DNA from: an uncultured Elusimicrobia bacterium
Lineage (GTDB): Bacteria; Elusimicrobiota; Endomicrobiia; DTEH01
Assembly: GCA_964508565.1 (NCBI GenBank)
Contig: CAZDUB010000005.1
Coordinates: forward strand, 9,756-73,755
DNA length: 64,000 nucleotides
Reading direction: 5' to 3'
In this document: positions 1 to 64,000 of the stretch, one piece after another
Layout: the number at the start of each line of letters is the position of its first letter
Position numbering within the stretch: the first letter of the stretch is position 1
Program-made: the position numbers and the translations under genes
Notes under the pieces: model-generated
The model's input: only the letters and a program-made list of their open reading frames with translations
Told to the model about the DNA's origin: nothing
The model's database searches: none

Positions 1-1
1 T

Positions 2-3000
2 TCAATACCTTCTGTCTCAATTACGCAACCAGCTGACCTTTCATACTGGCATACATTGCTTACAATTTCAGGTAATGCTACTGAAGATATTTCTTACATT
101 TCAACAGTAACCGTTGCAATACAGAGGTTAACAGGAACTGTAAAATGGTTTGACGGTGTTGGTTTTAATTCAGATACAAGAGTTGACTTGCTTGCTTCAA
201 CAAATACACTGCCTACTTGGACATTTGGCGGGTTTGGTTCATCGCTTGAGGATAACAATAGATACAGGATTTATGTTAAAGCGTACGATGTTGCAGGTAA
301 CCAAACAGCTGATGTTACAGCAACATTTACTGTTGACCGTTCAACACCTACATCTGTTATAATTTCACCTACTGCCGGTTATTATCCAACAATTTCTTTA
401 GTTACAGGCACTGCTTCTGACCCAAACGACTATGCTTCCTGGTGTAGTAGGATTAAAATTTGGGTTTACAATGTTACAGACAACAAATACTGGGATTTTG
501 ATGTAGGCAGTTGGGGTGATGTAGGTGTTGAAAAATATAAATACCTTGATTACACAGCAGCACAACCCTTAAACTGGCAGCAAAGTTTGTCTGGGGTAAC
601 TTGGGAGGAACCAAAAGTTTACAGGATCTATGTAAAATCACGTGATCGTGCATTAAAGTCAGACGATCCTACATATGCAGGTAACTGGCAAGCAGGAACT
701 GAAGAGTTAACCGGTGCTACAATGGTAGAGTTTATAATTGATAAAACCACACCTACTGCTTCTTTCACATTGCCTGACCCGTCAATTGCTGATTATTATA
801 GAAACTACAATTCTCTTCCTACAATTTCAGGTACTGCAAACGATGCTACATCTGGTATAAAAAAGATATGGATTATACTTAAAGATAAAACATTAGGTTA
901 TTATTGGAATGGTGGTTACACAGGTACAGGTGCTGACTGGGTTGACACTATACAAAGAGTTTTTGTGTATAACAACCCAACTCCAACACCTGGCACAGTT
1001 ATATGGTATTCTTCAATTACAACACTTACAACAAACAGAAACTATCACTTATGGGTAGAGGTTGAAGATGCAGCAGGAAACAAACTTTTAGTTTCAGATA
1101 CAGACATTGGCAACAACATTGGCGGGTTACACTTCAAGTTTGATAATAGAGCACCTGTTACTTATTTAAGTTTGCCCACACCTGATAGTTATTTCAATAC
1201 TGCACTTACACAGATTTCCGGTACTGTTATAGACGATAATATCTCTGCTGGTTCAGGTGTGAGTCAGTTAAGGTTAAAGATTACTCGTGTAGATGCTATA
1301 GGCACTACATGGTATTTCACAGCACCTGGATGGTCTAATACAGGACCTGCTGCTGAGGTTATTATAACACCTACACTTATAAATGAGGCGCAAAAACTTT
1401 ATGAGTGGAGTTATAACTTTACAGAATGGATTGACAACAACAAGTATATATTCTATGTCAGGTCAAGAGATAATACACACTTAACAACTACAACACCTAA
1501 CTGGGAAACTGAAAAATCGTTTGTTGCATATTATGATATTACTAAACCTACCTCAAAAGTTACAAGACCGCCGCTGTCTGCTGCTGGGTATGACAAAGAT
1601 ATTGCTACTATATCAGGTACAGCACAGGATGTAAACACTTGGAGAAGCGGTGTCAAAGAAGTTTATGTTTCAGTTAAAAGATTATCTGATGATTTATGGT
1701 GGGGTGGTTGGACTTCGCCTGGTTTTAATTCAGCAACGCAAGTATGGTCAACGGCTACCATTGTTGAGGTTTATCAAACATCCGTCACATGGGTATACAA
1801 CATTGGTAGTTCTGCTTGGAATGACACAACTACTTACTGGGTTATCTCAAGAGTTTTAGATAAAGCTGGAAACTACGAAGAAGACTGGTCAACAAATGTA
1901 TTTATATGTGATATCACACCACCAACTGCAGCAATTACTTTCCCTGAAGAAGATCAAACTCTTGATTACAAACCAACAGTTCAAGGAACTGCCTCAGACC
2001 CTGCACCTGGTCAACTTAAAAAAATTAAAGTTGCAATACAATATGTTGGTGCAACTCCTACTACAAATGGTATCCAACCTAACTATTGGTGGTCAAAACC
2101 AGAAGGTGTGCCAGGTAGTTATTCTGATTGGATTTATTCATCCCAACCTGTATGGCTTGAAAAAACAATTTCAGGAAACTGGAGTTATGATACAGCTTCT
2201 GTTGCGTTTGATGCTACAGTTTCACCTGGGTATCCATACAAAATTTATGTTAAAGCAGTAGACCAGGCAGAAAACGAACAGACAACTACTGCTGAAAGAA
2301 AGTTCTACTATGCTGCACCTTTACCTGAGACAAAGATAACTCGTCCTGCAAACGAAGCATATTATAAGATAGATGCTGCATTCTCTATTGAAGGTACTGC
2401 GAACCAGTATACTGAAAATTCCTACGGTCCTGATGGTAAAGGTGTGTGGGTAAGAATTTCTTCAGGACCTGGATTTACAACATACTGGAATGAAGATTCG
2501 CAACAATGGTTGAGTTATTCTACCTGGAACTGGGTGAATTTAAATGAAGCAGTGACACCAAAAACTTGGGCAAGGTTGTTTAGCCAGTCAGCTTTTATTG
2601 ACGGAGTAAGATACAAAGTTGAATCCCGTGGTTATGGTCCCGCTGGACCCGAGCCTGATACAAATATTGAAGAAGTTTTCTTCTATTGTGACAGAACTCC
2701 ACCTTCCGGTGCTCTTACAACACCTGTTGATGGAGGGCATTACCAGTCAATAACTTCAATTGCTGGTACTTCTTTTGATACTTCTCCAGGAATTATAGAT
2801 TCTGTAAAAGTAAGAATAAGAAAGTTTGTTTCGCCTGACAACTACTACTATGCAGGTGGATACTGGACAACTGATCCAGGCGATCCTAACATATGGCGTC
2901 CTGCAGTTGCTAATGACGGTACATTTAATTCAAATAACGAGCCATGGACCTACACTGTAGAGTTTCCAACCGAAGCCTGGAAGGACCAGATGGTGCATTA

Positions 3001-6000
3001 TATACAAATTCGTGTTTATGATAAATCCAAAGAAGGTGGCAATGTATATACATCGCCTGAGATTTCTGTTGTGATTGACCGGACAGCGCCAACTTCTGGT
3101 TTGATATTCCCGAATTTAGCATTGCACAACTCAATTCCAGCTATAACAGGTACAGCAGCAGATACACCGCCTGGTCAATGGAGTGAGGTTAATATAAAAA
3201 TTAAGCGCGAAGGTGCAACTGAGACAAGATACTGGACAGGACCACCTTCAAACTTGTGGTCTTTAACTGAACAGTTTGCTTCAACTCAACCATTTACTTA
3301 TTATCAGTCGTCTTGGACATATAGTGGTGTGGCTTGGCAGTCAGGGTTTAAGTATACAATTATTACAAAAGCAAAGGATAAAGCAGGAAATGAAGAAACA
3401 GAACAGGCAAGGTTAACATTTATTTACGAGACAAAACCACCTGTTTCAGTTGTTGCTTTTTCACCATATCCTGAAGGTGTTAAACTTAATAGTTTGTCTG
3501 TTATAAGTGGAACTGCTGATGACTATCCGGATTCTGCTGAGGCAATGTATGCTACTGGTGTTTCTACATTTGAAGTAGCAGGTGGGTTTAACCAAGGTGT
3601 GCAGATTGCTTTAAGACAGCTTGCATACCCATCAACATATTACGGTAAAGCTGTACCTGCTGGCTGGAACAAGCAAGAGCCAGAATGGATTTATGTACAC
3701 TATTCATCAGCAACTAAGAAATGGTATATTGAAAACACAGAACTTGGTACATTTACTGGTCCTAGTGACCCACCGGATGGTATCTATCAGGTTATACCGA
3801 GAACAAATGACAATGCTGGAAATTTTGAAGTTGTATTTAACACAAGGACATTTATATGGGATACTACATCTCCAACATCACTTACAACCTATCCATCAAG
3901 TGGTTCTTATGTTGCAACTTTGACAAAAATTACAGGTACTGCAGATGAAAATCTTGCAGGAATTGATAAAGTTTATGTCTGGATTTTAGACCAAAATGGT
4001 AACTACTGGAATGGTTCTGGTTGGTCTTCTTCTGAAAGTTCGTTTACAGTAGTAATGTCTGGTGAGGTTGGTATATCAACATGGACTTTAAATACTTCAC
4101 CTACACTTACTGATGGTGCTACTTATTATATAAGAACGGTTGCAAAGGACTTAGCTGGGAATTTGCAGACAAATTACACAGAGATAAAATTCATCTGTGA
4201 CCGTCAAGGTCCTACTGTTTCTATAGTTGAACCAGTTGATACTACACCGCTTGATGCTTCAACTCCAAGGTTGTCTGTCTTGACAACAATAAGTGGGACT
4301 GCAGCTGATGTGGGTGTTGGTAGTATATCTGAGGTACAATATAGAATTAAAAATATCCGTCTCGGTAATTACTGGGACGGAAGTGGGTACTTGATAACTG
4401 ACTACAATATTCCTGAGTCAGATAAAGAGACAGCATGGTTTATCGTCCAGACAACTGTTACACCTGCGTATTCTATTTGGTTTGTTACACACTCGTTTAT
4501 AACTGATGAACAATACTTAGTTGAGGTTCGTGGTAAAGATACACTTGGAAATTATTCTGTTTTATATTCAACTATAAGTTTCACATTTGATACAAACATA
4601 CCTGTTTCCGCGATAAGTTTTCCATATAACACTACTGTCAGAACTATTTCAGGCGGGATTTATGGTAGCTGTCAAGACAGCGGTATTAACTTCCCAGGTA
4701 CAGTTACACAAGTGAGATTGGCAATTAAGAGGTTGTCTGATGGTTGGTGGTGGAGCCATACTGATTCTACATTTACTGCTACACAACCTTCACCACCTGA
4801 TGGGTATGTTTTAATTACTCCTGTTGGGAATAGCTGGAGTTATCCAACTATTACAGATGCGCATCTTACAAGTGGTACTTCCTACTACATTACAATAATT
4901 TGTCGTGATAACGCACTACCGCCAAATCAACAAAGTTGGTTTGTTGTATCCTCTACATTTACTTTTGATAACACACCACCTAATGTTGTAATCCAAAGAC
5001 CACCTTCTGTCACTCCTTACTACAACCAGACAGGGCTTACAGTAATCTCAGGTACAGCAGTTGATGCCACCTCACAAGTACAGGCGGTACAGATTAAGAT
5101 ACAGCGTTCTTCTGATGGTAAATGGTGGATTGATACTAATGGCGATGGTATCGGTGAAGGTGCGGATAACGGCTGGGCGGTTTCAGGTTCTGTTGAGATA
5201 CCTTGTGATATTTCAACACTTCCAACTTGGAAGTATTCTTTAGCAAACTTTGTAGCAAATCATGGGGTAAGATACGATGTTTGGGCGCGTGCTTGGGATG
5301 TACCAGGCACAACCTCAAGTTGGGTTGGGCCACAATCTTTCATTTATGATGTTGGTGTGCCGACAGCTGCTGTTTTTTCACCTACAAATGAAAGTTTTGT
5401 AAATACACAGATTGCGACAATTTCAGGTACAGCATTGGATGAACCAGCAGGGATTGCTTCAGTAGAAATAGCAATTGCTTCAAATCCTGTAGCACCTGCT
5501 GGTTCCTGGTGGGATCCGAATACACAAAGCTGGACTGCACAGAATGAAGTTTGGTTCTCAACAAATGTTTCGTATAACTATATTCCAACACCAAATGTCT
5601 GGGTTTCAACAACACCACCGCTTGAAAATGGTAAGAAATACTTTATAAGGTTAAGAACTACAGACCGTGCAGGTAATGTAAGAATACAGGATTCAATTAA
5701 ATTTACATACGATGCAACACCGCCTACAATTGTTTTACAAGAACCTCAAGGCCACGGGCCTTCTAATAATTATGAAGGTCCTAACACATTGCCTATAATT
5801 TCAGGTACTGCAAATGATACATCACCTGGTGTCATAGCATCTGTTAATGTTTGGATTACAACAAACCCTGCAAGCCCATGGTATTGGAACGGTACTTCCT
5901 GGCAGGACACTGAATATTCATTTAATGCTGATATAACTGGCTTACCTAACTGGAAGCTTGAAAGTACAGTTTATAACAATCCTTGGCAGCACGGTGTTAC

Positions 6001-9000
6001 CTTTAGAGTTATCTCGAAAGCGTACGATTCTGCTGGGAATCCTTCAGGTGAGGTTTATAAAGATTTTGTTTATGACGCAGCTGTACCAGTATCAAGTATA
6101 ACTTATCCAAGCTCAAACATAAATATAAGGTCTCTTACTGTAATTTCAGGTACACATTCAGATGCACATTCTGGTATAAAAAGTGTAAAAGTTGCAATTA
6201 GGCATCCATCTGGAACTTTCTGGAATGGAACATCTTGGGTATCATACGATCCTGCTACATGTTGGTTAGATGCTGTTGTTTATCAAACAAGTTATGTGTT
6301 TACAAACCTGCCAACTTCCTGGGATGACAGAACTGTTTACAGGTGTTATGTTCGAGCAGAAGATAATGTTTCAAACATAGAACCAGTACCACCTGATTGG
6401 TTGACAGCAGGAGTGCCATTTAGAATAGATTATTCTTCGCCGACATCAACAGTTTCAGACGGAACTTTACTTTCAGGGACTACTGTTTATCTTAAAGGTT
6501 ATATAACCTCAGTTGCAGGTACTGCTACTGATTTAACTGGTGGTAGTGGTGTCTCTGAAGTAAGGATAAGAGTAAGAAGGTCTGATGGGCTATATATGAA
6601 CGCTGCTGAAAACGACTGGACCACTGATTCTTCGTTTAACATATTAGCTTCCGGTGCTGAAAGCTGGTCTAAAGTATTTAGTTCACCAGGAATGCTTGAG
6701 GATGGTTATTGGTATGAGATAGAATCGAAAGCAAAAGACAAAGTTGTACCTGTTGCAAACGAACAGACACTTTTTGTTCCTGCAAGGTTCTATGTTGATA
6801 AGTCATCACCTGTAGCTGTTGTACAATATCCTGGCAACAACATACCTAACGATTTACACTATAACTGGTCAAGTTTGTTTAATATTTATGGTACAGCACA
6901 GGATGTGATAGTTGGTGGTGGCCAACCATCTGGAGTAAGCAATGTAGCGGTCGCGTTGATGCGACTTTCTGACAATATGTACTACACATCTACTGGATTT
7001 GACTCTTCAGTTTCAAGTTTCCATGTGTGCAACCTGTCACCATCTGCAACATACTGGTGGTATAGTTTTAACCCGTCATACTTGACTGACAATACATCTT
7101 ACACAGTTGTTGCACGTGTGTATGACCGTTCTATGAACTATCAGCTGTCAACTGTGAACTACTTCGTATATGATACATCTGCACCAGTTTCTTTGGTAGT
7201 TTTACCACAAGAAGGTGTGCTTTATGATAACAATACTTTACCAACAGTTTCAGGTACAGCAGTAGATTTAGTTTATGGTGGTCTTGGTAGAGTTGTTTCA
7301 GTAAAAATTACACTACAGCGTTCACCTTATGGTACAAACGATTACTGGACAGGTACAACTTGGGGTGCACAAACTTGGCTTGATACTACTGGATTATATG
7401 TTGGTAATACATATTATTGGTATTATGATGCAAGAAATGTTTTATGGAATGTAGATGAGACAGAGTATAAAATTGTTGCTGTTGCAACTGATAAAGCAGG
7501 TAATACTGAATTGGCACCGCAGACAAGAACATTTAGGTTTAGACCTTTACTTCCAAATTCTTATATAACACTACCACAGAACAACAGGTACTACTCTACA
7601 TTGACACAGATTGCAGGTACTACTGAGAATGCAGAATCTGTCCGTGTTGCGATATTAAGAAACTCTGATGGGTATTATTACACAGGTTCTAATGTTGAAC
7701 CTTACTGGACAAACACAGAAACTTGGCTTGTTCCTGTTGGTACACAGACATTTAGTTATACAATTCCTGCTGGTGATAGTTTATGGGTTTATGGTTCATC
7801 ATATACTGTAAAGTCAAAAGCAAAATCACTTTATGGTGATAGATGGCAAGGTGATTCAGGACAACTGCCAATAACAGAATCTGTTTTCTGGTTTGACAAT
7901 GTTGCACCTGTTTCTGTTGTAAACTCACCGCAGGCAGGAACACCACATTATAATAACTTGACTCTACCAACTTTGTCAGGAACTGCTTATGACGAACTTT
8001 CTGGTATTTCCAAAGTTGAGTATTCACTACAAGATTTAACAGCAGGGACAACATTCTGGGATGCTGCTACACAATCCTGGGTTTCAGCAGTAGAGTTGTG
8101 GAACACTACAAACTGGACCTCACCTGTATGGAGTACATATATTCCAGCAGGATATTTCACAGATGGGCATACTTATAGAGTAAAATCAAAAGCTTATGAT
8201 AACACACTACCTTCACCTGGTAGGATTGAAGTACCATCTGCAGGAAGAGATTTCATATACGATATAACGAAACCAACAGCGACAATTGTAAGGCCACCAC
8301 TTGACGGAGTCGCTTCTATCCCGTTTGGAAACTTACCTTCATATAAGACAGGTTTTGTTTTAACAGGAAACTTAGTTGACAAATCTCCAGGTGTTGTTGA
8401 AAGGGTTGAAGTTATGATCTATGACTTTGTTGCAAACAAATACTATACAGGTAGTGGTTGGCAGTCATCACCTGTTTGGATTTCTACTGAGACAACTGCT
8501 TTGTTTAATGTGTGGAGCTCTTCTTGGAGTTATAATGTTGGCAATATCTGGACTTCAGGAAGAAAGTATTTAGTTGTAGCAAAAGCAAAAGATAAAGCAG
8601 GAAATATTCAGGATATATTTGAAGTTAATATTTCTTCTAACCAGTTTATATTTGATACAAAAGCTCCGCAGACAGTTTTGACTTTACCTTCACAACAATA
8701 TGTTAATACACTAACAGATATTCAAGGAACCTCAACTGATGTAACAGAGACATATTATGTTGGTATGGATCCTAACCAAAACAGAGTAAAACTTGTAATT
8801 TACAATGTGACAGATAATACTTACTGGAACGGTTCAAACTGGCAGGTTGCTGTTTCAACACAAAATGCAGCAAGGGCAGGTCTTAATTGGGATAGCTGGT
8901 ATTATAGTGGTGTAAGCTGGATATCAGATAAACAGTATGAAATAAGACACTGGGCAGTGGATGATTTAGGCAATGAGGAAGTACCGTCAGTTAAGTTTAC

Positions 9001-12000
9001 AATAATCTATGATACCACACCACCGACTTCACAGATTGTTTATCCTGAAAATGATAAATTCTATAAACAACTTACAGCAATTTCAGGTACAGCAGATGCT
9101 CAACTTTCAGGGTTGGCAGGTGTTAAAATACAGGTTTCTTCCTGGACAGGGACAGATTGGAGTGTGCTTGCAGGGTATGATTTTGTTTCTGTGAACAATG
9201 TTTATCAGTCATCTTGGAGCTGGACTGTTGGGTTGCCTTCTTGGGTTTCTGGAGTAAAGTATAGGTTAATAAGTAAAGCAGTTGATAGAGCTGGTAATTC
9301 AGAGGTGGTTTTGTCAACTGTAACATTTACTTTTGATACACAGGCGCCAACTGTTGCAATAAACCTACCTGTTGGTGGTAAGTCGTACAAGAATTTGCCA
9401 CAGATAACAGGTACAGCATATGATGCTCAGTCAAGAGTAAAGAAAGTTGAGTTATGTATAAGAGATTTAACATATTCTTCAACTTACTTCAATAAAGCTA
9501 TAAATGATTGGGTGTATAGTTCAGAAGATCTATGGTTTGAATCTGATGCGTTTGTTGAAGCACAAAGTGTTGTCTGGACATTTACACTACAGACACCTGC
9601 TACAACTTGGGCTGATGGCAGAACATATGAAGTTAAAGCACGCGCGTATGATGCAGCGTTGAATACTTCTACAGTTGCAGGTCCTTGGACATTCAAGGAT
9701 GACAAAACACCACCTGTAACAAGAATTACACCTTATCCTGTACACAATGCATTTTATGACAATATACTTACAATTTCAGGTACTGCACATGACGATACTG
9801 CTGGAGTAAGGAAAATTTATGTAAAACTTGAAAGAGTTGCAGATGGATATACCTGGGATTGGAATGAAAAGAGGTGGAAGTCAGGAAATTACTACACAGA
9901 GATAAGTTATACAGAACCATACATGCTTGATAGAGTATGGAGTGTTGCTGTTTCAACAACGGATGTAGACAACAATCCAACTTGGGGAGACGGCTTGAGT
10001 TATAAAATATACAGTTGGGCTTCTGATGGAGTTGTAAATGTTGACCAGCAAGAAACTGTGTTTGAAGATGGTAGAAACAGAATAACAGTTTTAATTGATA
10101 GGCAGTCACCTCTGTTCTATGTTCAAGCACCGCTTAATAATACTTACTATCGTTCACTTAATACAATATCTGGTACATGCAAAGACCAGGGACCTTCAGG
10201 AATTAAAGAAGTTTATGTTGCTGTTCGTGTAGAAGGCGGTAACTTCTGGAGTGGTAATGCGTTTGATAGTGATTCACCTGATATTAACCCGAACGCTTGG
10301 AGACCAGCTACACTTTCGCCAGCAGCTACTTTCTTCTACTTTACAGAAATAGCAGACGCTGGTGGTTGGGTATCAGGTGGAAGGTATAGGATTTTTGTTA
10401 AGGTAGTAGACAATGCTGGTAATATAAATGCTCAGACAGATTGGGTATCTGGTGGCAACTTCTTTAGGGTCGACTGGATACCACCGACATCAAGGATTGT
10501 AAATCCTCAAACTGTAGAGTATAGAACTACTGCTTTAAGTTTAGTTACAGGTACTTGTAGTGACGGCGTAGGTGTTGGTGTTGAAAGAGTAAGGTTGTTT
10601 ATACAAAGAGCAGAAGATGGAAAGTATTGGTCTGTTACAGCAGGAGATTGGTCAGGTTCTGTTGATTCCTACTCAGTTTATCCTACAGGTATACCACCAG
10701 ATCAACAATGGCAACAGGATGTCTCAGCTGTTGCTTGGAAGCCAGGATATAAGTATCTTTTGTGGTCAATTGCAAGGGATGCCGTAACATTGCCACCGCC
10801 AGCTTACAACTATGAAGTAAACTGGGCTACAAATGTTTACTACTACGATCCACACAGTCCATTAGTATCAATACAACTTCCAGCAAACAACAGCTGGAGA
10901 CGAACACTTACAACAATATCAGGTACTGCTTGTGACCCAACATATACTGACCCAACTGTAGGTGTTCCGGGTACACCTTCTAATATTGACAAAGTTGAGA
11001 TTTCAATACAGAGATTATCTGATGGATATTACTTCTATGGAAGTTCGTTCTCTTTAGGTTCACAAGCATGGCTTAACACCACAATTTATGAATATCAACC
11101 TACATCTTGGAGCTGGACATATTCAATGCTTGATTCTTATTGGACAGATAATACATCTTATACAGTTGTTGCACGAGCATATGATAAAGCTGGGAATCTT
11201 TCATTCTATGCTACCAACTACTTCATATTTGACACCTCAGCACCAACTTCTGCTATAACTTATGGTGCTCCTACTGATGAAACTAACCAACCAATAGGTT
11301 ATCTACCATCATATCCTGTAAGAACTACACTTACATCTATAACAGGAACAGCAGCTGATTATGGACTTGGTAAACCTGACAAGGTTGAACTACAAATAAG
11401 ACGAGTTGACCCAACACCGGTGAAATACTTAGCTCCAGATTTGACATTTGTTGATTTCACAACAGCTGTGGTTGTTAATGTAAATCCTGACGGTAGCTGG
11501 AGTTTTGACACTTCAGCAGTTGGTTGGTTGTCTTTCTCAAACTATGAAATGCAATCAAGAGCAATTGATAAAGCTGGCAATGTTGAACAAGTATGGTCGG
11601 CTGTAAGAACATTTAGGATGGAGCCAGAGAGAGCAAAGTCAGTAATTACTTCTGTTGAGAATGGTAAGTTTTACCAGTCAGTTTCAGCAATAGGTGGTAC
11701 AGCAACACAAACACCTCTTACTGAAAGGTTGGATATAAGAATTAAACGCGAAACTGACAGTAAGTATTGGTCTGATACTTTAGGCAATTGGGTTTCTTAT
11801 TCAACTTGGGTTGTTATAATCTCACCGACACTTCCTAACTGGTCATATTCGCATCCAAGTTTGCAGTTTGTGCATGGTTCAAGTTATACTGTTGCGTCAA
11901 AAGCGTGGAGGTTATCTCCACTTGTAGCTGAATACGATACAGAACCACCGGGACCTGCACCAAATGTAATGCCTACATTCTGGATTGACAATGTTGAACC

Positions 12001-15000
12001 TACTGTTAGCTTGACATTACCTAACAAAGCATATGTGAACAATTTACCAACAGTTTCAGGTACTGCAGATGATGCACTTGCTGGAGTTGACAAAGTAGAA
12101 CTTTATATCCGTGATATAGCGCAAGGCACAACTTACTGGTCACAGTATTTACAATCCTGGGTGGACTATTCAACTGCTTGTGTTGCTAACTACAATAATA
12201 TTACTAAAGAGTGGATATTTACAGGTTCAACACCTACCTGGGTGAACTTAAAACAGTATGGTATTAAAGTAAAAGTTTATGACAGAAGTGTTCCACCGAA
12301 TACATACGAGTTGCCTGAGTTTACATTCTACTACGATTTGGTAACACCAACTGCTACAATTACTTCATTGTTACATGGTTCAACAATGTCAGTGGTTAAC
12401 GAAATTTCCGGTGAGTACTTTGATTTACCTTCAAACTCTGCTGTTGACAGAACAGCATCGCCTTCACCTGTTGAAGTAAAAATCCAAGCATTAGGTGGTA
12501 CTTATGCAGGTAGGTACTGGAGAGACAATCCTGCTGGGTGGGTGTTGTCTGAGACTTGGAACAATTCAACAGATACTGTTAAAGTTTATACATCTTCCTG
12601 GACCTATATAAAACCAACAGCGCTTGATTGGGAGAATGGAGTTTGGTATTCAGTAGTAGTAAGAGTAAAAGATATTGCAGGAAATCAACAGTCAACATTT
12701 GTTGTTGGAGTATCATCAATTTCATTCCTTTGTGACAAAACACCACCTGAAACTACAGTTACAACACCTGGACAGACATATCTTTCAGTACCACCATTGA
12801 ACTTAGCTGGTAGTTTAACCGATACACTTTCCGGTGCAGCAACTGTTTACTTAAGGCTGTGTTTGTGGCTGGCTGACGGCACTACATATTACTGGACTGG
12901 TGCTACCTGGTCTTCAACAACTGTTGATGCTACAATTATAGCTGAAGAGTTGTCACCTAAATATGTACCACCGTTAGCAACTTGGTCAAATCCATTCCCA
13001 GCAGAAGTAACCTTTGCAGATATAGGTGGTTATACTGATAAGAAATACAATATTCGTGTTCAAGGTGTAGATGGTGCAAAACCATATGGTAATATTGAAA
13101 GTTGGGATACTGGGTTTGACTTCTATATTGATACTACACCACCGGTTTCACAGATTAACTCTCCAGTGAACAACTCAAAACTTTCTAATTTGAGCTTAAT
13201 TTCAGGTACAGCTAATGGATTCTTCTGCGGCTTACAAGAAGTAAGAATACAAATTTCTTCTTGGACAGGATCTTCTTGGTCAGTAGTTTTAGATTGGACT
13301 GACACAGAAAACGATGTAACTTCACCTGGTAATATTACAACAACCTGGTACTACACCATACCAGCAGGTCTTCTACAAAATGGAGTAAGATATAGAGTAA
13401 TATCCCGTGCAAGAGATAATGCTTCAAACTACGAAGTTAAGTTATCAACAGTAGAGTTTATATTTGACATTTCAGCCCCTGAAACAGTAATAATTGTACC
13501 TGATAGGGCATATTACGGTTCACAGACAACGCAACTTCCAACAATTTCAGGTACTTCACGCGACCTGCCAACTTCACCACTTGTGAACTCCGGAGTTGAC
13601 AAAGTATTTATAAGAATCTCAAGAACACCTGATGATGGTCTTCCATATTGGAGTGGATATTTAAGACAATGGGTTTCATACTCAACTTGGAGTGTTTGTG
13701 TTGATACATCACCTTGGTATTATACGATGTTTGAATCAAGTTGTAGTTGGGAAGATGGAAGGATGTATACAGTTAACACTCGTGCAGTTGATTTTGCAGG
13801 AAATCTTTCCGGCTGGACGACTTATACATTTAGGTATGATGAAACACTTCCACGCTGCAGTATCGTAGAACCAAACAAAAACTGGGTCTCAGTTTTAACA
13901 ACAATTTCAGGTACAGCTTATGATTGGCCATCTTTGTATCCTTACAAGTCAGGATTAAGAAAAGTTGAATTAGCAATTCAAAGAGTAGATATTCAGCAAT
14001 GGTTTAATCCAGCAACTGGTGGATTTACAGAACTCACAACATATTGGTATTTAATAAACACATATACAGCTGAACTTTCAACTGTAAGCTGGATCGCAAC
14101 AGGTGTTTCAACACCTACTTGGGAAAATGGAAGAACTTATTTGATAAAAGTTCGTGCATTTGATATGTCTGAAAACGAATCAGTACATCAATCTATAACA
14201 TTTACATACGATAGAAGTGAACCAACACTATCAATTACAAAACCTGACCAGCCTGCACACAATAGTTTGCCGACAATATCAGGTACAGCAAACGATACTG
14301 CTGGTGGAACAGCTGGTGAGATTGAATATGTAGCTTTAAGAGTAAAAGATGTAACATTAGGTAGATACTACAACAGAGCCATAGATGATTGGGATCCAGC
14401 ATTAACAGCAGAACAGGCATGGTTTGTTGCAACAAATACTTCTACTTGGGAAGTATGGTTTGCAACATTTACAAAATGGATTTCTGGTAGGTACTTTGAA
14501 GTTAACGCTTATGCAAAAGATAAATCAGGCCTTTATTCAACAGTGTTTGCCACAAAGACATTCTTATACGATGTAGAACCACCTGCTATTGTTGTTACAA
14601 AACCAAAGACAGGCGAATTCTGGAGAACACTCGGTACAATCTCCGGTACAGCACAGGATATGCCATATCCTGGGAACAACTCTGGAAGTGGTTTAAAGAG
14701 AATTGCCGTAAGGAACAACTTGACAGGCCTTTGGTTTGATGGGACAAACTTTACTGCCGGAACACCACAAGCGGCATACTTTAGTTTAGGTCCTGGAGAT
14801 GGTGACTGGAGTTTCTACAATGCAACACTTGCTGGTATACTTGAATCCGGTGTTTCTTACTATATAACTACACAAGCGTTTGATTACGCAGGGAATGAAA
14901 CTGGTTGGTACAATGTTGGTTCATCAACATTTGTGTTTGACAACACAGTTCCAACTGCTTATGTAGTAATTCCACAGATAACAGAGACATATTACAGAAC

Positions 15001-18000
15001 ACTGCCTACAATTTCAGGTACTGCAGAAGACCAACAACCTCAAGCTAACAGGTTAACCTCAGGAGTAAGAACCGTTGAACTTACAATACAAGATGTGACA
15101 GCTGGTGTTTTGGAGACAGATAAATACTGGACAGGAACTGACTGGACAGGAGTAACTCCTACAACATTTACGGCTGTATCATCTGATAATTTTGCAAACT
15201 GGTACTCTACTGCTGTACCTAATACTGCATGGAAGCAAGGACATAGGTATAAGATTACAATATGGTCTTATGACAAAGCGTTGCCTTTACCTGGTAATCA
15301 ACAAACACCTTTTGATGTCTACTTCAGATTTGATTCATCAGCACCTATTGTTGCGTTTACAAACATTACAAACAACTCGTTCTATAAAACTCTACCACAG
15401 ATTTCAGGTACAACTGTTGACCAACCACTTGCACCTCTCTATCGTTCAGGTGTAAACAGGACAGAAGTTTTAATAAAAGACAACATAACTGGCAACTTCT
15501 GGGATGGAACTTCTTGGCAGGCAACAGAACCTACTGACTGGCCAGATGCAAGTTATGTTTCTGGTTATGACCCACAATCAGTGGTTGATTGGTACTTTAA
15601 TACGCCACAGTTTGAAAGTGGTAAAGAGTACAATGTCTCTGCTAAGACAGTTGACAATGTGGATATTTATTCTTCTTCAATAACTTATGTTATAAGATAT
15701 GATACTCACTCACCAACCTCAGTTGTAACAAGGCCTGAGGAAGACAAAGGATACTCAACTGCTGACCCACTTATTACAATCTCTGGTACAACTTCTGATT
15801 ATATGCCATATGCAGGATTTAAATATTCAGGTGTGGCTTCTGGTGGTATAAAAATCTCTGTAAGGTTAGACGAACCGCCATATGATCCGGTCCTACCTTC
15901 AGGATTAGATAAATGGTGGGACTATACAACAAACAGCTGGGTGCCTTGTAAAGAAGTTTCAGCTGATCCGTCAGCAAAGTATGAATCAGACACACTTGGT
16001 ACTGTTGAGATTTATAATCAAGTTGAGAATGTCTATTATTGGAGAATTTCAGCACCAAGTTGGATTTCAGGAAAACGCTATGTGATTAGAGTATGGTCAC
16101 AAGATTTAGTTGGCAACAACATTGATCCAAATTATGCATGTGGTAAGTCAACAAGGGCATTTACAGTAGATATTCAACCGCCTGTTTCAAGACCAGTAAG
16201 GCCTCAAAATGGCGGGTTTTATAATGCTTCTACAAATAGGTTAACAACAATTTCAGGGACAGCAGTTGATGATTTACCAGATAATGTAAAACAAACAGAG
16301 ATAAGAATTTACTATCAAGATGGCAGCAACATATACTACTGGAACGGCTCTTTATGGCAACTTGGTATTTCAAGTTGGATTGTGTGTGCTAACTTAACTT
16401 CAGGTGGTACATGGTGGGCATATATTCCTGGAGTTTCTGGCAACGAGATTGCATGGGTTTCAGGAAAGACATATTATTTAAATACAAGAGCAACTGATAA
16501 AGCAAACAATGTTGAGGTAAACTTCTCAACGATCACATTCTATGTAGATACTGAAGCACCGGTTGTTTATATTGATAAACCACAACATTTAGCTGGATAT
16601 TCACCTGTAAATCCATTAAATAGGTTTGAAGGAAGATGTAATGACGACTTTACCGGTGTAAAGAGTGTGTTTGTTGCATTACAAGATTTATCAAATGGTA
16701 ACTGGTGGCAAGGTGGTGCTTCCTGGGGAACAAGTCAGGTATGGTTTGAACTAAATCATACAAATGGATACTTGTCTTCAGCTGCTACCTGGTGGTACTA
16801 TCCAGCGCCTACATTTACAAGTGGAAGAAACTACATGCTTGTAGGTAAAGCAGTTGATAACGCAGATAATGAGCAAACTGTCTTTACCGTAGGGCAGTCC
16901 TCAAATGTGTTCTCGTACGATGACCAACCACCAACTGCAGCAGTTACAACTCCTCAATATGACAAAGCTTATTCTTTAAACAAACCACTTACAACAATTT
17001 CAGGTACAGCTTATGACGACTTCAGCGGTGTTGTTGGAGTTAAAGCTAGAATTTGGTTCTTAGGAGATTCTTCTAATTGGAGTTTACCTGGAGGAACTTC
17101 ATATTATTGGACAGGTATAAGTTGGTCTTCACAATCTGTTTATGAACTTGCTTGCTCTTCTTTAACAGCAGATTGGTCGCAGTGGTATTATACAGCTTCT
17201 TTTGACTGGAAAAATGGCAAAGTCCATTACATAGATGTTCAAGCAGTTGATTTAGCACAAAACAAACAATCTTGGGGTAGTTCAACCACAAGGTTTAAGT
17301 ATGATACTACTGTGCCAAACATAACAATTGTTATACCACAAGCCGCATCATTCTGGGGGCCAGCAAACAACTTGCCTACACTTTCAGGTGTTGCAAATGA
17401 CGAGTTTAGTGGTATAAACCGTGTAGTTGTACAGATTAAGAATGAAACAGATATACTTTACTGGAACGGTTCTTCCTTTACACCACATACTACAAACTAT
17501 GTCTTAGCGACACTACTACAACCAGGTGCACTTTCAACAGAATGGCGTGTTTACTTCCCAACAGAATCCTGGATTACTGATAAGTATTATTCAGTAAAAG
17601 TAAAATCTGTGGATGAAGCAGAAAATTCTTCAAGTGAAGTTACAAATACATTTACACATGATTCTACTTTACCTAAGACAACACTTTATGTGCCATCAAA
17701 GAGGTTCTACAACTTCTTAACAATAATTTCAGGTACTGCTTGGGATGAAGGTCCAGCTGCACCTGCAAGGTCAAGGTTGAAAGAAGTACGGCTTGCAATA
17801 CAAAACGATCCAACTGTTAACAACTTATGGTGGGATGGTCAAACATTTAGTAAGACACAGCCAGAATGGTTGTTATGTTCAGGAGTTACTGAAGGGACTG
17901 ATTCTGACGACTTCTACTTCACAGGTTCAACACCAACCTGGCAAGATGGCAAGTCTTACTTAATACTTGTAAGAGCACAAGATAGGTCGCTAAATTATCA

Positions 18001-21000
18001 GTCGCCTGTGACTTCCTTTACATTTACATATGATATTACACCGCCAACGGTAAAGTTAAGAGTTCCACAGGAAGGAAGCGGATTTAGGTATTCATCTCTA
18101 CCCACTATTTCAGGTACATCTTCAGATAATGCTCCAGGTGAGGTAAGTATTGTGTATTTAAGAATTAGGGAAAATAGTGGATTGTTAAGATATTGGAACA
18201 ATAATACACAACAGTTTGACAGTGAATTACAACCAGAAAATGCATGGTTTGTCGCAATAACAACTGCGACTCCAGAATGGTCTGTTTGGTTTACAACATT
18301 TACAAATTTACCTTGGCAGGATGGTATAGATTATATTGTTGAAGCAAAAGTTTATGATAAAGCAGGCAACCTCTGTGTAAACTATTCAACTTCTGTGTTC
18401 ACTTACGATATCACACCACCGCAGTCAGTTGTAAACTTACCTACAAATAACTTCTATAATCATCTTTCTGTGATATCAGGGACAGCAAAAGAGTTTGCAG
18501 GTGGAACAGTTTCAGATGTAAAAGTTTTTGTTAAGAGATTAACAGATAATAGATGGTGGGCAACATCTGGGAACTGGCTTACAACAGAAACGCCTTTACC
18601 AAACACACTGCTTGTTCAGATAGGAGCTGATACCTGGAGATGGGAAAGAACAGATACAGAACTTTCAAGTTATTTAACCTCAGGCACATCTTATTATGTT
18701 TATACATTTGCAAGAGATAACGCAATACCTGTAAATCAAGAATCAATACCTGGAGCTGGACCAAAAACATTTGTTTGGGATGTAACAGCACCGACATCAA
18801 CTGTAATATATCCACAAGATGGCGGTGCCTATAGAACAGCAACACTTACAACAATCTCAGGTACACAACAAGATGTTTCGCCGTTTGCAGGTGCGTTAGT
18901 TGCTGGTGTTCCAGCAGTAGCTGGTGCGGTAAAAGTTTCAATACAAGATTTGACATATCCATCAACATACTGGTCTTCTATTTTGAATCAATGGGTTGAA
19001 GGTGTAGTATGGAATGACGCAGTTGTGTACCCATCAAGCTGGGTATTTAATGTATCAAATGTTAGCTTTATAAGTGGCAGATACTACAAGATTCGTTCAA
19101 AAGCAATAGATGCGGCATTACCTTCAGGAAATGACCAAGAGACACAATTCCCACAAGCAGGCTACACAATATTGTTTGATACACATCCACCAGTTGTTTC
19201 AGTTACATATCCTGCAAATGACTCTGTTGTGAACTTTATCCCAACTATAACTGGTACGGCTTCAGATTCACCTACAACCAGCTCAGGAATTGATAAAGTT
19301 CTTGTTGCAATAAGAGAAATTGAACCTGTGGGTCTATGGTGGGACCCAGCAACTTCTTCGTTTACCTCCTCTACACCCAAGTACTCTACTGCAACTTGGA
19401 TTCAAGGGCCACCAGCAAGGTGGGAGTGGCAAGATTCTGGTATTAAATTGAGGGATGGTTATAAGTATTATGTACAATGTTATGCAAGAGATAAAGCTGG
19501 AAATGAAAGCGGTGTTTCTACACCACTCTTGTTCAGATACGACATTTCAGCACCACAAGTGGTGATAACTTTACCATCCAAAGCATGGTATAATTCACTT
19601 TTAACAGTTTCTGGTACAGCAGCTGATTATGGTTATTCTGAAGCAGGAGTCACAGAGGTTCTTGTTACTTTCCAAAAGAACCCGCCAGCTGGATTGTGGT
19701 GGGATGGCGTAACATTTAGTAAGGGTACAATTGATGAAGCTGTCTGGATAAGCTGCGATATATCATCGCTACCAGAATGGAAGTTAACCTCTTTACCTGC
19801 TTGGGAGAATGCTGTTACATACAAAGTTGTGGCAAAAGCAAAAGATAAAGCGGGTAACTTTAGTGAAATTTATGAAAGGATATTTACATTTGACAATATC
19901 CCACCAACTTCAGCTGTTACAAAACCAGAAAGTGGCAACTACTATAGCAGTATTTCAGAAATTTCAGGTACTTGTTTTGATGCAAACAGTGGTGTTGAAA
20001 AAGTTGAGATACGACTTGTTGAGAAGGATGTTTTAACAGGGAACATCACTCGTTGCTGGTATGGTTCTTTAGGTTGGCAGATAACAGATATTTCAAGTTG
20101 GGTTGTTGTAAACAATGTATGGCAGTCATCCTGGAGTTATACTGTGCCAATTATTTACACTTCAGGAAGAAAATATGAGATAACCTCTCGTGCTTGGGAT
20201 GTAGCTGGTTCTTCAGAGACAACTTCAGAGATACCTTCTTATGATGTTTGGTTTATATACGATGCAGAGAAACCTAACTCTCAAGTTAAACTACCAGAAG
20301 ATAATAAGTATTACTGGAACTTATCTACAATTTCAGGTACAGCAAAGGATAATCCTAATGAACCACCGGTTGGTGCTGGCATACAAAAAGTTGAGGTTGC
20401 AATACAAAAACTTACAGGGACAAACGCAGGAAAATGGTGGGATGGTGCTTCGTTTAGTTTAGATACTCCAAAGTGGGACGCTTTGGTTGTCTCAGGTTCT
20501 ACGACATGGACTGCGACATTTAATAACAATGTCTGGGAAGATGGTATAAGGTATCTTGTTGTTTCAAGAGCAACTGATAAATCTCAACCAGCGAATGTAG
20601 AAAACACATTTACTGTTTCAGTAAACTCGGTTACATTTATCTGTGATAAGTCAACACCTACAAGCAGTATCACATGGCCAACTAACCTTTTAGTTACAAA
20701 CTCCATTACTACAATTTCAGGGACTTCACAAGATCCCATTGTGGGAGGTAGTGCAAGTGGTGTAAGAAATACAGAGATTTCAATTCAGTGTATAGCACCA
20801 ACAACTGGTTGGTACAATGGTGTTGACTTTAGTAGTACATCACAACAATGGTTTAACACAACCTCGCTTTCACCTTCAAACACATCATGGGTCTATACAG
20901 GCTTTGCTTCTGCTTTAGTTTCACACTCAACTTATGTTGTATATAGTCGTAGTTTTGACAATGCATTACCTTTGCCTGGAAATTATGAAACAGTTTATTC

Positions 21001-23335
21001 TTCAAGGACATTCGTTTATGATATAACAAAACCAACATCTGTTATAAACTTGCCATCACTTTCTTACTATACAGACAATCCAGCTGCTTCACCAATGATG
21101 CAGCTTCCTTTAATTACAGGCACAGCATTTGATCAGTTTGGTATATCAAAAGTAGAAGTATTAATAAGGGACCTAACTTCAGGTTCAACTTATTGGACAG
21201 GAAATTCTTGGGTTGACTATGAGCCTTCTGACTGGCCAGATGCCGCTGGTACAGAGTTGTGGCAGTTTACTTCAACACCGACTTGGGAGTCTGGAAGACA
21301 GTATAGGATTTATTCAAAAGCAAGAGATGTTGCAGGAAATATTGAATCTCGTGGTCCTGCTACAGCTTCTGTTTATGATAGAACATTTATCTTTGACAAC
21401 ACACCACCTGTTTCAAGGATAACATATCCTGAGGATGGTAAGTATTACATATCGCCAACTGTAATTTCAGGGACTGCAGATGATGTTTTAGCTCCTACAG
21501 GTCCGAATAAGTCAGGAATACTTTATGTGAAAGTTATTATAAAACGACTTGATACAAACCAGTACTGGGATGGTTCTGCATGGAGTGGAAATGTTACAGA
21601 ACTTGATACAGTATGGGTTGAAGGAGAAAAAAGATGGTATAGAAACACAGGACTTCCAACATGGGAAGACGGTGTACAATATCAGATACAATGCAGAGCA
21701 TATGATAAAGCAACTAATCCAGAGCCAGAGCCACTACATCCAGGTTCAACCTGGAGATGTGATAAGACAGCGCCACAAGTTTATTTACAAACACCGCTTC
21801 ATAGTTTAACGATGCCACCTGATAAATACTATAGACTCCTTCCAACAATTTCAGGTACTGCGTATGATGCAAATCCTTTAGCCAAAGTTGAAGTAAGGAT
21901 TTGGAGTTATATTGATGGTGGTTTCTGGGATGGAAGCGGTTGGAATATGGGATTACCTCAAGAGAATGCTTGGTTTGTTGTGTCTTCTGCCACACCGCCG
22001 TCTGACTGGACAGTGTGGTATACCACCTTTACTGCTTGGCAGTCAGGATATGTATACAGAGTTGAAGCAAGGTCTTGGGATTCTGCAGGGAATTATTCAA
22101 CAGTTTATTCAACAGCAATATTTAGATATGATACAACTAAACCAGAATCTTATGTTTCATTCCCGCCAAATAGAGCATTTATCGGTGCATTGTCAACAAT
22201 ACAAGGTACAGCAAAAGATTTACCAGAGCCTTCTGGCTCATATTATGGTAATTCTGGGCTTTATAATGTAAGAATTGCTGTAAGAAATAATAAAACAGGT
22301 TATTGGTGGTCAGGAACTGGCTTTACAGCAAACTCTTTAACAGAACGACCTGTAAATGGTCTTTCAAACTGGACATTTGACGAGATAAACTCTGCATCAT
22401 TAGAATCAGGTACTTCTTATTATATTACAACTCGTGCTGAAGACAATGCTGGTAACAGAGAAGATTGGTTCAACATTAGAAGCTCAACGTTTGTGTTTGA
22501 CAACACACCACCGGTTTCAAAAATAGAGTTTCCACAAAATAACGCTGCATATAATACACCATTTACTATACTGTCAGGAACTTCAGTTGATGCAACAGCT
22601 GGTGTAGGTAAAGTTGAGATTTCTATACAGAACCTTACAGATTCTGGTACACCATATTGGAACCATGATTCAAATATATGGGAAGCAAACGCGCCTGTTG
22701 AAAGATGGATTACAATCTCAACTTCAGGTGTTGGTGGTGAAGTTGTAAGATGGATATATCAAAACGCATCAATCTACTGGGCTGATGGTAGAATTTATAG
22801 AGTGCGTGTGCGTGGTTATGACAATGTTTCAATACCAACTGCCAATGTTGAACAAGATCCATTTATATCTTCCCACACATTTATATACGATACAACAAAA
22901 CCGACCTCAACAGTAGTTCAGGTTCGTGTTGCAGGTGAATGGAAGAATATTGAAGAATTGTATTTTGAAAATGTTGAATACATTGGTGGTTCAGCAGTAG
23001 ATAATTTGAATCCTTTAAACAACAGTGGTATTGTACCAAACAGCGGTGTAAAGATTTGTCTGATAAGGGATGAAAACGAAAATGAAGTTATAGATACAGA
23101 TGGTTCCGATTTAATTTACGACTTTGTAAGTTCAACCTGGACAGCTTATTATGGTACAGTTGGTAGCAACAACTGGGGTGTCTGCAGTGGTGGTGAACCT
23201 TCATGGCAGTCACCTGCATTTACAACATCTACCTGGAAGTCAGGAAAACTTTATTTTGTAAGGTCGCAAGCAACAGATAGAGCAGGTAATACACAGGATT
23301 ATGATGTCTCCAACTGGAAGAGATTCTATGTTACA
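2..23335 (+). repeat. Type-A array: ~62 tandem Trp-rich Ig-like modules (~125 aa, ~375 nt period) within the giant CDS
   Basis: I counted 62 occurrences of the I/V-S/T-G-T-A-x-D-type motif (ISGTAND, ISGTAYD, VSGTAVD, ITGTAAD and so on). Consensus by eye: F.yD.t.P.s.i..P......y..l..ISGTA.D..SGv..V.v.i......yW.G..W......W.y.....W..G..Y.v..rA.D.AGN.e. A nucleotide core ACAATTTCAGGTAC recurs, for example at 821, 13541, 13901, 15008, 16994 and 21845. The N-terminal half of the module resembles bacterial Ig domains of the Big_7 type; this family assignment is from memory and has not been searched. Confidence 0.8.
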
Positions 23336-26300
23336 CTACCTGCGAACTCGTTTGTTTTAATACCACAGTTTACTACTGTCGTAGCTGGGACAAAGATACA
23401 GATTACTGTTAAAGCTGCGGATGTAAACGGTGATACTGCAAAGAATTACACTGGAAGAATAAGGTTTACAGTTGATGGTTTGTATCCATCAGGAGCAGGA
23501 CCTGAGTATAAATGGACAAACAGAGCATATCAAGCAGAAGAAGGTTGGTTACCTGATGACTATACATTTACACTTGCAGATAAAGGTGTAAAGACATTCT
23601 ATACAGTACTTGTTGATTCAGAAGCGGTTAATCTTGTCAAAGCAGGTGTAAGAACAATAAGAGTAACTGATATTCCAGGTGATGGTATAGGAAGAGACAA
23701 TATTACAGGTGCTACAACAATTACTGTTGTTCCTGCAGCACCTGAGAAACTAAGAGTGGTTGTTCCTGGTGTATCAAGAGCGGCTGGTGTTGTTGGAGGA
23801 CTTAGCGGTCTTCCTGCAATACAAACTGCAGGTGTATCGTTTGATGTAAAAGTTGATGCTTGTGATAGATACTGGAATGTTGTACCATCAACATCAACAA
23901 ATGTAAGGTTAAATGTTACTGCAGGTTCTGATCCTTACACAACATCACTTCCGCAGCAAAAACAACTTCTTGACGGTTCGGGTTTGCCTCAGGGGACAAC
24001 TACATTTACAATATTCTTTGTACAAAGAGGGAATCAGTGGTTAAGAGCAGAAGATATTGGTAACACAGGCTTCTTATCACATACAATACCACAACCTGTC
24101 CCTGTGAACCCAGCTACTGCAGTAAAACTTCAGGTTATATTACCCGGTGAAACAGCAGAATGGGGTAAACCTCCATATGATACACCAGCAGGTGGTAAGT
24201 TAGGTACACCTACAACACAAATTGCAGGACAAGCTTTTGCAGTACAAGTTAACGCTTGCGATTATTACTGGAACAGAAACGATGCTGTAAACCCAACAGT
24301 AAAACTTGTCACATCTGACAAATACGATGTTGAACCATCAACTTTAACCTTAGTAAACGGTACAACTACATTCTTTGTAACATTGGTTACAGCAGCGTCT
24401 TACTATGCTGAGCTTGGTAGAATGCTTACAGGAACAACTCATTACATATATGCTAATGTCTATGAAGGTATAAACTTATCCACTGGAGTATCCTCAGGTG
24501 TAGTTGTTTTACCTGCAGCTGCTGAAAAGTTGTTAGTAGTTGTACCTGGTGAGATTCCGGAACCTGGTTCTTCAACTGGTAAAGTTGGCATACCTGCTAC
24601 ATTTATAGCTGGTACTACATACTATATTGATGTGTATTTAGTTGACCAATACTTCAATGTACACTCAACTGCAACACAGCCAGTAGTTTCATTAGACATA
24701 TCTCCTTATCCAAATCCAGCAACTTCTATTGAACAAAATCCAGCTGAAGCACAGCTTGTTGAAGGCTACAGACAATTTGCAGTTAACTTCAAAGTTGCAA
24801 CTGGACAGACAAATGGCCCATCACAAAGAAATATTGTAGCAACTGATACAGGAGGTTCAGGGACAAGTTATACTGGATATACCACAACAGCATTGTATGT
24901 TTCACCTGATGTTATCTCTAAATTACAACTAATCGTTCCTGGTGAAACTGTACAACCAGGTATTCCTGAAGGAAAAACTGGTACTCCTACGCCGAGAACA
25001 GCTGGAGTGCCGTTTAATGTAACAGTAAGGTCCTGTGATAGGTTCTGGAACCACAATACAGCAGGAACTATGGAGGTTAAACTTCTAACCTCGGATCCTT
25101 ATGATACAGAACCAGTATTCAATTTAGTTTCAGGACAAAAGATACAGTCGTTGACACTACGTCGTGCAAGACCTACAGGTAATACACTTGACAATGTATA
25201 TGTAGATATTACAGCAGTTGAAACATCCACTACACCAGTTACTTCATCTCATACAGTTTCAGGTATACTTGTTAATCCAAACAATGCAACAAGACTACAA
25301 CTTATACTACCTGGTGAAACTGCAGAACCTGGCCATCCGGAAGGTAAAATAGGTACTATTTCACCAATTACAGCTGGTACACCGTTTACGGTAGTAGTAA
25401 ACTTAGTTGACAACTGGTGGAACAGAGTTGCGTTAGATGAGCCAACTGTAAGAATACAAACACCAAACGATCCTTATGATGTTGAACCTTCAACACAGAC
25501 ACTTCAAGCAGGTCAGTATGTATTTACAAACGCTGTAGCAATAGTTCGTGCTGGAACACATACTATAACTGTTGAAGATGTGGATGGAGTAGCACCACTT
25601 TATATCTCAACAACTTCAAAGAGTTTTTATGTTCCACCAAGAGCAGCATCACAACTACAAGTGCTTGTTCCTAATCAACAAAATGTTGCAGGAAACTGGG
25701 TTGGTTCTCCAAATGGGCAGGCACCTTATGGTAAAAACACAGCTGTTACTCAAACACAAACTGCTGGAGTACCGTTTACAGTTACTGTGAATGCATGTGA
25801 TACATATTGGAACATTACAACAACAAACACTGTCGTCTGGATACAAGTGATGAAGACAGCAGCAGAGATTGATCCGTATGCTGAAGTAGAACCTGGATCT
25901 GTTAACTTAATTAATACAGCAACATTTACAGTTGTTGTAAAAACAGCACAGACAAGAAGAATAAAAGTTACAGATGGTGATGCAGGACTTCTTGACCAAC
26001 TTGGTGAAGTTTTCAATGTACAACCAGCAGCACCTTCAAAGATATTTGTATTACTGCCCGGGGAGGCAGCAGAGCCTGGTTCGCCTACTGGCAAAACAGG
26101 TACACCTTTAATACAAGAAGCAGGTTATTCGTTTATACCAACAGTTCGTCTCGTAGATAACTACTTTAACCCAACAGCAGCTTCACAGGATATCACAGTA
26201 AGGTTGACAACGGAAGATCCTTATGATAGTTATACATATGGAAGTTATATTGATTGTATGATACCTACAAACAACACAGATGCTACACTTTCGGAATATC

Positions 26301-29300
26301 CAACACTTATAACAGCAACAACAATTGGTTGGAGAATCACTGCTGATGATATCTCACCCAATATTTATGAAACATATGTTACAGAAGGAGTGAAAGTAAA
26401 GCCAAGAAGAGACGAGGCGGGTTATGAAAGAAAACTTTTAGTTACTCTGCCAGGTGAAATTTCAGTCTGGGGTAAGCCACCATATAACACAAATACTGGT
26501 GGTAAGTCAGGTGCACCACAGGTAGTAACTGCTGGATTAACCTTCTCTGTAACAGTTTATGCATGTGATTACTACTGGAATAGAATTGATGATACATTAT
26601 TTAACATATCTCCACCTGAAGGAAATCCTGTAGTACAAATTGTAACTTCAGATCCTTATGACACAGAACCTTCAGCTGAACAGTTAGTTGATGGAAGAAA
26701 GATCTTTAACATCACATTGGTAAAAGCAGGAACATTTACAATCACAGCATCTGACATTGACGGCGTTGGAATTTATTATCAGCCCTACACAACGGTTATA
26801 TCAACTTGCCAGCCAAATGTTGCAGTGAAACTCTTAGCTGTTCTTCCTGGTGAAACTTATGTCCCAGGTTCTGCTACAGGTAAGACAGGAACACCGCAAG
26901 TGTTTACAGCAGGAGTACCATTTAATATAACTGTATACGGTTGTGATGCTTACTGGAACTTACAACCTAACGCAGTTGCGCTAATAAGAATCACTGATTC
27001 TGATATTTACAACTCAACACCTGCTGCAACTTCATTAGTCAACGGACAAGCAATAATACAACATACATTTGTCACAGCAGCTACACATTATATCCTTGTT
27101 GAAGATATTGACGACAGCCCGCTTGCAAGCTATACAGTTGCTGTTGTTACTGTTACAGCTAATGCACCTACAAAACTACTTGCGGTTCTTCCTGGTGAAA
27201 CATACAAACCTGGGAAATATAATATACTGCCTTATGGTAAAGATGGGACACCTACAACACAGACAGCTGGTGTTTCATTTGATGTAACGGTTTATGCTAC
27301 TGATGACTACTACAACAGAACTTCAACATTTGTAGCTGTTTGGATAAACACACAAGATCCATACGATGTTGAACCTTCAACACAAAACTTACTTGCAGGC
27401 ACAACTGTATTTAAGTTAACATTTGTTTCAGCAACAGATTCTTTGAACTGGAACAATGTTGGTTGGAACATAGCAGTTACAGCAAATACGAATTTACAAA
27501 CTTATACTTCAGCTAATATACCTGTTGTTCCGAATTCGTCAACATTGAATGATAGAATACAGGTATTACTACCTGATGAAGTTGCACGACCTGGTAAACC
27601 ACCATATACTGACTCAACTGGTGGTAAGGAAGGAACAGTACAGAATACCACAGCAGGTAGTGATGTTCTTGCAAGAATTTATATCACAGATTACTACTGG
27701 AACAGAAGGACTGATAATGTAACAAATATTAACCTGTCCTGTGTTGGTTTCCAGGACTATGAAGGAGATGGTAAAACACCTAAGTTTGTAACTTTAACAA
27801 ACGGTACATCTGAATATTATCTTGTGTTCCACACTACAGGTAGCTGGAATATAAATGCCACACATAGTGATTATTTAAGTTATAACAGCTCAGTTATAAA
27901 TGTAGCTCCTGCTGCTGCAAAGAAACTTTTGGTCGTACTGCCTGGACAAGAGATATCGCCACTTAAACAAGAAGGAAGAAAAGGTACACCACAAAATGCA
28001 ACTGCTGGCGTAGGATACAATGTTAAAGTTTATGCATGTGATGAATACTTCAACTATCAACCAGTAGAAGTTGCATCCTCAACAGTTCGCCTTACAACTT
28101 CAGACCAGTTTGACCAGGAACCTTCAAACCTTGTTTTGCAAAACGGTACAACTGTATTTACTATTATACCGGTAACCGCTGGGACACAGACAGTAACTGT
28201 AACTGACCTGACTTCACCAATTATGGTTCCAAATACTTCTTCAATATTTACAGTTGTACCAAACAGTGCAGCAAGGTTGTTAGTATTAGTTCCAGGTGAA
28301 ACGATATTGCCTGGTTCACTAACTGGTAAACAAGGAATACCTGTTATACAAACAGCAGGTGTTGCTTTTGGTTGTACAGTCTATGCAACAGATTTGTACT
28401 TCAACCCAACAACTGACAGAACTGACTGGGTAAGAATTGATACTTCGGATAAATGGGACATACATCCTTCAACACAACAACTTGTAAACGGAACAACAGT
28501 TTTCTTTGTTACATTTGTCACAGCAGGCGAGCAACAACTTTATGCAGTTGACACTGATGCTCCATATTTACAAACATCTACAAGTTCAGTTATAACAGTC
28601 CAACCAAAGACAGATGTTTTATCTGAACTTAAACTCCACATAATAGTACCAGGTGAGACATACGAACCTGGCAAATGGGAAAATGGTGTAAATCCTGTGC
28701 CTTATGGTAAGATAGGTTCACCTACACCACAAGTTGCTGGAAACAACTTTACAGTAGATGTTTATCTTGTAGATAAATTCTACAACAGGGTGTACTCAGG
28801 AGTACCAATGCCATGGGTACAATTGGTTAAAGTTGGAGATTACGATCCATACGCAATCTATCCTTCATCACAGCAGTTAATAAATGGTGCAACAACATTT
28901 GTGCTACAATTTAGAACTTCAGGTTGGGGACTAGTTCCTTCAAGTTGGACAATTACAGCAAGAGATATTGATGGTACAGAACCAGCATATCCTGACGCTG
29001 TATCGCCAAGAATAGTTGTGCAACCAAACATTGCAAAGAAACTGCAAATAATACTGCCAGGTGAAACATGGGTGCCTGGTTCAAATGAAGGTAAGACAGG
29101 TACACCTGAAGTTTGGGTTGCTGATTCAACAAGAACAATCACAGTACAAGTATGTGATGACTACTGGAATGTTACAAATACGAATATTACTGCTTTACTT
29201 ACAACTGAAGATCCGTTTGACACACCAGATCCGCAATCGTTGGGTATAACAAACGGAAGAATCTATGTTGACAGAAACTTAGTTACAGCAACAACTGATG

Positions 29301-32300
29301 GCTGGAGAATCACAGTTTCTGCTTCTGGTTTAATTGAATATGTTTCACCTAAAATTGTTGTAAATCCAGGCGAACCAGTGAAACTGCTTGCAGTTGTACC
29401 TAATGAGATATATTTACCAGGTTCGCTAACTGGTAAAACAGGTACAGTGGTACCACAGCAAGCAGGAGTTCCATTTACAATAGCTGTATATATCACAGAT
29501 AGCCGTTGGAACCTTGTAACCTCAACAGCAGCGTTAATACAGGTTGAAACTGAAGATCCATATGATATTACTCCTTCTGCTAAATCTACAACAAACGGTA
29601 TGGCTACATTTGATATTGAGTTCAGACGAGGTGTTGGTGAGCAATATAGGATCATCGTTTCAACTGCAGCAGGCAACAATTTACAAAAATATGTGACTGT
29701 ACCAATCCAGTCAAATCCTGGTCCAGCAACAAAACTGCAAATATTAGTCCCAGGCGAAACAGCAGTGCCTGGTAAGTGGGATACTTATGGTAAAATTGGT
29801 ACACCGAATGTCTGGTATGCTGGAGCACTTTATCCAGTAGTTGTGAATGTAGTTGACAAATATTGGAACCCAGTACCTACTGTTAACACAACTGTTAAAC
29901 TTACTGCTACAGATCCATACTACGAACCACCTTCTGATGCACCAACTACAAACGGTACAGTTACAATTTATACCTCACTTGTGACTGCGACAACTGAAGG
30001 TTGGAAAATAACAGCTTCAACTGCACCAGCTGCTGCAAATCCGTACTTAACTTCTGACACATCGCCTAATATCAGAGTATTACCAGGTCGTGCTGTGAAA
30101 CTTTTAGTTTTAGCACCCGGTGAAAAACCACTACCAGGTTCACCAATAGGTAAACAAGGTACACCTGTTGTTCAAGTTGCAGGTTCGTCCTTCACAGTAA
30201 CAGTACATGCAACAGATAGCAGATGGAATATCGCAGAATCTTCACATGTAATAAGAGTTACAACGGACGACTTATACGACACAGAACCCTCAACACAAGC
30301 ACTTATTACGACAAATGAATATTTAAGCATTGCGACATTTACATTAACACTTATAACAGCAAATCGTGGGCCGCTTGATCCGCAAAATAGAAATACAACA
30401 ATTACAGCACACGATGTAACTGAAGGTATATCTGATACCGAAAGATTAACTTCAGGGAATACCATTGTTCCTGTTTCACCTCAAGCAGCACAGTATCTAA
30501 TATTGTTAGTCCCAGGGCACACACATAATCCTGGTAAACCACCATATTATCCTGAAGTTGGTGGTAAAGATGGTACACCGCAGACACTTACAGCAGGAGT
30601 TACTTATTATGTCACCGTTGCAGCTTGTGATTTATACTGGAACATAAATCCAGCTCACAACCCACTTGTGAAAGTTTGGACTTCTGACCCATACGATACA
30701 GACCCCACACCGCTGGGGCTTGAAAACGGAATGAAACAATTCCCGATAAACTTAAGAAGGGCAACATTATATCAAGGTTTACAAGAATCTTTGACTATTT
30801 ATGCAATACACAATGCTGACCCACAACAATACGCAGCTGCACAGGTTGGTGGTATACAGGTTTCGCCAGAGCCTACAGCGATACAACTTTTAGTCCTTGT
30901 ACCTGATCAACAACACGAACCAGGTTCAGTTTTGGGCCGTACCGGGCCCGTATCACAACAGGTTGCAGGTGTTGGATTTGATGTAAGAGTATATTGTGTT
31001 GACAGGTTTAACAACATTGTACCTATAGCACAACCCGGTGTAACACTTACATCTTCTGACCCCAACGACGGTGTTGGTGCTGAAACAGGTATTGGCTGGG
31101 ATCCAACTTATCAACCATTACTTAATGGAACAACTGTATTTAGAGTTACACTTGTGACAGCTTCAACCTGGCATTATCTTACTGCTGAAGATACTGATGG
31201 TAATCCACCATATTATGGAAGAAGAGATTCGTCTTTAATATATGTAAATCCGGGACCCGCAGTTAAGCTACAATGCTTACTACCAGGTGAAACACCAAGA
31301 CCTAATACTACAAGAGGTAAAGAGGGCACACCTCTTACCCAAGTTGCAGGTCAACCGTTTAATGTGACAGTCAAAATCACAGATATACTCTGGAACTTAG
31401 TACCTTCAGCAGGTGCAAATGTTAAACTTATAACGCCTTATGACGACTATGATGATGAACCCACACAGTCAACAGTGAATGGTGAAGCAGTAATTGAAAA
31501 AGTTATTTATACTGCATCACAAGAGAGGAATGATACAAATCCACCATATTGGGAACCTTATAAATACCATATAATTATAGCAACAGATACTGGTGGATTG
31601 TACTTAACAAATGTTTCTTCAACATTTACTGTTACTTCTTCAACATTTACAAGGTTACATGTGATACTGCCTGGTGAGAAATATGTGCCTGGTAAACCAC
31701 CATATTATGGTAGCGGCGGTAAAGAAGGAACACCAGTTGTACAAACAGCAGGTGTACCTATCTCTGGTGGGACAATTATCAGGTCAGGTACTACAATTTA
31801 CTTCAATGTAGCTGTCTTTGCAGTTGATAATTACTACAACTTAGTATATTCAGGACAACTTGTTTCTATACAAACAACAGATCCTTATGATTCACATCCG
31901 TCCCCACAAGCGCTGAATTTAGGTTATGTAAACTTTGCAAATGTTGCAATGGTGACATCTTCAAGTTGGACTATAAAAGCATCTGCTTCTGGTGTGTCAG
32001 ATGGTATATCCTCTCCTGTGTTCATTAGACCTAATGTTCCATCAAGGTTAGCTATTTATGCACCAGGTGAGATACCAACTCCTGGTTATACTGCAGGTAG
32101 AGGTAGAACAGGCACTCCTATCCCACAAACAGCAGGCTTAACATTTGGTTGTACAGTTTATGTCTGCGATGCGTATTATAACCCAACATCTTCAGAACCA
32201 GTTGTTACATTAAAAGTTGATGATTGGGATATAGATAATCAGGTTTATAGAATCATAAGGACACAACAACTTATTCAAGGTACTACTGTATTCTTTATAA

Positions 32301-35300
32301 AGTTAGCAGCAGCAAAGATTTCTGTGGCTTCTGTTACAGCAAGCGGTTTAGCAATGGATTATACTGGTGGTATACAAGTAAATCCTTCTACACCTTATAG
32401 GTTATTAATACTACCTCCTGGTGTAACAGCAGAGCCTGGAAAACCACCATATGTTTCTTCAGAGACAGTTACAATGGGTGGTATAAACGGAACGCCATTA
32501 GCACAAACAGCAGGTGTCCCATTCAACATTACAGTTCGTGCGGTTGACCAATGGTGGAACAAAACTTCAGCACAGCCAATAGTAACACTTGAATCAAACG
32601 ACCCATGGGATTATCCTACACAACAACAGGTTCAACTTGTAAACGGTGAGTATACTTTAAGTTGGACACTTGTTACAAGAAATGATACTGGTTGGTATAT
32701 AAGAACAGCGAACTCTGTTTCACCAACACTTGTATCTTACAGAACTGCAAATATACCTGTAGTTTCTAACACAGCAACTTCACTTAAGATTTATCTACCA
32801 GGAGAGTATCCAGAATGGGGTGAAACTTCAAGTAATCCTTCAGCAACAGTACCTTATGGGATATCTGGTATACCGCAAGACTGGACCGCAGGTGTACCAA
32901 GACAAGTTGTAGTTGCAGCGGTTGACAACTGGAACAACAGAAACGATAGCGATGTTTCGCCGGTGAAACTCACACCAACAGATCCGTTTGTTTCAGCACA
33001 GACATATGGATTAACTAATGGTTCTGCAACATTCACATTTACATTAGTTACAGCAGGCACACATACATTTGTTGCAGAAGACCAAGAAGCCCCGCTGCTT
33101 AATTCTTATTGTTCTTCAGTATTTACAGTAAAAGTTTCAACCTGGGGTAAACAGCTACATATAACCTTACCAGGTGAAACATATGTCCCAGGTCGTCCAC
33201 CATATGATGTTGATGAACAAAACAGGATTGGTGGTAGTGGGGGTAAAACAGGTACGCCATTAGTACAGACAGCTGGTGTACCATTTGTGGTAACAGTTCG
33301 TGCAGTAGACTCATTCTATAACTTGCTTACTGATGAAGTTTCGCTCGTAAGAGTAACACCTTCAATTTCAAACTACGCAGCTGACATTGGCCAGCCTTAT
33401 GAAGGATACATAGTTGAACCGCAAGAACAATCATTAGTTGGTGGTGTTTCAACATTTACAGTAACACTGCTTACTGCACACTCAACATGGACACTTACAG
33501 CAGAAGATGTAGATGCAACTCCTACACTTGCAAAAGGTCGTGCAAAGGTTTATGTCAAACCTAACAATCCAGTGAAACTTCAAGTGATTGTACCTGACGA
33601 GGTTGAAAATCCAGGTTCATCTTTTGGTAGAATAGGTTCAGTTAGAACACAAACTGCAGGTGTTGGATTTACAATAAAGGTGAACCTCTGTGACCAATAT
33701 TGGAACCGTGTAAAAGAAGGTTCAATGCCACTTGTTTCTATCTGGAGTTCTGACCCGTATGATGTGCATCCAACAGCGTTAACACTTGTAAATGGTCAAA
33801 GGTTGTTTAATGTAACACTTGTAACTGCTTCTTCAGTAACAATTACTGCGTCTGGTGGTGGATATACTATCGGAGTTTCTTCACCTATACCTGTCATACC
33901 AAATGTTCCAGCAAAACTCCTTGTTGTTGTACCACCACAACAACAGGTTAATGGTAAAAATAACTCACCTGAAGGTAGAACAAATGTTGCTGTATCTACA
34001 CAGACAGCAGGTGTACCGTTCCAGGTGCAAATCTATGCAGTTGATAACTACTACAACTTTGTCTCAACTGTAAACCAAACAATTACAGTTACAACTTCTG
34101 ACGATTACGATACAGATCCTGGCAATGTCACAATGGTAAACGGTGTTACTACTGCTACAATTGATTTTAGAACCGCAAAACCACAAACAATAACGGCAGT
34201 GGATAATGATCCTAACAGTCCAAACTTACAATCTCATACTTCATCTTTGATACCTGTACAACCCAATGTCCCAAAGAAGTTACATATTTGTGCAGCTGGT
34301 GAGGTTTATGATCCGGGCAGGCCTCCATATATACCTGGTTCAGCTGTTGGTGGCAAACAAGGGACACCGTCAAACCAAACAGCAGGTACTTCGTTTAATG
34401 TTGTAGTAAGAATTACGGATGATTATTGGAACTTAACTTCTGTTTTACCTTCAGGAGTAACTGTACAGATTAACACAAACGATATTTATTCGCCATCTAA
34501 TAATACACAATTTGTATTGTATTCTTCAGCTGTAATTTCTGTAACTTTAGTCTCAGCATCTTCATCTACTGCTGATAAAGTTATTTATGTTGAAGATATT
34601 GACGGTGTTGACCCAACATTATCTTTAGGTAGGACACAAAACATATTTGTAGGGCCTGGAACACCAACAAAACTATTGCTTGTCTTACCAGGACAGACAC
34701 TTGTAGGTGGCCATCCAAGAGGTAAAATTGGTACACCACAAGTTATAACAGCAGGGCAACAGTTTACAGTGACAACAGCTATAACAGATGCTTACTTTAA
34801 CCCTGTACCTGGTGTCTCTGTAACATTACAAGCTGACTCACCACTTGACAACTATGATTCAGAACCTTCACCTAAAAATGTAGACACTGTTACAGGTAGA
34901 CAATACTTTGATTTCACACTTGTTACAGCAGCAACACATTACTTAAGAGTACGCGATGTTGACGGTGTACCCCCACTTTATCAAGAGTATCCAGCAAATC
35001 CTTTAGATCTTGTTGTTTCCACATTTACAGTAAAACCAGCAAATGCTGTAAAACTTCAACTTATATTACCTGGTGAAACACCAGTTGCTGGTAAATACAA
35101 TGTTGCACCTTATGGTAAGACAGGATATCCTACAAACCATGTTGCAGGTGAGTTGTGGTATGCAACAGTTAGGTTAGTAGATGCTTATTATAACTTAGTA
35201 ACAGATGTTTCACCACAACCTCAAGTTGCAGTACGCACAGCTGACCCGTTTGATATAGAACCATCTACAGAACCATTGACTTCAGGTCAAGGTGTATTCC

Positions 35301-38300
35301 CAATCGTGTTAAGGACAGCAGCAACCTGGCACTACTTAGTTGCTGAAGATGTGGACGGTATTGACCCACAATATCAGTCAGATGCTTCACCAATGTTTAC
35401 AGTAGAACCTTCAACACCTACAAGGTTATTAGTACTTGTACCAAATGAGACATTTGTCCAAGGTTCACCTTATGGCAAGACCGGTACAATTCAAGATTAT
35501 GTCGCAGGACAAAGTTTTGTTGCGACAGTTTATCTTGTAGATGAATACAACAACCGTGTACGCAGTGGCTGGCCAATGCCAAATGTTGGCATTACAACTT
35601 GGGACCCAAAAGATTCTGAGCCATCTCCAAAGATATTAATTGATGGTGCAAACAACTTTACCTTAACACCACTACATGCATCTTCATCTTGGACATTAAC
35701 AGCATGGGATGTTGACGGACAAGAACCCTATTATCAACCAGGTACCTCTTCATTTATCCGTGTATGGCCTAATGTTGTGCATCATATGCATATTGTTGAT
35801 TATCCAACTACAGTAGTAGCTGGGACTGGTTTCTCAGCAAAGGTTGTTTTGTATGATCAATATGAAAACATCGTCTCAACAGGTATAAATTGGGGGAATT
35901 ATGCAAACGCTGGTTATAAAGTAAAATTTGACGGTGAATACTTCACACCGCCACAAACGCCAGAACTGCCAAGTGAATATGATTGGGTTGTATCTGATTA
36001 TGGACAGAGAACATTTAGTGGTATAGTATTAAAGAAAGCAGGACCGAGATGGATTAAAACATATCAAACAAATCCGCTAAATACAACTATATCTTCAGAA
36101 CGGCCTTGTGATCCTAACCCAAACCGTACAGGTGAAGAAGGAGAACACGGATCATTGTATACATACATTAATGTGCAACCAGGACCTCCTGCAAGCTTCT
36201 TTGTAGTTGAGTCTACAGCAACAGCCGGAACTGAGTTTTACGCATACGAAGTTAAAGTGCCTGCAGGAACGAGGTCTGACTGGGGGAAAATTCAGGTAAT
36301 AGCATATCTCTCAGATGCTTACGCTAATATTGTACCATCAAGTGGTGTCCCGGTACAGATAGAATTAATAGAAGTTGTAGGTTCAAGTGGAGTTGTTTCT
36401 TACACTTCGCCGGCTTCTGATTCTACCCTACCTGAACCTGTTTACTATGCGATAACAGATTCTTCAGGTGTTGTTGGTCTTAACCCACCATTGTATTACT
36501 ATATGTCACATAAACTTGGTGATTCAGCGAAAGTGAAGTTCTCAACTGGAACAATTGTTGGTACAACAAGAAAAATAACTACCATTGGTGGAACACCATA
36601 TAGATTAGTAGCATTGAACCCACCGACAGAACTTACAGCAGGTAACGAAACTCCATATATTGTTATCCAAAGAAGAGACGAATTTGATAACCCAACCTAT
36701 CAAGGTGACACCTGGGCACAACTTGTTACAAATTCGCTTGCAAAACAACAACAGCCACAAAGACAGTGGGATTTCCGCAGTGCATCTGGTGCTGATAATA
36801 CACTTGGACCTGATTATGTAATATGGTTCTACAACTCAATTAAATCAACTTCAGTTGCAATAATTTACTACGATGAGATGTCTTCAATACCTGAAGGTGA
36901 AGATGGTAGACCTTCCTCAGGTAAGTGGACCATACAAGCTCAAGCTTTTGGGAATGACCCTGCACGATGGGCAACATTTGACTTGTTAGTAAAACCCGAT
37001 GAGATTGTAAAAGCAGCGTTTGACAATCCACAAAGAAAACTAACCGCTGGTTCACCTAAAGAATATACAGCAATAGGACCCGGTCCTAATGCTTTAGAGT
37101 TTGAAGTTGAACTACAAGATAGGTGGAACAACCCTGTCCGGACAACATATACAGTGACTGTATTACTATCTTCTGTGCGTCAACCATCAAGGTTTAACGA
37201 TTCGTATTCATTCTCGTTATCAAGTCGTGTAGTTGGTGGTCCAGCATACGGCACACCGCCTTTATTTGAAATACCAATTACTTCTTTCACAATAAATGCT
37301 GGAGAGTATTACAAACAGTTCTACTACCTTGATACAAACGCTTCAGAAAACTACGGAATTGCTCCAACTACACACCCTGTTATTGTTGCTACGCCTTTAG
37401 GACAAAAAGGTGATGGTACACCTTGGGTTGCAGCTCAACAATCGGTTTTGATTATGTCGGACAGAATCCGTCGTATTGGTATTTACGGAAAATATTCTAT
37501 ACCGCCAGATACTACATATTTACAAACACTTACAGCAGGTGTAACTTCACAAGCATTTATGCTTGCTACAGAGGACTTCTATGGCAACATTGCACCGATA
37601 CTTGAAGCAGACCTTTCAGGTGATAATCCAAGAAGAATAAGAATAGTTTCCACATCTACTGGTACTGTACAGTTTGCAGTAGGTTCAACTACTACATGGA
37701 CTATAGGCGAAGGTGTAGCATACTTTAAATTAGGCGACAGAACCACAACCTTCTATCTCATAGACACACTTGCTACTGTCCGCTATGGTAGATATGATAC
37801 CACTCATACACTATATGCAGATACTGTTGTAAATCCCGGTATGTGGACAATAGGAACTAGACCTTATAGAGTACTCCCTAACATAGCACACCATCTTGTA
37901 GTGACCACACCACCAAGACGGCTTATTGCTGGCACCACCATACAATTTGACGCTACAGCTTCCGACACATCCACAACTACAGTTTCAGCAAAAGGTGGCC
38001 CAATGGTTATTACAAAGAACGGTCAGCCGACATTTACGGGAATAACCGTACAGATAAGAGACGAATTTGAAAATGTTACAATTTCTACAGAAAACATAGT
38101 ACTATTAGCTGAAGTTTTAGACTCCCCACAAGCGTATGGTTCAATAGACCCAACACAAGATTTGGACAGTGCTGGTTGGACGCTTATGACAGGTGGTGGG
38201 AATATGTTGAATATGTTGTTACCTGCTGGTAATGAGAGCATTACATTTTACTATTTTGATACTGTTACTGGAAGCCATACAGTAAAAGTGTCTGGGAAAA

Positions 38301-41300
38301 CCGCATCTGGTAGAGACATATTACCGCTTTATCAACAACACTACATAACACCAGCTCCAATACAATACTTTACTATCCATCATCCTTTCACACTTTCAAA
38401 TCCGCTTCGTGTACACGAACCAGGCTTACTTACAGTTAAAGCAAGAGATAGGTATGGTAATGTTGCCTCAGGCGATTCTATCAATGGTCAGTGGTATACA
38501 GGTACAATTGTATTTTCACATTCAGGAAATCCTGAAAAAGTCACATTAAAAGATGCATTGAATCTAACTACATATTATACATTTGTGAAAGAAGATGCTG
38601 GAGTATATAACAGATTGCAAATTATTGACCAGATACAGGAAACACTTAAAGTGTTCGTTACTGATTATGCAACAATACAATTGCCAGATGAAGAGCCTAA
38701 CAAGATATATGGGTTTACAGGTGATACATTTAGAGAAGTACCTGTACATTCTGACGGCGATGTTATAACCTGTGGTATAGTGGTAGAACCAGCAGATCTT
38801 GCACCGGTACCTTATGGTGATGATGACAATCCAGAGACTACCTGCGATGATAGTTATGATAAAAAACAAGAATTGCTTGAAGGTACTATCTATCAAGGTA
38901 AGACAGCACTATTTCAAGGAGATGGAAACACCTATGAAAAACCGGCAGCTGTACCTATGTTGCGTTTAAACTTAAGAGTACTACCACCTACCGTAGCAGA
39001 AACAGCAACATGGACACAACTAAGAGTAGATAAAAAAGGTACTGCTTTACCACAGGATGTATGGATTGGATTGTACTACGATGCTAACGGGGACGGTAAA
39101 TTCCAGGGCGAGACAGTACTAGGTGGTACATCACCTGACCCGTTAGTAGCCGTGGGCGAATACGATTCTATATCAAATGCTTGGTTGTTCAAGAATATGT
39201 CGGAGTTCATTTCTGTGGTTTCAAAAAACTACTTCTTATGTGTACGAATCTCTACCGTAGCACAGCCGGGCACATATCTCGGATTAGAAATAAACAATCA
39301 CAACTATCTAACAATGGTAGGTGTGGCTCGTGTAGCAGCAAACAACTTTAGCATATTTACAGACACCTCTGCTATAAAGAGAGAAGAGGCAAAAGTAGTT
39401 TGTGTTGCAGAAGACATTGCTGCTTCGGTTGAGACAACGAGGTCTACAACTGTTTATCAAGGTCAACCTAACGCTGGTATGCTAAGAATAAAGATATGGA
39501 CAAAAGGTTATACTGCATATCTTAACGGATTTAAAATTACACGAACAGGAAGTGGCTACGATAGTGATATAAAAGGTGTTGCATTGTTTATAGATGATAA
39601 CGGTACAGGGGACCCATCTCAAGGTGATGGTATATTCCAACCAGCGTTAGACCGTCGTGTATCTGATTGGGTGAGTTTCTCCACAAGAGCAGCTTTAGTG
39701 TATCTAACTACTACACAAGAGATTTCTCCTTCAACAATTACATATTTTGTTTCATACAAAATTGCTGATTCAGCTTATATAGGTAAGACACACGGAGCTG
39801 CTATAGTTGATGCAGCAGATATAAGATTAGGAGAAGGCGTTGTTTTACCAATACCAGGTTACAATTCTTCTTTAGTAACAGTAATCCCAACTTCAGATGA
39901 AATGAATCTCGTTGATTATAATAAGACACAACCCAACAACTTCTCAATACCTGGTGCTGCAACACAAGGTGATAAAGATGTAGTAGTTGCAAGATTGACG
40001 CTGCAGACATTACAGCGTACAGCAATATGGACAGGATTAAAACTTGACAGATACAATCCAAACAAAGTAAACCAGCCAGAAGATATAGAAAACATAAAAG
40101 TTTACTACGATACTAATGGGAATGGTTTGTTTGACAAAGACATTGACCAACTTGTATCTCCAACTGACAGAAAATATACCTTCCCAGTAACAAAGCTTAA
40201 AGTAGATGTATCGTCCACAGCATCTACTATTTATGTAGAAGATGTATCAAAACTTGTACTATCACCAACAATTGATTTCTCACCATTCCCAGAAACTCCT
40301 GGAAGAGTGGTATTATCTGATGGCTCTGAGAATTTAGAAGTTGTATACTTTAGCGGTGTAGACAGACAACAGAATGCTCTTACAGGATGTCTAAGAGGAC
40401 AAGAAGGTACGCAAGCTCGTTATCATCCAGCGGGCTCAAAAGTTTCAGGTCAGGCAGTGTTGTGGATACTTGGTAACTTCTATGACTTAGGATCTTACAG
40501 AGTAGGACAAGAGATTTTATCTGAATATCCAAAAGATTACTTTATAACCGTTGATATAAGTTATCTTGCAAAAGTACACGAAGCGTCCCAGTTAGGTATA
40601 TCAATAAGGTCTACTGATTATTTCAAAGTAGTAGAACCTGACTTTGTCGCAAACAGGTTTGGTATAATAGGTCCGAAACCGCAAGGTAAATCAGAGTCCG
40701 GTATAGGTTCTATAATGGAATATCCTGATAAAGTTACATTCAAGTTTGTAGATATATCTACAGAAGTTGTAGCTTATCTACAACAGGGAAAAACAAATGT
40801 ACCAGTTGCCGCAGTAGTAGTCTACACAGATCAATCAGAAGCTTGGTGGCAACAACTTAATGTATGCGGAATAGGTACAGCAACAGATAACAACTTATTA
40901 ACTGACGAAATAAAATATGTTAAGATTTGGTATGATGTAAATAATAATGGTTATTTAAACACGGATACAGATATATGTATAGCAACAGCCACATTCGGCA
41001 ATGTAGGAAAACCACTACTATCGCAGTTTGTCTTCCCTGTTGCTCCAAAAATAGTAACACAACAAAGAGCACAATCTGAACGTATATCTCAGAGATACTT
41101 CATAGCAGTTGACATTGAAGAAAACGCATATCCAGAACAAACATTTGGAGTTGCTATAACAACAGTTACAGATATTACAGTATCATTGCCAAACTATGTA
41201 GACACTTCTTCATCAACTATACCATTTGAGACAGTACTAAGAACAATAATACCTTCTCCAAGAATGGTCACAGTAGATGCGCAACCACTCTGGCTTGATA

Positions 41301-44300
41301 AAAATGGCAATGTTATTACTCAACCAATAAAATTAGCAGCACCTATTACAAATGAGGATACAGCAATCCCACTCAATATCTCAGCAGTTGACTATAACTT
41401 GCCGGAATCAGGGTATGTAGTAATGGATAATGAAATAGTTATATATTCAACAATATCTTACCAAGGTTTATTAGGAGTGTCTCGTGGAGTAGAGGGATCA
41501 TTTGTTGGTAGTCACTCTTCAGGTAGCCTTGTAGGATTCTCTGTAGTACAAGGACAGAAAAATGTTCCAATGTTGAAGTTAGTAATGTACTGTAGTGGAT
41601 TCCAAGTACAGCTACCATCTATTAAGTTTGTAAGGACACAACCATCTCCACTTAATGGTGATGATGCAGATATTGCAGCAATTAAAGTCTGGAGAGACAA
41701 TGGAGATGGTGTACTTAATAGAGATCCACAAACCGGTTTCATTTCAGTCGATGTAGAAACATTAGTAGGGCAAGCTAAATTTGGACAATCACCAGACCCA
41801 ACCGCTTCTGCTACTGTTTTACTTAACGATCCGCAATACAATCGTGGTTATGTATTAATAACTACAACACCTACAATTTACTGGGTAACAGTAGATATAT
41901 CACCATCTGCTAAATTTACACATCCACAGATTTCTAACTTAAACGAAGTGTTTGGTATGAATATTCCATTACCTACAAACTTCAACTTAGCGCCTAAAGA
42001 AGCGGGCCACTGGATATCAACATCAACTTCATTAGGTACACCTTCATTCCCAATACAGACACCTGTTCATGCGATAGTCCCCACAGTAGATACATTGATT
42101 GTAGAAGGAGAAGGAATACTTCCTCCTGGAGTTTACCAGAACCAGAAGAATGTAGGAGTATTAAGATTAAACTTCAAAGCAAATAAGAATTCAGTCACAA
42201 TCAAAAAAATCAAAGTAAAAATGGATGGGACAGCTGTGGATGGGGATATAGCATTAGTTAAGGTTTGGAAGGATCTAAACAATAATGGTATATTTGATGT
42301 TGAAGATACTACTAGAACAGCTAAAGGAGAATATCCGGGGCTGATATCTTTTGGTACAGATAGACTCTCAGACAAAGTTGTAGATATAGAGTTAAAAACA
42401 CCTCAAGTTGTAGACGATTCTCCTACAGGCACAAACTTGTTTATAACATTTGACATTGCAGAGTTTGCAAGATTATTCGCAAAATTCTCTGTTTCAATAG
42501 AAGATGAAAGCTATATTACAGTAGAAGTACCAGATAATGTAGAATTCAAAGTTAAACCGATTGTTTCTGGAGAATCAACAATATATGAAGCACCATCACA
42601 AGTTATAGCTCGTGTATATGATTATGCAAAGGATATAGCCAATCAAGGTGGAACATATCAAGCAGAGAAAAATGTGCCTGTATTAAGAATCAAGATGAGA
42701 ACAGATGTATCACAAGCATACTGGACAAGAATAAGATTAGAAAAAACAGGTTCTTCTTCTGATCCGTCTTTACCTTATGGTAAAAATACAGATGTAGGCT
42801 ATATTAAGATATACAAAGATGTAAACTTCAATGACCAACTTGATTCTGCTGATACATTGTTAAACGAAATACAAACAGAACTTGTAGTTGATATATCTTC
42901 AGTTACAAATCCACCATTCTTGATGGTTATAAAGTCTTCTGTGTCATCAGTAGGTATATTCCCACAAAATCAGCCACAGCTATGGGTAAAAGTAAACGAT
43001 GAAATATTTGAATACACAAAAATAACCACAACCACAATAGATTCGGTAGAATATCCAGCACTTTATATTACAAAGAGAGCACATTTAGGCACATATGCTG
43101 CTTACCACTCTTCAGGAAGTATTGTAAGAAAATGTGATATGTATTACTTAAACGACGATCTTAACAGACAAAAAGAAGTTACACTAATTCAACCGCAACT
43201 TATTTCACCAACGCCACAAACATACTTTATCGCTTACGATATAGGTGAAAATGCTATATCTGGGAACGCTGTTGGTGTAAAGATTATTGGTAAAGAAGCA
43301 ATAACCATAGAATATCCTAACGAAGCGTCTCCTATGGTAGAAATTGAGCAAGATTTCAATGGTACAACCGTAGAAAATGCTTTTTATCCTTATGAAACAT
43401 CACTAATAAGAATAAATCCTATAAATGTATACATTACAGCAGAATCAGTTGCTCCTGTACAAGTACCTCAAAGAACAAAGAATGTACCACTTATGATGGT
43501 ATCTATTAATACCGATAGAAACTACATAACAGTAAAGAAAATAAATATTACCCAAACAGGAACAGTTCAAACTCAAGGAGCAATTGGTGGTTATGGCCAG
43601 GGTGATTTATCAGCAGTTTCTCTATGGTTAGACAATGGAGATGGTTTCTTCTCACCAGTGCTTGATATGTTTATTACTTCTGTTACACATCCTACTGTTA
43701 ACTTTAGTGGAGGAGCAGCAAGGTTTACTTTGCCGGATAAAGGGTTGTATATATCCACATCACCTGTGAGATTATTTATAGTAGGTGATATAGGCAAAAC
43801 AGACCTTGCAGGTACCTCAACTAAAGACCACTATGTTGGAGTAGAGATAACTTCATTTAAGTCATTAGAAATAATACCTAATACTGTAGAATCAGTAATT
43901 ACAAACAAATTCCCATTGAGGTCGTCTTTAGTTTTGATTCTTGACGAATATGCACCAAGGGTAATGCCAAGATGGGTTGTCCTTGCGGAAAAGAAAGTAT
44001 GGGTAAATCCATTTGGAGACGGATATCCAGCAATTGATGTAGACGGCGATGGAAAACCTGACCGAGTTAATAGAGACGGAGAAGTGTTTATAGACATTGA
44101 TGGAGACGATGTAAACGACCTTGAAGATTTAGATGGAGATGGCCGCAAAAACGATATTGATTTAGTTGGTGATGGTAAACCTGCAATAGATATGACAGGC
44201 GATGGATTGTTAGATGTTGATTTAAATTGTGATGGCAAACCTGACTCAATAGTACCGGATGTTAATGGCGATGGAATCCCAGAAGTTGATTTAAATAGAG

Positions 44301-45508: not shown

Positions 45509-45618
45509 TTTCTTACCATTAAATATTTTTTCACCTTTATGTAATTTACATTTTTTGGTTTTAATAAGAAATCTTTTATACCATTATATTCATCTAAATT
45601 ATAAGGAGTAGCATAAGA

Positions 45619-45647
45619 TTGACATTTTGATAAAAATTATATATACA
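45619..45647 (+). promoter_or_regulatory. Candidate sigma70-type promoter for the downstream gene array
   Basis: TTGACA at 45619-45624, a 17-nt spacer, then TATACA at 45642-45647. It lies in the only sizeable intergenic gap (45509-45729, 221 nt) and about 80 nt upstream of the cyclophilin start. AT-rich DNA gives many chance matches. Confidence 0.3.
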
Positions 45648-45729
45648 AAAAAATATTTTGAAATTTTATAAAATTTCTGTCAATTTTTAAATAATTAAAT
45701 AAGATTTTTTATCTTAAGGGGAAGAAAAT

Positions 45730-46356
45730 ATGAAAGTAAAGAGGTTATCTTTATATTTTTTGCTATTTTTTATATTTTGCATCGCAACATTATTTGCTCA
45801 ACCAACTCAATACTCAGAAAAATCAATTTTTAAAGGCTTACCCAAAGGATATTATGCAGCAATTATAACAGATTTTGGACCCATAGTATTTGAACTATAT
45901 GAGGACAAAGCGCCAAAAACAGTAAAAAATTTTGTAGACTTAGCTTTAGGTAAAAAAGAATGGATTGACCCAAAAACAGGTAAGAAAGTAAAAAAAAGAT
46001 TTTATGATGGATTAATTTTCCATAGAGTAATACCAAACTTTATGGCACAAACTGGTTGCCCAAAGGGTGACGGAACAGGTGGCCCTGGTTATGAGTTTGA
46101 GGATGAGTTTAGTCAAGATTTACTTTTTGACAGACCAGGCCGCGTAGCAATGGCAAATCGTGGACCGAATACAAATGGTTCTCAGATTTTTATTACTGTA
46201 GTGCCAACTCCATGGTTGAACATGAGACACACAATTTTTGGACAAGTTGTGAAAGGCCAAGATGTAGTAGAGAGAATTGTTTCTGTACCAAGAGACAGTA
46301 AAGACAAACCGTTGAAGCCAATTTATATAAGAAAAGTTTTGATTAAGAGAATATAA
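45730..46356 (+). CDS. Secreted cyclophilin-type peptidyl-prolyl cis-trans isomerase
   Basis: 208 aa. It has an N-terminal signal peptide ([23 protein letters not shown]|QP). Cyclophilin motifs are [39 protein letters not shown] and HTIFGQVV. The RBS AAGGGGA lies about 7 nt upstream. Confidence 0.9.
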
Positions 46357-46360
46357 TTAT

Positions 46361-47452
46361 ATGAGTGTAAAAAAAGATTATTATGAAATTTTAGGTGTTC
46401 CTAGAAACGCAACACAAAAAGAGATAGAAGAAGCATATAGGCGTCTTGCAATTCAGTATCATCCGGATAGGCATCCTCCAGAAAAAAAAGATGAAATGAG
46501 AGAAAAGTTCAAAGAAATCTCTGAAGCCTATGCTGTTCTGTCTGATCCTAAAAAAAGAAAACAATATGATATGTACGGCCATGCGGGTATAGATAGTTCT
46601 TATACACCAGAAGACATCTTTTCAGGAGTTGATTTTGGTAGCGTTTTTAGAGATATTGGATTTGATAGTGTATTTGAAGACTTGTTTGATTTTTTTGGAG
46701 TAAAATCAAAAAGAAAAGGGCCTCAGCGTGGAGATGATATTGAGATACCTATAACTATTACTCTTGAAGAAGCATTCACAGGAGTAGAGAAACCATTATC
46801 TTTTTATCATACAGTATCTTGTCCTGTATGTAAAGGAACTGGTTCAAAACCTGGTACATCTAAAAAAACTTGTCCTAAATGTAAGGGGACAGGTTATATA
46901 AGTTATTCTAGAGGTTTCTTTAATTTTCAAGAGACATGTCCAAGATGTAAAGGTCAAGGTCAAGTAGTGGATATACCTTGTGAAAAATGTGGTGGGCATG
47001 GAAAAATTAAACAACAAGAAAACATAGTAGTGAAAATTCCAGCGGGAGTAGATAATGGTACATCTATAAGAGTAAAAGGGAAAGGAGAAGCAGGAGTTGA
47101 AGGAGGCCCTTCTGGAGATTTATATGTCTCAGTTAGGATACAACAACATCCTATTTTTGTTAGACAAGGAGACGATCTTTTTTGCAAAATAGAAATACCT
47201 TATCCTATAGCAGTGTTAGGTGGTGAAGTTGATGTTCCCACTATAGACAATGTTAAGATAAAAATGGCAGTGCCAGCTGGTACTCAATCTGGAAAAGTTT
47301 TTAGGTTAAGGGGTAAAGGAATGCCTGACCTTCACACAGGCAGACGAGGTGATTTGTATGTTGAAGTGTCAATAGAGGTACCACAGAAACTAAATGAAAG
47401 ACAGAAAAATGCTCTTCGTGAATATGCAAAAACTTTAAATCTTGATGTATGA
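46361..47452 (+). CDS. dnaJ: Molecular chaperone DnaJ
   Basis: 363 aa. The J-domain reads DYYEILGV...YHPD. There are four CxxCxGxG zinc-finger repeats ([32 protein letters not shown]). The C-terminal domains are typical (GDLYV...PDL...GDLYV). Confidence 0.93.
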
Positions 47453-48180
47453 CACAATTTTATGCTCCTTATGTCACTTCACAACATAAGTTAATAGAGA
47501 TTAATAATAAAGAAGAAATAATACATATTGCAAAATCGCATAGAGCAAAAATTGGTGATAGAATAAAAGTTTTTAATGGAAAAGGATGGGTATTTTACAC
47601 TGAAATAAAAGAGATTTCAAAAACTAAAATTGTGTTAGAAGTAATAGAAAAACAATATATACCACCTAAAAACTACAATTTAATTTTATTTCAAGCAATA
47701 ATAAAACCAGACAAGTTTGAATTAGTTCTTCAAAAAACTACAGAATTAGGTGTAAACGAAATAACGCCTGTGAAGTTAGAAAGAAGTGAGTATGATGTAC
47801 AACTATACATTAAGAAATATAAAAGATTTGAAAACATAATTCTTGAGGCATCTAAACAGAGTGAGACAGCTTATATTCCTTTATTAAATACACCGTTAAA
47901 TAATATAGATAAACTATTTGAACAAAATGAAAACTATTTAAATATAGTAAGCTATAAAAATACTTCTGATACTTTAAGTAAATATATCGACGAGATAAAA
48001 AATACTAATACAATTCGTCTGATAGTTGGTCCAGAAGGAGATTTTTCACCTAAAGAATTAGATTTTTTGAAAACTCAAAAAAACACAATCTTCGTAAAAA
48101 TAAGTGAAAACATTTTAAGATCAGAAACATCGTCAATCTTGTTAGTTGGTTTAGTATCACAACTAAAGGAATATTTTTAA
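47449..48180 (+). CDS. rsmE: 16S rRNA (uracil1498-N3)-methyltransferase RsmE
   Basis: 243 aa. The C-terminal SPOUT motifs are [14 protein letters not shown] and ILRSETS. The start overlaps the dnaJ stop (ATGA). The dnaJ-rsmE-mtaB order matches the conserved Firmicute-type dnaK operon tail. Confidence 0.8.
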
Positions 48181-48183
48181 ATT

Positions 48184-49299
48184 ATGAAATATTTTATTAG
48201 AACATTTGGTTGTAAAACAAATCAATACGAATCTGAATTGATGAAACATTTATTAAAAGAAAATGGACATCAGGTAGTATCTGACTATTGTGATGCAGAT
48301 GTCGTAGTTATTAACAGTTGTGCAGTTACTCAACCAGCAGAAAGAGATGTTTATAAATTTATAAGAAGAGTTGATAGAGAAAGCAAACAAACTGACAGAG
48401 TTTTGCTTATAGGTTGCTATGCTGAATACATAAACCAATTAAATCTTTATAACGATTTTTTTAATAGGTTAAATAGCAAAATTAATGTAGAGTTTTTTGG
48501 AAACAAGGATAAATATTTTTTTATAGACAAAAAATTTACAAGTTGTAATATTATAAATTGTGGTATAAAAAAATTTTATGGAGAAAAAAGAGCTTATGTT
48601 AAAATTCAAGATGGATGCAATAACTTTTGCAGCTATTGTATTGTTGCATATCTAAGAAATGAGATGTTAAGCAAGCCATTAGAAGTAGTATTAAAAGAAA
48701 TAGAAGAGTTGCTAAAAAATCAATATTATGAAATATATTTAGTTGGTACAAATATTGGCAAATACTCCTATCTACACAATGGCAAAAAATTTGACCTTGT
48801 AGACTTGTCAGAAGAGATACTAAGAAATTTTGACCAAGTTACAATAATTTTTTCTTCATTAGAACCGCCCGATTTAAATGAGAAATTTTTTGATTTCTTA
48901 GAAAAATATAGACAAAGGATTTTTCCACATTTTCACATTCCGCTTCAGTCAGCAGATGATGAGATTTTGTTGGATATGAATAGAAAATACAGTGTTTCTG
49001 AATACGAAAACAAAATTATTAGAATTCGCAATATTATGCCTGAGGCTATAATCTCTTCAGATGTTATACTAGGGTATCCAATTGAAACAAAAGAGAAGTT
49101 TTTAAAAACATTGAACTTTATTGAGAAAGTGAAATTCAATTGGGTTCATGTTTTTCCGTATTCTCCAAGAAAAGGTACTTTATCATACAAAAAATATGGT
49201 AACTTTAGTTGTTATGATGCTAAATATCGTGTCCGTGAACTTAACAAGTTAAATGAAAAACTTGGGGAAAAATTTTTTAAAAAACTATGTAAGATTTAA
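48184..49299 (+). CDS. Radical-SAM methylthiotransferase, MiaB/RimO/MtaB family (MtaB-like by synteny)
   Basis: 371 aa. The N-terminal UPF0004 domain reads FGCKTNQYESE. The radical-SAM cluster motif is CNNFCSYC. It is shorter than typical family members and no obvious TRAM domain is present. Confidence 0.75.
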   Translation: MKYFIRTFGCKTNQYESELMKHLLKENGHQVVSDYCDADVVVINSCAVTQPAERDVYKFIRRVDRESKQTDRVLLIGCYAEYINQLNLYNDFFNRLNSKINVEFFGNKDKYFFIDKKFTSCNIINCGIKKFYGEKRAYVKIQDGCNNFCSYCIVAYLRNEMLSKPLEVVLKEIEELLKNQYYEIYLVGTNIGKYSYLHNGKKFDLVDLSEEILRNFDQVTIIFSSLEPPDLNEKFFDFLEKYRQRIFPHFHIPLQSADDEILLDMNRKYSVSEYENKIIRIRNIMPEAIISSDVILGYPIETKEKFLKTLNFIEKVKFNWVHVFPYSPRKGTLSYKKYGNFSCYDAKYRVRELNKLNEKLGEKFFKKLCKI

Positions 49300-49357
49300 T
49301 AGTAATTTTGTATTAAATGGAAATTTAGTATTAAAACAAGAAAATATTCTGATAAAA

Positions 49358-49364
49358 AAGGAGG
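49358..49364 (+). promoter_or_regulatory. Shine-Dalgarno site (AAGGAGG) for the acyl-CoA dehydrogenase gene
   Basis: AAGGAGG lies 8 nt upstream of the ATG at 49373, within a 73-nt intergenic gap. Confidence 0.7.
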
Positions 49365-49372
49365 TTTAATTT

Positions 49373-50530
49373 ATGGATTATTTTTTAACAGAAGAACAAA
49401 AAATGATAGTACAGTTGGCAAAAGAAGTTGCAGAAAGAGTAATAAAGCCAGTTCGTGAACATTACGACGAGACAGAAGAATTCCCTTGGCCTGTTGTCCA
49501 CGAACTTGCAAAAGCTGACCTTATGGGCGTATATATACCAGAACAATATGGTGGTACAGGTGGTGGAATAATGGACTTGGTGTTAGTAGTAGAAGAACTT
49601 TCTAAGGTAGATGGAGGTATAGCTTTAGCATTAGCTGCTACGGCATTAGGAACTTTACCTATTCTTTTATTTGGAAATGAATATCAGAAACAAAAATACT
49701 TACCAGACATAGCTTCTGGTAAAAAACTTGCAGCTTTTGCTTTAACAGAGCCAGAAGCAGGTTCTGATGCAGGTGCTATTAAAACTACAGCTAAATTAGA
49801 AGGAGATTACTATGTTTTAAACGGAACAAAATGTTTTATAACAAATGGTGGAGAAGCAGAAATTTATACTGTTATAGCCATGACTGATAAATCCAAGGGA
49901 GCACGAGGCGCATCCGCTTTTATAGTAGAGAAAGGGACACCAGGATTTACATTTGGTAAAAAAGAAAAAAAGATGGGAATTCGTGCATCCTCAACGAGAG
50001 AGTTAATTTTTGACAACTGCAAAGTTCCAAAAGAAAACTTATTAGGAAAAGAAGGACAAGGTTTTGTAATTGCAATGAAAACATTTGACATGTCAAGGCC
50101 AGGTGTAGCAGCACAAGCATTAGGTATAGCAGAAGGTGCTTTAGAAGATGCAATCCAATATGCTAGACAAAGAAAACAATTTGGTCAACCAATAATTTCT
50201 TTCCAAGCTATACAACACATGATAGCAGATATGGCAACAGAAATAGAAGCGGCAAAATGTCTCTTATATCAAGTTGCTAAAACAATAGATGCCCATCCAG
50301 ATGGTAGACATACAAAAATATCAGCTATGTGCAAACTTTTCTGTTCTGATGTAGCAATGAGAGTTACAATAGATGCCCTACAGATTTTTGGTGGTTATGG
50401 ATATATGCGTGAATACCCAATGGAAAAAAGAGTAAGAGATGCAAAAATAACTCAAATTTATGAAGGTACAAATCAGATACAAAGAAACGAAATAGCATTA
50501 TCTTTAATAAAAGAATATGCTAAAAAATAG
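49373..50530 (+). CDS. Acyl-CoA dehydrogenase (short-chain or butyryl-CoA dehydrogenase-like)
   Basis: 385 aa. ACAD-family signatures are ALTEPEAGSDAG, CFITNGG and QIFGGYGY..EYP.E...RDAKI.QIYEGTNQIQR. It has a strong RBS. Confidence 0.9.
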   Translation: MDYFLTEEQKMIVQLAKEVAERVIKPVREHYDETEEFPWPVVHELAKADLMGVYIPEQYGGTGGGIMDLVLVVEELSKVDGGIALALAATALGTLPILLFGNEYQKQKYLPDIASGKKLAAFALTEPEAGSDAGAIKTTAKLEGDYYVLNGTKCFITNGGEAEIYTVIAMTDKSKGARGASAFIVEKGTPGFTFGKKEKKMGIRASSTRELIFDNCKVPKENLLGKEGQGFVIAMKTFDMSRPGVAAQALGIAEGALEDAIQYARQRKQFGQPIISFQAIQHMIADMATEIEAAKCLLYQVAKTIDAHPDGRHTKISAMCKLFCSDVAMRVTIDALQIFGGYGYMREYPMEKRVRDAKITQIYEGTNQIQRNEIALSLIKEYAKK

Positions 50531-50533
50531 AAA

Positions 50534-51328
50534 ATGATAAAAATACTTTTTATTGGTGATATAATAGGTGAACCAGGAAGGAAGTGTGTTAATTTTGTTT
50601 TACAAAATAAACTAAATAAAGAAGATTACGACTTAATAATTGCCAACGGAGAAAATCTTGCTGGTGGCAAAGGAATTTCAAAAAGTGTTTTTGAAGAGAT
50701 TTTAAGTTTTGGTGTAGATATTGTTACACTTGGCAACCATACATATTCAAGAAAAGAAGTTTTAGATATAATTAACCATCCACAGCTGGTTCGCCCGATA
50801 AACTATCCTGAAGGAAATCAAGGCCAGGGATATTGTATTGTTAAGACAAAGAAAGGTGTTGATGTGGGAATTATAAACATATTGGGAAGAGTTTTCACTA
50901 TAGAATGTTTAGAATGTCCATTTAAAACTACGAATGCTGTATTAGAACAAATAAGAAGTAAAACTAAAGTAATAATAGTTGACATTCATGCAGAAGCAAC
51001 TTCAGAGAAAAACGCGTTAGGATATTATTTAGATGGTAAAGTTTCTGCTGTATTAGGTACCCATACCCATGTTCCTACTAACGACGCTAAAATACTTCCT
51101 GAAGGTACAGCTTACATTTCCGATGTTGGAATGTGTGGTCCTGAAAACTCTGTAATAGGCCTTGAAGTAGAATCAGTACTAAAAAGATTTTTGTTATGTA
51201 TTCCACAGAAATTTAGTGTTGCTAAAGGTAGTTGTCAGTTTAATTCTGTTGAAGTATCCATTGATGAAAACACAGGAAAAAGTCAATATATAAAGCCAAT
51301 AATCTTTAACAACATAAATATAGAATGA
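50534..51328 (+). CDS. ymdB: YmdB-family metallophosphoesterase (2',3'-cyclic-nucleotide phosphodiesterase-like)
   Basis: 264 aa. Family signatures are MIKILFIGDIIGEPGR, ANGENLAGGKGI, VDIHAEATSEK and GTHTHVPTND. Confidence 0.8.
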   Translation: MIKILFIGDIIGEPGRKCVNFVLQNKLNKEDYDLIIANGENLAGGKGISKSVFEEILSFGVDIVTLGNHTYSRKEVLDIINHPQLVRPINYPEGNQGQGYCIVKTKKGVDVGIINILGRVFTIECLECPFKTTNAVLEQIRSKTKVIIVDIHAEATSEKNALGYYLDGKVSAVLGTHTHVPTNDAKILPEGTAYISDVGMCGPENSVIGLEVESVLKRFLLCIPQKFSVAKGSCQFNSVEVSIDENTGKSQYIKPIIFNNINIE

Positions 51329-52530
51329 AAGAAGGCAAAATTATTCTTACAGTTAGTCAACTAAATAACATCCTAAAAGATCTAATAGAAGAAGCATTCA
51401 GAGAAATTTATGTAGAAGGTGAAATTTCAAATTTGAAATCATATAGCTCTGGCCACTTATATTTTTCACTTAAGGATGAAAAAGCACAAATTAAGTGCAT
51501 AATATTTAAAGATGTCATGTCAAATATAAAATTTAAACTTGAAGATGGCCTTCATGTTATTTGCTATGGTAGAATAGATTATTATTCTGTAAGGGGTGAA
51601 GTTAATTTAATTGTTTACGAGATTACACCAAAAGGTATAGGTGCTTTACAATTGGCATTTGAACAGCTAAAAAAGAAACTGGAAAAAGAAGGATTATTCG
51701 ATCAAAAAAGAAAAAAGAAAATACCACTTTTACCCCAATATATAGGAGTTGTAACTTCTCCTGATGGAGCTGCTATAAGGGATATATTAACAGTTGTAAA
51801 AAGAAGATTTGCTAATGTGTATATTATTCTTTATCCTGTAAAAGTTCAAGGAGAAACAGCAAAAGATGAAATTGCGGAAGGCATTCGCTTTATGAATGAG
51901 CACTTTCCAAACTTAGATGTACTACTTGTAGGGCGTGGTGGAGGTTCTATTGAAGACCTTTGGGCATTTAACGAAGAGATAGTAGCCAGAGCAATAGCTG
52001 CCTCTAAAATACCAATTATATCATGCGTTGGCCATGAGATTGACTACACCATAGCTGACTATGTTGCCGACTTAAGAGCACCTACCCCTTCAGCTGCAGC
52101 AGAGATTGTTGTCAAAAGTAAAGAAGATTTAATTCATAAAATAGAAAACTACAGAATAAGACTCCTGCAAAATGTTATTCAAAAATTGAGGTTTTTCAAA
52201 GACAAATTAGAACGAATTAAAAAAACTAGGATCTTTTCAGCACCTCAAGTTTTCTACGAAGATAGAATTAAGATGTTGTTAGACATAGAAAAAAAACTAA
52301 CAATTACATTTAAATATAGTTTTGAAAAAAAATTAAATAAGATTAATCTTCTAAAAGAAAAACTTAATCTTTTATCACCACAAAATATCTTGGCACGAGG
52401 ATACTCTATTGTATGGAAAGATAATAAAGTAATAAAAGATGTTAAAGACCTTAAAAAAGACGACGAAGTTAAAGTTCAACTTTATAAAGGAGAATTTATC
52501 TCCAAGGTAAAGTTGATAACTAATAATTAA
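51325..52530 (+). CDS. xseA: Exodeoxyribonuclease VII large subunit
   Basis: 401 aa. The N-terminal OB fold reads VEGEISN...SGHLYFSLKD. The catalytic core reads GVVTSPDGAAIRDI...GRGGGSIEDLWAFN...ISCVGHEIDYTIADYVAD.RAPTPSAAAE. The start overlaps the ymdB stop (ATGA). Confidence 0.9.
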   Translation: MKEGKIILTVSQLNNILKDLIEEAFREIYVEGEISNLKSYSSGHLYFSLKDEKAQIKCIIFKDVMSNIKFKLEDGLHVICYGRIDYYSVRGEVNLIVYEITPKGIGALQLAFEQLKKKLEKEGLFDQKRKKKIPLLPQYIGVVTSPDGAAIRDILTVVKRRFANVYIILYPVKVQGETAKDEIAEGIRFMNEHFPNLDVLLVGRGGGSIEDLWAFNEEIVARAIAASKIPIISCVGHEIDYTIADYVADLRAPTPSAAAEIVVKSKEDLIHKIENYRIRLLQNVIQKLRFFKDKLERIKKTRIFSAPQVFYEDRIKMLLDIEKKLTITFKYSFEKKLNKINLLKEKLNLLSPQNILARGYSIVWKDNKVIKDVKDLKKDDEVKVQLYKGEFISKVKLITNN

Positions 52531-52550
52531 TTTTTAGAGGTGTAAAAAAT

Positions 52551-52793
52551 ATGAAGTGTCAAAATTGTGGTTTTGTAAACAAACCAGAAGCAAAAAATTG
52601 CAAAAAATGTGGGAAACCTTTAATTGTTGAACCTCTATGGAAACCGTCTTTTAAATGGCATCTGAAAGTTTTAGCTGTAATATATGTTGTTTTAATAGTT
52701 TTGTTTTTTTTACTTAACCATTTATTAAAACCATATATGAGACAACTTCCTGCAGAAATTACTCCTTGGTTACATCAAAATGAAAAAAAATAA
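52551..52793 (+). CDS. Small zinc-ribbon membrane protein (hypothetical)
   Basis: 80 aa. A CxxC...CxxC ribbon (CQNCG...CKKCG) is followed by one hydrophobic helix (LKVLAVIYVVLIVLFFLL). There is an RBS-like AGAGG upstream. The 3' end overlaps kdsD by 14 nt. Confidence 0.5.
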   Translation: MKCQNCGFVNKPEAKNCKKCGKPLIVEPLWKPSFKWHLKVLAVIYVVLIVLFFLLNHLLKPYMRQLPAEITPWLHQNEKK

Positions 52794-53757
52794 GATAAAA
52801 GAAATAATAAATATAGCTAAAAAAGTTATATTAACAGAAGCGCGCCAGGTAGAATTGCAAATAAAACACATAAACCAGCAGTTTGTAAAAGCAGTAGAAT
52901 TAATATCTTCACTTGAAGGCAAAGTAGTGGTATTAGGGATAGGGAAATCAGGTTTAATTGGCAGAAAAATTGCTGCTACTTTTTCCTCGTTAAACATTCC
53001 TGCGGTATTTTTGCATCCTATTGAACTTCTACATGGCGATTTAGGTTTGATAAGAAAAGAAGATGTAATTTTAGTTTTGTCCTACTCTGGAGAAACAGAA
53101 GAAATAAATAAAGTTTTACCTATACTTAAAAGTTTTGGAATAAAAATAGTTTCTTTTACAGGCAATAAAAATTCAAAATTAGCTAAATTTTCAGATATAA
53201 CAATCACTACAAAGATACAAAAAGAAGCTTGTCCTTACGATTTGGTACCCACATCTTCTACTACTGCTATGTTAGCATTGGGAGATGCTTTGGGGATTAC
53301 TGTTGCTGTTCTTAAAGGATTTAAAAAAGAGGATTTTGCAAAAGTTCATCCTTCAGGTAGTTTAGGCAAACAATTAACATTAAGAGTTAAAGATATAATG
53401 AGAAAAGGGAAAGAGGTTCCTAAAGTTTTTGCCACCACTAAAGTTAAGGATGCATTGTTAGTTATGACATCTACAAAATTAGGGGCAACAACAGTGGTTG
53501 ATAAAAATGGTAAACTTATAGGTTATTTTACCGATGGTGACCTTAGAAGATATGCACAAAAAATAGATAATATATTAAACATTGAAATTGAAAAAGTTAT
53601 GACAAAAAATCCTAAATCTATAACGGCTGATAGATTAGTAGTTGATGCTAAAGAATTAATGAAAAAATATAACTGTGATAACTTACCAGTAGTTGACAAA
53701 AATTATAAAGTCATAGGCATAATTGACGAAAGAGATGTTTTACAAGCAGGTATATAG
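52780..53757 (+). CDS. kdsD: Arabinose-5-phosphate isomerase (KpsF/GutQ/KdsD family; SIS + 2 CBS domains)
   Basis: 325 aa. The SIS motif reads GKVVVLGIGKSGLIGRKIAATF...HGDLG. The C-terminal tandem CBS domains read VMT....TI and NLPVVD....IGIID..DV. It is followed by kdsC, as in the E. coli locus. Confidence 0.85.
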   Translation: MKKNKIKEIINIAKKVILTEARQVELQIKHINQQFVKAVELISSLEGKVVVLGIGKSGLIGRKIAATFSSLNIPAVFLHPIELLHGDLGLIRKEDVILVLSYSGETEEINKVLPILKSFGIKIVSFTGNKNSKLAKFSDITITTKIQKEACPYDLVPTSSTTAMLALGDALGITVAVLKGFKKEDFAKVHPSGSLGKQLTLRVKDIMRKGKEVPKVFATTKVKDALLVMTSTKLGATTVVDKNGKLIGYFTDGDLRRYAQKIDNILNIEIEKVMTKNPKSITADRLVVDAKELMKKYNCDNLPVVDKNYKVIGIIDERDVLQAGI

Positions 53758-53760
53758 GTT

Positions 53761-54303
53761 ATGATTTCTAAAATATTGAAAAATAAAATTAAAAATATAA
53801 AGTTGCTACTTATGGATGTTGATGGTGTTCTAACTAAAGGTGAATTAATAATTTTAGATGATGAAAATAAAATAGAATTAAAAATTTGGAATATAAAAGA
53901 TAGATTTGCCTATGCTATGTTAAGAAAAGCAGATATAGAGTTGAAACTTGGCTGGATTAGTGGTCGTGGATGCAAAGAACTTGAAACAAGAGCTCGAGAA
54001 CTTAAAATAGACTTTTTTTATCAAAATGTAAAAAATAAATTAGAAGTTTATAATCAAATTCTTAAACAAACAGGTTACAAAAACGAAGAAGTTGCTTACA
54101 TTGGGGATGATTGGCTAGATTTACCTATTTTAAAAAGAGTAGGCTTTAGTGTATGTCCAAAAGATGCAGTAGAAGAAGTAAAAAGATGTGTGGATTATAT
54201 AAGTAAATACAATGGTGGATGTGGTGTATTCCGAGAAGTTGTAGAAATGATTCTAAAAGCAAAAAATAAATATAAAACGGTTCTTGCTATATACGATATA
54301 TAA
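53761..54303 (+). CDS. kdsC: 3-deoxy-D-manno-octulosonate 8-phosphate phosphatase (HAD family)
   Basis: 180 aa. HAD motif I reads LLLMDVDGVLT. Other family signatures are YIGDDWLDLP, and G.GVFREVVE near the C-terminus. It sits in the conserved position after kdsD. Confidence 0.8.
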   Translation: MISKILKNKIKNIKLLLMDVDGVLTKGELIILDDENKIELKIWNIKDRFAYAMLRKADIELKLGWISGRGCKELETRARELKIDFFYQNVKNKLEVYNQILKQTGYKNEEVAYIGDDWLDLPILKRVGFSVCPKDAVEEVKRCVDYISKYNGGCGVFREVVEMILKAKNKYKTVLAIYDI

Positions 54304-54305
54304 TT

Positions 54306-55178
54306 GTGAAAAAAATAAGAAATTTATTGATTTCTTATCTTGTATTGATATTTTATAAACTTTTTAAAAACACCCCATATAAGTTAAATGTTGTAATAGG
54401 TAGAATAATTGGAAGTATTTTTTACCATTTTGATTTTAGGTATAAATATTTAACATATAAAAATATAAGTTATATATTCCCAAAATATAATTATAAACAG
54501 ATACTAAAATTATCAAAGAATTGCTATAAAAATCTTGGGCAAAATTTGATGGAATTTTTTTTATTAGAAAGAGTAAAATTCATTTACAAAAAGCTTGTGG
54601 ACTTCCCCCAAGAAGACAAAGAAATTTTATTGAACCTTTATAATAATGGGAAAGGAGTAATAATATTCTCTGCACATTTTAGCAATTGGGAATTATTAGG
54701 TTGTTGCCTTGCGGTTGAAAAATTTCCAATATCTGTGGTGGCTAGAAAATTTTACATATCTTCTATAAATGCTATAATTGAAAAAATAAGAACATCAGTA
54801 GGAGAAATTATAATAGGAAGGGGGGGACAATCCTCAATAAAACTTTTAATAAAATCTCTCAAGAATAAAAACTTGATAGGAGTACTTATTGACCAGAATA
54901 TAAAAAATGTTAAAAACATAAATGTAGAATTTCTTGGTAAAATTTCGCCAACACCTGTGAGTTTCATTGAAATGGCTGTAAAATATAATATCCCATCTGT
55001 GGTAGGTTTAATTATTAGAGAAAAAAGTAAATACAAAGTTAGAATAATACCAATAGATAGCTCTTATTATAATGACCCTATAGAATTTACAAGATATATA
55101 AATAGTATAATATCTGATTATATCTATAAATACCCAGAACAATGGACATGGGTACATAATAGATGGAGTTTAGTTTAA
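54306..55178 (+). CDS. Lipid A biosynthesis (Kdo)2-lipid IVA acyltransferase, LpxL/HtrB family
   Basis: 290 aa with a GTG start 2 nt after the kdsC stop. It has an N-terminal membrane anchor. The catalytic HX4E-type motif reads SAHFSNWELLG. The C-terminus is YPEQWTWVHNRW, typical of the family. Confidence 0.75.
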   Translation: MKKIRNLLISYLVLIFYKLFKNTPYKLNVVIGRIIGSIFYHFDFRYKYLTYKNISYIFPKYNYKQILKLSKNCYKNLGQNLMEFFLLERVKFIYKKLVDFPQEDKEILLNLYNNGKGVIIFSAHFSNWELLGCCLAVEKFPISVVARKFYISSINAIIEKIRTSVGEIIIGRGGQSSIKLLIKSLKNKNLIGVLIDQNIKNVKNINVEFLGKISPTPVSFIEMAVKYNIPSVVGLIIREKSKYKVRIIPIDSSYYNDPIEFTRYINSIISDYIYKYPEQWTWVHNRWSLV

Positions 55179-55182
55179 TCTA

Positions 55183-55707
55183 ATGAAAAAACAGGAATTA
55201 TTATTATTTTTATTAATTTTCTTTGTTGGATGTAGAAATAAAAATAATATAATTAAAAAAGTTGACATAAAAGAAACAGATTTAAATCCTACCATAATTG
55301 AGTTTTCCTTAATAAAAACAAAAAATGGTAAAATTGTTTGGGAAATGAAAGCAAATAGAGCTGTTATAGATGACAAAGAAAAAGTAATTAAAGTAAACAA
55401 AGGTGTACTTAAAATCTATGATACTAACGATGCCAAGACTAATATAGCTCAGATAAAATTTGAGTTTGCAAAATATGATACAAACACAGAAAATATAGTG
55501 TTTTTAGGGAAAAACATCATAGATACTATTGAAAATGAAAAAATAATTGCATATGATATAAACTATATATACAAAGATAACAAAATTTATTCTGAAAAAG
55601 AAATTGAAATCAATAGGAATGGCAATATAATAAAAGGTATAGGGTTTGAAACACTTGATAATTTTCAAACTATAAGAATATACAAAAATGTTATTACGAC
55701 ACAATAA
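55183..55707 (+). CDS. lptC: LPS export protein LptC (possible lipoprotein form)
   Basis: 174 aa. The N-terminus is MKKQELLLFLLIFFVGC, a signal sequence with a lipobox-like VGC. The beta-jellyroll-like repeats have LptC-type composition. Its position immediately upstream of lptA-lptB supports the call. Confidence 0.55.
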   Translation: MKKQELLLFLLIFFVGCRNKNNIIKKVDIKETDLNPTIIEFSLIKTKNGKIVWEMKANRAVIDDKEKVIKVNKGVLKIYDTNDAKTNIAQIKFEFAKYDTNTENIVFLGKNIIDTIENEKIIAYDINYIYKDNKIYSEKEIEINRNGNIIKGIGFETLDNFQTIRIYKNVITTQ

Positions 55708-56371
55708 ATTTTTTATATTATTAATTTTTATTTGCTCGATAATATCAGCAGAGGAAAAACCGGTTAAAAAGATTGTTTCCCAATATACAGAGTTTGAAAG
55801 AAAAAACAATAATGTTAAATTTATTGGAGATGTAAAAGTTGAGTTGAAAGATGGTTATATTTTATGTGATAAAGCAGAATATAATGAAAAAGAGGGTAAA
55901 CTTTTTTGTGAGTCAGATAAAAATATATATTTTGTTTATTTCTCTACTACAGATAATGCACAAATAGAGATCAAATGTTCTTATTTAAAGTATTACACAA
56001 ATCAACAACATATTGAATGTGAAAAAGATGTTTTTTTAATTTATAGATCAACTCCAAGCAACGAAAAAATTATAGAAGAATTAAGTGTAAATTCACAGAA
56101 AATGTTTTTTGATATAAAAAATAAAAATCTAATTTGTAAATATAATGTTGAAATAAGCCAAAAAGGTAATAAGATATTTTGTGAAATAGCTAATTATGAA
56201 TATGAAAAAGGTACTATAACGATTAACGAAAATCTTGAAACCAAACAGCAGCTAAAATTTATATCCACATCTGACGATTTCAAAATTAAAACTTGCCAAG
56301 CTAATACAGCAGTTATCTACATATACCAAAATAAGATTTTATTAAAAGGAAAAGTTGAGGTTGTATTTTAA
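55688..56371 (+). CDS. lptA: LPS transport periplasmic protein LptA (OstA N-terminal-like)
   Basis: 227 aa with a signal peptide. The OstA-like pattern reads F.GDVKVELKDGYILCDKAEY. It overlaps lptC by 20 nt and abuts lptB (TAATG). Confidence 0.6.
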   Translation: MLLRHNKFFILLIFICSIISAEEKPVKKIVSQYTEFERKNNNVKFIGDVKVELKDGYILCDKAEYNEKEGKLFCESDKNIYFVYFSTTDNAQIEIKCSYLKYYTNQQHIECEKDVFLIYRSTPSNEKIIEELSVNSQKMFFDIKNKNLICKYNVEISQKGNKIFCEIANYEYEKGTITINENLETKQQLKFISTSDDFKIKTCQANTAVIYIYQNKILLKGKVEVVF

Positions 56372-57090
56372 TGAGCATTATTGCTGAAAACATTAGAAAA
56401 CTTTATGGAGATAAATGTGTATTAAACAATGTGAGTATTGAAGTAAAAAAAGGTGAAATAGTGGGATTGTTGGGGCCAAATGGTGCAGGAAAAACTACAA
56501 TGTTTTATTCTATTTTAGGTATAATAAATATTAATTCTGGAAAGGTTTATATAGATAATGTAGATGTTACAAAAAAACCAATTCATGTTAGAGTAAAATA
56601 TGGGATAGGTTATCTTTCACAAGAACCTTCTATATTTAGGAAACTTACTGTTGAAGAAAATCTACTATCAGCAATAGAAATTTTTTACAAAAATAAAAAA
56701 GAACAAAAGGAACTTCTAGAACAACTACTCATTGATTTTAATTTACAACATTTAAGGAAACAAAAAGCATACTATCTTTCTGGTGGAGAAAAAAGAAGGT
56801 GTGAAATTGCAAGAGTACTTGTATCAAAACCAAAATATTTACTATTAGATGAACCTTTTGTAGGCATAGACCCTAAAACAATTGAAGAATTGCAGAATTT
56901 AATTCTAAAACTAAGAGATTCAGGAATTGGAATTTTATTAACAGATCACAATGTCAGAGAGACACTGGAAATAGTAAATAGGGCTTATATTATTTACAAA
57001 GGAGATATACTTATTCATGGTAATGCCCAACAATTAATAAATGATGAAGAAGCAAGAAAAGTATATTTAGGAGAAAGATTTAAAATGTAG
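56371..57090 (+). CDS. lptB: LPS export ABC transporter ATP-binding protein LptB
   Basis: 239 aa. Walker A is GPNGAGKTT, the signature is LSGGEKRRCEIARVL, and Walker B is LLLDEP. The H-loop reads TDHNVRETL, and YLGE lies near the C-terminus. Confidence 0.9.
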   Translation: MSIIAENIRKLYGDKCVLNNVSIEVKKGEIVGLLGPNGAGKTTMFYSILGIININSGKVYIDNVDVTKKPIHVRVKYGIGYLSQEPSIFRKLTVEENLLSAIEIFYKNKKEQKELLEQLLIDFNLQHLRKQKAYYLSGGEKRRCEIARVLVSKPKYLLLDEPFVGIDPKTIEELQNLILKLRDSGIGILLTDHNVRETLEIVNRAYIIYKGDILIHGNAQQLINDEEARKVYLGERFKM

Positions 57091-57094
57091 GAGG
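57089..57094 (+). promoter_or_regulatory. Shine-Dalgarno site (AGGAGG) for hpf, overlapping the lptB stop codon
   Basis: AGGAGG at 57089-57094 overlaps the TAG stop of lptB (57088-57090). It lies 8 nt upstream of the ATG at 57103. Confidence 0.7.
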
Positions 57095-57102
57095 AACAAA
57101 CT

Positions 57103-57630
57103 ATGAGCTTAGATGAACAAAATTTAAAAATAGTTGGAAGAAATATAGAGATTACAGATGATATAAAAGACTACATTTATAAAAAAATTTCAAAGCTAGA
57201 TAGATATATTCCAAAAATTTCTTCTCTTGAAGTAACAATTAATAAAGAAAAATATGTTTACAATATTAATATATTGTTGCATCCATATAACAAAAAAATG
57301 ATTAGGCTATCTTCTAAAGATAAAAATTTAAAATCAGCTGTGGACCTTGCCATAGATAAGATAAAAACTGTTGCAGTGAAATTTAAAGAGAAAACAACCA
57401 TATCAAAAAAGAAACATAGCAATATAGATAAGTATAGTTATCAGGATATAAATGAGTTTGTCAAAAGCAACACTTTTGTACAAAAAATGAGTCAAAAAGA
57501 AGCAATTCAAAATTTAATAAATGGCAAAGAAAATAGTATAATATTTTTTAATACAGACACTAATAAATTTTCTATAGCAACAAAAAATGAGAGTGGTATT
57601 GAAATTACAGATATTGATATAAAAGAATAA
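57103..57630 (+). CDS. hpf: Ribosome hibernation-promoting factor (long form, HPF/RaiA family)
   Basis: 175 aa. The N-terminal RaiA fold reads I.GRNIEITDDIKDYIYKKISKLDRY...VTI. The C-terminal extension resembles the long-HPF dimerisation domain (MSQKEAIQNL...IIFFNTDTNKFSIATKNESG). Confidence 0.85.
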   Translation: MSLDEQNLKIVGRNIEITDDIKDYIYKKISKLDRYIPKISSLEVTINKEKYVYNINILLHPYNKKMIRLSSKDKNLKSAVDLAIDKIKTVAVKFKEKTTISKKKHSNIDKYSYQDINEFVKSNTFVQKMSQKEAIQNLINGKENSIIFFNTDTNKFSIATKNESGIEITDIDIKE

Positions 57631-57690
57631 AATTTGTATATAATAAAATTAATCTGACATAAATATAACATTGATAGAAAGGAGCAAAAA

Positions 57691-58149
57691 ATGAAAATAA
57701 TGAGTTTTCTTGATCCAAAATGTATAGTTTTACCGCTAAAAGGTAAAGATAAAAAATCAATAATTAGAGAGTTAATAGATGTTCTTGCTGAAAATCACAA
57801 AGTTGAAGATAAAGAGCTAGCTTTTAAAAGCGTTATGGAAAGAGAGAAATTAGGTTCTACTGGGGTAGGGTTAGGTATAGCAATTCCTCACGGAAGAACT
57901 TCAGCTGTAAATAAATTGGTTGGAGCTTTAGGTATCTCTCCAGAAGGAGTTGATTTTGAATCATTAGATGGGGATCCGGTACATTTTGTTTTTTTAATTT
58001 TATCTCCTCTTGATACTACTGGAGATTATTTAAGAGCAATATCGCGTGTAGCAAGATTTTTAAAGGATAAGTTTTTTAGAGAGACGTTAAAAAATGTCAC
58101 TTCTGTAGAAGAGGCTGTAAGAATAATAAAACAAGAGGATAAATTTTAA
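57691..58149 (+). CDS. ptsN: PTS IIA-like nitrogen regulatory protein (EIIA-Ntr)
   Basis: 152 aa. It belongs to the PTS_EIIA_2 family, with the phosphorylatable His in GIAIPHGR. It sits in the conserved position between hpf and rapZ. Confidence 0.8.
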   Translation: MKIMSFLDPKCIVLPLKGKDKKSIIRELIDVLAENHKVEDKELAFKSVMEREKLGSTGVGLGIAIPHGRTSAVNKLVGALGISPEGVDFESLDGDPVHFVFLILSPLDTTGDYLRAISRVARFLKDKFFRETLKNVTSVEEAVRIIKQEDKF

Positions 58150-58152
58150 TGT

Positions 58153-59040
58153 ATGCTAAAAAAGGTAGTGGTTGTTACAGGACTTTCCGGTGCAGGCAAA
58201 AGTCAAACACTAAATATACTTGAAGATAACGGCTACTTTTGTGTTGATAACTTGCCAATAGAACTTTTTGAAAATTTTATTCAGCTTATAAACACATCGC
58301 AAAAAACTAAGTTTGCTGTAAGTGTTGATATTAGAACAGTTAAGAAATTAGAAGATATAATAAAGTTTTATACCAGTTATTTAAAAAAATTAAGTAAAAA
58401 TAAAAAGATTCAAATTTTGACTCTCTTTCTTGAAGCAAGCACAGATACCTTAATAAAAAGGTTTTCTGAAACGAGAAGAAAACATCCATTAGGTGGTGAT
58501 TTAATTTCTGCAATAAAGAAAGAAAAAAAAATTTTGGAGAAAATAAAAAAACATTCAGACATAGTTATTAATACAACAGGGTTAACGCTTCAAGAATTAA
58601 AACAAAAAATTATAAATGCTACAGAAGATAAAAAAATAAGTAATAAATTAATAATTACAGTAATCTCATTTGGTTATAAACTCGGCCTTCCAACAAACGC
58701 AGATGTAGTGTTTGACACAAGATTTTTACCTAATCCTAACTATGTAGATAGTTTAAGACCTTTAACAGGAAAAAATTTAAAGGTAAAATCATACATGTTC
58801 AAATTTCCAGTTACTAAAGAGTTTTTAGATTATCTCAAACAATTTTTAAGTTTTTTATTACCTAAGATTGTCTATGAAGGTAGAAGTTATTTCTCAATTG
58901 CATTTGGATGTACTGGTGGGCAGCATAGATCAGTTGTCATTGCTGAAGAAATTTATAAGTATCTAAAGAAATTGCAGAGAGACAAACTTTTCAATAGACG
59001 GTATATATTAAAATTAGTTCATAGGGACATTGGAGAATAA
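58153..59040 (+). CDS. rapZ: RNase adapter / nucleotide-binding protein RapZ (YhbJ/YvcJ)
   Basis: 295 aa. The P-loop reads TGLSGAGKS. Other signatures are VDNLP, DTRFLPNP and C-terminal GCTGGQHRSV. Confidence 0.9.
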   Translation: MLKKVVVVTGLSGAGKSQTLNILEDNGYFCVDNLPIELFENFIQLINTSQKTKFAVSVDIRTVKKLEDIIKFYTSYLKKLSKNKKIQILTLFLEASTDTLIKRFSETRRKHPLGGDLISAIKKEKKILEKIKKHSDIVINTTGLTLQELKQKIINATEDKKISNKLIITVISFGYKLGLPTNADVVFDTRFLPNPNYVDSLRPLTGKNLKVKSYMFKFPVTKEFLDYLKQFLSFLLPKIVYEGRSYFSIAFGCTGGQHRSVVIAEEIYKYLKKLQRDKLFNRRYILKLVHRDIGE

Positions 59041-59046
59041 AAGTTT

Positions 59047-60033
59047 ATGTATAAAGTTGTATGTATAGGTGGAGGTACAGGTTTGTCTACTTTGCTACGC
59101 GGATTAAAAAGATATGACAATATTAATCTCACAGCTATAGTTACAGTTATGGATGATGGTGGAAGTTCTGGTAGGCTAAAAGATGAATTTGGTGTTTTAC
59201 CTCCAGGTGATATAAGAAATTGTATATTAGCAATTGCTGATAAGGAGGATATCCTTACGAAACTTTTTAGTTATAGATTTCCTGTAACAAGCAAAAATCC
59301 TCAAGTTGGAGGCCATTCTTTAGGTAATTTATTGATGGTTGCGTTAGCAGATATATTTGGCGACTTTGATGAAGCAATAAAAAAAATATCAGAGATATTG
59401 GTAGTAAAAGGTAAAGTTATTCCTATTACACTTCAACCAACACAACTTGTAGCAGTTTTAGAAGATGGTAGCCTAAGATATGGTGAAACTACAATATCTT
59501 CTTCAAAACTTCCTATTAAAAAACTTTTGTTTAATCCAAAAAGAGTTAAACATCATCCAGAAGTAGTTAGAGAAATTTCACAAGCTGATATGATAATAAT
59601 AGGGCCGGGTTCTTTGTTTACTTCAATATTGCCTAATTTAATAATAAAAGAAGTATCTACAGTTATAGCTAAATCGAAAGCAATTTTGGTATATGTATGT
59701 AACATTATGACCCAACCAGGTGAAACAGATAACTATACAGTTGCTATGCATGTTGAAAAAATATATGAACATTGCAAAAATAGTTTTAAGTTTGATTACA
59801 TAATTTTAAATGATACTAACATACCTAAAAATATTAAGGCTAAATATGCTAAACAAAATTCTTATCCTGTCAAAATTGATGACATTACGAAGTTAAAATC
59901 GCTTGTTAAAAAAGGAATAATAAAAGGTGACTTTATAGATAAAAAACTGAAAGAGGAAAAATTTGCTAGGCATGATCCTAACAAACTAGCAAGAACAATT
60001 TTAAAAATTTTAAAGCAAGAAATAAATAAATGA
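59047..60033 (+). CDS. yvcK: Gluconeogenesis factor YvcK (UPF0052 / CofD-like)
   Basis: 328 aa. Family signatures are GGGTGLSTLLRGLK, VTVMDDGGSSGRLR-like, PPGDIRNC, IGPGSLFTSILPNL and TQPGETD. Confidence 0.85.
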   Translation: MYKVVCIGGGTGLSTLLRGLKRYDNINLTAIVTVMDDGGSSGRLKDEFGVLPPGDIRNCILAIADKEDILTKLFSYRFPVTSKNPQVGGHSLGNLLMVALADIFGDFDEAIKKISEILVVKGKVIPITLQPTQLVAVLEDGSLRYGETTISSSKLPIKKLLFNPKRVKHHPEVVREISQADMIIIGPGSLFTSILPNLIIKEVSTVIAKSKAILVYVCNIMTQPGETDNYTVAMHVEKIYEHCKNSFKFDYIILNDTNIPKNIKAKYAKQNSYPVKIDDITKLKSLVKKGIIKGDFIDKKLKEEKFARHDPNKLARTILKILKQEINK

Positions 60034-60458
60034 ACATAGGAATAATAATAATAACACATGGTAAATTAGCAGATGCATTTAAAGAGACATTGTTTTCTAT
60101 AGTTGGCAAAAAGGAAAACGTTTTAAGTATATCTATAACTACAGATTATACTCTTGATATTCTATGTGAAAAAATTAAAAATAGTATAGAATTTAACAAT
60201 GTAGATAATATTGTTATTTTCACAGATATGTTGGGAGGCACGCCTTGTAATGCTTCTTTGATGGTTTGTAAAAATTTGCTAAATAAAAATATATATATTA
60301 TATCTGGTGTGAATTTATATATGCTTATTACTGCAGTAAGTTTAAGAGAACAAAATGAGAATATGGACATAAATGAATATATAAATAAAATTATAGAAAG
60401 TGGGAAAAGTTGCATAGCAAATATAAATGAAATTTTTAAAAAGAAGTTACAAAAATAA
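60030..60458 (+). CDS. PTS mannose/fructose/sorbose-family EIIA component
   Basis: 142 aa. The N-terminus is IGIIIITHGKLA, carrying the phospho-His. TDMLGGTP is also present. The start overlaps the yvcK stop (ATGA). Confidence 0.7.
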   Translation: MNIGIIIITHGKLADAFKETLFSIVGKKENVLSISITTDYTLDILCEKIKNSIEFNNVDNIVIFTDMLGGTPCNASLMVCKNLLNKNIYIISGVNLYMLITAVSLREQNENMDINEYINKIIESGKSCIANINEIFKKKLQK

Positions 60459-60461
60459 ATT

Positions 60462-60980
60462 ATGAGTTACATAATAAGATTAGATGACAGATTAATACAT
60501 GGCCAAGTAGTAGAAGGTTGGATAAAACCACTAAACATAGATACTTTAGTTGTTTGTTCTGATAGTATATGTAACGATCCAGTTGCTAAAACTTTGTTTG
60601 AAATTTCTATTCCTAAAGATGTCGCTCTTTATTGTCTATCGATAGAAGAAACATCAAATGAGATATTAAAATCCAGCTATACTAAACACAATGTGTTAAT
60701 CCTTATTTCTTCTCTAAAAGACCTATATGAGTTAGTCAGCAAAGTTTTACAAAAAGAAAAGAATTTTGTTTTTCCTATGATAAATATAGGAGGTATAAGA
60801 TATATTTCAGGAAGAAAACAAATTTATAAAGCTTTATATCTAAATAAAGAAGATTTTGAATTAATGTCTGCTTTGATAAATATGGGGGTAGAACTTGAGT
60901 ACTCTGTTCTACCCACAGAAGAAAAAATTATACTGAGAGAAAAAATTGATAAAATTAAACAGATTTTAGAAAACGAATAA
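60462..60980 (+). CDS. PTS mannose/sorbose-family EIIB component
   Basis: 172 aa. The N-terminus is IRLDDRLIHGQVVEGW, the canonical PTS_IIB_sorbose phospho-His motif. Confidence 0.8.
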   Translation: MSYIIRLDDRLIHGQVVEGWIKPLNIDTLVVCSDSICNDPVAKTLFEISIPKDVALYCLSIEETSNEILKSSYTKHNVLILISSLKDLYELVSKVLQKEKNFVFPMINIGGIRYISGRKQIYKALYLNKEDFELMSALINMGVELEYSVLPTEEKIILREKIDKIKQILENE

Positions 60981-60988
60981 AATACTTT

Positions 60989-63040
60989 ATGAATAAAGTA
61001 TATTTTTTATTGTGTATCCATAATCATCAACCTGTAGGAAATTTTGAGTATGTGATTGAAGAAGCATATATCAAAGCATACAAACCATTTATTGAAACTT
61101 TAAAGAAATATCCTAATATAAAATTTTCTTTACATTGTTCAGGAATTCTTTGGGATTATTTTGTAGAAAAACATCAAGAGTATATTGAAATTGTAAAGGA
61201 TATGGTTTCAAAAGGCCAAGTTGAAATAATATCTGGTGGCTACTACGAGCCGATCTTGAGCTCAATTCCACAGAAAGATCGTATAGGGCAAATTAAAATG
61301 ATGAACGAGTTTATATATAATACATTTGGTGTCATACCACAAGGACTTTGGTTAACTGAACGAGTATGGGAACAAAGTATAGTAAAGGATATTGTGGATG
61401 CTGGTATTAAATATACTTTAGTAGATGATTATGTATTTTATGTTGCTGGTATCAACAGAAAAGAAAATCCAGAACTTACAGATTATTACTTGACAGAAGA
61501 AGAAGGAAGGATACTTTATGTTTTTCCAATATCTCAAACTTTAAGATATTATATACCTTTTAGAGAAGTAAAAGATGTTATAGAAATATTTTCTAAATTT
61601 AGGCAAGGTCCAGACAATAGTTATCAATCTCTGACAATGGGAGATGATGGGGAGAAATTTGGAATCTGGCCTAAGACATATGAACATGTATATAAAAATG
61701 GTTGGCTTGAAAGATTTTTAAATGAACTACAAAACAATCAGGATTGGTTGTTCACAGCCACTATGTCAGAATATTTAAAACTAAAACCACCAAAAGGAAG
61801 AATATATCTACCCACAGCTTCATATTTTGAAATGGGTGAGTGGTGTTTGCCTACCTCAACACAAGAGATGTTTGAATATGTTATAAAGTCCTTTGATAAT
61901 ATTCAGAATAAAGAATATATACAACAGTTTATCCACGGTGGATATTGGAAAAATTTCTTAACCAAGTATCCTGAATCAAATAATATGCATAAAAAGATGC
62001 TTTATGTATCTAAACTTTTAGAGAAAAAAAATTCAGAGCTAAAAAAAACTTTTTATAAAGCCCAATGTAATTGTGCCTACTGGCATGGAGTTTTTGGTGG
62101 GCTGTATTTACCTCATCTAAGAGAAGCAATTTATGAAAACTTAATAGAAGTTGAGAAAAAAGTTAACAAAAAAAATATTTATACAGAGGATTTTGACAAA
62201 GATGGCACAGAAGAAATAAATATTAATTCTGATAAATTCGGCGTTTATATAAAACCTTCTTATGGTGGAAGTGTTTATGAAATAGACCTAAAAGATTACA
62301 ATAAAAACTTATTGAATGTCATATCTCGTAAAAAAGAATCTTATCACAACAGATTAATTGAATTTGAAAACAATAATCCTACACTTAATCCAGAAGAAGT
62401 TAAAACGATCCATGACATTGTTTTGACAAAAGAAGCTAATTTAAGCAAGAAAATTTATTATGATTGGCATTTAAGATATAGTTTTATGGACCATTTCTTA
62501 CATAATGAAACTAAATTTGAAGATTTTTACAAATCGAAATATGGAGAACAAGGTGATTTCACTATAGAACCTTATGAAATAACAAGCATAGACAAAAAAT
62601 CTTCAGAAGTCTCGTTAGTAAGAAATGGACACATTTGGATAAACGAAAATAGATATCCAATTAAAATTGAAAAAAAATATAAAGTTGACGATTTAAACTC
62701 TTCCATAATATGTTCATATAAAATAATAAATAACTCAAGTTTTGACTTGGAATTATGGTTTCTATCAGAATTAAATTTTTTAGTATTTACTTCACAACAA
62801 GATTTATACAAAGAAGTAGAAAAAGATATATATGAAATATACGATGAGGTAAAAAAATTTAGTGTTAAAATTTGTATACCAAACAAGACTTTATTTTGGA
62901 GTTATCCTATAGAGACAATTTCTTTATCAGAGTCAGGTTTTGAGAGAGTATATCAGGGGTTATGTATAGGAATAAATTTTAAATTTTTATTAAAATCTAA
63001 TAGTGAATATAAAACTTATATAAATTTAAAAATAGTATGA
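60989..63040 (+). CDS. Glycoside hydrolase family 57 enzyme (4-alpha-glucanotransferase / alpha-amylase type)
   Basis: 683 aa. All five GH57 conserved regions are visible: HNHQPVGNF; GQVEIISGGYYEPIL; WLTERVWE (nucleophile Glu); GDDGEKFG (acid/base Asp); AQCNCAYWHGVFGGLYLPHLR. A long C-terminal beta-rich domain resembles the ~660-aa archaeal 4-alpha-glucanotransferases. Confidence 0.9.
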   Translation: MNKVYFLLCIHNHQPVGNFEYVIEEAYIKAYKPFIETLKKYPNIKFSLHCSGILWDYFVEKHQEYIEIVKDMVSKGQVEIISGGYYEPILSSIPQKDRIGQIKMMNEFIYNTFGVIPQGLWLTERVWEQSIVKDIVDAGIKYTLVDDYVFYVAGINRKENPELTDYYLTEEEGRILYVFPISQTLRYYIPFREVKDVIEIFSKFRQGPDNSYQSLTMGDDGEKFGIWPKTYEHVYKNGWLERFLNELQNNQDWLFTATMSEYLKLKPPKGRIYLPTASYFEMGEWCLPTSTQEMFEYVIKSFDNIQNKEYIQQFIHGGYWKNFLTKYPESNNMHKKMLYVSKLLEKKNSELKKTFYKAQCNCAYWHGVFGGLYLPHLREAIYENLIEVEKKVNKKNIYTEDFDKDGTEEININSDKFGVYIKPSYGGSVYEIDLKDYNKNLLNVISRKKESYHNRLIEFENNNPTLNPEEVKTIHDIVLTKEANLSKKIYYDWHLRYSFMDHFLHNETKFEDFYKSKYGEQGDFTIEPYEITSIDKKSSEVSLVRNGHIWINENRYPIKIEKKYKVDDLNSSIICSYKIINNSSFDLELWFLSELNFLVFTSQQDLYKEVEKDIYEIYDEVKKFSVKICIPNKTLFWSYPIETISLSESGFERVYQGLCIGINFKFLLKSNSEYKTYINLKIV

Positions 63041-63654
63041 TACTTAGTTTACATTTTTTATTTATATCGCTAATAGCAAGTTTGATACATCTTGATGTCT
63101 TAGTATTTGGTGAATTCATGTTTCATAGACCTATAGTTGTAGGACCTATTATAGGTTTCTTATCAGGAGATCCTAATAGTGGAATTTTAATAGGTTTAAT
63201 CTTTGAATTGTTTTATTTATCATTTTCAGCCATAGGTGTTGAAATTCCGCCTGATGCTACATCTTCTACTGTATTTGCAGTTGTTGTTTATAAGTTTATA
63301 AGCAAATGTATGCCTATATCTATAGTTTTTGGTTTAATAGTAGGAATATTATACAAGTATATGGATATATATACCCGTTCTATCAACTCTATGCTACTTA
63401 GTTGGGTAGATACGGCTAAAAATGAGTTTTTAATAAGAAGGATAAACTTATTAGTAGTTTATGGATTATTTACAACATATTTCAAAACACTGCTTTTTTA
63501 TCTACTCACTTTTCCTTTGTTAGGTTATGTAGTTTTTAAATTATGCGAATTCGGTAGCAACACAAACCTTATTCCTAATAATCCAGAATTTTTTCACATT
63601 TTACCTTCTATTGGAATAGGAATAGGGTTGAGTTCTTTTATAAATAAAAAATAA
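63037..63654 (+). CDS. PTS mannose/sorbose-family EIIC component (short)
   Basis: 205 aa and polytopic. The N-terminal pattern fits ManY/AgaC-type IIC (HLDVLVFGEFMFHRPIVVGPIIGFLSGDPNSGILIGLIFELFYL). It overlaps the GH57 stop (ATGA). Confidence 0.65.
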   Translation: MILSLHFLFISLIASLIHLDVLVFGEFMFHRPIVVGPIIGFLSGDPNSGILIGLIFELFYLSFSAIGVEIPPDATSSTVFAVVVYKFISKCMPISIVFGLIVGILYKYMDIYTRSINSMLLSWVDTAKNEFLIRRINLLVVYGLFTTYFKTLLFYLLTFPLLGYVVFKLCEFGSNTNLIPNNPEFFHILPSIGIGIGLSSFINKK

Positions 63655-63659
63655 AATAT

Positions 63660-64000
63660 ATGAGTAGATTTATAGCTATTTTCTTTCATTCTCTGTTTTT
63701 ACAGAGTTTATGGAATTATGATAGAATGCAAAACATTGGTTTTGTTTTTAGTATTATCCCTTGGTTAAAATTTTTGTATAAGAATAATATAGAAAAAATA
63801 TACGACAGAATAAAAGCACATCTTGGTTTTTTTAATACACATCCGTATCTTGCAAGCATTTTAATAGGTATTACAATGAAGTTAGAAGAAGAATATGCTC
63901 AAGAGAAAATAAGTTCAGATGAAATTATAAGGACTAAAACAATGCTTGCAGGACCTATTGCTGCTATAGGCGATAGATTAATATGGTCAACATGGAGAAT
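63660..64000 (+). CDS. PTS mannose/sorbose-family EIID component, 3'-partial (runs off the window)
   Basis: This ORF is not in the ORF track because no stop is reached. ATG at 63660 translates to MSRFIAIFFHSLFLQSLWNYDRMQNIGFVFSIIPWLKFLY...HLGFFNTHPYLASILIGITMKLEEE...MLAGPIAAIGDRLIWSTWR. This matches IID landmarks (FNTHP, GP.AaiGD..fW). Confidence 0.65.
   Translation, partial: MSRFIAIFFHSLFLQSLWNYDRMQNIGFVFSIIPWLKFLYKNNIEKIYDRIKAHLGFFNTHPYLASILIGITMKLEEEYAQEKISSDEIIRTKTMLAGPIAAIGDRLIWSTWR

Follow-up and report, generated by a model that had tools for sequence, protein, structure and literature searches.

The window, by which we mean the whole 64-kb stretch of DNA analysed here, carries the 3' part of a giant gene whose product is an array of Ig-like and other β-sandwich modules, and this array ends in a C-terminal cassette that recurs in many large proteins of Elusimicrobiota, joined there to N-terminal parts of various kinds. 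The gene is real and no assembly artefact. It is likely that the gene is chromosomal and ~54 kb long, with its 3' 84% in the window, and that it would encode a protein of ~18,100 aa and ~2 MDa, with an N-terminus taken from an orthologue of 59–73% identity. We also have good reason to favour a model in which this protein would be a Sec-exported, enzyme-free surface fibre of ~0.5 µm with ~120 Ig-like modules, sorted by its C-terminal domain (CTD).

The great rarity that the earlier note ascribed to proteins of this size is overstated for Elusimicrobiota, a phylum in which proteins with 10,000 aa or more have been "frequently detected" (bioRxiv 10.1101/2023.11.21.568195) and which is enriched in proteins larger than 5,000 aa (PMC11573180). 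The surveys of huge proteins in Elusimicrobiota (PMC11573180; West-Roberts et al. 2023) concern the same phylum and size class but give counts only, and we found no architecture, cassette, CTD or gene neighbourhood described there. The gene described here turns that statistic into a concrete plan, with a variable N-terminal passenger, an Ig-like stalk whose modules are individually conserved and a phylum-wide C-terminal base cassette ending in a T9SS-like sorting domain. Outside Omnitrophota, few bacterial genes that encode more than 15,000 aa have so far been seen as completely, and comparative evidence supports that this one is real.

Reality and extent of the giant gene

On the forward strand, a single frame is open from nt 2 over 15,168 sense codons up to the stop at 45506–45508, just as the earlier note had described, and stop triplets are indeed frequent in the five other frames over nt 2–45508 (624, 893, 940, 968 and 1,311). 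At ~7% stops per codon, the chance of such an open frame is ~e^-1100. The visible product has a mass of 1.67 MDa and a pI of 4.8. The sequence is metagenome-derived, and public orthologues break assemblies, with P0027, P0032, P0045 and P0057 all starting no more than 130 nt from a contig end, so that one could suspect an assembly artefact, a chimera or a decaying pseudogene, in which the frame would result from mis-joined or collapsed repeats and not from one translated gene. Such an origin is highly improbable. The modules share only 26–35% identity at the protein level, the longest exact repeat inside the frame is 26 nt, and the highest DNA identities between modules (72–84%) extend over no more than 118 nt, which makes a collapse or expansion of repeats implausible. 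Furthermore, Logan contigs from DRR163687, an independent assembly, are 100% identical to nt 41608–48227 and 48334–58586 and include the 3' end of the gene. An orthologue on CALFVX010000001.1, from an Endomicrobia MAG and the sole return of our genome-contig search, is open for 6,685 codons, and over 3,819 aa its modules follow those of the window gene one by one in colinear order with 59% identity, without stops and with a dN/dS of 0.19. The earlier note had been right to propose one giant gene, and the chimerism and repeat collapse that it had named as possible refutations are highly improbable in view of these comparisons.

The GC content is 36% in the window, 39–40% in the giant frame and 25–33% in the flanking genes. 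GC3 is alike in the giant frame and its flanks (0.20–0.25 vs 0.18), and the GC excess therefore stems from the first and second codon positions and reflects the amino-acid composition. A foreign origin of the giant gene was also considered and is ruled out by this agreement in GC3.

The earlier note had further stated that the protein must be larger than its visible part, and the orthologue confirms this. Residue 3 of the window protein aligns to residue 2980 of the orthologue, whose start thus lies ~2,977 residues upstream of the window, and from this we calculate a full-length protein of ~18,100 aa. The window opens in the midst of the A array, at the border of a module (HMM position 2) and not inside one as had been assumed. 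The orthologue (locus L003) begins with an ATG at nt 1499 and continues with MSKTKQYKNFWLEIIYVTIFLVLIVSNLYA, which by eye reads as a signal peptide and precedes a head of ~900 aa with repeats. The upstream extension that the earlier note had suggested thus revealed, in the orthologue, a start, a signal peptide and a head, but no N-terminal effector family was recognised: the head contains no Pfam or NCBIfam family, none of its repeats could be assigned to a family, and the PDB sequence search gave no meaningful match. The downstream synteny of the window gene recurs at a second orthologue, MCS7151963.1. Each module is individually conserved between the orthologues, which suggests that the modules are more than bulk filler. 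Both the window protein and its orthologue are absent from an index of 5.8 billion proteins, in which all matches had at most 1,108 aa. As giant frames appear to be absent from this index, few matches there do not indicate a rare family.

Module zones of the visible protein

The strictly zonal order noted earlier was confirmed by a self-BLAST of tiles, and it comprises 62 A modules, 32 B modules, ~7 divergent modules, 8 C modules, Asp-rich loops, an FN3 domain and the CTD (Table 1).

Table 1. Features of the giant gene and its downstream neighbour (nucleotides numbered along the window, residues along the visible protein)
Feature	Nucleotides	Residues	Strand	Basis or remark
Giant ORF, 3' 45.5 kb	2..45508		+	15,168 codons and stop; 5' end outside the window
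Zone A, 62 tandem Ig-like modules of ~125 aa	5..23302	2-7767	+	In-protein HMM
A/B transition module, Big_1-like motif	23303..23731	7768-7910	+	
Zone B, 32 back-to-back modules of ~125 aa	23732..35770	7911-11923	+	In-protein HMM, natural boundaries
Divergent zone, ~5-7 degenerate Big_1-like Ig modules	35771..38893	11924-12964	+	Motif count
Zone C, 8 modules of ~175 aa	38894..43951	12965-14650	+	
Mini-domain inside C module 3, motif RG.EGT.A..H..G..V	40283..40492		+	Weak Rcc01698_C match
Asp-rich stretch, five DxDxDG-like putative Ca2+ loops	44009..44326	14670-14775	+	Loops at residues 14679-14763
FN3 domain	44822..45163	14941-15054	+	Family profile
CTD, ending ..RKIGVIR	45164..45505	15055-15168	+	FlgD_ig / T9SS type-A CTD-like fold
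Cyclophilin-type PPIase with signal peptide	45730..46356		+	Directly downstream of the giant gene

The A and B modules are Ig-like. The A modules have a mean pairwise identity of 26% and weak Pfam matches to Big_13, Big_7, Big_3_2 and Big_3_3. The B modules have a mean identity of 35%, and the AF2 model of a B module is an Ig-like β-sandwich with a pLDDT of 96. The number of B modules depends on the register, as a shifted register gives 33 modules and one divergent copy. No Pfam or NCBIfam family covers the B modules, and the PDB sequence search returned only a weak match to FUS1p (E 0.02). Higher-order super-repeats were not found in the A and B arrays, in which identity is independent of lag. 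In the divergent zone, the modules carry the motif AG..(I/V)..D.(F/W/Y).N, and the zone is kept in close orthologues; searches of Pfam and NCBIfam gave no families there. Together, 62 A, 32 B and ~7 divergent modules thus form a long, tandem Ig-like stalk in the visible protein.

Each of the C modules carries a D.N.(N/D)G..D loop, and inserts of ~45–70 aa interrupt two of the modules. Elements similar to the mini-domain inside C module 3 are present at nt 41399–41542, 42989–43120 and 44603–44746. The AF2 model of a C module is a β-sandwich with a pLDDT of 94.6, whose best PDB matches are the N-terminal β-sandwiches of Bacteroidetes sialidases at a TM of only ~0.5, so that there is no close solved structure. 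As the C module also has no Pfam or NCBIfam family, and the PDB sequence search matched a dockerin Ca loop only (E 0.09), it is a predicted β-sandwich of an unclassified domain family. The earlier note had been unable to assign two of the three major module families, and with the B and C modules this has remained so in the Pfam and NCBIfam searches. Its statement that enzyme, toxin, RTX and YD/RHS motifs are lacking also stands: the 15,168 residues contain not a single GGxGxD nonapeptide, and neither a YD/RHS motif nor an enzyme family nor a transmembrane-like 19-mer was detected in the visible protein. Likewise, Pfam and NCBIfam searches revealed no adhesive or ligand-binding domain in the window.

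The FN3 domain is assigned by a family profile that matches the FN3 domains of titin and contactin with E-values from 1e-15 to 1e-58. It was missed by Pfam alone.

The C-terminal cassette in Elusimicrobiota

An exhaustive HMM search with the C-module profile identified 1,685 representative proteins, 241 of them at E ≤ 1e-30, and the previously unclassified β-sandwich family is thereby defined. A word-index search with the same profile returned nothing at E ≤ 1e-10, which shows that a word index is too insensitive for modules of the B and C type; with the B profile, it returned only seven short fragments. Among the best 150 C-module proteins, a homologous CTD follows ~300 aa past the last C module in 69, and 46 contain FN3. 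The layout of the family is seven to ten C modules, ~300 aa with FN3, and a CTD ending in KIGVI(H/R), and the window protein agrees with it by its eight C modules, FN3 and the end RKIGVIR; the same layout is present in P0036, P0044, P0053, P0062 and others. All named cassette members belong to Elusimicrobiota. Their N-terminal passengers vary and include Kelch, NHL together with LamG, FG-GAP, and A/B arrays.

The earlier note had recognised a sorting-type domain at the C-terminus, and family-level comparisons bear this out. The window CTD itself scores just under the curated cutoffs (19.3 bits with TIGR04183, cutoff 23; 26.9 bits with FlgD_ig, cutoff 27). In the CTD family, FlgD_ig matches 24 of 24 members, TIGR04183 also all 24 at E ≤ 0.01, and Por_Secre_tail (PF18962) 16 of 24. 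The family profile matches the CTD of PorU (6za2) with an E-value of 3.3e-7, and PorZ (5m11) marginally (E 0.013). As judged from these profiles, the CTD is homologous to type-A T9SS sorting domains. To our knowledge, the T9SS is considered a system of Bacteroidota and the FCB group only. The host phylum lies outside these groups, as the orthologues and all named family members come from Endomicrobia and Elusimicrobiota, and we found no literature on T9SS, PorV or CTDs in Elusimicrobiota. In the 64-kb window, neither core T9SS components (SprA/Sov, PorK/L/M/N, PorU) nor PorV are encoded.

The giant gene is set among envelope and LPS genes, and its downstream genes are housekeeping genes. As KdsD, KdsC, LpxL and LptC/A/B are encoded in the window, the host is a diderm. 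The synteny of the giant gene and the PPIase gene is kept in the orthologous locus, and no terminator was found between the two genes. The 18 kb downstream contain no genes for PorV-like, T9SS-core or other secretion components. Scans for tRNAs and Rfam families returned nothing.

Proposed fibre model and related systems

In the model that we favour, the order from N- to C-terminus would be a Sec signal peptide and a head of ~900 aa (both based on the orthologue), ~79 A modules, 32 B modules and ~7 degenerate Ig-like modules, followed by a base cassette of eight C modules with Ca-loop motifs, Asp-rich loops, FN3 and the T9SS type-A-like CTD. The giant protein would be exported by Sec, and its CTD may direct passage through the outer membrane, or attachment to it, via a PorV-family partner. 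The C-terminal cassette would then form the cell-proximal end, and the head would be carried ~0.5 µm outwards by the variable N-terminal array, in the manner of a fibrillar, adhesin-like filament. The DxDxDG and dockerin-like loop motifs suggest that Ca2+ could stabilise and rigidify the fibre. By binding a ligand, it may serve in adhesion or predation, or it may contribute to a sheath. If this sorting route is confirmed, T9SS-type CTD recognition would reach beyond the FCB group, and it would be explained how an ultrasmall diderm displays a fibre that is about as long as its own cell.

One comparison can be made with the giant adhesins of the RTX/T1SS type, for which MpIBP (1.5 MDa), SiiE, LapA and BAP are examples (PMC4083281, PMC4647330). 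In our model, the window protein would share with them a megadalton fibre with ~100 tandem Ig-like domains, putative Ca2+ sites, and a distal region projected from a Gram-negative surface. One could therefore think of an RTX-type adhesin of the MpIBP, SiiE, LapA or BapA kind that leaves the cell through a T1SS with the C-terminus leading and is held back by an N-terminal plug, and the similar size, the long Ig-like array, the acidic character and the Asp-rich Ca-loop motifs would agree with this. However, we regard this as barely credible: RTX nonapeptides are absent, the C-terminus is a β-sandwich of the T9SS/FlgD_ig type and not a T1SS signal, the orthologue begins with what reads as a classical Sec signal peptide, and genes for ABC, MFP or TolC components are found neither in the 18 kb downstream nor in the 1.5 kb upstream of the orthologue start. 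Furthermore, the repeats are highly diverged, with 26–35% identity, whereas those of MpIBP are near-identical (PMC4083281). The polarity is probably also opposite, with the C-terminus nearest to the cell.

Instead of a sparse adhesin that binds with its tip, the protein could be a structural envelope component that is present in many copies, such as a sheath, an S-layer-like coat or a matrix scaffold. The position of the gene among envelope and LPS genes would be compatible with this, as would the wide sharing of the C cassette and the lack of a recognisable adhesive tip domain, with no Pfam or PDB match for the head. We nevertheless consider a coat or scaffold unlikely, because the cassette relatives carry typical ligand-binding passengers (Kelch, NHL, LamG, FG-GAP), a monomer of 2 MDa would be costly for an abundant coat, and the conservation between orthologues is per module.

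Our favoured fibre also resembles the giants reported from Omnitrophota, which are of the Archaeovorin and dockerin types (bioRxiv 10.1101/2023.11.21.568195), as these are likewise of metagenomic origin, exceed 15,000 aa, contain large parts that cannot be annotated by HMMs, and have been proposed to function in attachment. The cited study places the uncultured Omnitrophota in the PVC supergroup and describes transmembrane segments, SecA-like, peptidase and GGDEF domains in these giants, with T2SS-like loci beside them (bioRxiv 10.1101/2023.11.21.568195). In contrast, the visible protein of the window consists of β-sandwich modules throughout and ends in a T9SS-like CTD; it has none of these domains and contains no transmembrane-like segment.

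With the type-A cargo of the T9SS and with PorU and PorZ of Bacteroidota, the window protein shares a homologous CTD. It differs in that its CTD scores under the curated cutoffs, in that its host phylum has no known T9SS, and in that the KIGVI(H/R) end and an obligatory upstream FN3/C-module cassette are specific to the Elusimicrobiota family. Among T9SS cargo, SprB of Flavobacterium johnsoniae is a gliding adhesin of ~6,500 aa (PMC8986121). Like the fibre of our model, SprB is a very large, repetitive, non-enzymatic surface filament of a diderm, with a signal peptide (in our case the putative one of the orthologue) and a C-terminal β-sandwich sorting domain, and a further likeness is that genes of the PorV family and for MotA-type stators are linked to the cassette in relatives of the window gene. 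The window protein differs from SprB by its phylum, its type-A-like rather than type-B CTD, its approximately threefold length and its module families; moreover, GldK/L/M/N and SprA were not seen, and the possible link to a motor is absent from the window.

This possible link stems from six other Elusimicrobiota loci, in which the cargo gene with the cassette is followed by a gene for a TPR protein of 515–600 aa. All three TPR proteins tested have an N-terminal barrel of the PorV/PorQ family, one of them with a score of 127 bits where the cutoff is 90. The TPR gene adjoins one for a FliG_M/FliG_C protein, frequently a fusion with a histidine kinase, which in L012 is encoded on the upstream side of the cargo. 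Four of the six loci continue with a gene for a protein of unknown function and those for MotA/MotB, and in the Endomicrobiales locus L005, MotB/MotA are encoded directly after the cargo gene on the opposite strand. Core T9SS genes were not found in the flanks of these cargo loci. The relatives thus point to a conserved PorV-like/FliG-like/MotAB cluster, which may represent a novel apparatus for secretion or gliding. On this basis, the fibre could be the mobile cargo of a motor-driven surface machine like that of SprB, secreted or propelled by the barrel-TPR, FliG-like and MotA/MotB proteins. For the window protein, we find this quite improbable, as such genes are missing from the 18 kb that follow the window gene and from the orthologous locus L004, the association consists of synteny alone, ordinary flagellar clusters might be the source of FliG, MotAB and FlbD, and we found no publication on such a machine. 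It is also a speculation, to which we give a limited chance, that the cassette itself marks the cargo of an undescribed Elusimicrobiota machine for outer-membrane secretion or propulsion, composed of PorV-barrel-TPR, FliG-like (often histidine-kinase-fused) and MotA/MotB proteins and a cousin of the Bacteroidota T9SS/gliding motor. If so, the window protein with its ~18,100 aa would be the largest cargo of this machine among those found here.

Evidence for a single giant gene and its upstream part

The giant frame cannot have arisen by chance, because the other five frames hold 624 to 1,311 stops across nt 2-45508, and since it stays open to the window edge, the automatic ORF start at nt 56 (TTG) is meaningless. 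That we are looking at an assembly artefact in place of a real gene is highly improbable, as repeat-driven misassembly requires similar DNA repeats, and these are absent: mean protein identity between modules is 26% (A) and 35% (B), with a maximum of 51%, the best DNA match between modules is 72-84% over at most 118 nt, and the longest exact direct repeat within the 45.5 kb is 26 nt. Furthermore, Logan contigs of run DRR163687 match nt 41608-48227 and 48334-58586 with 100% identity, and a GTDB representative genome ('uncultured Endomicrobia bacterium isolate H1_Bin_MAXBIN__072_1', CALFVX010000001.1) contains a colinear orthologue that matches module for module (59% identity over 3,819 aa) and is free of stops across the 6,685 codons covered. 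In the first 1,000 codons, pS is 0.66 and pN 0.25, and the dN/dS of 0.19 indicates that the frame is translated and under purifying selection. All this backs the earlier note in its view of a single genuine gene. Orthologous modules are ~60% identical versus 26% for paralogous modules, and the array therefore already existed before the two organisms diverged and has not been homogenised. Another orthologue, MCS7151963.1 (Endomicrobia MAG GCA_025059805.1), is partial as it runs into a contig end; it reaches from the final B modules to the C-terminus and has the same downstream synteny. All examined public orthologues and relatives with A/B arrays start at most 130 nt from a contig end (130, 53, 31 and 113 nt in loci L004 to L007). 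Such genes thus routinely break short-read assemblies, and the public lengths of 3,800-6,500 aa are truncations. A 5.8-billion-protein index returned neither the giant protein nor its Endomicrobia orthologue.

The orthologue also gives access to the 5' part. Its ORF begins with an ATG that shares bases with the stop codon of the preceding gene, which encodes an exported HEAT-repeat protein, and the N-terminus of the giant product is signal-peptide-like (MSKTKQYKNFWLEIIYVTIFLVLIVSNLYA). In the following head of ~900 aa, the motif (W/Y/F)xG(T/S)xW occurs at least nine times and a W(I/M)(R/K)L.A(N/D)P-like motif three times, at spacings of 55-110 aa, which suggests propeller-like blades; the head has no match among Pfam families or PDB sequences. 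After ~17 further A modules, orthologue aa 2980 aligns with window aa 3, which agrees with the earlier expectation of a protein larger than its visible part, although the window opens partway through the A array at a boundary between modules and not mid-module, as had been stated. If the window gene is colinear with the orthologue, the full protein would comprise ~18,100 aa (~2 MDa) with ~79 A modules, encoded by ~54 kb.

The visible product (1.67 MDa) is acidic (pI 4.8) and enriched in Thr, Val, Ser, Gly and Pro. The GC content of the giant ORF (39-40%) is ~10 points higher than that of the flanking genes (25-33%), whereas GC3 is nearly equal (0.20-0.25 vs 0.18), and the excess is confined to codon positions 1 and 2 (0.44-0.50 vs 0.34 in the neighbours at 45730-63040). 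It therefore reflects amino-acid composition, and a foreign origin was rejected. As a compositional island, the ORF could mislead binning or HGT detectors.

Zones and module families

A tile self-BLAST revealed a strictly zonal layout, and HMMs made from the protein's own repeats showed the module counts of the earlier note to be essentially exact.

Features of the giant gene, its relatives and its surroundings (window positions unless a comparison locus is named; aa counted from the window's frame start)
Feature	Position	Content
Giant ORF	nt 2-45508 (+)	15,168 sense codons from nt 2; stop at 45506-45508
Zone A	aa 2-7767	62 modules (in-protein HMM), period ~125 aa
Zone B	aa 7911-11923	32 back-to-back modules (in-protein HMM, natural boundaries); 33 in a shifted register
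Divergent zone	aa 11924-12964	~5-7 degenerate Big_1-like motifs
Zone C	aa 12965-14650	8 modules of ~175 aa, 2 broken by ~45-70 aa inserts
Asp-rich stretch		five DxDxDG-like loops
FN3 domain		family profile vs titin and contactin FN3: E 1e-15 to 1e-58
CTD	C-terminal end	114 aa
Mini-domain	40283-40492, 41399-41542, 42989-43120, 44603-44746	4 copies, ~45-70 aa, RG.EGT.A..H..G..V
Cyclophilin-type PPIase	45730-46356; L004 12109-12738; L001 4123-4749	222 nt downstream of giant gene
Downstream genes, first group		exported cyclophilin PPIase, DnaJ, RsmE, MiaB-like enzyme, acyl-CoA dehydrogenase, YmdB, XseA
Downstream genes, second group		kdsD, kdsC, lpxL, lptC, lptA, lptB, hpf, ptsN, rapZ, yvcK, PTS genes, GH57 enzyme
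LPS/regulation cluster	52780-59040	kdsD-kdsC-lpxL-lptC-lptA-lptB-hpf-ptsN-rapZ
Orthologue head	L003 1499-4200	aa 1-900
Genes upstream of orthologue	L003 215-1502	MNT/HEPN (nucleotidyltransferase + HEPN) toxin-antitoxin-like pair, then HEAT-repeat gene
PorV-like/FliG-like/MotAB cluster	L007 20144-29633; L008 23235-29392; L009 21709-28641; L010 27274-34274; L011 26061-33125; L012 4979-7329 + 18958-20763	
N-terminal part of P0036		Kelch plus FN3
N-terminal parts of P0053, P0062		NHL plus LamG
N-terminal part of P0044		FG-GAP plus LamG
N-terminal parts of P0057, P0045		B arrays, 29 and 16 modules
N-terminal parts of P0056, P0084		A plus B arrays

The A modules have weak, mostly sub-threshold Pfam matches to Ig-like Big_13, Big_7, Big_3_2 and Big_3_3, and their database relatives are Elusimicrobia 'Ig-like domain repeat' or hypothetical proteins. 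The B and C modules belong to no family in Pfam or NCBIfam, in line with the earlier statement that two of the three major families could not be assigned. An all-β AlphaFold2 model of the B module (pLDDT 96.2, from an alignment of the 32 paralogues) found only generic Ig-like sandwiches in Foldseek (TM 0.5-0.66; α2-macroglobulin MG domain, filamin, GH2 Ig domains, PKD). This fold is consistent with a weak sequence match to FUS1p in its invasin-type Ig domains (E 0.02) and with a B-related fragment annotated as Big_1 plus filamin. The C module was modeled as a β-sandwich of ~160 aa with a D.N.(N/D)G..D loop (pLDDT 94.6). In the PDB, the top matches were to the non-catalytic β-sandwich at the N-terminus of Bacteroidetes GH33 sialidases (E 3.5e-4, TM ~0.5, rmsd 7-10 Å); as judged from the model, a close solved structural relative is absent from these matches, and the sole echo among PDB sequences is the dockerin Ca2+ loop. 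Pfam did not detect the FN3 domain in the giant protein. The mini-domain, two copies of which are the inserts within C modules, weakly matches Rcc01698_C (E 9.5e-5), the C-terminal end of Rcc01698, a gene-transfer-agent protein, and its copies are kept in the orthologue P0027.

The C-terminal cassette and its genetic linkage

An exhaustive search with the C-module profile yielded 1,685 representative proteins at E<=1e-3, 751 at E<=1e-10 and 241 at E<=1e-30, typically of 3,000-7,200 aa with 7-10 copies close to the C-terminus. Among the best 150, 69 have a homologous CTD that ends in K(I/V)GVI(H/R) ~300 aa past the last C module, 46 have FN3, and 19 have Asp-rich loops. The N-terminal parts are wholly different from one another, and all named members come from Elusimicrobiota, Endomicrobia or Elusimicrobiales MAGs; by these profile matches, the cassette is a phylum-wide unit. 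The window CTD alone scores just under the curated cutoffs (FlgD_ig 26.9 vs 27 bits; TIGR04183 19.3 vs 23 bits). At the family level, FlgD_ig and TIGR04183, the T9SS type-A sorting domain, are matched by each of the 24 aligned members at E<=0.01, 16 of them match PF18962, and the family profile matches the PorU CTD (6za2, residues 1055-1149; E 3.3e-7) and, marginally, PorZ (5m11; E 0.013). On the grounds of the TIGR04183 and PorU matches, the CTD family and T9SS sorting domains are homologous, which supports the sorting-type domain proposed in the earlier note; a T9SS is so far undescribed in this phylum. Our literature search found no paper on such a domain in Elusimicrobiota.

In six other Elusimicrobiota loci, the cassette-bearing cargo gene is directly followed by a gene for a TPR protein (515-600 aa), whose N-terminus is a PorV/PorQ-family barrel in all three loci tested (NF033709; 127, 84 and 82 bits vs a cutoff of 90). 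Beside it is the gene for a protein with FliG_M/FliG_C domains, in many cases as a fusion with a histidine kinase (HisKA/HATPase); in L012 the FliG-like genes precede the cargo gene. Next in order is a gene whose product is coiled-coil or of unknown function. In four of the six, MotA/MotB complete the set, and three loci have response regulators on the upstream side. In the Endomicrobiales locus L005, MotB/MotA are found directly downstream on the opposite strand. Such a cluster might represent a novel module for secretion or gliding, or else belong to flagellar operons; neither the window nor the orthologous locus L004 contains it.

The earlier note called proteins of the giant product's size very rare in prokaryotes, but those of 10,000 aa or more are reported as frequent in Elusimicrobiota (bioRxiv 10.1101/2023.11.21.568195), a phylum also listed as enriched in uncharacterised proteins >5,000 aa (PMC11573180); in the PVC-supergroup phyla surveyed, proteins >30,000 aa occurred only in Omnitrophota (bioRxiv 10.1101/2023.11.21.568195). 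The giant ORF in itself is thus unsurprising, and giant fibrillar surface proteins are already known as a kind. Four findings are new, so far as the searchable literature goes: the detailed domain layout, two module families (B and C) that lack a classification, a cassette shared across the phylum that joins C modules and FN3 to a T9SS-like CTD, and the link, seen in relatives, between this cassette and genes for PorV-like, FliG-like and MotAB proteins.

Proposed surface organisation and neighbouring genes

In the best-supported model, which we consider likely, the giant protein would be exported by Sec, with a putative signal peptide known from the orthologue, and the CTD would mediate outer-membrane passage or attachment via a PorV-family partner, as homology and the synteny in relatives suggest. 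The conserved C cassette would lie closest to the cell, and the ~120-module Ig-like array would push the head outward on a fibre of ~0.5 µm, by arithmetic at ~4 nm per Ig-like domain; the loop motifs suggest rigidification by Ca2+. A sheath or matrix component is an unlikely alternative to such a fibre, and a motor-driven mobile adhesin like SprB, for which the synteny in relatives speaks, is rather unlikely. An RTX/T1SS adhesin is very improbable, as the C-terminus of the giant protein is of the wrong kind, a putative signal peptide is present in the orthologue, and a motif scan of the visible 15,168 aa detected no RTX motif, nor any YD motif or TM-like segment, the earlier note having already recognised no RTX or YD motif.

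The earlier note had also proposed a search for T9SS or other secretion genes, and none is present downstream of the giant gene within the window. The downstream genes are ordinary chromosomal genes of a diderm. The first of them encodes the PPIase, which has a clear signal peptide, and its position is kept in the orthologous locus, with no terminator-like site between the two genes in the window. As the giant protein has 6.7% proline, this enzyme may assist its folding in the periplasm; a PPIase near giant genes of Omnitrophota has also been remarked on (West-Roberts et al.). Further downstream, the LPS/regulation cluster is arranged like the classical proteobacterial locus lptB-rpoN-hpf-ptsN-rapZ, but without rpoN, and the gap between lptB and hpf is only 12 nt.

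Follow-up and report, generated by a model that had tools for sequence, protein, structure and literature searches.

Two of the closest described systems, SiiE of Salmonella (53 BIg domains; PDB 2yn3/2yn5) and the RII extender of MpIBP from Marinomonas primoryensis (PDB 4p99), are rods of tandem bacterial Ig-like domains. More broadly, Big_3_2 is among the 82 stalk-domain families of fibrillar adhesins (Monzon and Bateman, PMC8286594, PMC9210967), and proteins of at least 10,000 aa are described in Elusimicrobiota, with adhesion to other cells suggested as a frequent role of giant proteins (West-Roberts et al., bioRxiv 10.1101/2023.11.21.568195). Other giants of that survey, on Omnitrophota and further PVC-group phyla, are built differently: the Omnitrophota “Archaeovorins” combine HEAT/TPR repeats with enzyme domains and the “dockerin-type” giants combine dockerin with TSP3 repeats, rather than Ig-like arrays.

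The stretch of DNA analyzed here (64,000 nt, hereafter the window) belongs to an uncultured hot-spring Endomicrobiia (Elusimicrobiota) bacterium; the nearest DnaJ sequences (80–85% identity) all come from Endomicrobia/Endomicrobiia MAGs, and the sequence is present in hot-spring metagenome runs (DNA runs only). A single open frame of 15,168 aa, open at its 5' end, occupies most of the window (Table 1). The complete gene starts 9 kb further upstream, 3 nt past an ORF that reaches the contig edge, and continues for 54.5 kb without a stop codon (3.3% of the 1.65-Mb genome), encoding a protein of 18,176 aa, 2.00 MDa and pI 4.8.

Broadly, this protein is dominated by one domain type. The sequence-only reading had proposed about 62 “type-A” modules with a period of ~375 nt at positions 2–23335, and a module HMM built from 55 seed segments and then run on the window protein recovered exactly 62 consecutive modules (aa 1–7779; E-value per module 2e-8 to 1e-31), with a mean length of 125.3 aa (376 nt, range 108–156 aa) and nothing comparable in the rest of the window protein. 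The proposed zone limits stand for these 62 modules but not for the array itself, which begins upstream of the window with 16 further modules: M01–M62 are modules 17–78 of a 78-module array (aa 937–10788 of the full protein), and type-A modules make up more than half of the 2-MDa chain. The array is followed by a different repeat (zone B), and the same A-then-B order is seen in the sequences of relatives P0005, P0020 and P0145, with a collinear alignment for P0020.

Table 1. Features of the giant gene within the window (positions in nt, counted from the first letter of the window).
Feature	Position	Strand	Source
Window part of giant ORF	2..45508	+	full gene G000:C5:733-55263
Type-A zone, window part: 62 tandem Ig-like modules M01–M62	2..23338	+	self-built module HMM (hmmsearch)
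Module M25, 108 aa with 5 Trp; best Big_3_2 / Big_3_3 partial match	9014..9337	+	
Modules M55–M56, di-module folded in silico	20264..21022	+	AlphaFold2
Module M62, last and most divergent type-A module (20.6 bits), boundary to zone B	22898..23338	+	HMM
Zone B, different repeat of ~125 aa (LPGE...GK.GTP..Q.AG..F.V.V..D.YWN)	23339..35800 (end approximate)	+	translation
C-terminal beta-sandwich, weakly FlgD_ig- / T9SS sorting-domain-like	45242..45463	+	Pfam, NCBIfam
ACAATTTCAGGTAC, first copy	821..834	+	
ACAATTTCAGGTAC, other copies (starts)	5417, 9770, 13541, 13901, 15008, 16994, 20327, 21845	+	

The proposed ISGTA.D / yW.G..W / D.AGN scaffold is kept across all 62 modules, as judged by column counts. 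The Pro-rich inter-module junction (F.YD..PP......P) and the first half of the module are marked by P4 (57 of 62), P11 (55), I23 (49), S24 (40), an invariant G25 (62), T26 (54), A27 (42), D29 (54), G33 (49) and V37 (51). The aromatic segment and the tryptophans beyond it follow, with Y/W49 in 51 modules, W50 in 47, G52 in 34, W56 in 44 (and Phe in 17 more), W63 in 34, W76 in 57 and W85 in 37, and the module closes with G88 (43), Y91 (58), A97 (39), D99 (59), A101 (41), G102 (39), N103 (53), F113 (49) and D116 (47).

AlphaFold2 folds the M55–M56 di-module into two beta-sandwiches joined by the Pro-rich junction (pLDDT 93.6, pTM 0.87) and module M55 alone (nt 20264–20647) with a pLDDT of 93.0, all models being all-beta with 9–10 strands. 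Foldseek matched the di-module to structures with FN3 domains in tandem (E ~1e-7), while a single module had no PDB match at E ≤ 1e-3 and reached TM 0.45–0.60 at best, with S-layer, FN3 and BIg domains. With two sheets, a tyrosine-corner-type Y91 (88% family-wide), model confidence of 93–94 and FN3/Ig matches, the type-A module is, on these models, an Ig/FN3-like (E-set) beta-sandwich, as had been read from the sequence. It is larger than its best-superposing FN3/BIg counterparts (117–125 vs. 91–100 aa), the extra length being due to columns 47–67, which hold the Y/W-W-x-G-x-x-W segment. The top single-module match, to an Ig-like domain from the HPI S-layer of Deinococcus (8cka_B; TMq 0.54, E = 1.6e-3), would also be consistent with a surface-coat or S-layer-like element in which rods pack laterally via their conserved polar/aromatic face into a sheath or mat, as would a conserved Arg/Lys/Glu face with a covarying, salt-bridge-like pair (column 96 is Arg in 78% of E38 modules). 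However, this structural match is weak and generic, and a 78-module chain with a distinct head and tail resembles a fibre rather than a lattice subunit, so that we regard a coat of this kind as quite improbable.

A clean mapping to a common, characterized family would have counted against the sequence-only reading; in Pfam and NCBIfam, the window protein reached Big_13, Big_3_2, Big_3_3 and Big_7 through summed scores or partial hits only. Within the 7,778 aa of zone A, no individual stretch was significant against the Big models and only summed scores passed, the Big_13 score of 72 bits, for example, being summed over 32 modules with no significant stretch. Profile search against known structures (PDB) matched the C-terminal half of the module only (W.y...W/L..G.Y.v..A.D.AGN), which aligns with SiiE BIg domains at E = 2.5e-4; RTX-adhesin repeats aligned weakly (5irb, 0.04; 4p99, 0.32). 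Relatives nonetheless connect the module to described families: P0150 carries 8 copies by the type-A profile (E = 3e-128) and also matches Big_3_2 (E = 1.7e-28, 3 significant stretches, profile positions 32–118), and therefore links the two. P0150 and P0133 both pass Big-family thresholds, while P0055 carries 10 type-A copies and matches nothing in Pfam. Big_3_2 (PF12245), Big_13 (PF19077), Big_7 (PF17957) and Big_3_3 (PF13750) belong to the E-set clan and share its fold class with the type-A module, and the Big_3_2 model is of similar length (122 positions), but no curated model captures the Trp scaffold.

The scaffold is not peculiar to this protein. The module profile retrieved 11,764 cluster representatives at E ≤ 1e-3 (1,382 at E ≤ 1e-30), single proteins carrying as many as 55 copies, and across 1,962 modules from non-orthologous proteins conservation reached 98% for G25, 77% for W50, 95% for W/F56, 57% for W63, 93% for W76, 88% for Y91, 95% for D99 and 83% for N103. 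Among 201 sampled genomes of the phylum, 56 (28%) contain the module, representing 42 of 76 genera, and the module-bearing open frames in the phylum’s genomes span 14,455–19,358 aa; NCBI names such relatives “Ig-like domain repeat protein” from Elusimicrobiota or Endomicrobiia bacteria. Because it recurs in ~2,000 modules from further metagenomic proteins and in these genomes, the Trp scaffold can be taken as a family signature. By these profile comparisons, the type-A module represents a distinct Trp-rich bacterial Ig-like subfamily, distantly related to Big_3_2, Big_13 and Big_7, and the domain type is, on the same searches, widespread and without a dedicated Pfam or NCBIfam model.

The enrichment in tryptophan that had been noticed by eye is pronounced, at 4.14% of residues in zone A vs. 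1.4–1.6% in the rest of the protein, 0.53% in the 20 downstream ORFs and 1.03% in genome ORFs of at least 200 aa. Modules average 5.2 Trp, with 236 of 317 Trp at six scaffold columns, and the example given earlier, a five-Trp module at ~9020–9350, is M25. The suggested check of whether the conserved Trp lie on the surface or in the core gave a divided answer. Covariation was scored as mutual information with APC correction, which yielded a sensible sheet map (mean-field DCA on 2,233 modules was discarded, its top pairs all being i,i+4/5 gap or register artefacts). Side-chain volume at W76 covaries with the core-facing columns 39 and 95 (Y76 accompanies F39 in 47% vs. 2%, and I/L95 in 39% vs. 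4%), and by this covariation W76 behaves as an ordinary residue of the main core. At column 85, Trp, Leu and Phe replace one another, and SiiE has a Leu at the aligned position, so that W85 likewise behaves as a core residue by its substitution pattern. Column 49 alone could be assigned to the non-core side of strand C, from compensatory changes with column 40 (W49 accompanies A40 in 47% vs. 9%, and Y49 pairs with R40); it also covaries with column 56.

A rival reading sees the array as a multivalent glycan- or cell-wall-binding rod, in which an aromatic strip (columns 49, 56 and 63, with Arg/Lys at 40 and 96) would be exposed on one face of each module and the stalk itself would bind polysaccharide, peptidoglycan or the envelope of a partner cell with high avidity. 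The position of column 49 opposite the core and its covariation with columns 40 and 56 fit this idea, as does the location of the aromatic segment in the part of the module missing from minimal FN3/BIg domains; columns 50, 56 and 76 are almost strictly aromatic (94–98% W/F/Y over ~2,200 modules), and the exposed Trp of chitinase FN3-like domains bind chitin. Yet W76 and W85 are core-like, neither Pfam nor NCBIfam gave the modules a match to a CBM or lectin family (the top Foldseek hits being FN3, Ig and S-layer domains), and the association of W63 with R96 may be a subfamily effect, W-rich columns being positively correlated with each other. In addition, these residues are conserved in thousands of modules across many lineages and habitats, a pattern that a structural requirement of the fold explains better than a common ligand would. 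A binding rod is therefore rather unlikely in our view, and we hold it doubtful that the non-core aromatics (49, 56, 63 and perhaps 50) and Arg/Lys 40 and 96 compose an exposed strip repeated 78 times along a ~0.35-µm rod, as a multivalent ruler that binds polysaccharide or envelope instead of a passive spacer. Overall, the module Trp look mostly structural rather than like a proven sugar-binding surface.

Evolutionarily, the modules are more divergent than had been estimated (30–50% identity), with a measured mean pairwise identity of 27% over match columns (range 14–50%). The repeats of MpIBP, in contrast, are nearly identical to one another. Collinear orthologues of the array are 74, 66, 47 and 42% identical, well above the 27% between paralogous modules. 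On this basis the array is old and not homogenized: as far as these alignments reach, it is ancient, with each module conserved at its own position and no ongoing homogenization. Neighboring modules resemble each other less than randomly drawn pairs do (p = 0.008). Slightly raised similarity at offsets of 10–11 modules (0.155 vs. 0.146, p = 0.045) is driven by few pairs, and a strong super-repeat was rejected on these grounds. The same comparisons bear on whether the ORF is artefactual, i.e., the product of repeat misassembly or a decaying gene still free of stops. The source genome is a MAG in 80 contigs, 88% complete, and the sequence was found in DNA runs only, but the frame is stop-free throughout, zone A has no exact DNA repeat of at least 30 nt to mislead an assembler, collinear orthologues and frames of 14,000–19,000 aa occur in other assemblies and genomes of the phylum, and all modules score significantly with their fold-defining residues kept. 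We consider an artefact extremely unlikely.

A nucleotide core kept at synonymous positions had also been proposed. The 14-mer ACAATTTCAGGTAC, encoding T-I-S-G-T, is the commonest 14-mer of zone A with 9 exact copies, and the 11-mer ATTTCAGGTAC occurs 17 times. Over 200 synonymous-codon shuffles, the 14-mer averaged 1.4 copies (maximum 5), and codon usage applied to the 20 TISGT peptides predicts 1.35 copies (p = 2e-6). This excess supports the proposal, but the core shows no extra conservation between orthologues: identical residues of positional orthologues use the same codon in 53% of cases within the core and 54% in the remainder of the modules. Recent duplication or gene conversion was rejected as the source, given the low identity between modules, the lack of long exact repeats and an array that predates the split from orthologues only 42% identical. 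Codons ending in C are more frequent before Trp (62% vs. 34% overall), and such general codon-pair context accounts for TAC before TGG at column 49; as a cause of the core it leaves unexplained the Ser24 codon TCA, used in 80% of cases in the core vs. 40% at other Ser-Gly pairs. From these counts, the nucleotide core is real but modest, apparently a codon-usage effect at Ile23, Ser24 and Gly25 and not a conserved DNA element.

The two ends of the protein bear on its export. An N-terminal hydrophobic segment (MESKTLQKIITKLITRIFLVLCIFGLMCYKLFA) is present in the full protein. The C-terminal beta-sandwich resembles Pfam FlgD_ig (E = 1.2e-4, below cut-off) and, in NCBIfam, the PorU tail (2e-6) and Por_Secre_tail (0.014), missing the 23-bit cut-off of the latter with 16.9 bits in the genome scan and 15.3 bits in the NCBIfam search; it is a possible export or anchoring signal on these similarities. 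At least 17 Por_Secre_tail proteins of the genome lie above cut-off, several adjoining PorV-like barrel genes; in a search for the T9SS translocon SprA (TIGR04189), neither SprA nor the controls gave a response. No RTX/HemolysinCabind hit was found in the C-terminal 3,268 aa, nor in the last 420 aa. The searches identified no adhesive or catalytic domain, the N-terminal head (aa 1–939) had no match in Pfam or NCBIfam at E ≤ 0.1, and no related loci were found with the 906-aa head as query. Upstream of the gene, Rfam gave no c-di-GMP-type riboswitch and no hit at E ≤ 1 (contig nt 1–1200, including 732 nt upstream, to the contig edge), and the 3 kb upstream of the 74%-identical orthologue were likewise without riboswitch (nt 1–3300; a chance snoRNA match only).

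We consider it likely that zone A forms most of the rigid stalk, or extender, of a 2.0-MDa secreted cell-surface fibre. Such a protein would enter the periplasm through a putative N-terminal Sec-type signal or anchor and would be displayed through its C-terminal T9SS-CTD-like domain, going by matches below threshold. At roughly 4–5 nm per module, the 78 modules would extend about 0.3–0.4 µm and hold the ~900-aa head off the cell. The conserved Trp would mainly build the fold, W76 and W85 within the main core and W50, W56, W63 and Y/W49 stabilizing an extra hairpin region after strand C that is absent from minimal FN3. Because of the conserved Asp/Asn and the acidic pI, the putative domain-pole residues D29, D99, N103 and D116 may serve as Ca2+ ligands that make the junctions stiffer, as in other giant adhesins.

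Compared with SiiE and MpIBP, the giant protein is alike in being acidic, with conserved Asp/Asn at the domain poles. It differs in its modules (117–125 vs. ~90–104 aa, with only half of the module aligning), which have an extra Trp-rich segment and the ISGTA.D strand B, and in that no RTX repeats or T1SS signal were found; in their place stand a putative N-terminal signal and a tail that resembles a T9SS-CTD. Among fibrillar adhesins (PMC8286594, PMC9210967), it shares the tandem E-set stalk, here 78 consecutive modules in one chain, the distinct terminal region and the putative anchor, but it is extreme in size, has no recognized adhesive domain, and its type-A module is not among the 82 stalk families.

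With a family model for the type-A module, thousands of giant proteins now labelled “hypothetical” would be better annotated. The array itself offers a test case for the evolution of very long tandem-domain proteins, combining positional orthology and no homogenization with dissimilar neighbors, and for the gain of stability in Trp-rich Ig folds. Should the aromatic face bind glycans, the stalk would be an adhesin in its own right, changing how “spacer” regions are read; and were the ruler reading true, the ~11,800 related cluster representatives would constitute a large unrecognized family of glycan-binding Ig-like domains.

The giant gene that runs through the window encodes a protein of 18,176 aa (2.00 MDa, pI 4.8; a frame of 18,177 codons in the source genome), which begins with a hydrophobic stretch, a putative signal or anchor (MESKTLQKIITKLITRIFLVLCIFGLMCYKLFA), and the gene makes up 3.3% of a 1.65-Mb assembly (88% complete, 31.9% GC). 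An HMM trained on 55 seed segments identified 62 consecutive modules in the window (M01-M62, hereafter zone A; each with an E-value of 2e-8 to 1e-31), on average 125 aa or 376 nt long, and nothing comparable in the rest of the window part of the protein. The full protein holds 78 such modules, so the array starts 16 modules before the window does. The consensus (numbered by match columns of the HMM) opens with a Pro-rich junction (P4, P11), followed by L20 and I23-S24-G25-T26-A27-x-D29, G25 being present in 62 of 62 modules, then passes through G33, V37, I41, Y/W49-W50-x-G52-x-x-x-W/F56, W63 and W76, and ends with W85-x-x-G88-x-x-Y91 ... A97-x-D99-x-A101-G102-N103 ... F113-x-Y115-D116. This agrees with the sequence-only reading, which had proposed ~62 modules of ~375 nt with a Pro-rich junction, an ISGTA.D stretch, an aromatic insert and an AGN end, and the enrichment in Trp that it described was likewise recovered: 4.14% in zone A vs. 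1.4-1.6% for the remainder of the protein, 0.53% for the ORFs that follow it and 1.03% across the genome, with 236 of the 317 Trp in aligned modules falling at six scaffold columns. Pairwise module identity, however, is lower than the ~30-50% estimated by eye (mean 27%, range 14-50%).

AlphaFold2, run with the modules themselves as alignment, predicted an all-beta fold for the di-module M55-M56 (pLDDT 93.6, pTM 0.87; single module pLDDT 93.0). Foldseek matched the di-module to tandem FN3 structures (CbhA, LAR, L1CAM; E about 1e-7), consistent with the Ig-like nature first assigned by eye. No PDB structure matched the single module at E <= 1e-3; the best matches (TM 0.45-0.60) were a Deinococcus HPI S-layer Ig-like domain, FN3-like modules and a bacterial Ig domain, and FN3/BIg domains of 91-100 aa cover only part of the module's 128 residues in superposition. 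Pfam returned summed or partial scores only (Big_13 at 72 bits, plus Big_3_2, Big_3_3 and Big_7), with zero individually significant Big_13 stretches in zone A, an NCBIfam search of the modules gave nothing useful, and a PDB-sequence profile search aligned the C-terminal half of the module alone, to SiiE BIg domains (E = 2.5e-4). One relative from the protein cluster search, P0150, links the type-A modules to Big_3_2, since it matches both profiles (E = 3e-128 and E = 1.7e-28, the latter with 3 significant stretches). From these partial matches and this link, the module belongs to the bacterial Ig-like superfamily as a divergent member, which no curated model captures, and comparison with the Pfam Big_* families yielded no clean mapping to any characterised one.

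The module is common beyond this gene. Among 1.84 billion proteins, its profile recruited 11,764 cluster representatives at E <= 1e-3 (1,382 at E <= 1e-30), with up to 55 copies in one protein. At NCBI, relatives are listed as "Ig-like domain repeat protein" or "hypothetical protein"; their sources are Elusimicrobiota, Endomicrobiia, a "WOR-3" MAG and [Eubacterium] cellulosolvens. Across 1,962 modules of 137 non-orthologous proteins, drawn from the best 150 of the 11,764 matches, conservation reached 98% for G25, 77% for W50 (94% aromatic), 95% for W/F56, 57% for W63, 93% for W76, 80% for W/L/F85, 88% for Y91, 95% for D99 and 83% for N103, and Trp made up 3.7% of residues. Judging from these alignments, the Trp-rich scaffold is a family signature and no peculiarity of this gene. 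Within the phylum, the module occurs in 56 of 201 sampled genomes and 42 of 76 genera, with open frames of up to 19,358 aa within the genus of this bacterium and of 18,913, 18,641, 18,319, 17,970, 17,343 and 14,455 aa elsewhere. It is absent from one family of the same class (f2; G002, G008, G022, G031 and other small, nearly complete genomes of 1.1-2.0 Mb); a host-associated lineage may have lost it. Giant proteins (10,000 aa or more) had already been noted in Elusimicrobiota (West-Roberts et al., bioRxiv 10.1101/2023.11.21.568195).

We consider it likely that zone A makes up most of the stalk in a giant fibre at the cell surface. The main rival, that an exposed aromatic strip turns every module into a glycan-binding unit, appears improbable. 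Where the tryptophans sit was approached by covariation (MI with APC correction, 2,235 modules). The resulting map is that of an antiparallel G-F-C-C' sheet (C-F pairs 43-89, 40-94, 38-96, 42-92 and 36-98; F-G pairs 94-110 and 90-114; C-C' pairs 40-49 and 42-49; also A-G, A-B and B-E pairs), with a core face of hydrophobic columns (37, 39, 41 and 91, 93, 95, 97) alternating with polar or charged ones (36, 38, 40, 42 and 92, 94, 96, 98). Column 76 compensates in volume with the core (Y76 with F39, 47% vs. 2%, and with I/L95, 39% vs. 4%) and is also coupled to G25, and column 85 (Trp/Leu/Phe at 41/25/14%) aligns to a Leu of SiiE; on this evidence, W76 and W85 read as ordinary core residues. Column 49, on the other hand, compensates with column 40, which does not face the core (W49 with A40, 47% vs. 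9%; Y49 with R40), and column 56 behaves likewise (F56 with A40, 33% vs. 8%), so that at least one conserved aromatic lies on the non-core face. W50, W56 and W63 all fall in columns 47-67, a segment missing from minimal FN3/BIg domains. W63 is associated with R/K96 (79% vs. 25%), which may be a subfamily effect because W-rich columns correlate positively. FN3 domains of cytokine receptors carry a Trp-Arg ladder, and a comparable ladder is, by analogy, a possible model for the module.

Orthologous fragments are collinear with the array, at 74% (P0043, aa 40-2954), 66% (P0101), 47% (P0012) and 42% identity (P0020, 7,022 columns across zone A and the different repeat that follows it, zone B), vs. 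23-30% for off-diagonal alignments, so that each module has a positional orthologue. The array is older than these lineages and has escaped homogenisation. It holds no exact DNA repeat of 30 nt or longer, which makes misassembly unlikely. At variable columns, neighbouring modules resemble each other less than random pairs do (0.135 vs. 0.146, p = 0.008), a pattern known for other tandem-domain proteins, and similarity is weakly raised at offsets 10-11 (0.155 vs. 0.146 at offset 10, p = 0.045). A few unusually similar pairs, 10, 11 or 20 modules apart (F54-F64, F55-F65-F75, F56-F76 and F41-F52 in full-protein numbering) lie within a stretch of weak higher-order periodicity, which fits old multi-module block duplications.

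The ISGTA core had also been described as kept at the nucleotide level, including synonymous positions. An excess is indeed present: ACAATTTCAGGTAC, the commonest 14-mer of zone A, occurs in 9 copies (and the 11-mer ATTTCAGGTAC in 17), vs. a mean of 1.4 and a maximum of 5 in 200 synonymous-codon shuffles and 1.35 expected from codon usage and the 20 TISGT peptides (p = 2e-6). It stems from three codons, Ile23 (ATT, 65% vs. 45% background), Ser24 (TCA, 80% vs. 41%, and 40% at other Ser-Gly pairs) and Gly25 (GGT, 76% vs. 58%), with a contribution from Ala27, and such bias is absent at most other conserved module columns. Two-fold degenerate codons before Trp (TGG) are C-ending in 62% vs. 34% overall, a codon-context bias that the TAC preference at column 49 reflects. 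Between orthologues, however, the core is not better conserved: across 16 modules of the 74%-identical orthologue, identical residues keep the same codon in 53% of cases in the core vs. 54% elsewhere in the modules, Ser24 being the sole exception (12 of 14 pairs). The core is thus a local codon-choice effect and no conserved DNA element.

Features of the giant gene and of its source genome G000 (C1, C5, C6 and C8, contigs; L060, locus at the 5' end of the giant gene; L001, locus of the 74%-identical orthologue)
Feature	Coordinates	Remarks
Open frame in window	window nt 2-45508	15,168 aa; the window lies at C5:9756-73755
Start codon of giant gene	C5:733	ATG, read upstream of window; contig edge 732 nt upstream
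Zone A, M01-M62	window nt 2-23338	aa 1-7779 of window part
All 78 modules	full protein aa 937-10788	
Modules F35-F76	window about nt 5700-22500	weak periodicity
Zone B	window 23339-35800	~125 aa per unit
Head	L060:733-3540	~900 aa, upstream of window
HEAT-repeat protein	L060:52-729	~225 aa; 3 nt upstream of giant gene
HEAT-repeat protein beside orthologue	L001:2245-2910	35% identity, E = 5e-34
T9SS-tail / PorV-like locus	C1:166287-167206	
T9SS-tail / PorV-like locus	C8:23357-24231	
T9SS-tail / PorV-like locus	C8:48403-49145	
T9SS-tail / PorV-like locus	C6:124787-128489	

Downstream of the giant gene lie housekeeping genes: cyclophilin, DnaJ, RsmE, a MiaB-like radical SAM enzyme, an acyl-CoA dehydrogenase, YmdB, XseA, and finally KdsD, KdsC and a lipid A acyltransferase, a trio that indicates a diderm with LPS. 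The closest DnaJ sequences (80-85% identity) are all from Endomicrobia/Endomicrobiia MAGs, and the DNA is present in hot-spring metagenome runs. GC content is 38-41% over zones A and B, drops to 34% near the 3' end of the gene and is 25-33% in the downstream housekeeping genes; the higher values probably follow from a Gly/Thr/Ser/Trp/Pro-rich composition. A HEAT-repeat protein with an N-terminal hydrophobic segment directly precedes the giant gene, keeps this position beside the orthologue, and may be a co-transcribed partner. No c-di-GMP riboswitch is seen ahead of the giant gene, where 732 nt separate it from the contig edge, or ahead of the 74%-identical orthologue. Zone B (LPGE...GK.GTP..Q.AG..F.V.V..D.YWN) had no match in a Pfam search; in several other, unrelated giant proteins (P0005, P0020, P0145), too, it comes after type-A modules, and this order looks like a conserved architecture.

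The stalk reading builds on a tandem array of Ig-like modules, on Pro-rich junctions that look rigid (from the di-module pTM), on how old and positionally conserved the modules are, and on the wide occurrence of the family in giant proteins. Among known systems, the closest are the stalks of BIg domains in SiiE and in RTX adhesins, along with the fibrillar adhesins described by Monzon and Bateman (PMC8286594, PMC9210967). The 78 modules would span about 0.3-0.4 um, could be stiffened by Ca2+ at D29, D99, N103 and D116 (covariation links columns 29 and 99), and would project the unannotated N-terminal head. This head, which had no match in Pfam or NCBIfam, has about a dozen W-(N/D/E/T)-G-x-x-W motifs (e.g., VWDGSWG, YWTGTGW, VWENGAW, IWNGTNW, VWNGSSW and EWNGNDW) resembling the YW.G..W of the stalk modules, and may be a propeller-like binding head. 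The giant protein would be exported by Sec and displayed via a C-terminal T9SS-CTD/FlgD_ig-like domain, for which all matches are below cut-offs. At least 17 proteins of the genome, many of 1,000-2,400 aa, carry a Por_Secre_tail / T9SS-type C-terminal sorting domain above cut-off, and several such proteins directly adjoin genes for PorV-like outer-membrane barrels of ~300 aa. T9SS is established in the Bacteroidota/FCB group, and the tail proteins seen here lie outside it. At the domain level, what is new is a large Trp-rich Ig-like family without a model and with an extra hairpin region, together with its family-wide scaffold and the positional orthology of its modules.

Follow-up and report, generated by a model that had tools for sequence, protein, structure and literature searches.

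A giant predicted surface-fibre protein of Endomicrobiia (Elusimicrobiota) with a titin-like super-repeat layer, very probably from ancient in-frame multi-module duplications

The window analyzed here (the whole 64,000-nt stretch of DNA) came from a hot springs metagenome and opens with a giant ORF of an Endomicrobiia member (Elusimicrobiota), which continues as a single unbroken frame across nt 2-45508 until its first stop codon (45506-45508). The main features of this ORF are as follows.

2..45508, + strand: giant ORF of 15,168 codons, 5' end open at the left edge of the window, predicted to encode a secreted or cell-surface fibre protein
2..23335, + strand: type-1 array, 62 divergent Ig-like modules (M01 to M62) of ~125 aa each, with a period of ~375 nt
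23738..35773, + strand: type-2 array, in which another repeat of ~120 to 125 aa forms 32 modules, serving as context and negative control
45179..45469, + strand: C-terminal domain of ~100 aa, following an FN3-like segment and resembling FlgD-Ig and T9SS sorting domains at sub-threshold scores

Syntenic orthologues of the giant ORF were detected in L002, L003, L004, and L049 at ~80% identity, and the L071 orthologue carries a Sec signal peptide ~2,040 aa upstream of the equivalent of M01; a sequence scan of the giant protein itself revealed no TM run. The C-terminal domain showed likeness to Por_Secre_tail (E value of 0.021, 14.8 bits against a cutoff of 23), FlgD_ig (5e-4, 20.4 bits against a cutoff of 27), and the PorU C-terminal region (3e-6, far under the cutoff of that model), and its extreme C-terminal position fits a T9SS cargo. 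The GGxGxD motif of RTX nonapeptides was absent from all 15,168 aa, the profile search returned no HemolysinCabind match, and no T1SS gene occurred among the nine genes scanned downstream, the upstream side falling outside the window. These nine genes are housekeeping ones (PPIase, DnaJ, RsmE, a radical-SAM enzyme, ACAD, YmdB, XseA, SIS+CBS, and HAD). A foreign origin of the giant gene, prompted by its higher GC, was rejected, as its GC3 matches that of the neighbouring genes.

The type-1 array is the N-terminal half of the giant protein, with Ig-like beta-sandwich modules, at least 62 of them, joined head to tail; segmentation with a self-built HMM set the boundaries of M01 to M62. All-versus-all alignment yielded a mean identity of 29% between modules and a maximum of 48% (M40-M60 and M25-M36). 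The AF2 model of a module (pLDDT 93.7, pTM 0.86) displayed ten strands in an all-beta sandwich, and Foldseek with this model returned generic Ig-type matches only, including SiiE 2yn5_B (TM 0.52) and the HPI S-layer protein 8cka_B (0.54). On the basis of this model, the type-1 modules are predicted to have an Ig-like beta-sandwich fold.

No Pfam or NCBIfam family scored above its curated cutoff for the type-1 modules, and a 1,780-aa stretch of the array had no Pfam family assigned. At E values of ≤1, Big_13 (PF19077) matched 14 of the 62 modules and Big_7 (PF17957) matched nine, with best E values over all modules of 4.1e-4 and 3.3e-6, respectively. For member 1, both Big_7 (18 bits against a cutoff of 24.1) and Big_13 (13 bits against 27) remained under the gathering scores, and at the Pfam gathering threshold the modules belong to none of Big_13, Big_7, and Big_3_x. 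Weak best profile matches were to the adhesin extenders 4p99, 2yn3, and 5irb, accompanied by sub-threshold matches to MpAFP RII and SiiE, and the Asp/Asn positions at the module ends are conserved. The Ig-like module family comprises ~12,000 cluster representatives without a Pfam model and is typical of giant proteins of Elusimicrobiota. Precomputed Big_13 or Big_3 matches exist for some homologues in other MAGs.

Beyond the ~375-nt period, a second layer of order was revealed by a diagonal test, in which row- and column-corrected Z values from the all-versus-all module alignment were compared with 2,000 permutations of module order. The longest element of this layer is a pair of collinear cassettes.

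6077..9337, + strand: cassette A, M17 to M25, type string e. f. g h.. i
10100..13468, + strand: cassette B, M28 to M36, collinear with cassette A at +11 modules (~4.05 kb)

Along the +11 diagonal, the nine consecutive pairs from M17-M28 to M25-M36 were all positive (Z values of 3.4, 2.0, 4.9, 1.5, 3.5, 2.6, 2.5, 0.8, and 5.4), a run matched by 0 of the 2,000 permutations (P < 0.0005). In addition, gapped alignment at the module level joined M17-51 with M28-61 in one chain scoring 24.6, against a null maximum of 16.3. These comparisons point firmly to duplication of nine or more modules as one cassette, the two copies lying 11 modules apart. The first-pass annotation had described an eight-module block here, which maps to M19-26 versus M30-37 at an offset of 4,053 nt; its collinearity was borne out, while its limits shifted, the true start lying two modules earlier (M17) and the end one module earlier (the M26-M37 pair has a Z of -0.1). 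The same diagonal test applied to the 32 modules of the type-2 array detected no higher-order structure (best diagonal, P = 0.81).

A shorter block, centered on a two-module core (types b c), recurs mainly at a spacing of ten modules.

4202..4969, + strand: core block copy 1, M12 and M13 (b c), with M15-16 (d b) coming after
13469..15334, + strand: block copy 2, M37 plus M38 to M41 (. d b c h)
17306..19180, + strand: block copy 3, M47 plus M48 to M51 (. d b c h), +10 modules (3,822 nt) from copy 2
21398..22918, + strand: block copy 4, M58 to M61, with clear paralogy only for M59 to M61 (b c h), +10 modules (3,735 nt) from copy 3
16550..17305, + strand: M45 and M46 (M23/M34 type plus M35 type), which weakly repeat the cassette tail a third time, +11 from M34-35

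The fourfold core reported previously was thus recovered, at M12-13 (4202-4969), M39-40 (14213-14941), M49-50 (18035-18781), and M59-60 (21785-22501), and every motif quoted for the array was found in the translation. Its four-module blocks correspond to M38-41, M48-51, and M58-61 with offsets of 3,822 and 3,735 nt, yet the pairs M48-M58 (Z of 0.6) and M41-M61 (Z of -0.1) are weak. The collinear runs at +10 and +20 span four to five consecutive positions, with family-wise permutation P values of 0.0015 and 0.017, respectively. Averaged over orthologues, M39-59 and M40-60 reached Z values of 5.6 and 5.9, and M39-40 is nearer to M59-60 than to the adjacent copy M49-50 (3.1 to 3.8). Excess similarity in this block is limited to two to five modules per 10-module period (M37-41, M47-51, and M59-61); the spacers M42-47 and M52-57, compared at a fixed +10 with orthologue averaging, had a mean Z of 0.22 (P = 0.27). 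A fixed-offset test misses register-shifted matches, which gapped module alignment recovers: when a one-module shift was allowed, M34-35 matched M45-46 and M37 matched M47. Moreover, M35-M46 is a reciprocal best match (Z of 2.5), and M23-M45 has a Z of 2.4. Judged from these alignments, duplication of a whole ~10-module cassette is plausible for this block and not demonstrated, because at a fixed +10 the six spacers of each period are no more alike than background.

The copies within the window are old. The off-diagonals near 3.7 to 4.1 kb expected from the first-pass annotation were supported at the protein level, but the nucleotide level was nearly blank: the best two matches of the nucleotide self-comparison fell on the predicted diagonals with identities of only 71% (118 nt) and 73% (81 nt), and no DNA-level higher-order repeat of the kind that defines a recent segmental duplication was present. 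At identical residues, the same codon was used at a frequency of 0.485 in paralogous pairs and 0.480 in random module pairs, by which measure synonymous sites between the copies are saturated.

In module trees, every copy in the window clustered with orthologues of that same copy from other genomes of Elusimicrobiota (bootstrap of 86 to 100%); these are neighbour-joining trees of short blocks with simple distances, and some deeper nodes have only 61 to 76% support. Cassette A modules were joined by L071 m28-36 (100%), L060 m02-04, and L073 m05-07, and cassette B modules by L073 m30-38 (97%) and L060 m17-25. For the core block, the 38-type orthogroup included L060a/b, L073a/b, L074, L076, and L077 (100%), the 48-type one L074, L073c, L077, and L078 (86%), the 58-type one was supported at 100%, and the 11-type one (M11-14) included L071 m22-25 (100%). 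Relatives' arrays were covered as ~10-kb flanks (27 modules) read from the array/type-2 junction, M01-M35 of the close relative lying outside that stretch. Over this range L074, L077, and L076 are collinear module for module with M36-62 or M35-62, i.e., 27 consecutive modules in order across three relatives, and L071 m13-28 map in order onto M01-M17. The close relative is L074 (DnaJ 80% on the same contig, L003; junction region 82%), and all 27 modules recur there in the window's order. A genome scan with M38-41 as a single protein detected no relative, and another, based on motifs that the window and UBA5214 have kept in common, found UBA5214 alone. These alignments and trees indicate that the copies are ancient, predating divergence of the sampled Elusimicrobiota lineages rather than being peculiar to the source genome, and that each has since been retained as a positionally orthologous, individually diverging module. 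Since they are ancient and have their own orthogroups, copy-number polymorphism of these copies is not expected; the contigs of the source run contain no joints, although rare variants could escape assembled contigs.

Younger events are found in relatives. Nucleotide-level repeats occur in L060, L066, L068, L073, and L078, being 1.5 to 1.8 kb long with an offset of ~5 modules in L078, L066, and L068, and having offsets of ~22 modules in L060 and ~10 in L073. The core block is likewise spaced at 5 modules in L066 and at 5, 10, and 21 in L073. L078 lacks M38-47, an apparent loss, and has an extra five-module duplication (in a frameshifted assembly). Module conservation relative to the window is a mosaic (M37-40 and M45-51 segments), showing block-wise replacement in relatives. 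Gene conversion of L074 m03-05 from its own 58-type block was rejected as unsupported, with an identity of only 42 to 47%. Given the younger duplications and the missing M38-47, cassette gain and loss recur in the family. Thus, growth by multi-module duplication followed by divergence, as first proposed, holds, with three amendments: the timing is ancient, a whole-cassette origin of the core block is unproven, and the later history comprises lineage-specific duplications, a loss, and block replacement besides divergence.

Taken together, the locus is very probably a giant surface-fibre array with a titin-like super-repeat layer that arose from ancient in-frame multi-module duplications. A recent or ongoing tandem duplication of whole 8- to 11-module cassettes in the source genome, with copy number varying between strains and the events datable from close relatives, would fit the regular offsets (11, 10, and 10 modules) and the younger tandem cassettes of relatives. 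However, the blank nucleotide comparison, the saturated synonymous sites, the 27 modules shared with L074, the separate orthogroup of each copy, and the joint-free source contigs largely refute it for the window's copies, and we regard it as very improbable. Mis-joining of repeats during metagenome assembly has a negligible chance of explaining the array: short-read assemblies are error-prone at repeat arrays, but here the modules are ~29% identical without long nucleotide repeats, depth is uniform at ~50×, and the module order recurs in assemblies made independently from other samples. Likewise, convergence, by which equivalent positions would have been selected for like surface features without a common duplication history, could draw on the position-specific constraint evident in conservation over deep time. 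It is nonetheless extremely unlikely, since the likeness spans whole modules (core plus linker motifs) over nine consecutive modules in order, the little nucleotide similarity that is left falls exactly where the diagonals were predicted, and the duplication process is directly visible in relatives.

Less easily dismissed, though still doubtful, is the possibility that the core block is a functional unit of two to five modules (d b c h) copied or gene-converted ~10 modules apart, with unrelated modules between. The confinement of excess similarity to M37-41, M47-51, and M59-61 with spacers at background, the greater nearness of M39-40 to M59-60 than to M49-50, and the other spacings in L066 and L073 all argue for it. 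On the other side, the one-module shift that adds M34-35/M45-46 and M37/M47 extends the unit to ~9/10 modules, the orthogroup trees give no hint that window copies recently converted one another, and the younger events in relatives are contiguous four- to five-module tandem duplications, not insertions.

In the preferred reading of ancient multi-module duplication, the super-repeat layer arose by in-frame duplication of several modules at once, with paralogous modules most likely serving as the substrate for unequal homologous recombination or replication slippage. The duplicated modules have since been retained by position, each diverging singly, and the same process has continued in relatives. 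Functionally, the modules may serve as a rigid extender that holds distal protein parts away from the cell, with the conserved Asp/Asn at module ends possibly binding Ca2+ as in BIg extender domains. The 10- to 11-module super-repeat and the W-rich b c core, which keeps fixed positions across Endomicrobiia lineages of 40 to 56% GC, could also reflect a functional periodicity, the fibre being a ruler or scaffold with a docking site every ~10 modules for a partner or for a lattice such as an S-layer or a structure of the envelope or of a partner cell, a role that we consider unlikely.

The nearest structural parallel is titin, whose super-repeats (PMC10665226) include A-band units of 7 and 11 domains. 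Like titin and nebulin (7-module super-repeats), the array combines tandem domains with a second, longer period in which equal positions are more alike than neighbours, here over several positions with permutation support, and all appear to share duplication of a multi-domain unit followed by position-by-position retention across species (PMC10665226, PMC1553488). Unlike titin (6 and 11 copies), it shows no long-kept period, having two nine-module copies and three regularly spaced short-block copies (~2 to 4 periods). It is also bacterial, single-exon, predicted to be extracellular, and far more diverged, uses one domain type instead of an Ig/FnIII pattern, has no known periodic partner structure, and varies in period among relatives (5, 10, and ~22 modules). 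Giant BIg adhesins (SiiE, MpIBP/MpAFP region II, and LapA-type RTX adhesins) are secreted, as the protein is predicted to be, and resemble it in having tens of ~100-aa Ig-like modules as an extender and in the acidic residues conserved at module ends. The protein differs from them in lacking RTX repeats, and T1SS genes among the nine scanned downstream, and in the Sec signal peptide of its orthologue, and its modules are ~125 aa, Trp-rich, and ~29% identical, whereas those of BIg adhesins are near-identical copies. Giant ORFs of >10,000 aa, predicted to be extracellular and repeat-rich, have been reported from MAGs of little-studied lineages, Omnitrophota among them (bioRxiv 10.1101/2023.11.21.568195); their domains are HEAT, TPR, dockerin, and enzymatic ones in contrast to the Ig-like modules here, and that report gives no account of the Elusimicrobiota Ig-module family or of higher-order repeats.

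Internal repeats are known to expand by several domains at a time, often in mid-array, as revealed by domain-similarity autocorrelation (Bjorklund, Ekman and Elofsson 2006; PMC1553488), a pattern that was mainly eukaryotic in that survey. The window is a new and well-resolved example of multi-domain repeat expansion and introduces no new biological principle. In contrast to the survey, it offers a clean prokaryotic case of a giant repeat protein growing by several modules at once, in which events can be dated against other genomes and younger like events are caught in relatives. Moreover, it draws attention to a large family of Ig-like modules that is still uncurated, and short-read assembly of such arrays is reliable because the modules are so diverged. 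At the level of sequence comparison, the modules are individually conserved positions and not interchangeable copies, and ideas on their function are therefore constrained to position-specific roles rather than mere length. If the ruler role were true, the periodicity of the fibre would parallel the titin super-repeats that match the thick-filament period.

The giant ORF ran uninterrupted from nt 2 of the window to a stop codon at 45506-45508 (15,168 codons in the window translation, left end open), with a repeat-free tail of ~3,200 aa after the second of two repeat arrays:

2-23335, type-1 array: 62 contiguous modules (M01-M62) of 108-156 aa, spanning the first 7,778 residues, delimited with a profile derived from the protein's own sequence
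23738-35773 (aa 7913-11924), type-2 array: 32 modules of ~120-125 aa, an unrelated repeat type
44900-45505, FN3-like segment, then a ~100-aa extreme C-terminal domain (45179-45469), from sub-threshold matches

The type-2 modules shared the motif LPGE..PG..GK.GTP..AG..F.V.V.A.D.YWN...DPYD.EPS (mean identity, 35%), and no Pfam or NCBIfam family matched this array. Genes 3' of the giant ORF were housekeeping genes (cyclophilin, DnaJ, RsmE, radical-SAM methylthiotransferase-type, acyl-CoA dehydrogenase, YmdB, XseA, SIS+CBS, and HAD phosphatase). At 52780-54303, the SIS+CBS protein (KdsD-like) adjoined the HAD phosphatase (KdsC-like), a pairing suggestive of KDO/LPS synthesis and, with it, of a diderm envelope. 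GC was 0.39-0.41 across most of the giant gene and ~0.34 near its 3' end versus 0.25-0.33 downstream (1-45508 versus 45730-64000), while GC3 was similar (0.22-0.25 versus 0.16-0.23 in downstream genes); thus, the higher GC is an effect of amino acid composition (rich in T, S, G, A, P, and W), and a foreign origin of the gene was rejected.

The proposal of the first-pass annotation that multi-module blocks recur in order along the type-1 array was borne out; its coordinates corresponded to module boundaries, and every motif that it quoted was found in the translation. Pairwise identity among M01-M62 averaged 29% (maximum, 48%) in an all-versus-all comparison, and pair scores were corrected for each module's consensus-likeness before the diagonal test. 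The strongest corrected pairs lay on a few diagonals rather than being scattered. At an offset of +11 modules, M17-25 (cassette A) versus M28-36 (cassette B) gave an unbroken run of nine positive values, with reciprocal best hits at five positions, which was reached by 0 of 2,000 permutations of module order, and the +10 and +20 diagonals had family-wise p values of 0.0015 and 0.017, respectively. Moreover, M12-13 matched M39-40, M49-50, and M59-60, and module-level local alignment with module indels allowed placed M17-51 against M28-61 in one chain (score, 24.6; null maximum, 16.3). Clustering gave these strings of module types:

M17-25 and M28-36: e. f. g h.. i
M38-41 and M48-51: d b c h
M59-61: b c h
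M12-16: b c. d b

The type-2 array, put through the same test, revealed no higher-order diagonal (p = 0.81), indicating that the method itself does not generate the type-1 signal. The limits of the blocks needed revision: the eight-module repeat stood but starts at M17, not M19, and its pairing of M26 with M37 was unsupported, while the four-module block kept its core, with M48-M58 and M41-M61 weak.

The first-pass annotation had also proposed growth by tandem duplication of 8- to 11-module cassettes. For A and B, duplication of a segment of nine or more modules can be taken as firm. In the smaller block, averaging over four orthologous arrays sharpened the signal, with corrected similarities (Z) of 2.7, 2.8, 3.8, 3.1, and 0.7 for M37-41 versus M47-51 and of 5.6 and 5.9 for M39-40 versus M59-60. 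A short functional unit copied periodically is a live rival here, and it is favored by the confinement of the excess similarity to M37-41, M47-51, and M59-61, M42-47 versus M52-57 being at background in the same averages (mean Z, 0.22; p = 0.27). However, when the register may slip by one module, M34-35 pair with M45-46 and M37 with M47, and with these register-shifted matches the unit covers most of a period. Duplication of a whole cassette is therefore likely but unproven for this block.

DNA-level similarity between the window copies was almost gone. The best self-hits, 71% over 118 nt and 73% over 81 nt, lay at offsets of 4059 and 3825 nt, exactly on the predicted diagonals. The same codon was used at 48.5% of identical residues in paralogous modules versus 48.0% in random module pairs, indicating that synonymous sites are saturated between paralogous modules; the window duplications are old. 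Copy-number polymorphism was sought in contigs of the source run, where the array was covered evenly at ~50x, apart from a small SNP bubble at 8785-9064, and showed no structural joints; no copy-number variant appeared at the level of assembled contigs, which could miss rare ones. Within the bubble, minor variant contigs (12-14x, 6-9 SNPs each) accompanied main-allele contigs (31-43x), marking a second strain or allele in the hot-spring population.

DnaJ placed the window among Endomicrobiia and was 80-85% identical in five MAGs, four of which carried a syntenic giant ORF, ~80% identical and gap-free over the C-terminal ~1,500-3,300 residues. Several Elusimicrobiota genomes supplied arrays for comparison, which were read over 10-kb flanks. 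The close relative L074 (CALFVX010000001.1) held 27 modules in the order of M36-M62, with the positional counterpart as best hit at 24 of 27 positions (exceptions, m03-m05). Module order in L077 and L076 (GC, 43% and 56%) was that of the window, with one diverged patch in L076, and L071 matched M01-M17 in order. In bootstrapped neighbor-joining trees of concatenated module blocks (simple distances), every window copy (W) grouped with its own orthologues, not with its window paralogues:

Cassette A, W17-25 with L071: 100%
Cassette B, W28-36 with L073, L060 on this side: 97%
38-type block, W38-41 with L060, L073a/b, L074, L076, and L077: 100%
48-type block, W48-51 with L074, L073c, L077, and L078: 86%
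58-type block, W58-61 with L074, L076, and L077: 100%
11-type block, W11-14 with L071: 100%

This grouping indicates that all duplications seen in the first pass are older than the split of the sampled Elusimicrobiota lineages. The first-pass interpretation held in part, the structure being ancient and shared with relatives rather than polymorphic, as judged from orthogroup trees, collinear arrays, and saturated codons.

Relatives also hold younger multi-module tandem duplications visible in DNA (71-82% identity, 0.37-1.78 kb, mostly a five-module unit); those of L068 lie within 9945-14193:

L078, 1635-5208: 1.76 kb, 73%, offset ~5 modules
L066, 8432-12084: 1.78 kb, 77%, offset ~5 modules
L068: 1.48 kb, 82%, offset ~5 modules
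L068: 0.75 kb, 73%, offset ~9.4 modules
L060, 2183-11830: 1.6 kb, 71%, offset ~22 modules
L073: 0.37 kb, 73%, offset ~10 modules

In a frameshift-tolerant reading of L078 (CAWCNJ010000004.1), an M37-type module led directly into the 48-type block, the M38-47 equivalent being absent; loss is the simplest reading, since this block was sister to the 48-type block of L077 (93%), which carries both types. Across the whole L078 locus, the giant gene occupied at least nine overlapping frames, probably reflecting indel errors of long-read assembly rather than a pseudogene. Conservation along the array was mosaic. In M37-40, the window was 46-57% identical to the distant L076 and L077 versus 36-49% to L074 (13469-14941 versus L074 563-2038; 51-87% in M41-M62), while in M45-51 it was, in reverse, nearer to L074, which indicates block replacement or accelerated divergence of M37-40 in the L074 lineage. 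M26-30 (9338-11269 versus L073 10001-12520) were 68% identical to the distant UBA5214 (GC, 44%), compared with 35-50% for most other modules, and were either unusually constrained or exchanged between lineages. Given this mosaic, block-wise replacement or locally faster divergence must have occurred.

The module was confidently predicted to be an Ig-like beta-sandwich (pLDDT, 93.7) with only generic structural neighbors. The best sequence matches of its profile, all weak, were giant-adhesin extender domains (from MpAFP region II, SiiE, and an RTX adhesin), and no family reached the Pfam threshold in any match examined for the array. The module family had 12,121 cluster representatives when the limit was E ≤ 1e-3 and 1,394 when it was E ≤ 1e-30; a single protein held as many as 55 modules, and named homologues were mostly "hypothetical" fragments from Elusimicrobiota MAGs. 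The L071 orthologue (N terminus, L071 1247-2750) begins with the Sec signal peptide MKHIRSNLTRLIFLFSLGIFLFPCALFAGS and a ~500-aa nonrepeat region, followed by 12 further modules ahead of the M01 equivalent; judging from this start, the window protein probably lacks about 2,000 residues at its N terminus. A scan of the whole window protein found neither RTX motifs nor TM-like runs. Conserved Asp/Asn positions (ISGTA.D, A.D.aGN, and a terminal F..D) would suit Ca2+-stiffened junctions between modules. The C-terminal domain, which resembled T9SS sorting domains, FlgD_ig, and the PorU C-terminal region at scores below threshold, is a possible secretion or anchoring signal, of a kind not known to be established in this phylum.

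Domain repeats are known to expand in steps of several domains (PMC1553488), with titin and nebulin as classic super-repeat proteins (PMC10665226), and a preprint on giant bacterial genes (bioRxiv 10.1101/2023.11.21.568195) does not cover this module family. The array, which shares a super-repeat layer with titin and nebulin but is prokaryotic, is thus a further well-resolved example of a known process, notable for its prokaryotic setting, its deep positional orthology, and the events of different ages caught across genomes.

Follow-up and report, generated by a model that had tools for sequence, protein, structure and literature searches.

A giant open reading frame (ORF) in the window (the whole 64,000-nucleotide stretch of DNA that was analyzed) carries 32 tandem copies of a module that is an unannotated variant of the common bacterial immunoglobulin-like (Ig-like) domain. 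The module is not a new fold. Its C-terminal ~80 residues are, judged from profile comparison, homologous to Big_1 (invasin/intimin-type) Ig repeats, and what is new is a stretch of ~26 residues added at the N-terminal side, KL..LPGE..PG..GK.G.P. The array, here called zone B, is probably a rod-like extender, or stalk, within a giant cell-surface protein.

A giant protein with a zone of 32 modules

The ORF exceeds 15,150 aa in a single reading frame and is open at the window's 5' edge. Its layout is as follows:

nt 56-45508, +: giant ORF holding the repeat zone; 15,150 aa in the window, 5' end beyond it
nt 56-23395, +: zone A, ~7,780 aa of another Ig-like repeat type, copies mutually related (self-comparison map)
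nt 23717-35767, +: zone B, 32 tandem Big_1-like modules with an N-terminal PGE..PG..GK.G.P hairpin
nt 35768-45241, +: zone C, ~3,150 aa, mostly non-repetitive (self-comparison map)
nt 45242-45463, +: C-terminal FlgD_ig / T9SS-CTD-like domain, NYPNP...GGWDG...GGYIAQI

Zone A gives weak or summed Pfam matches to Big_13, Big_3_2 and Big_7 and an OmpL47-type match in NCBIfam. Zone C, which may be the distal or functional portion of the protein, has no significant match in Pfam or NCBIfam. The C-terminal domain matches Pfam FlgD_ig (20.5 bits, cut-off 27) and, in the NCBIfam search, the C-terminal part of PorU, all under curated cut-offs, and the same C-terminus is present in homologues carrying the zone B module. 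Because the N-terminus of the giant protein is missing, we infer export from its homologues; the complete ones have a signal peptide, modules directly after it and the same C-terminal domain at the end. Downstream of the ORF lie the lipopolysaccharide (LPS) genes kdsD, kdsC, lpxL-like, lptC, lptA-like and lptB, and the closest relatives are Elusimicrobia/Endomicrobia metagenome-assembled genomes (MAGs). As part of the stalk reading, which we consider fairly likely as a whole, the host would be a diderm, LPS-bearing bacterium related to Elusimicrobiota/Endomicrobia.

With one module (module 4) as seed, phmmer returned 32 matches, all in aa 7891-11871. An iterated profile recovered these 32 copies again, each scoring 80-163 bits, and found nothing significant over the rest of the giant protein. 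The units are confined to aa 7888-11904 and follow head to tail at 113-141 aa, with a mean of 125.5 aa (376.6 nt). The 32 copies and ~376-nt period described in an earlier note on this DNA both hold, and the limits it gave, 23735-35770, shift slightly to the unit boundaries at nt 23717-35767. Pairwise identity between copies is only 23-49% (median 35%), which is why Tandem Repeats Finder reported no repeat at the DNA level. The units are:

23717-24094, +, module 1: short loop; degenerate, PGV...GL
24095-24496, +, module 2: GKPPY...GGK loop
24497-24889, +, module 3: short loop
24890-25261, +, module 4: short loop; phmmer seed
25262-25621, +, module 5: short loop
25622-26008, +, module 6: ...PYGK loop; PNQ replaces PGE
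26009-26401, +, module 7: short loop
26402-26797, +, module 8: GKPPY...GGK loop
26798-27142, +, module 9: short loop
27143-27514, +, module 10: ...PYGK loop
27515-27892, +, module 11: GKPPY...GGK loop
27893-28243, +, module 12: short loop; first half of two-module model
28244-28588, +, module 13: short loop; modeled singly, pLDDT 96.7
28589-29008, +, module 14: ...PYGK loop
29009-29350, +, module 15: short loop
29351-29701, +, module 16: short loop
29702-30067, +, module 17: ...TYGK loop
30068-30463, +, module 18: short loop
30464-30850, +, module 19: GKPPY...GGK loop
30851-31234, +, module 20: short loop, GR
31235-31621, +, module 21: short loop
31622-32014, +, module 22: GKPPY...GGK loop; 14-aa extra insertion after AG
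32015-32368, +, module 23: odd loop, GRGRTG
32369-32749, +, module 24: GKPPY...GGI loop; PGV paired with GI
32750-33121, +, module 25: ...PYGI loop
33122-33544, +, module 26: GRPPY...GGK loop; longest unit, 141 aa
33545-33883, +, module 27: short loop, GR; shortest unit, 113 aa
33884-34246, +, module 28: odd loop
34247-34639, +, module 29: GRPPY...GGK loop
34640-35020, +, module 30: short loop
35021-35392, +, module 31: ...PYGK loop
35393-35767, +, module 32: short in length, SPYGK

The conserved motif positions are K-L (L in 30/32 copies), PGE (P 31/32, E 24/32), GK (G 32/32, K 24/32, R 5/32), AG (A 32/32), D.YWN (D and N both 32/32), SDPYD (D 29/32, Y/F/W 30/32), EP (P 28/32) and NG (G 28/32). 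The three loop length classes and two odd copies noted previously were recovered by counting, with 15-16 short loops, 8 of G(K/R)PPY...GG(K) type, 6-7 of ...(P/T)YG(K/I) type and 2 odd ones, copy 32 (SPYGK) fitting either of two classes.

Relation to Big_1

As the earlier note had supposed, no named family covers the module: over zone B, nothing in Pfam-A rises above noise with the threshold relaxed to E<=1, and NCBIfam has no match. Close homologues likewise lack a Pfam match, and in public records the only names are "hypothetical protein" and "FlgD Ig-like domain containing protein." The Big_1 model (PF02369; the group 1 Ig-like domains found in invasin, intimin and numerous large surface proteins) detects 0/32 copies even at E<=1, yet the invasin/intimin likeness suspected in the Q.AG..F.V.V.a.D..N core was confirmed by profile alignment and hhalign. 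Profile positions 32-114 align onto Pfam-called Big_1 stretches in P0056, P0079 and P0082, and hhalign scores the match to these repeats at a probability of 98.7% (E 4.7e-16, 35% identity, 81 columns). Both share T.AG..F.VTV.A.D..xN...V.(I/L)TS.D....P....L..G...F.VTL.TAG...(I/V)TA.D, both are strung out in long tandem series within proteins that are secreted or at the surface, and they occur together in the same proteins. They differ in period (~99 aa in Big_1, ~125 aa in the module), the ~26 further N-terminal residues of the module comprising a strand, the PGE turn, a hairpin and GK.G.P. The Gly of D..GN (G 61% in Big_1) is aromatic in the module family (W 53%, F 20%, Y 15%), and the window's lineage has an acidic/aromatic DPYD.EP loop where Big_1 has D(P/G/A)xAxLP.

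Some of the motifs first singled out are less distinctive than they appeared. SDPYD.EP is a lineage-specific feature rather than a hallmark of the module, with family-wide frequencies of P 37%, Y 31%, D 32% and E 13%, and ordinary Big_1 repeats conserve D..N, (S/T)D, P and L.NG just as well (D 98% and N 96% in D..N, D 84% in (S/T)D, P 89%, G 98% in L.NG).

AlphaFold2 modeled module 13 as an all-beta domain of 8 strands (pLDDT 96.7, pTM 0.88), the N-terminal addition forming an extra strand and a beta-hairpin. Its best PDB and BFVD fold matches are generic Ig-like domains only (TM <= 0.64), among them GH2 Ig domains, intimin D0-D1, filamin, MG domains and phage Big-1 proteins. The best sequence match among solved structures is FUS1p (9qs0), of the FUS1/GEX2 gamete-adhesion proteins with filamin/Big_1-like Ig domains. 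It shares G.P....AG....T..A.D.Y.N with the module, and relatives give faint Ig_GEX2_N and Filamin matches; however, the FUS1p match reaches only E = 0.005 and is limited to core strands B-C, and this eukaryotic protein is without the PGE hairpin.

A probable salt bridge in the added hairpin

Among 1012 family modules, E19 is paired with K or R at position 31 in 90%, Q19 pairs with V/I/L or K/R, and the 19-31 odds ratio is ~20, figures that, like the other covariation statistics here, are inflated because copies in one protein are not independent. E19-K31 is the fourth strongest direct-coupling (DCA) pair within the module, and the window's pairs are E-K 21, E-R 2, Q-R/K 5, V-L 1 and V-I 1. With K and R interchangeable and V accompanying L or I, the PGE Glu and the GK Lys/Arg probably form a salt bridge rather than a covalent bond.

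A covalent alternative had been raised earlier as a speculation, in which self-generated intramolecular isopeptide (Lys-Asn/Asp) or ester cross-links stabilize the modules, as happens in pilins and adhesins of Gram-positive species. Cross-linked Ig-like repeat adhesins of Gram-positive bacteria such as Spy0128, Cpe0147 and the Mobiluncus mulieris adhesin are similarly giant, with tens of Ig-like repeats and conserved Lys/Asp/Glu/Asn (PMC10619420). Conservation in the window would fit (K31 and E19 24/32, D52 and N56 32/32), as would a weak coupling of first-strand K11 to position 55, beside N56 (DCA 1.26). Against this, DCA places the conserved residues in separate pairs or clusters at the two domain poles instead of at one shared site, and neither lysine is indispensable. 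Among the window's copies, position 11 has K in 20, R in 7 and Q in 3, and position 31 has K in 24, R in 5 and I/L in 3; across the family, position 11 has K in 48% and R in 25%, and position 31 has K in 64%, R in 12% and V in 6%. Arg or Val is unable to form such a bond, and the covariation of E19 with K31 is of the ion-pair kind, V-L and V-I swaps included. The invariance of D52 and N56 is no less strict in ordinary Big_1 repeats, and their mutual coupling is that of an i/i+4 turn. Known cross-links join the first and last strands (PMC10619420), and the module's last strand has no conserved Asn, Asp or Gln in the family-wide frequencies. The close fold matches include none of the three adhesins named above and no structure of the pilin, CnaB or Cpe0147 type, and the host appears to be diderm. 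On sequence the idea fails, and we regard cross-linking as highly improbable.

Predicted packing between neighboring modules

Across 741 adjacent module pairs, DCA gave L16(n)-I2(n+1) at 3.4, followed by Y73(n)-K25(n+1) at 1.71, A96(n)-P23(n+1) at 1.69, Y73-G24 at 1.29 and V94-Y54 at 1.24. In an n/n+2 control all five drop to <=0.33 while same-position subfamily couplings persist; inter-module values of 1.2-1.7 are modest, and the control reaches 1.1-1.4, only among near-invariant positions. By covariation, the DPY and TA loops of one module lie against the hairpin tip of the module that follows, and the tip itself couples to D52/N56. A two-module AlphaFold2 model starting from module 12 has pLDDT 95.2, linker pLDDT 96-98 and pTM 0.87, the last obtained with an alignment of paralogous pairs only; the interface geometry draws on covariation, pTM and secondary structure only.

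The same interface might instead be a metal site, with Ca2+ bound between successive modules by D71, D74 and E76 (SDPYD.EP), D106/D108 (D.DG) and D52/N56, so that rigidity would be Ca-dependent as in MpAFP RII, SiiE and cadherins. Stiffening of Ig tandems by Ca is a well-documented mechanism (PMC4083281). The window's copies have D71 in 29/32, D74 in 22/32, E/D76 in 17/32, D106 in 20/32 and D108 in 14/32, and the SDPY loop of module n lies by covariation beside the next module's tip, which couples to D52/N56. D74(n) occurs with K25(n+1) 46 times (29 expected) and E76(n) with K25(n+1) 28 times (12 expected), an enrichment that places these acidic residues at the inter-module interface. It also suggests charge pairing with Lys rather than metal. 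Family-wide the acidic positions vary (D74 32%, A 41%; E76 13%, L 25%; D108 18%), so a Ca site cannot be a family property; D52, N56 and D71 are common to Big_1 repeats, where no such site is implied, and the module's sequence matches none of the Ca-binding BIg structures. We consider Ca2+ binding unlikely, though it could co-exist with a hairpin clasp.

Zone B is real coding sequence under purifying selection. Two other MAGs carry orthologous stretches that stay collinear for 2244 aa at 81% identity and contain no stop codon, with dN/dS of 0.11-0.13. Conservation between orthologues averages 0.80 over the module and is higher in the motifs of the inter-module interface, namely PGE (0.93), SDPYD.EP (0.90), positions 93-100 (0.90) and the hairpin tip (0.86).

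These comparisons bear on a further alternative, that the modules are ligand-binding units, for example for glycan or protein, with the variable-length hairpin tip and the aromatic Y-W pair as the site and the three loop classes conferring different specificities. The aromatic and Pro-rich insertions of the three length classes, the GH2 enzyme Ig-like and MG domains among the nearest fold matches and the protein's probable surface location would all agree with it. However, the tip (0.86) and its inserts (0.76) show no sign of diversifying change against the module average, and for every one of the 32 positions there is a separate conserved orthologue, the pattern that a structural array should show. 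The Y-W pair at 54/55 couples to the A strand, the linker and the preceding module (6-54, 11-55, 13-55, 94(n)-54(n+1), 41(n)-54(n+1)) and is therefore buried at the interface, not exposed. Ligand binding thus seems a distinctly improbable role.

A proposed stalk and its relatives

In the stalk that we favor, each ~125-aa module is a Big_1-type Ig-like beta-sandwich with ~26 residues gained N-terminally as an extra strand (KLxVxL), a PG turn and a beta-hairpin, (E)Txx-PG...G-(K)xG, its two strands clamped by the Glu-Lys/Arg salt bridge. The hairpin tip, where the three loop lengths differ, would lie at the N-terminal pole adjoining the D-x-x-x-N turn and dock on the preceding module's C-terminal pole (SD-P-Y loop, Q.AG segment and L-V-T-A loop), and each fold would be completed by a last strand taken from the opening 4-5 residues of the sequence unit that follows. 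The outcome would be fixed head-to-tail packing. Measurements on MpAFP RII, where tandem Ig-like repeats serve as a rigid extender (PMC4083281), give ~4.7 nm for each Ig domain; on that basis 32 modules would make a stiff rod of roughly 150 nm that would keep the protein's distal parts at a distance from the cell.

Region II of MpAFP (MpIBP) and the SiiE-type BIg repeats are extenders of giant Gram-negative adhesins. In them, dozens of tandem Ig-like domains likewise form a long rod projecting a distal region, with rigidity arising at inter-repeat junctions (PMC4083281; see also PMC6272769). They have no detectable sequence similarity to the module, and their repeats are near-identical and Ca2+-rigidified, whereas the window's copies are diverse and their junction appears to be a protein-protein clasp. 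Those proteins use T1SS for export, and the C-terminus of the giant protein is of the FlgD_ig / T9SS-CTD type, not RTX.

The module family is widespread, with 7521 representative proteins in MAGs of several phyla, and adds a useful new domain family rather than a new kind of biology.

The 32-module array and its gene

Self-comparison divides the giant open reading frame that carries the modules into three zones:

nt 56-45508, + strand: giant ORF, 15,150 aa in the window, start upstream of the window
nt 56-23395, + strand: zone A, aa 1 to ~7780, a second Ig-like repeat family, unrelated to zone B by HMMER
nt 23717-35767, + strand: zone B, 32 modules, limits of the units as cut
nt 35768-45241, + strand: zone C, ~3,150-3,250 aa, largely non-repetitive

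The frame runs on past the 5' edge of the window, so the full protein exceeds 15,150 aa. A phmmer search of the translated ORF, seeded with a single module, returned 32 matches, all within aa 7891-11871. An iterated profile recovered the same 32 copies at 80-163 bits each and gave no further significant match over the rest of the giant protein. The units are 113-141 aa long, and their limits and mean length (125.5 aa, or 376.6 nt) agree with the zone boundaries and ~376-nt period that an earlier note had read from the sequence. Zone B copies are 23-49% identical to one another (~35% for paralogous modules in one protein), and this divergence explains why Tandem Repeats Finder reported no repeat in the DNA. 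Neither the Rfam nor the tRNA search matched anything in the window.

The motifs listed in that note also stand, with the G of GK, the A of AG, and the D and N of D.YWN invariant in the window. In the profile numbering of the module, L12, P17, G24, G33, G41, D71, and P77 are nearly invariant in zone B. The loop classes were recovered as a short class (15-16 copies), a G(K/R)PPY...GG(K) class (8), a ...(P/T)YG(K/I) class (6-7), and two odd copies. A single cysteine stands directly before the invariant Asp ('A-C-D') in 10 of the 32 modules, at module residue 49 or 55 depending on loop length, compared with 8% at this position family-wide; having no conserved partner Cys, it does not form a disulfide.

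A single-protein query against a set with one genome for each GTDB species gave only two close relatives, 85% identical over modules 4-5, in MAGs labeled 'uncultured Elusimicrobia sp.' and 'uncultured Endomicrobia bacterium'. When 3-kb flanks are included, the three sequences remain collinear through 2244 aa, uninterrupted by stop codons, at 81% identity. Across these three orthologous sequences, dS is ~1.1-1.4 and dN/dS is 0.11-0.13. The giant gene is a real, constrained coding sequence. Since orthologous modules are 81% alike and paralogous ones 35%, the array is old, with each position individually maintained.

The GC content of the giant gene (0.39-0.40, against 0.27-0.31 in the downstream genes) might suggest a foreign origin through horizontal transfer, with a step from 0.39 to 0.27. 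We reject this explanation, as GC3 is similar (0.21-0.25 in the giant gene and 0.18 downstream) and GC1 and GC2 are strongly different. A step confined to codon positions 1 and 2 is an effect of amino acid composition, not of foreign DNA. The giant protein is rich in T, V, P, G, and A. Elusimicrobia were already known for a high propensity to encode huge proteins (PMC11573180).

Fold and descent of the module

The earlier note had been unable to place the PGE/GK.GTP loop and the SDPYD.EP motif in a named family, and our searches of zone B against Pfam-A and NCBIfam were equally blank, returning only sub-threshold noise (Inhibitor_I42, Tla3_N, MucBP_2, Glyco_hydro2_C5). The Big_1 gathering threshold (34.9 bits) was not reached; the 4012-aa zone and a 627-aa sub-stretch had no Big_1 match even at E<=1, and homologues made solely of zone-B-type modules had no Pfam Big_1 match either. 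A PDB sequence-profile search yielded nothing significant. Its best match, FUS1p (E = 0.005), lay over the AG...D.Y.N strands, and its monobody matches were discarded as chance, stemming from 'TVYA.D.YW'. The string LPGET was also considered as a sortase LPxTG motif and dismissed, because its residues come in the wrong order, it recurs at internal sites, and the bacterium is diderm. We found no description of the module in the literature.

AlphaFold2 (AF2), given the 32 copies as an alignment, modeled module 13 as an all-beta fold of eight strands (pLDDT 96.7, pTM 0.88), in which the A strand is followed by a hairpin of two further short strands. The best Foldseek matches were GH2 Ig-like domains (probability 1.00, TM 0.56-0.64, best E 2e-3); others were intimin D0-D1, filamin, MG domains, and several phage 'Big-1 domain' proteins from BFVD. 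All of these searches, with one or two modules for the PDB and one for BFVD, gave generic Ig-like matches only. The module is thus predicted to be an Ig-like beta-sandwich of the E-set type.

The likeness of the core to Big_1 that had been proposed from the sequence was borne out. We aligned the 32 copies by hhalign with Big_1 repeats cut independently from P0056, a homologue from the profile search, and obtained a probability of 98.7%, an E of 4.7e-16, and 35% identity over 81 columns. The profile also lands exactly on the Pfam-defined Big_1 stretches of core-only proteins, at 23-47 bits per domain; these proteins are ordinary Pfam Big_1 proteins whose repeats have no N-terminal addition.

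Consensus patterns of the two units, aligned by eye
Big_1 unit: A.A..FVLSGLP-ATATAG.P..FTVTA.D.FGN...G.V.ITS.DP.A.LP....L..G.G.FTVTLKTAG..T.TA.D
Module: P.AA.KL.VLLPGE..(PG...GK.G)TP..QTAG..F.VTV.A.D.YWN.....V.L.TSDPYD.EP....L.NG...F.VTLVTA....ITA.D

Profile overlap, hhalign, and this alignment together identify the module as a Big_1-type Ig domain with ~26 residues added N-terminal to T.AG. Residues A40, G41, D52, N56, D71, P77, and G85 are conserved in both classes (full modules and Big_1 core-only units, respectively: D52 99/98%, N56 97/96%, D71 86/84%, P77 73/89%, G85 93/98%), and L82 is likewise common to the two. Specific to full modules are L12, P17 (90%), G18 (86%), E19 (E 73%, Q 21%), P23, G24 (92%), G30 (92%), K31 (K 64%, R 12%), G33, and an aromatic residue at 55, where W, F, or Y replaces the G55 of Big_1; the L of LP is not conserved in the module. 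SDPYD.EP, which had been put forward as a signature of the module, is a speciality of this lineage and does not hold family-wide, where its positions read P 37%, Y 31% or N 28%, D 32% or A 41%, and E 13% or L 25%. By descent, the module belongs with Big_1 in the E-set Ig-like superfamily. Being below the Pfam threshold, of different length (113-141 aa, as opposed to Big_1 domains of ~90-100 residues with a simple A strand and a period of ~99 aa), and provided with an extra structural element, it is not filed as plain Big_1.

Distribution and homologues

An exhaustive search of a 1.84-billion-protein representative library with the 32-copy profile matched 7521 representative proteins (3837 at E<=1e-10, 992 at E<=1e-30). 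Among the best 150 of these 7521, 120 have full matches (positions ~2-117, period ~125 aa, 1012 copies) and 30 are core-only (positions ~32-114, period ~99 aa, 563 copies). Most matching proteins carry no Pfam domain over the module stretches, and the names given to the relatives do not go beyond 'hypothetical protein' and 'FlgD Ig-like domain containing protein'. Their MAGs are labeled Eisenbacteria, Latescibacteria, Elusimicrobia, Planctomycetota, Proteobacteria, and Bacteroidetes. Two candidates for an existing annotation were rejected: PF28243, precomputed on some relatives, is DUF6701_2nd and only a faint match, and the Pfam Big_1 matches in relatives mark separate, classical Big_1 domains and do not fall on the modules.

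The complete homologues P0055 and P0237 (Eisenbacteria MAG) have a signal peptide, modules from the first mature residue, classical Big_1, and a FlgD_ig-type C-terminus, the layout expected of a secreted surface protein. In P0237, P0211, and ~100 similar proteins of ~1000 aa, with MAG labels of Eisenbacteria, Latescibacteria, and others, full hairpin modules alternate with short core-only ones; a signal peptide stands at the start, and one classical Pfam Big_1 and a FlgD_ig C-terminus follow the modules. This group offers a compact, complete context for studying the module. At the locus of another homologue, P0013 (ENA ERZ25039471 contig_109, 434,690 bp), a 194-aa module-bearing ORF is surrounded by same-strand genes of 979-1452 aa without Pfam matches, which may represent a comparable giant surface protein that is broken into pieces or encoded by several genes.

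Couplings within a module

Mean-field DCA on 1012 full modules gave D52-N56, 13-21, 13-49, and E19-K31 as the strongest intra-module couplings, followed by 18-35, 21-49, 22-32, and 20-32/33. These pairs fit the AF2 strands A (11-15), A' (19-21), and A'' (31-33, profile numbering). D52-N56 is an i/i+4 turn staple that is present in Big_1 too, and G24 at the hairpin tip couples to both of its residues. Y73 couples to A40, V42, and V94, and positions 6-13 couple to 53-58. E19 occurs with K or R at 31 in 90% of copies, and Q19 with V/I/L or K/R (odds ratio ~20); in the window, both V19 copies carry L or I at 31. This pattern is the signature of a contacting ion pair for which a hydrophobic pair can stand in, and not of a covalent bond.

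The earlier note had raised the possibility of an intramolecular isopeptide-type cross-link, as in Gram-positive pilins. Domains of this kind (pilin, CnaA, CnaB) combine an invariant Lys on the first strand and an Asn or Asp on the last with a catalytic Glu or Asp set in a hydrophobic pocket. The residue statistics do not support such a bond, as both lysines vary and give way to Arg, Val, Ile, or Leu. In the window, position 11 is K in 20 copies, R in 7, Q in 3, and another residue in 2, and position 31 is K in 24, R in 5, and I or L in 3; family-wide, Lys reaches only 48% at K11 and 64% at K31. Known isopeptide bonds join a first-strand Lys to a last-strand Asn (PMC10619420), and the module has no conserved Asn or Asp on its last (G) strand. 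The remaining candidate residues point elsewhere, with D52 and N56 being Big_1 turn residues and E19-K31 behaving as an ion pair.

The junction between modules

We also applied DCA to 741 pairs of adjacent modules (n and n+1), with pairs of n and n+2 as a control.

Couplings between adjacent modules (residue in n, residue in n+1, coupling)
L16, I2: 3.4 (the unit's first residues are the last strand of the preceding fold; AF2 agrees, E119-122)
Y73, K25: 1.71
A96, P23: 1.69
Y73, G24: 1.29
V94, Y54: 1.24
G41, Y54: 1.06

In the n/n+2 control, the top adjacent-pair couplings all fell to <=0.33, and same-position 'subfamily' couplings persisted (e.g., 30-30, 1.88 vs 1.73). The adjacent-pair couplings indicate that the DPY and LVTA loops and the AG segment of module n face the hairpin tip, Y54, and linker of module n+1. 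A two-module AF2 model (pLDDT 95.2, pTM 0.87, linker pLDDT 96-98) agrees with the covariation in being confidently predicted throughout. Foldseek against the PDB found no solved tandem with the same arrangement (best TMq 0.46). Between orthologues, conservation is 0.93 in PGE, 0.90 in SDPYD.EP, 0.90 at positions 93-100, and 0.86 at the hairpin tip, against a mean of 0.80. Orthologues thus preserve the interface elements most strongly, which speaks against a variable loop for binding ligands.

Zone B is probably a stiff extender, in which each Big_1 sandwich would use its added hairpin, pinned internally by the E19-K31 salt bridge, to clasp the C-terminal pole of the preceding module. We tentatively propose, as one possible reading, that the module is a distinct Big_1-derived Ig-like family, as yet without a model and marked by an N-terminal 'clasp' hairpin, in thousands of surface proteins from a number of largely uncultivated phyla (Elusimicrobiota, Eisenbacteria, Latescibacteria, Planctomycetota, and others). 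The hairpin tip would engage the DPY/TA pole of the module before it, a protein-encoded and metal-independent way to long rigid rods. In function, zone B appears by analogy to most resemble the extender regions of giant adhesins such as MpAFP RII and SiiE, where tandem Ig-like repeats likewise make up most of a giant diderm surface protein. Unlike these, the zone B repeats have no match to MpAFP RII or SiiE repeats in the PDB profile search, and the C-terminus is FlgD_ig/PorU-CTD-like, not T1SS/RTX. Four MpAFP RII repeats span ~190 A (PMC4083281); at that spacing, the 32 modules would form a rod of ~150 nm.

The Ca site that the earlier note had also suggested would lie at the inter-module junction if it were of the MpAFP RII and SiiE type. 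The acidic residues D71, D74, and E76 of DPYD.EP lie at the pole contacting the next module, and D74/E76 of module n are enriched with K25 of module n+1. The acidic junction residues are not conserved family-wide. Ca2+ bridging is a possible, less probable alternative.

The rest of the protein and the neighboring genes

Zone A tiles match 5-50 other places within aa 1-7780 and have only summed weak Pfam matches (Big_13, Big_3_2, Big_7) and an NCBIfam OmpL47-type barrel match. Zone C has no significant match in Pfam or NCBIfam, only a sub-threshold GEVED. It is followed by an FN3-like stretch and a FlgD_ig/T9SS-CTD-like C-terminus (last ~100 aa), with FlgD_ig at 20.5 bits (below the cut-off of 27), PorU matched only in part, over its C-terminal region, at 21.8 bits, and a visible NYPNP...GGY motif. 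A neighbor of one homologue carries Por_Secre_tail. Zone C is likely the functional or distal part of the giant protein. Two features lie downstream:

nt 45730-46356, + strand: peptidyl-prolyl isomerase of the cyclophilin type, N-terminal signal peptide clear
nt 52780-60033, + strand: kdsD, kdsC, lpxL-like acyltransferase, lptC, lptA-like, lptB, hpf, ptsN (EIIA-Ntr), rapZ, and yvcK/CofD

The cyclophilin gene begins 222 nt downstream of the giant gene, whose product is 8.4% proline, and is followed by dnaJ; this gene order recurs on a Logan contig. The exported cyclophilin may be a dedicated folding helper of the giant protein. Further downstream are rsmE and other housekeeping genes and then the LPS block, whose kdsD, kdsC, lpxL-like, lptC, lptA-like, and lptB genes mark the host as diderm. 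The gene order from kdsD to yvcK/CofD mirrors the enterobacterial cluster kdsD-lptB-rpoN-hpf-ptsN-rapZ, with no rpoN between lptB (ending at 57090) and hpf (starting at 57103) in the window.

Implications

With much of a >15,000-aa protein probably being stalk, attention moves to the unannotated, distal zone C as the likely functional part. The proposed clasp, if true, would be unlike both covalent cross-links and the Ca2+-bridged junctions of RTX/BIg adhesins, and stiff Ig tandems could then be built in a third way, by means of an inserted hairpin. The module could serve protein engineering of rigid spacers. One new E-set clan model would fill a gap in annotation, covering a large amount of 'hypothetical' sequence in the giant proteins of uncultivated bacteria.

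Follow-up and report, generated by a model that had tools for sequence, protein, structure and literature searches.

Adhesins built from a head, a stalk and an anchor, with calcium-stabilised stalk domains, are well known; in fibrillar adhesins and other giant proteins of the cell surface, stalk domains stiffened by calcium are a common feature. Fibrillar adhesins and comparable proteins (AgI/II, CshA, Bap/RTX, integrin legs) combine a variable head with beta-sandwich stalk repeats and a C-terminal anchor; the stalk repeats of known adhesins are usually near-identical and normally vary in number, a fixed count being unusual. Loops of the pattern Dx[DN]xDGx[ILV][DSTN] bind Ca2+ in a near-identical manner in 16 structural contexts, strand-loop-helix included, and in extracellular proteins the Dx[DN]xDG pattern has strong predictive value (Rigden et al. 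2011, PMC3123361). Two further domains bear on the present case, namely GEVED, a stalk-associated domain of CshA-type fibrillar adhesins (PMC10952558) that also occurs in large surface adhesins, and CBM93 of bacterial sialidases, whose ligand is a sialoglycan (PMC9472817). Giant genes have been reported as common in Elusimicrobia, their products being annotated as ‘hypothetical’, and the literature found on these genes does not describe the module analysed here.

The window, that is the whole 64,000-nucleotide stretch of DNA analysed, contains a giant ORF (56..45508, + strand, 15,150 aa) whose frame remains open upstream as far as window position 2; the 5′ part of the gene therefore lies beyond the window edge, and with the N-terminus outside the window no signal peptide is seen. 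The product is a giant surface protein (>15,000 residues) from Endomicrobiia; its surface location, anchoring by a C-terminal domain and export route are those that its domain types alone would suggest. Near its C-terminal end, a zone of ~1,700 residues (nt 38891-43951, aa 12946-14632) contains exactly eight copies of a ~155-residue module. We read this zone, with a probability of roughly 0.55, as a fixed-length, probably calcium-stiffened stalk carrying interchangeable heads. The zone would form the conserved ‘chassis’ of an Elusimicrobiota cell-surface protein family, in which short, ordered linkers connect non-identical beta-sandwiches. In each module, the loop that leads from strand 3 to a short helical turn, an Asp/Asn/Gly loop of the Dx[DN]xDG class, would most likely hold one structural Ca2+, and the eight modules would serve as a rigid spacer of set length, keeping the variable, probably adhesive N-terminal part clear of the outer membrane; secondary contact with glycans, either of the cell's own LPS layer or of a target, may also occur. 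The host is a diderm, and the LPS genes kdsD, kdsC, a lipid A acyltransferase gene, lptC and lptB lie directly downstream. The features are listed below by nucleotide position in the window.

2..45508, + strand: open frame of the giant ORF, at least 15,168 codons within the window; stop codon 45506-45508.
38891..39445, + strand: module M1, aa 12946-13130; loop DANGDGKFQGETV at nt 39080-39118, canonical.
39446..39955, + strand: module M2, aa 13131-13300; loop DDNGTGDPSQGDGIF at nt 39593-39637, Thr at position 5, extended by an insertion.
39956..40765, + strand: module M3, aa 13301-13570; loop DTNGNGLFDKDID at nt 40109-40147, canonical.
40301-40450, + strand: mini-domain inside M3, motif ‘v.l.dg.e.v.y......l.gc.RG..GT.a..H..Gs.v’.
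40766..41539, + strand: module M4, aa 13571-13828; loop DVNNNGYLNTDTD at nt 40934-40972, canonical.
41408-41536, + strand: second copy of the mini-domain, appended after M4.
41540..42127, + strand: module M5, aa 13829-14024; loop DNGDGVLNRDP at nt 41696-41728, one residue below canonical length.
42128..42649, + strand: module M6, aa 14025-14198; loop DLNNNGIFDVEDT at nt 42272-42310, canonical; modelled with AlphaFold.
42650..43459, + strand: module M7, aa 14199-14468; loop DVNFNDQLDSADT at nt 42818-42856, Asp replacing Gly at position 6.
42980-43126, + strand: mini-domain inside M7.
43460..43951, + strand: module M8, aa 14469-14632; loop DNGDGFFSPVLD at nt 43631-43666, one residue below canonical length.
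44012..44323, + strand: Asp-rich run directly after M8, aa 14653-14756, ~23% Asp.
44618..44737, + strand: fourth, degenerate copy of the mini-domain, in the tail, DIYVGGEIMYYETK...PAQDHPVYTKV.
45242..45463, + strand: C-terminal FlgD_ig / T9SS-CTD-like beta-sandwich.

The eight modules share a pairwise identity of ~25%, and in leave-one-out searches an HMM built from seven copies recovers the eighth with E = 6.5e-15 to 7.8e-34. A search of the giant ORF with the eight-copy HMM yields no further copies in the 12,945 residues outside the zone; similarly, the strand-plus-loop pattern [hydrophobic]-x-[hydrophobic]-[WYFLI]-x-D-(x)-[DN]-x-[DNT]-[GD] gives 8 matches in the zone, 0 in the other 12,945 residues and a mean of 0.02 in the shuffled zone. 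The leave-one-out recovery and the lack of copies elsewhere in the ORF bear out the preliminary description of a distinct third repeat family limited to the C-proximal ~1,700 aa, and the motif order given there is that of the family consensus across 1,027 module instances, with Q5 at 82%, G6 at 75% and G35 at 87%, followed by DI..VK.[YW].D.N.NG.F and then by YF[VI]..DI...A (A117 86%). The hydrophobic core, Gly/Pro turns and the loop make up most of the conserved columns. No tandem repeat is found in the zone at the DNA level, indicating that the module copies are old, and an internal 4+4 duplication of the eight modules is unsupported. The extra length of some modules is due not to a longer variable beta region but to a ~45-residue mini-domain, the insertion (M3, M7) or appending (M4) of which accounts for module lengths of ~260-270 aa.

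The eight modules are inherited as a fixed set. A search for the module in other proteins, as had been proposed, places it in at least 1,747 representative proteins. Exactly eight modules occur in 39 proteins among the matches listed, over a span of 1,250-1,700 aa and ahead of a C-terminal tail of ~300 or ~510 aa, and all 14 of the eight-module clusters with a named source (16 clusters looked up) are from Elusimicrobiota. The positional identity of each module is kept across these homologues, as window module i finds its best match in module i in 16-25 of 38 eight-module homologues (~5 expected by chance). Among five Endomicrobiia relatives found at 76-83% identity, the four with DNA covering the whole zone have eight modules each, with one gapped column in total. 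The architecture in Elusimicrobiota consists of a variable N-terminal head, the eight modules, FN3 and an FlgD_ig/T9SS-CTD-like end, the homologues having NHL, FG-GAP, Laminin_G_3 and Big_13 in their heads and fn3 with FlgD_ig/Por_Secre_tail in their tails. The protein shares with fibrillar adhesins the general plan set out above; the known stalk repeats are, however, usually alike and variable in number, whereas here they diverge, have individual identities and are fixed across the phylum.

The proposal of a basal stalk beside the anchor end fits this conserved architecture, the position-specific conservation, the scarcity of indels among close relatives and a confidently modelled linker. A two-module model attains a pLDDT of 79.6 and a pTM of 0.63, with linker residues 150-180 at pLDDT 77-86; obtained from a 12-sequence alignment, this pTM is modest evidence for rigidity. 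Among the multi-domain structural neighbours of the two-module model are the legs of integrin alpha, the C-terminal domains of AgI/II and the Ig domains of PrgB, each of them a stalk. Elusimicrobiota share a fixed eight-module chassis on which heads of NHL, FG-GAP, LamG or Ig-array type are mounted, and the module offers a handle on giant-protein display by uncultured bacteria on an LPS-bearing outer membrane. The principle is not new and follows the known logic of head-stalk-anchor adhesins; what the analysis yields is a domain definition for annotation and a hypothesis of calcium-dependent rigidity and of a spacer with a fixed length.

No element of the module is more strongly conserved than the loop. 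The first Asp of the loop, present in 93% of the 1,027 instances, is the top residue of the module, and it is followed by [ND] at position 3 (81%), [ND] at position 5 (76%, Asn being commoner than Asp), Gly at position 6 (74%), F/L/Y at position 8 (84%) and a distal Asp (70%) that lies at position 13 of the consensus, position 12 not being conserved. The EF-hand/dockerin loop has 12 residues, D-x-[DNS]-x-[DNS]-G-x-[ILV]-x-x-x-[ED], its ligands being residues 1, 3, 5 and 12. A match to this pattern had been claimed for all eight copies; an acidic loop is indeed present in every copy, but the strict pattern D-x-[DN]-x-[DN]-G is confined to four of the eight (M1, M3, M4, M6) and to 37% of the family, and the distal Asp is displaced. 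The EF-hand-type positions 1-3-5-6-8-9 fit the same four modules, whereas M2, M5 and M8 deviate, the loops of M5 and M8 reading D-N-G-D-G, and M7 lacks Gly6. Across the family, the loop spacing is one residue shorter in 10% of instances and otherwise different in 30%, and a further 4% lack the Asp. The likeness to the Dx[DN]xDG loops of Rigden et al. lies in the sequence D-x-[DN]-x-[DN]-G-x-[hydrophobic]-[DN], the extracellular setting and the strand-loop-helix context; compared with members of that class (EF-hand, dockerin, calcium blade), the module mostly has Asn at position 5 and has its distal acid at 13 instead of 12. In this class, Ca2+ is ligated by side chains 1, 3 and 5 and by the carbonyl of residue 7. 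The term dockerin/EF-hand-like therefore holds for a linear loop motif, but not for its context, which is a strand, a loop and a short helix within a beta-sandwich. EF-hand and dockerin domains themselves are ruled out by the AlphaFold model, which has no helix-loop-helix and one loop per module in place of paired loops, and Pfam and PDB sequence searches returned dockerin/EF-hand matches of non-significant score only.

Calcium binding by the loop is likely rather than certain, as the strict pattern reaches only half of the window copies and about a third of the family; the variation in loop spacing leaves room for an acidic turn without metal, or for metal in some modules only. The former would make the loop a tight turn (Asx turn plus Gly) that serves beta-sandwich folding, and the modules plain Ig/FN3-like spacers. 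Such a turn would account for the variable spacing, the four deviant loops of the window, the preference for Asn at position 5 and the unconserved position 12, but not for a first Asp that surpasses all other residues in conservation, nor for positions 3, 5, 6, 8 and 9 that follow the calcium-loop pattern. In addition, each module's own loop variant is kept in the four Endomicrobiia relatives that cover the whole zone, where the deviant loops remain acidic, and an independent Asp-rich DGDG run follows M8, suggesting a calcium-rich environment for the C-terminal part of the protein. We consider a purely structural, metal-free loop unlikely.

The fold of the module raises the equally unlikely alternative that the modules are primarily lectins or CBMs, forming an eight-valent, calcium-dependent glycan-binding array in which the loop Ca2+ contacts sugar hydroxyls and the target is a polysaccharide, a cell surface or, as a tether, the cell's own LPS. 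The AlphaFold model of M6 is a beta-sandwich (pLDDT 83, pTM 0.76) in which the loop connects a beta-strand (residues 41-49) to a helical turn of 3-4 residues. Foldseek searches against the PDB put GH33 sialidases of Bacteroidota in all of the top 12 places, in each case through their N-terminal domain (4fj6, 6mrx, 7qy9 and others; E 1.6e-3, probability 1.00, TM ~0.5, rmsd 5-10 Å), and these domains appear again among the matches of the two-module model. The CBM93/BNR_assoc_N domain, sialoglycan-binding in T. forsythia NanH and relatives, is thus the sole consistent, if weak, structural neighbour of the predicted fold. The likeness (CBM93/PF14873; 4fj6, 4bbw, 6mrx, 7qy9) comprises a beta-sandwich of ~150 residues and co-linear sequence elements, namely a ‘Q..NV..l.L’ leader, an ‘l..i.l’ strand, ‘DI..VKlYY’ and a late ‘nfFwI’. 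When the module profile is compared by hhalign with verified N-terminal sequences of sialidases, the alignment is co-linear but its probability is only 8%, so that the similarity is near the detection limit, and a PDB sequence search with the module finds no CBM93 match. On the whole homologue P0053, BNR_assoc_N (PF14873) scores 32.9 bits (cut-off 25); among 50 diverse modules it gives sub-threshold matches in 3, and it has no match on the zone or on any of the eight window modules. At the site of the acidic loop the sialidase CBM93 reads ‘YYGGTEALQ’, and no metal has been reported for it; the acidic loop is therefore a family-specific addition and not a known non-metal loop. The preliminary description had pointed to a known domain with such a loop as evidence against its proposal, and the fold match to CBM93 goes part of the way, whereas the loop does not. 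In addition, none of the module's conserved columns evidently corresponds to the conserved Arg-rich cleft of CBM93. CBM93 occurs in one copy, in fusion with a catalytic propeller, and the modules here occur in arrays with no sign of a sialoglycan ligand; a GH33/BNR domain was not detected in the scanned ORF parts aa 1-9980 and 11649-15150. The eight distinct, individually conserved positions would be expected of separate ligands or partners, and LPS biosynthesis and transport genes follow directly downstream, but the heads of the homologues already bear typical binding domains (NHL, FG-GAP, LamG). The module fold may be distantly related to, or convergent with, that of the sialidase domain, and the stalk remains the preferred reading of the zone.

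It is rather doubtful that the eight modules, FN3 and the C-terminal domain make up a phylum-specific, fixed-geometry display device of Elusimicrobiota, with the zone as a Ca2+-dependent ruler or lattice element and the modules as a new calcium-binding CBM93-like family; if so, each of the eight non-equivalent modules would contact another, neighbouring molecules or the LPS layer, and giant and small heads would be swapped onto a new surface-architecture system. A closed or helical super-domain, or a Ca2+-bridged homo-oligomeric lattice or S-layer-like sheet, in place of a linear stalk is very improbable, for although the constant count with positional identity across Elusimicrobiota, the single gapped column among the full-span relatives and the acidic loop on every module would suit such an object, related proteins in Elusimicrobiota and other phyla have 3-26 modules, which implies that the module itself needs no set of eight, and the 4+4 duplication finds no support.

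The module family is unnamed, as had been supposed, since neither Pfam nor NCBIfam has a model that covers it, and it is read as an undescribed beta-sandwich family with a probable Ca2+ loop. The matches to these libraries are limited to GEVED on the 20-residue loop and to the borderline BNR_assoc_N in homologues. GEVED (PF20009) reaches 28.2 bits on the whole zone, from the loop only (M6 alone 17.5, cut-off 24.4), and is found in 8 of 50 diverse modules. Its first ~20 model positions fit the strand-plus-loop ‘vkvW.D.N.nG.fd’; membership is rejected, as only profile positions 2-22 of 78 align and the GEVED motif and the rest of the domain are absent.

The Asp-rich run after M8, present in the subfamily of the window protein, has 5 strict D-x-[DN]-x-[DN]-G matches as well as ‘GDG’ variants and looks like TSP3/EF-hand loops, its EF-hand_5 match being non-significant (E 0.88). 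Further downstream, the fourth mini-domain copy has no PHROG match. With the sorting-domain models PF13860, PF18962 and TIGR04183, the C-terminal end of the window protein scores 22 bits for FlgD_ig (cut-off 27) and 14.7 for TIGR04183 (cut-off 23), and the ends of homologues exceed the cut-offs (P0024, FlgD_ig 31.1; P0053, Por_Secre_tail 28.4).

The eight modules (M1–M8) lie in the C-proximal part of the giant open reading frame of the window, where nt 38891–43950 translate in frame to aa 12946–14632. As the frame remains open to position 2, the gene extends past the 5′ end of the window; it has more than 15,150 codons, and the N-terminus with any signal peptide lies beyond the window (window 1–60).

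Features of the giant open reading frame (nt positions of the window unless marked aa)
56..45508, forward strand: giant open reading frame, 15,150 aa as listed, frame open back to position 2
aa 12946, 13131, 13301, 13571, 13829, 14025, 14199 and 14469, forward strand: starts of M1 to M8
40301–40450: mini-domain inserted in M3
41408–41536: mini-domain appended after M4
42980–43126: mini-domain inserted in M7
44012–44323: Asp-rich run of 104 residues directly after M8, ~23% Asp
44618–44737: degenerate fourth copy of the mini-domain, in the tail
45242–45463: C-terminal domain, a FlgD_ig / T9SS type A sorting-domain-like beta-sandwich, below cut-off in the window and above it in homologues

Pairwise identity among the modules is ~25%, and an HMM built from any seven copies recovers the eighth (E 6.5e-15 to 7.8e-34). 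The eight-copy HMM, run over all 15,150 residues, finds no further copy outside the zone, and a regular expression for the strand plus loop gives 8 matches in the zone and 0 in the other 12,945 residues (mean for shuffled zones 0.02). The preliminary description of an eight-copy family confined to the C-proximal zone thus holds, and the motif order that it gave is the family consensus. Tandem Repeats Finder detects nothing at the DNA level, which rules out a recent DNA-level repeat expansion and implies that the module copies are ancient. The preliminary description gave the module a long variable beta region; it is a mini-domain of ~45 residues (motif ‘..E.i.Y......l.g..RG..GT.a..H..Gs.v’) that lengthens the three long modules. 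In the closer homologues it stands where it does in the window, and the compact ones (~1,250-aa blocks) lack it. The insert positions (M3 and M7; after M4 and after M8) suggested an origin of the eight by a 4+4 duplication, which is unsupported by comparison of position-specific profiles (M1–M5 73, M2–M6 104, M3–M7 118 and M4–M8 87, versus 161 for M6–M7). The mini-domain weakly matches Rcc01698_C in Pfam (the C-terminus of a gene-transfer-agent host-specificity protein, E ~1e-3) and phage tail and tail-fibre families in PHROG (E 4e-4 to 2e-3), and its fold matches in BFVD are phage tail proteins.

A 12-residue Ca2+-binding pattern had been assigned to all eight copies. The Asp/Asn/Gly-rich loop is indeed present in each, but only M1, M3, M4 and M6 have it in strict form (D-x-[DN]-x-[DN]-G); M7 carries D-V-N-F-N-D, M2 carries D-D-N-G-T-G followed by an insertion, and M5 and M8 carry the shorter D-N-G-D-G. 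Loop statistics were taken from 1,027 module instances in the 150 best representative proteins, among which the first Asp of the loop, at 93%, shows the highest conservation in the module.

Loop positions in the 1,027 module instances
Position 3, N or D: 81%
Position 5, N or D: 76%
Position 6, G: 74%
Position 8, F, L or Y: 84%
Position 9, D, N or E: 68%
Position 13, D: 70%

Family loops, by class
Canonical D-x-[DN]-x-[DN]-G: 37%
Relaxed version: 19%
One residue shorter: 10%
Asp/Gly-rich with another spacing: 30%
No Asp: 4%

Judged by its sequence, the family loop corresponds to the Dx[DN]xDGx[ILV][DSTN] pattern, which binds Ca2+ in a near-identical manner in 16 unrelated structural contexts, strand-loop-helix and strand-loop-strand among them, mostly in extracellular proteins (Rigden et al., PMC3123361). 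Five relatives from Endomicrobiia MAGs are 76–83% identical. The DNA fetched for four of them covers the zone completely, and in all four each module has retained its particular loop variant, the non-canonical ones included, so that each loop is under purifying selection in its own form. The canonical loops would probably ligate Ca2+, to which we assign a probability of roughly 0.6. A rival explanation takes the loop for a structural turn only, and the shares of the loop classes across the family count against a strict Ca2+-loop reading. In the close relatives the zone is no more conserved than the upstream arrays, which are 82–86% identical versus 63–91% per module.

An AlphaFold2 model of M6, built with the eight-copy alignment, is a confidently predicted beta-sandwich of about nine strands (pLDDT 83, pTM 0.76), with the loop placed between strand 41–49 and a short helical turn at 58–60 (pLDDT 87–90 in this region). 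The helix-loop-helix context of EF-hands and dockerins was looked for in the modules and not found, and on the secondary structure of the M6 model we reject a true dockerin or EF-hand domain. The Foldseek comparison of M6 that had been proposed at the outset gives a weak match to CBM93 (Pfam BNR_assoc_N, PF14873): the twelve best matches in the PDB are all N-terminal domains of Bacteroidota GH33 sialidases (4fj6, 6mrx, 6mrv, 9db6, 7qy9, 6mnj, 4q6k, 7qxo), with a probability of 1.00 but an E-value of 1.6e-3 and a TM of ~0.5. At the sequence level BNR_assoc_N scores 32.9 bits (cut-off 25) on one homologous protein (P0053) and 16.8 on another (P0024), each time over the N-terminal half of a module, and is sub-threshold in 3 of 50 diverse modules. 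The Bacteroides thetaiotaomicron sialidase sequence was checked to be identical to 4bbw over 205 residues, three further PDB sequences were added, and the four aligned N-terminal domains were compared by hhalign with a 50-sequence module profile. The resulting alignment is co-linear, at a probability of only 8%, and pairs ‘Q..NV..l.L’ with ‘erQdNVlf..rL’, ‘DsDIs.VKiY.D’ with ‘l.DiqsVKlYy’ and ‘yFI..DIs’ with ‘nfFWIslqm’. Sequence evidence for kinship with CBM93 therein points, weakly, in the same direction as the fold. The modules have the acidic loop where the sialidases have ‘YYGGTEALQ’, and this loop sets the family apart from CBM93. The module probably has the CBM93 fold, as judged from the model, and possibly shares ancestry with it.

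The resemblance to CBM93, a beta-sandwich whose open cleft binds sialoglycans and which is described with no mention of a metal (PMC9472817), also suggests a multivalent Ca2+-dependent lectin array as an alternative to a structural role. No Pfam model covers the modules of the window, BNR_assoc_N itself giving no match there, and an NCBIfam scan of the zone gives no match; the preliminary description had likewise given no family name. The one Pfam family above cut-off on the whole zone, GEVED (PF20009, 28.2 bits), aligns only over its first ~20 positions, to the strand plus loop, and is rejected on that ground. PDB sequence searches, with the eight-copy profile, with a family profile of 50 sequences and with one homologue module, return only non-significant loop matches (a dockerin-type protein, FrpC and a fimbrial protein), and the 50-sequence alignment is without any conserved stretch of 7–10 columns. 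Giant genes are noted in the literature as common in Elusimicrobia, and the module itself is not described in the papers found. It is an undescribed beta-sandwich family.

A protein homologue search with the eight-copy alignment gave no match; a single-sequence query gave homologues. A full scan of 1.84 billion representative proteins with a HMMER module profile matches 1,747 of them at E <= 1e-3, of which 236 reach E <= 1e-30. Among the matches listed, proteins with exactly eight modules (39) far outnumber those with any other count, and in such proteins a block of 1,250–1,700 aa is followed by a tail of ~300 or ~510 aa. We looked up 16 of the exactly-eight clusters; all 14 with a source name belong to Elusimicrobiota (Endomicrobiia, Elusimicrobiales), and their annotations are only ‘hypothetical’, ‘FN3 domain-containing’, ‘VCBS repeat-containing’ and ‘T9SS type A sorting domain-containing’. 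Other copy numbers (3–26) occur also in Planctomycetota, Wallbacteria and Latescibacterota. Each window module finds its best match at the same ordinal position in 16–25 of 38 eight-module homologues, versus ~5 by chance, and the four full-span relatives have eight modules each, with one gapped column in total over block and tail. The eight modules are conserved together. They combine a domain family that has no model with an unusual set, fixed in number and specific in position. No conserved neighbour is shared among the genes flanking the homologues. In ENA ERZ1300416 NODE_470 (1–20811) gene calling divides the homologous giant gene into three successive ORFs on one strand (3861+, 2068 and 1546 aa), adjoining or overlapping each other. 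The cause could be a frameshift or an assembly error, or the gene could truly be split within the eight-module block.

N-terminal to the block the homologues vary, carrying NHL propellers, FG-GAP/VCBS or Laminin_G_3 domains, and Big_13 arrays in the window; C-terminal to it they are constant, with fn3 and a FlgD_ig/Por_Secre_tail-like C-terminal domain. One homologue is named ‘T9SS type A sorting domain-containing protein’ by NCBI. A model of M6+M7 from a 12-sequence alignment (pLDDT 79.6, pTM 0.63) has an ordered linker (residues 150–180, pLDDT 77–86), and its structural neighbours besides sialidases are integrin alpha-chain legs, AgI/II C-terminal domains and PrgB Ig domains, all of them stalk-type tandem beta-sandwiches. 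Downstream of the giant gene lie genes for a cyclophilin (PPIase), dnaJ, an rsmE-like gene, a radical-SAM methylthiotransferase, an acyl-CoA dehydrogenase, ymdB and xseA, and then kdsD, kdsC, a lipid A acyltransferase, lptC, an lptC-like gene that is probably lptA, lptB, hpf, ptsN and rapZ, which are a housekeeping set of a diderm bacterium.

The data show eight diverged, individually conserved beta-sandwich modules, each with an Asp/Asn/Gly loop of the Ca2+-loop class. They stand as a fixed block, with variable heads in front and a constant end (FN3 and the C-terminal domain) behind, and the bacterium bears LPS. We infer that the block would serve outside the cell as a spacer of set length, stiffened through one bound Ca2+ in each module, and would hold the variable part away from the outer membrane; export or anchoring would fall to the C-terminal domain. 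Fibrillar adhesins share this proposed head-stalk-anchor architecture. A rival and unlikely reading, suggested by the unusual fixity of the number eight, is a higher-order assembly of the modules. In practice the finding is useful chiefly for annotation and as a basis for well-defined biophysical tests.

Five strict D-x-[DN]-x-[DN]-G motifs lie in the Asp-rich run, together with other ‘GDG’ variants, and its sequence is similar to the loops of thrombospondin type 3 repeats or EF-hands. Its one Pfam match, to EF-hand_5, is non-significant. It is probably a second, independent Ca2+-binding element. In the N-terminal two thirds of the giant frame (aa 1–9980, window 56–30000) the only Pfam matches are the Ig-like Big_13 and Big_3_2. 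Several stretches of aa 8100–11500 are also matched, at 31–37% identity, by upstream segments of the close relatives, which implies other large repeat families there (the type A and B zones of the preliminary description). The G+C content falls from ~39% in the giant gene to 25–30% downstream (window 45730–60000), where GC skew is strongly positive.
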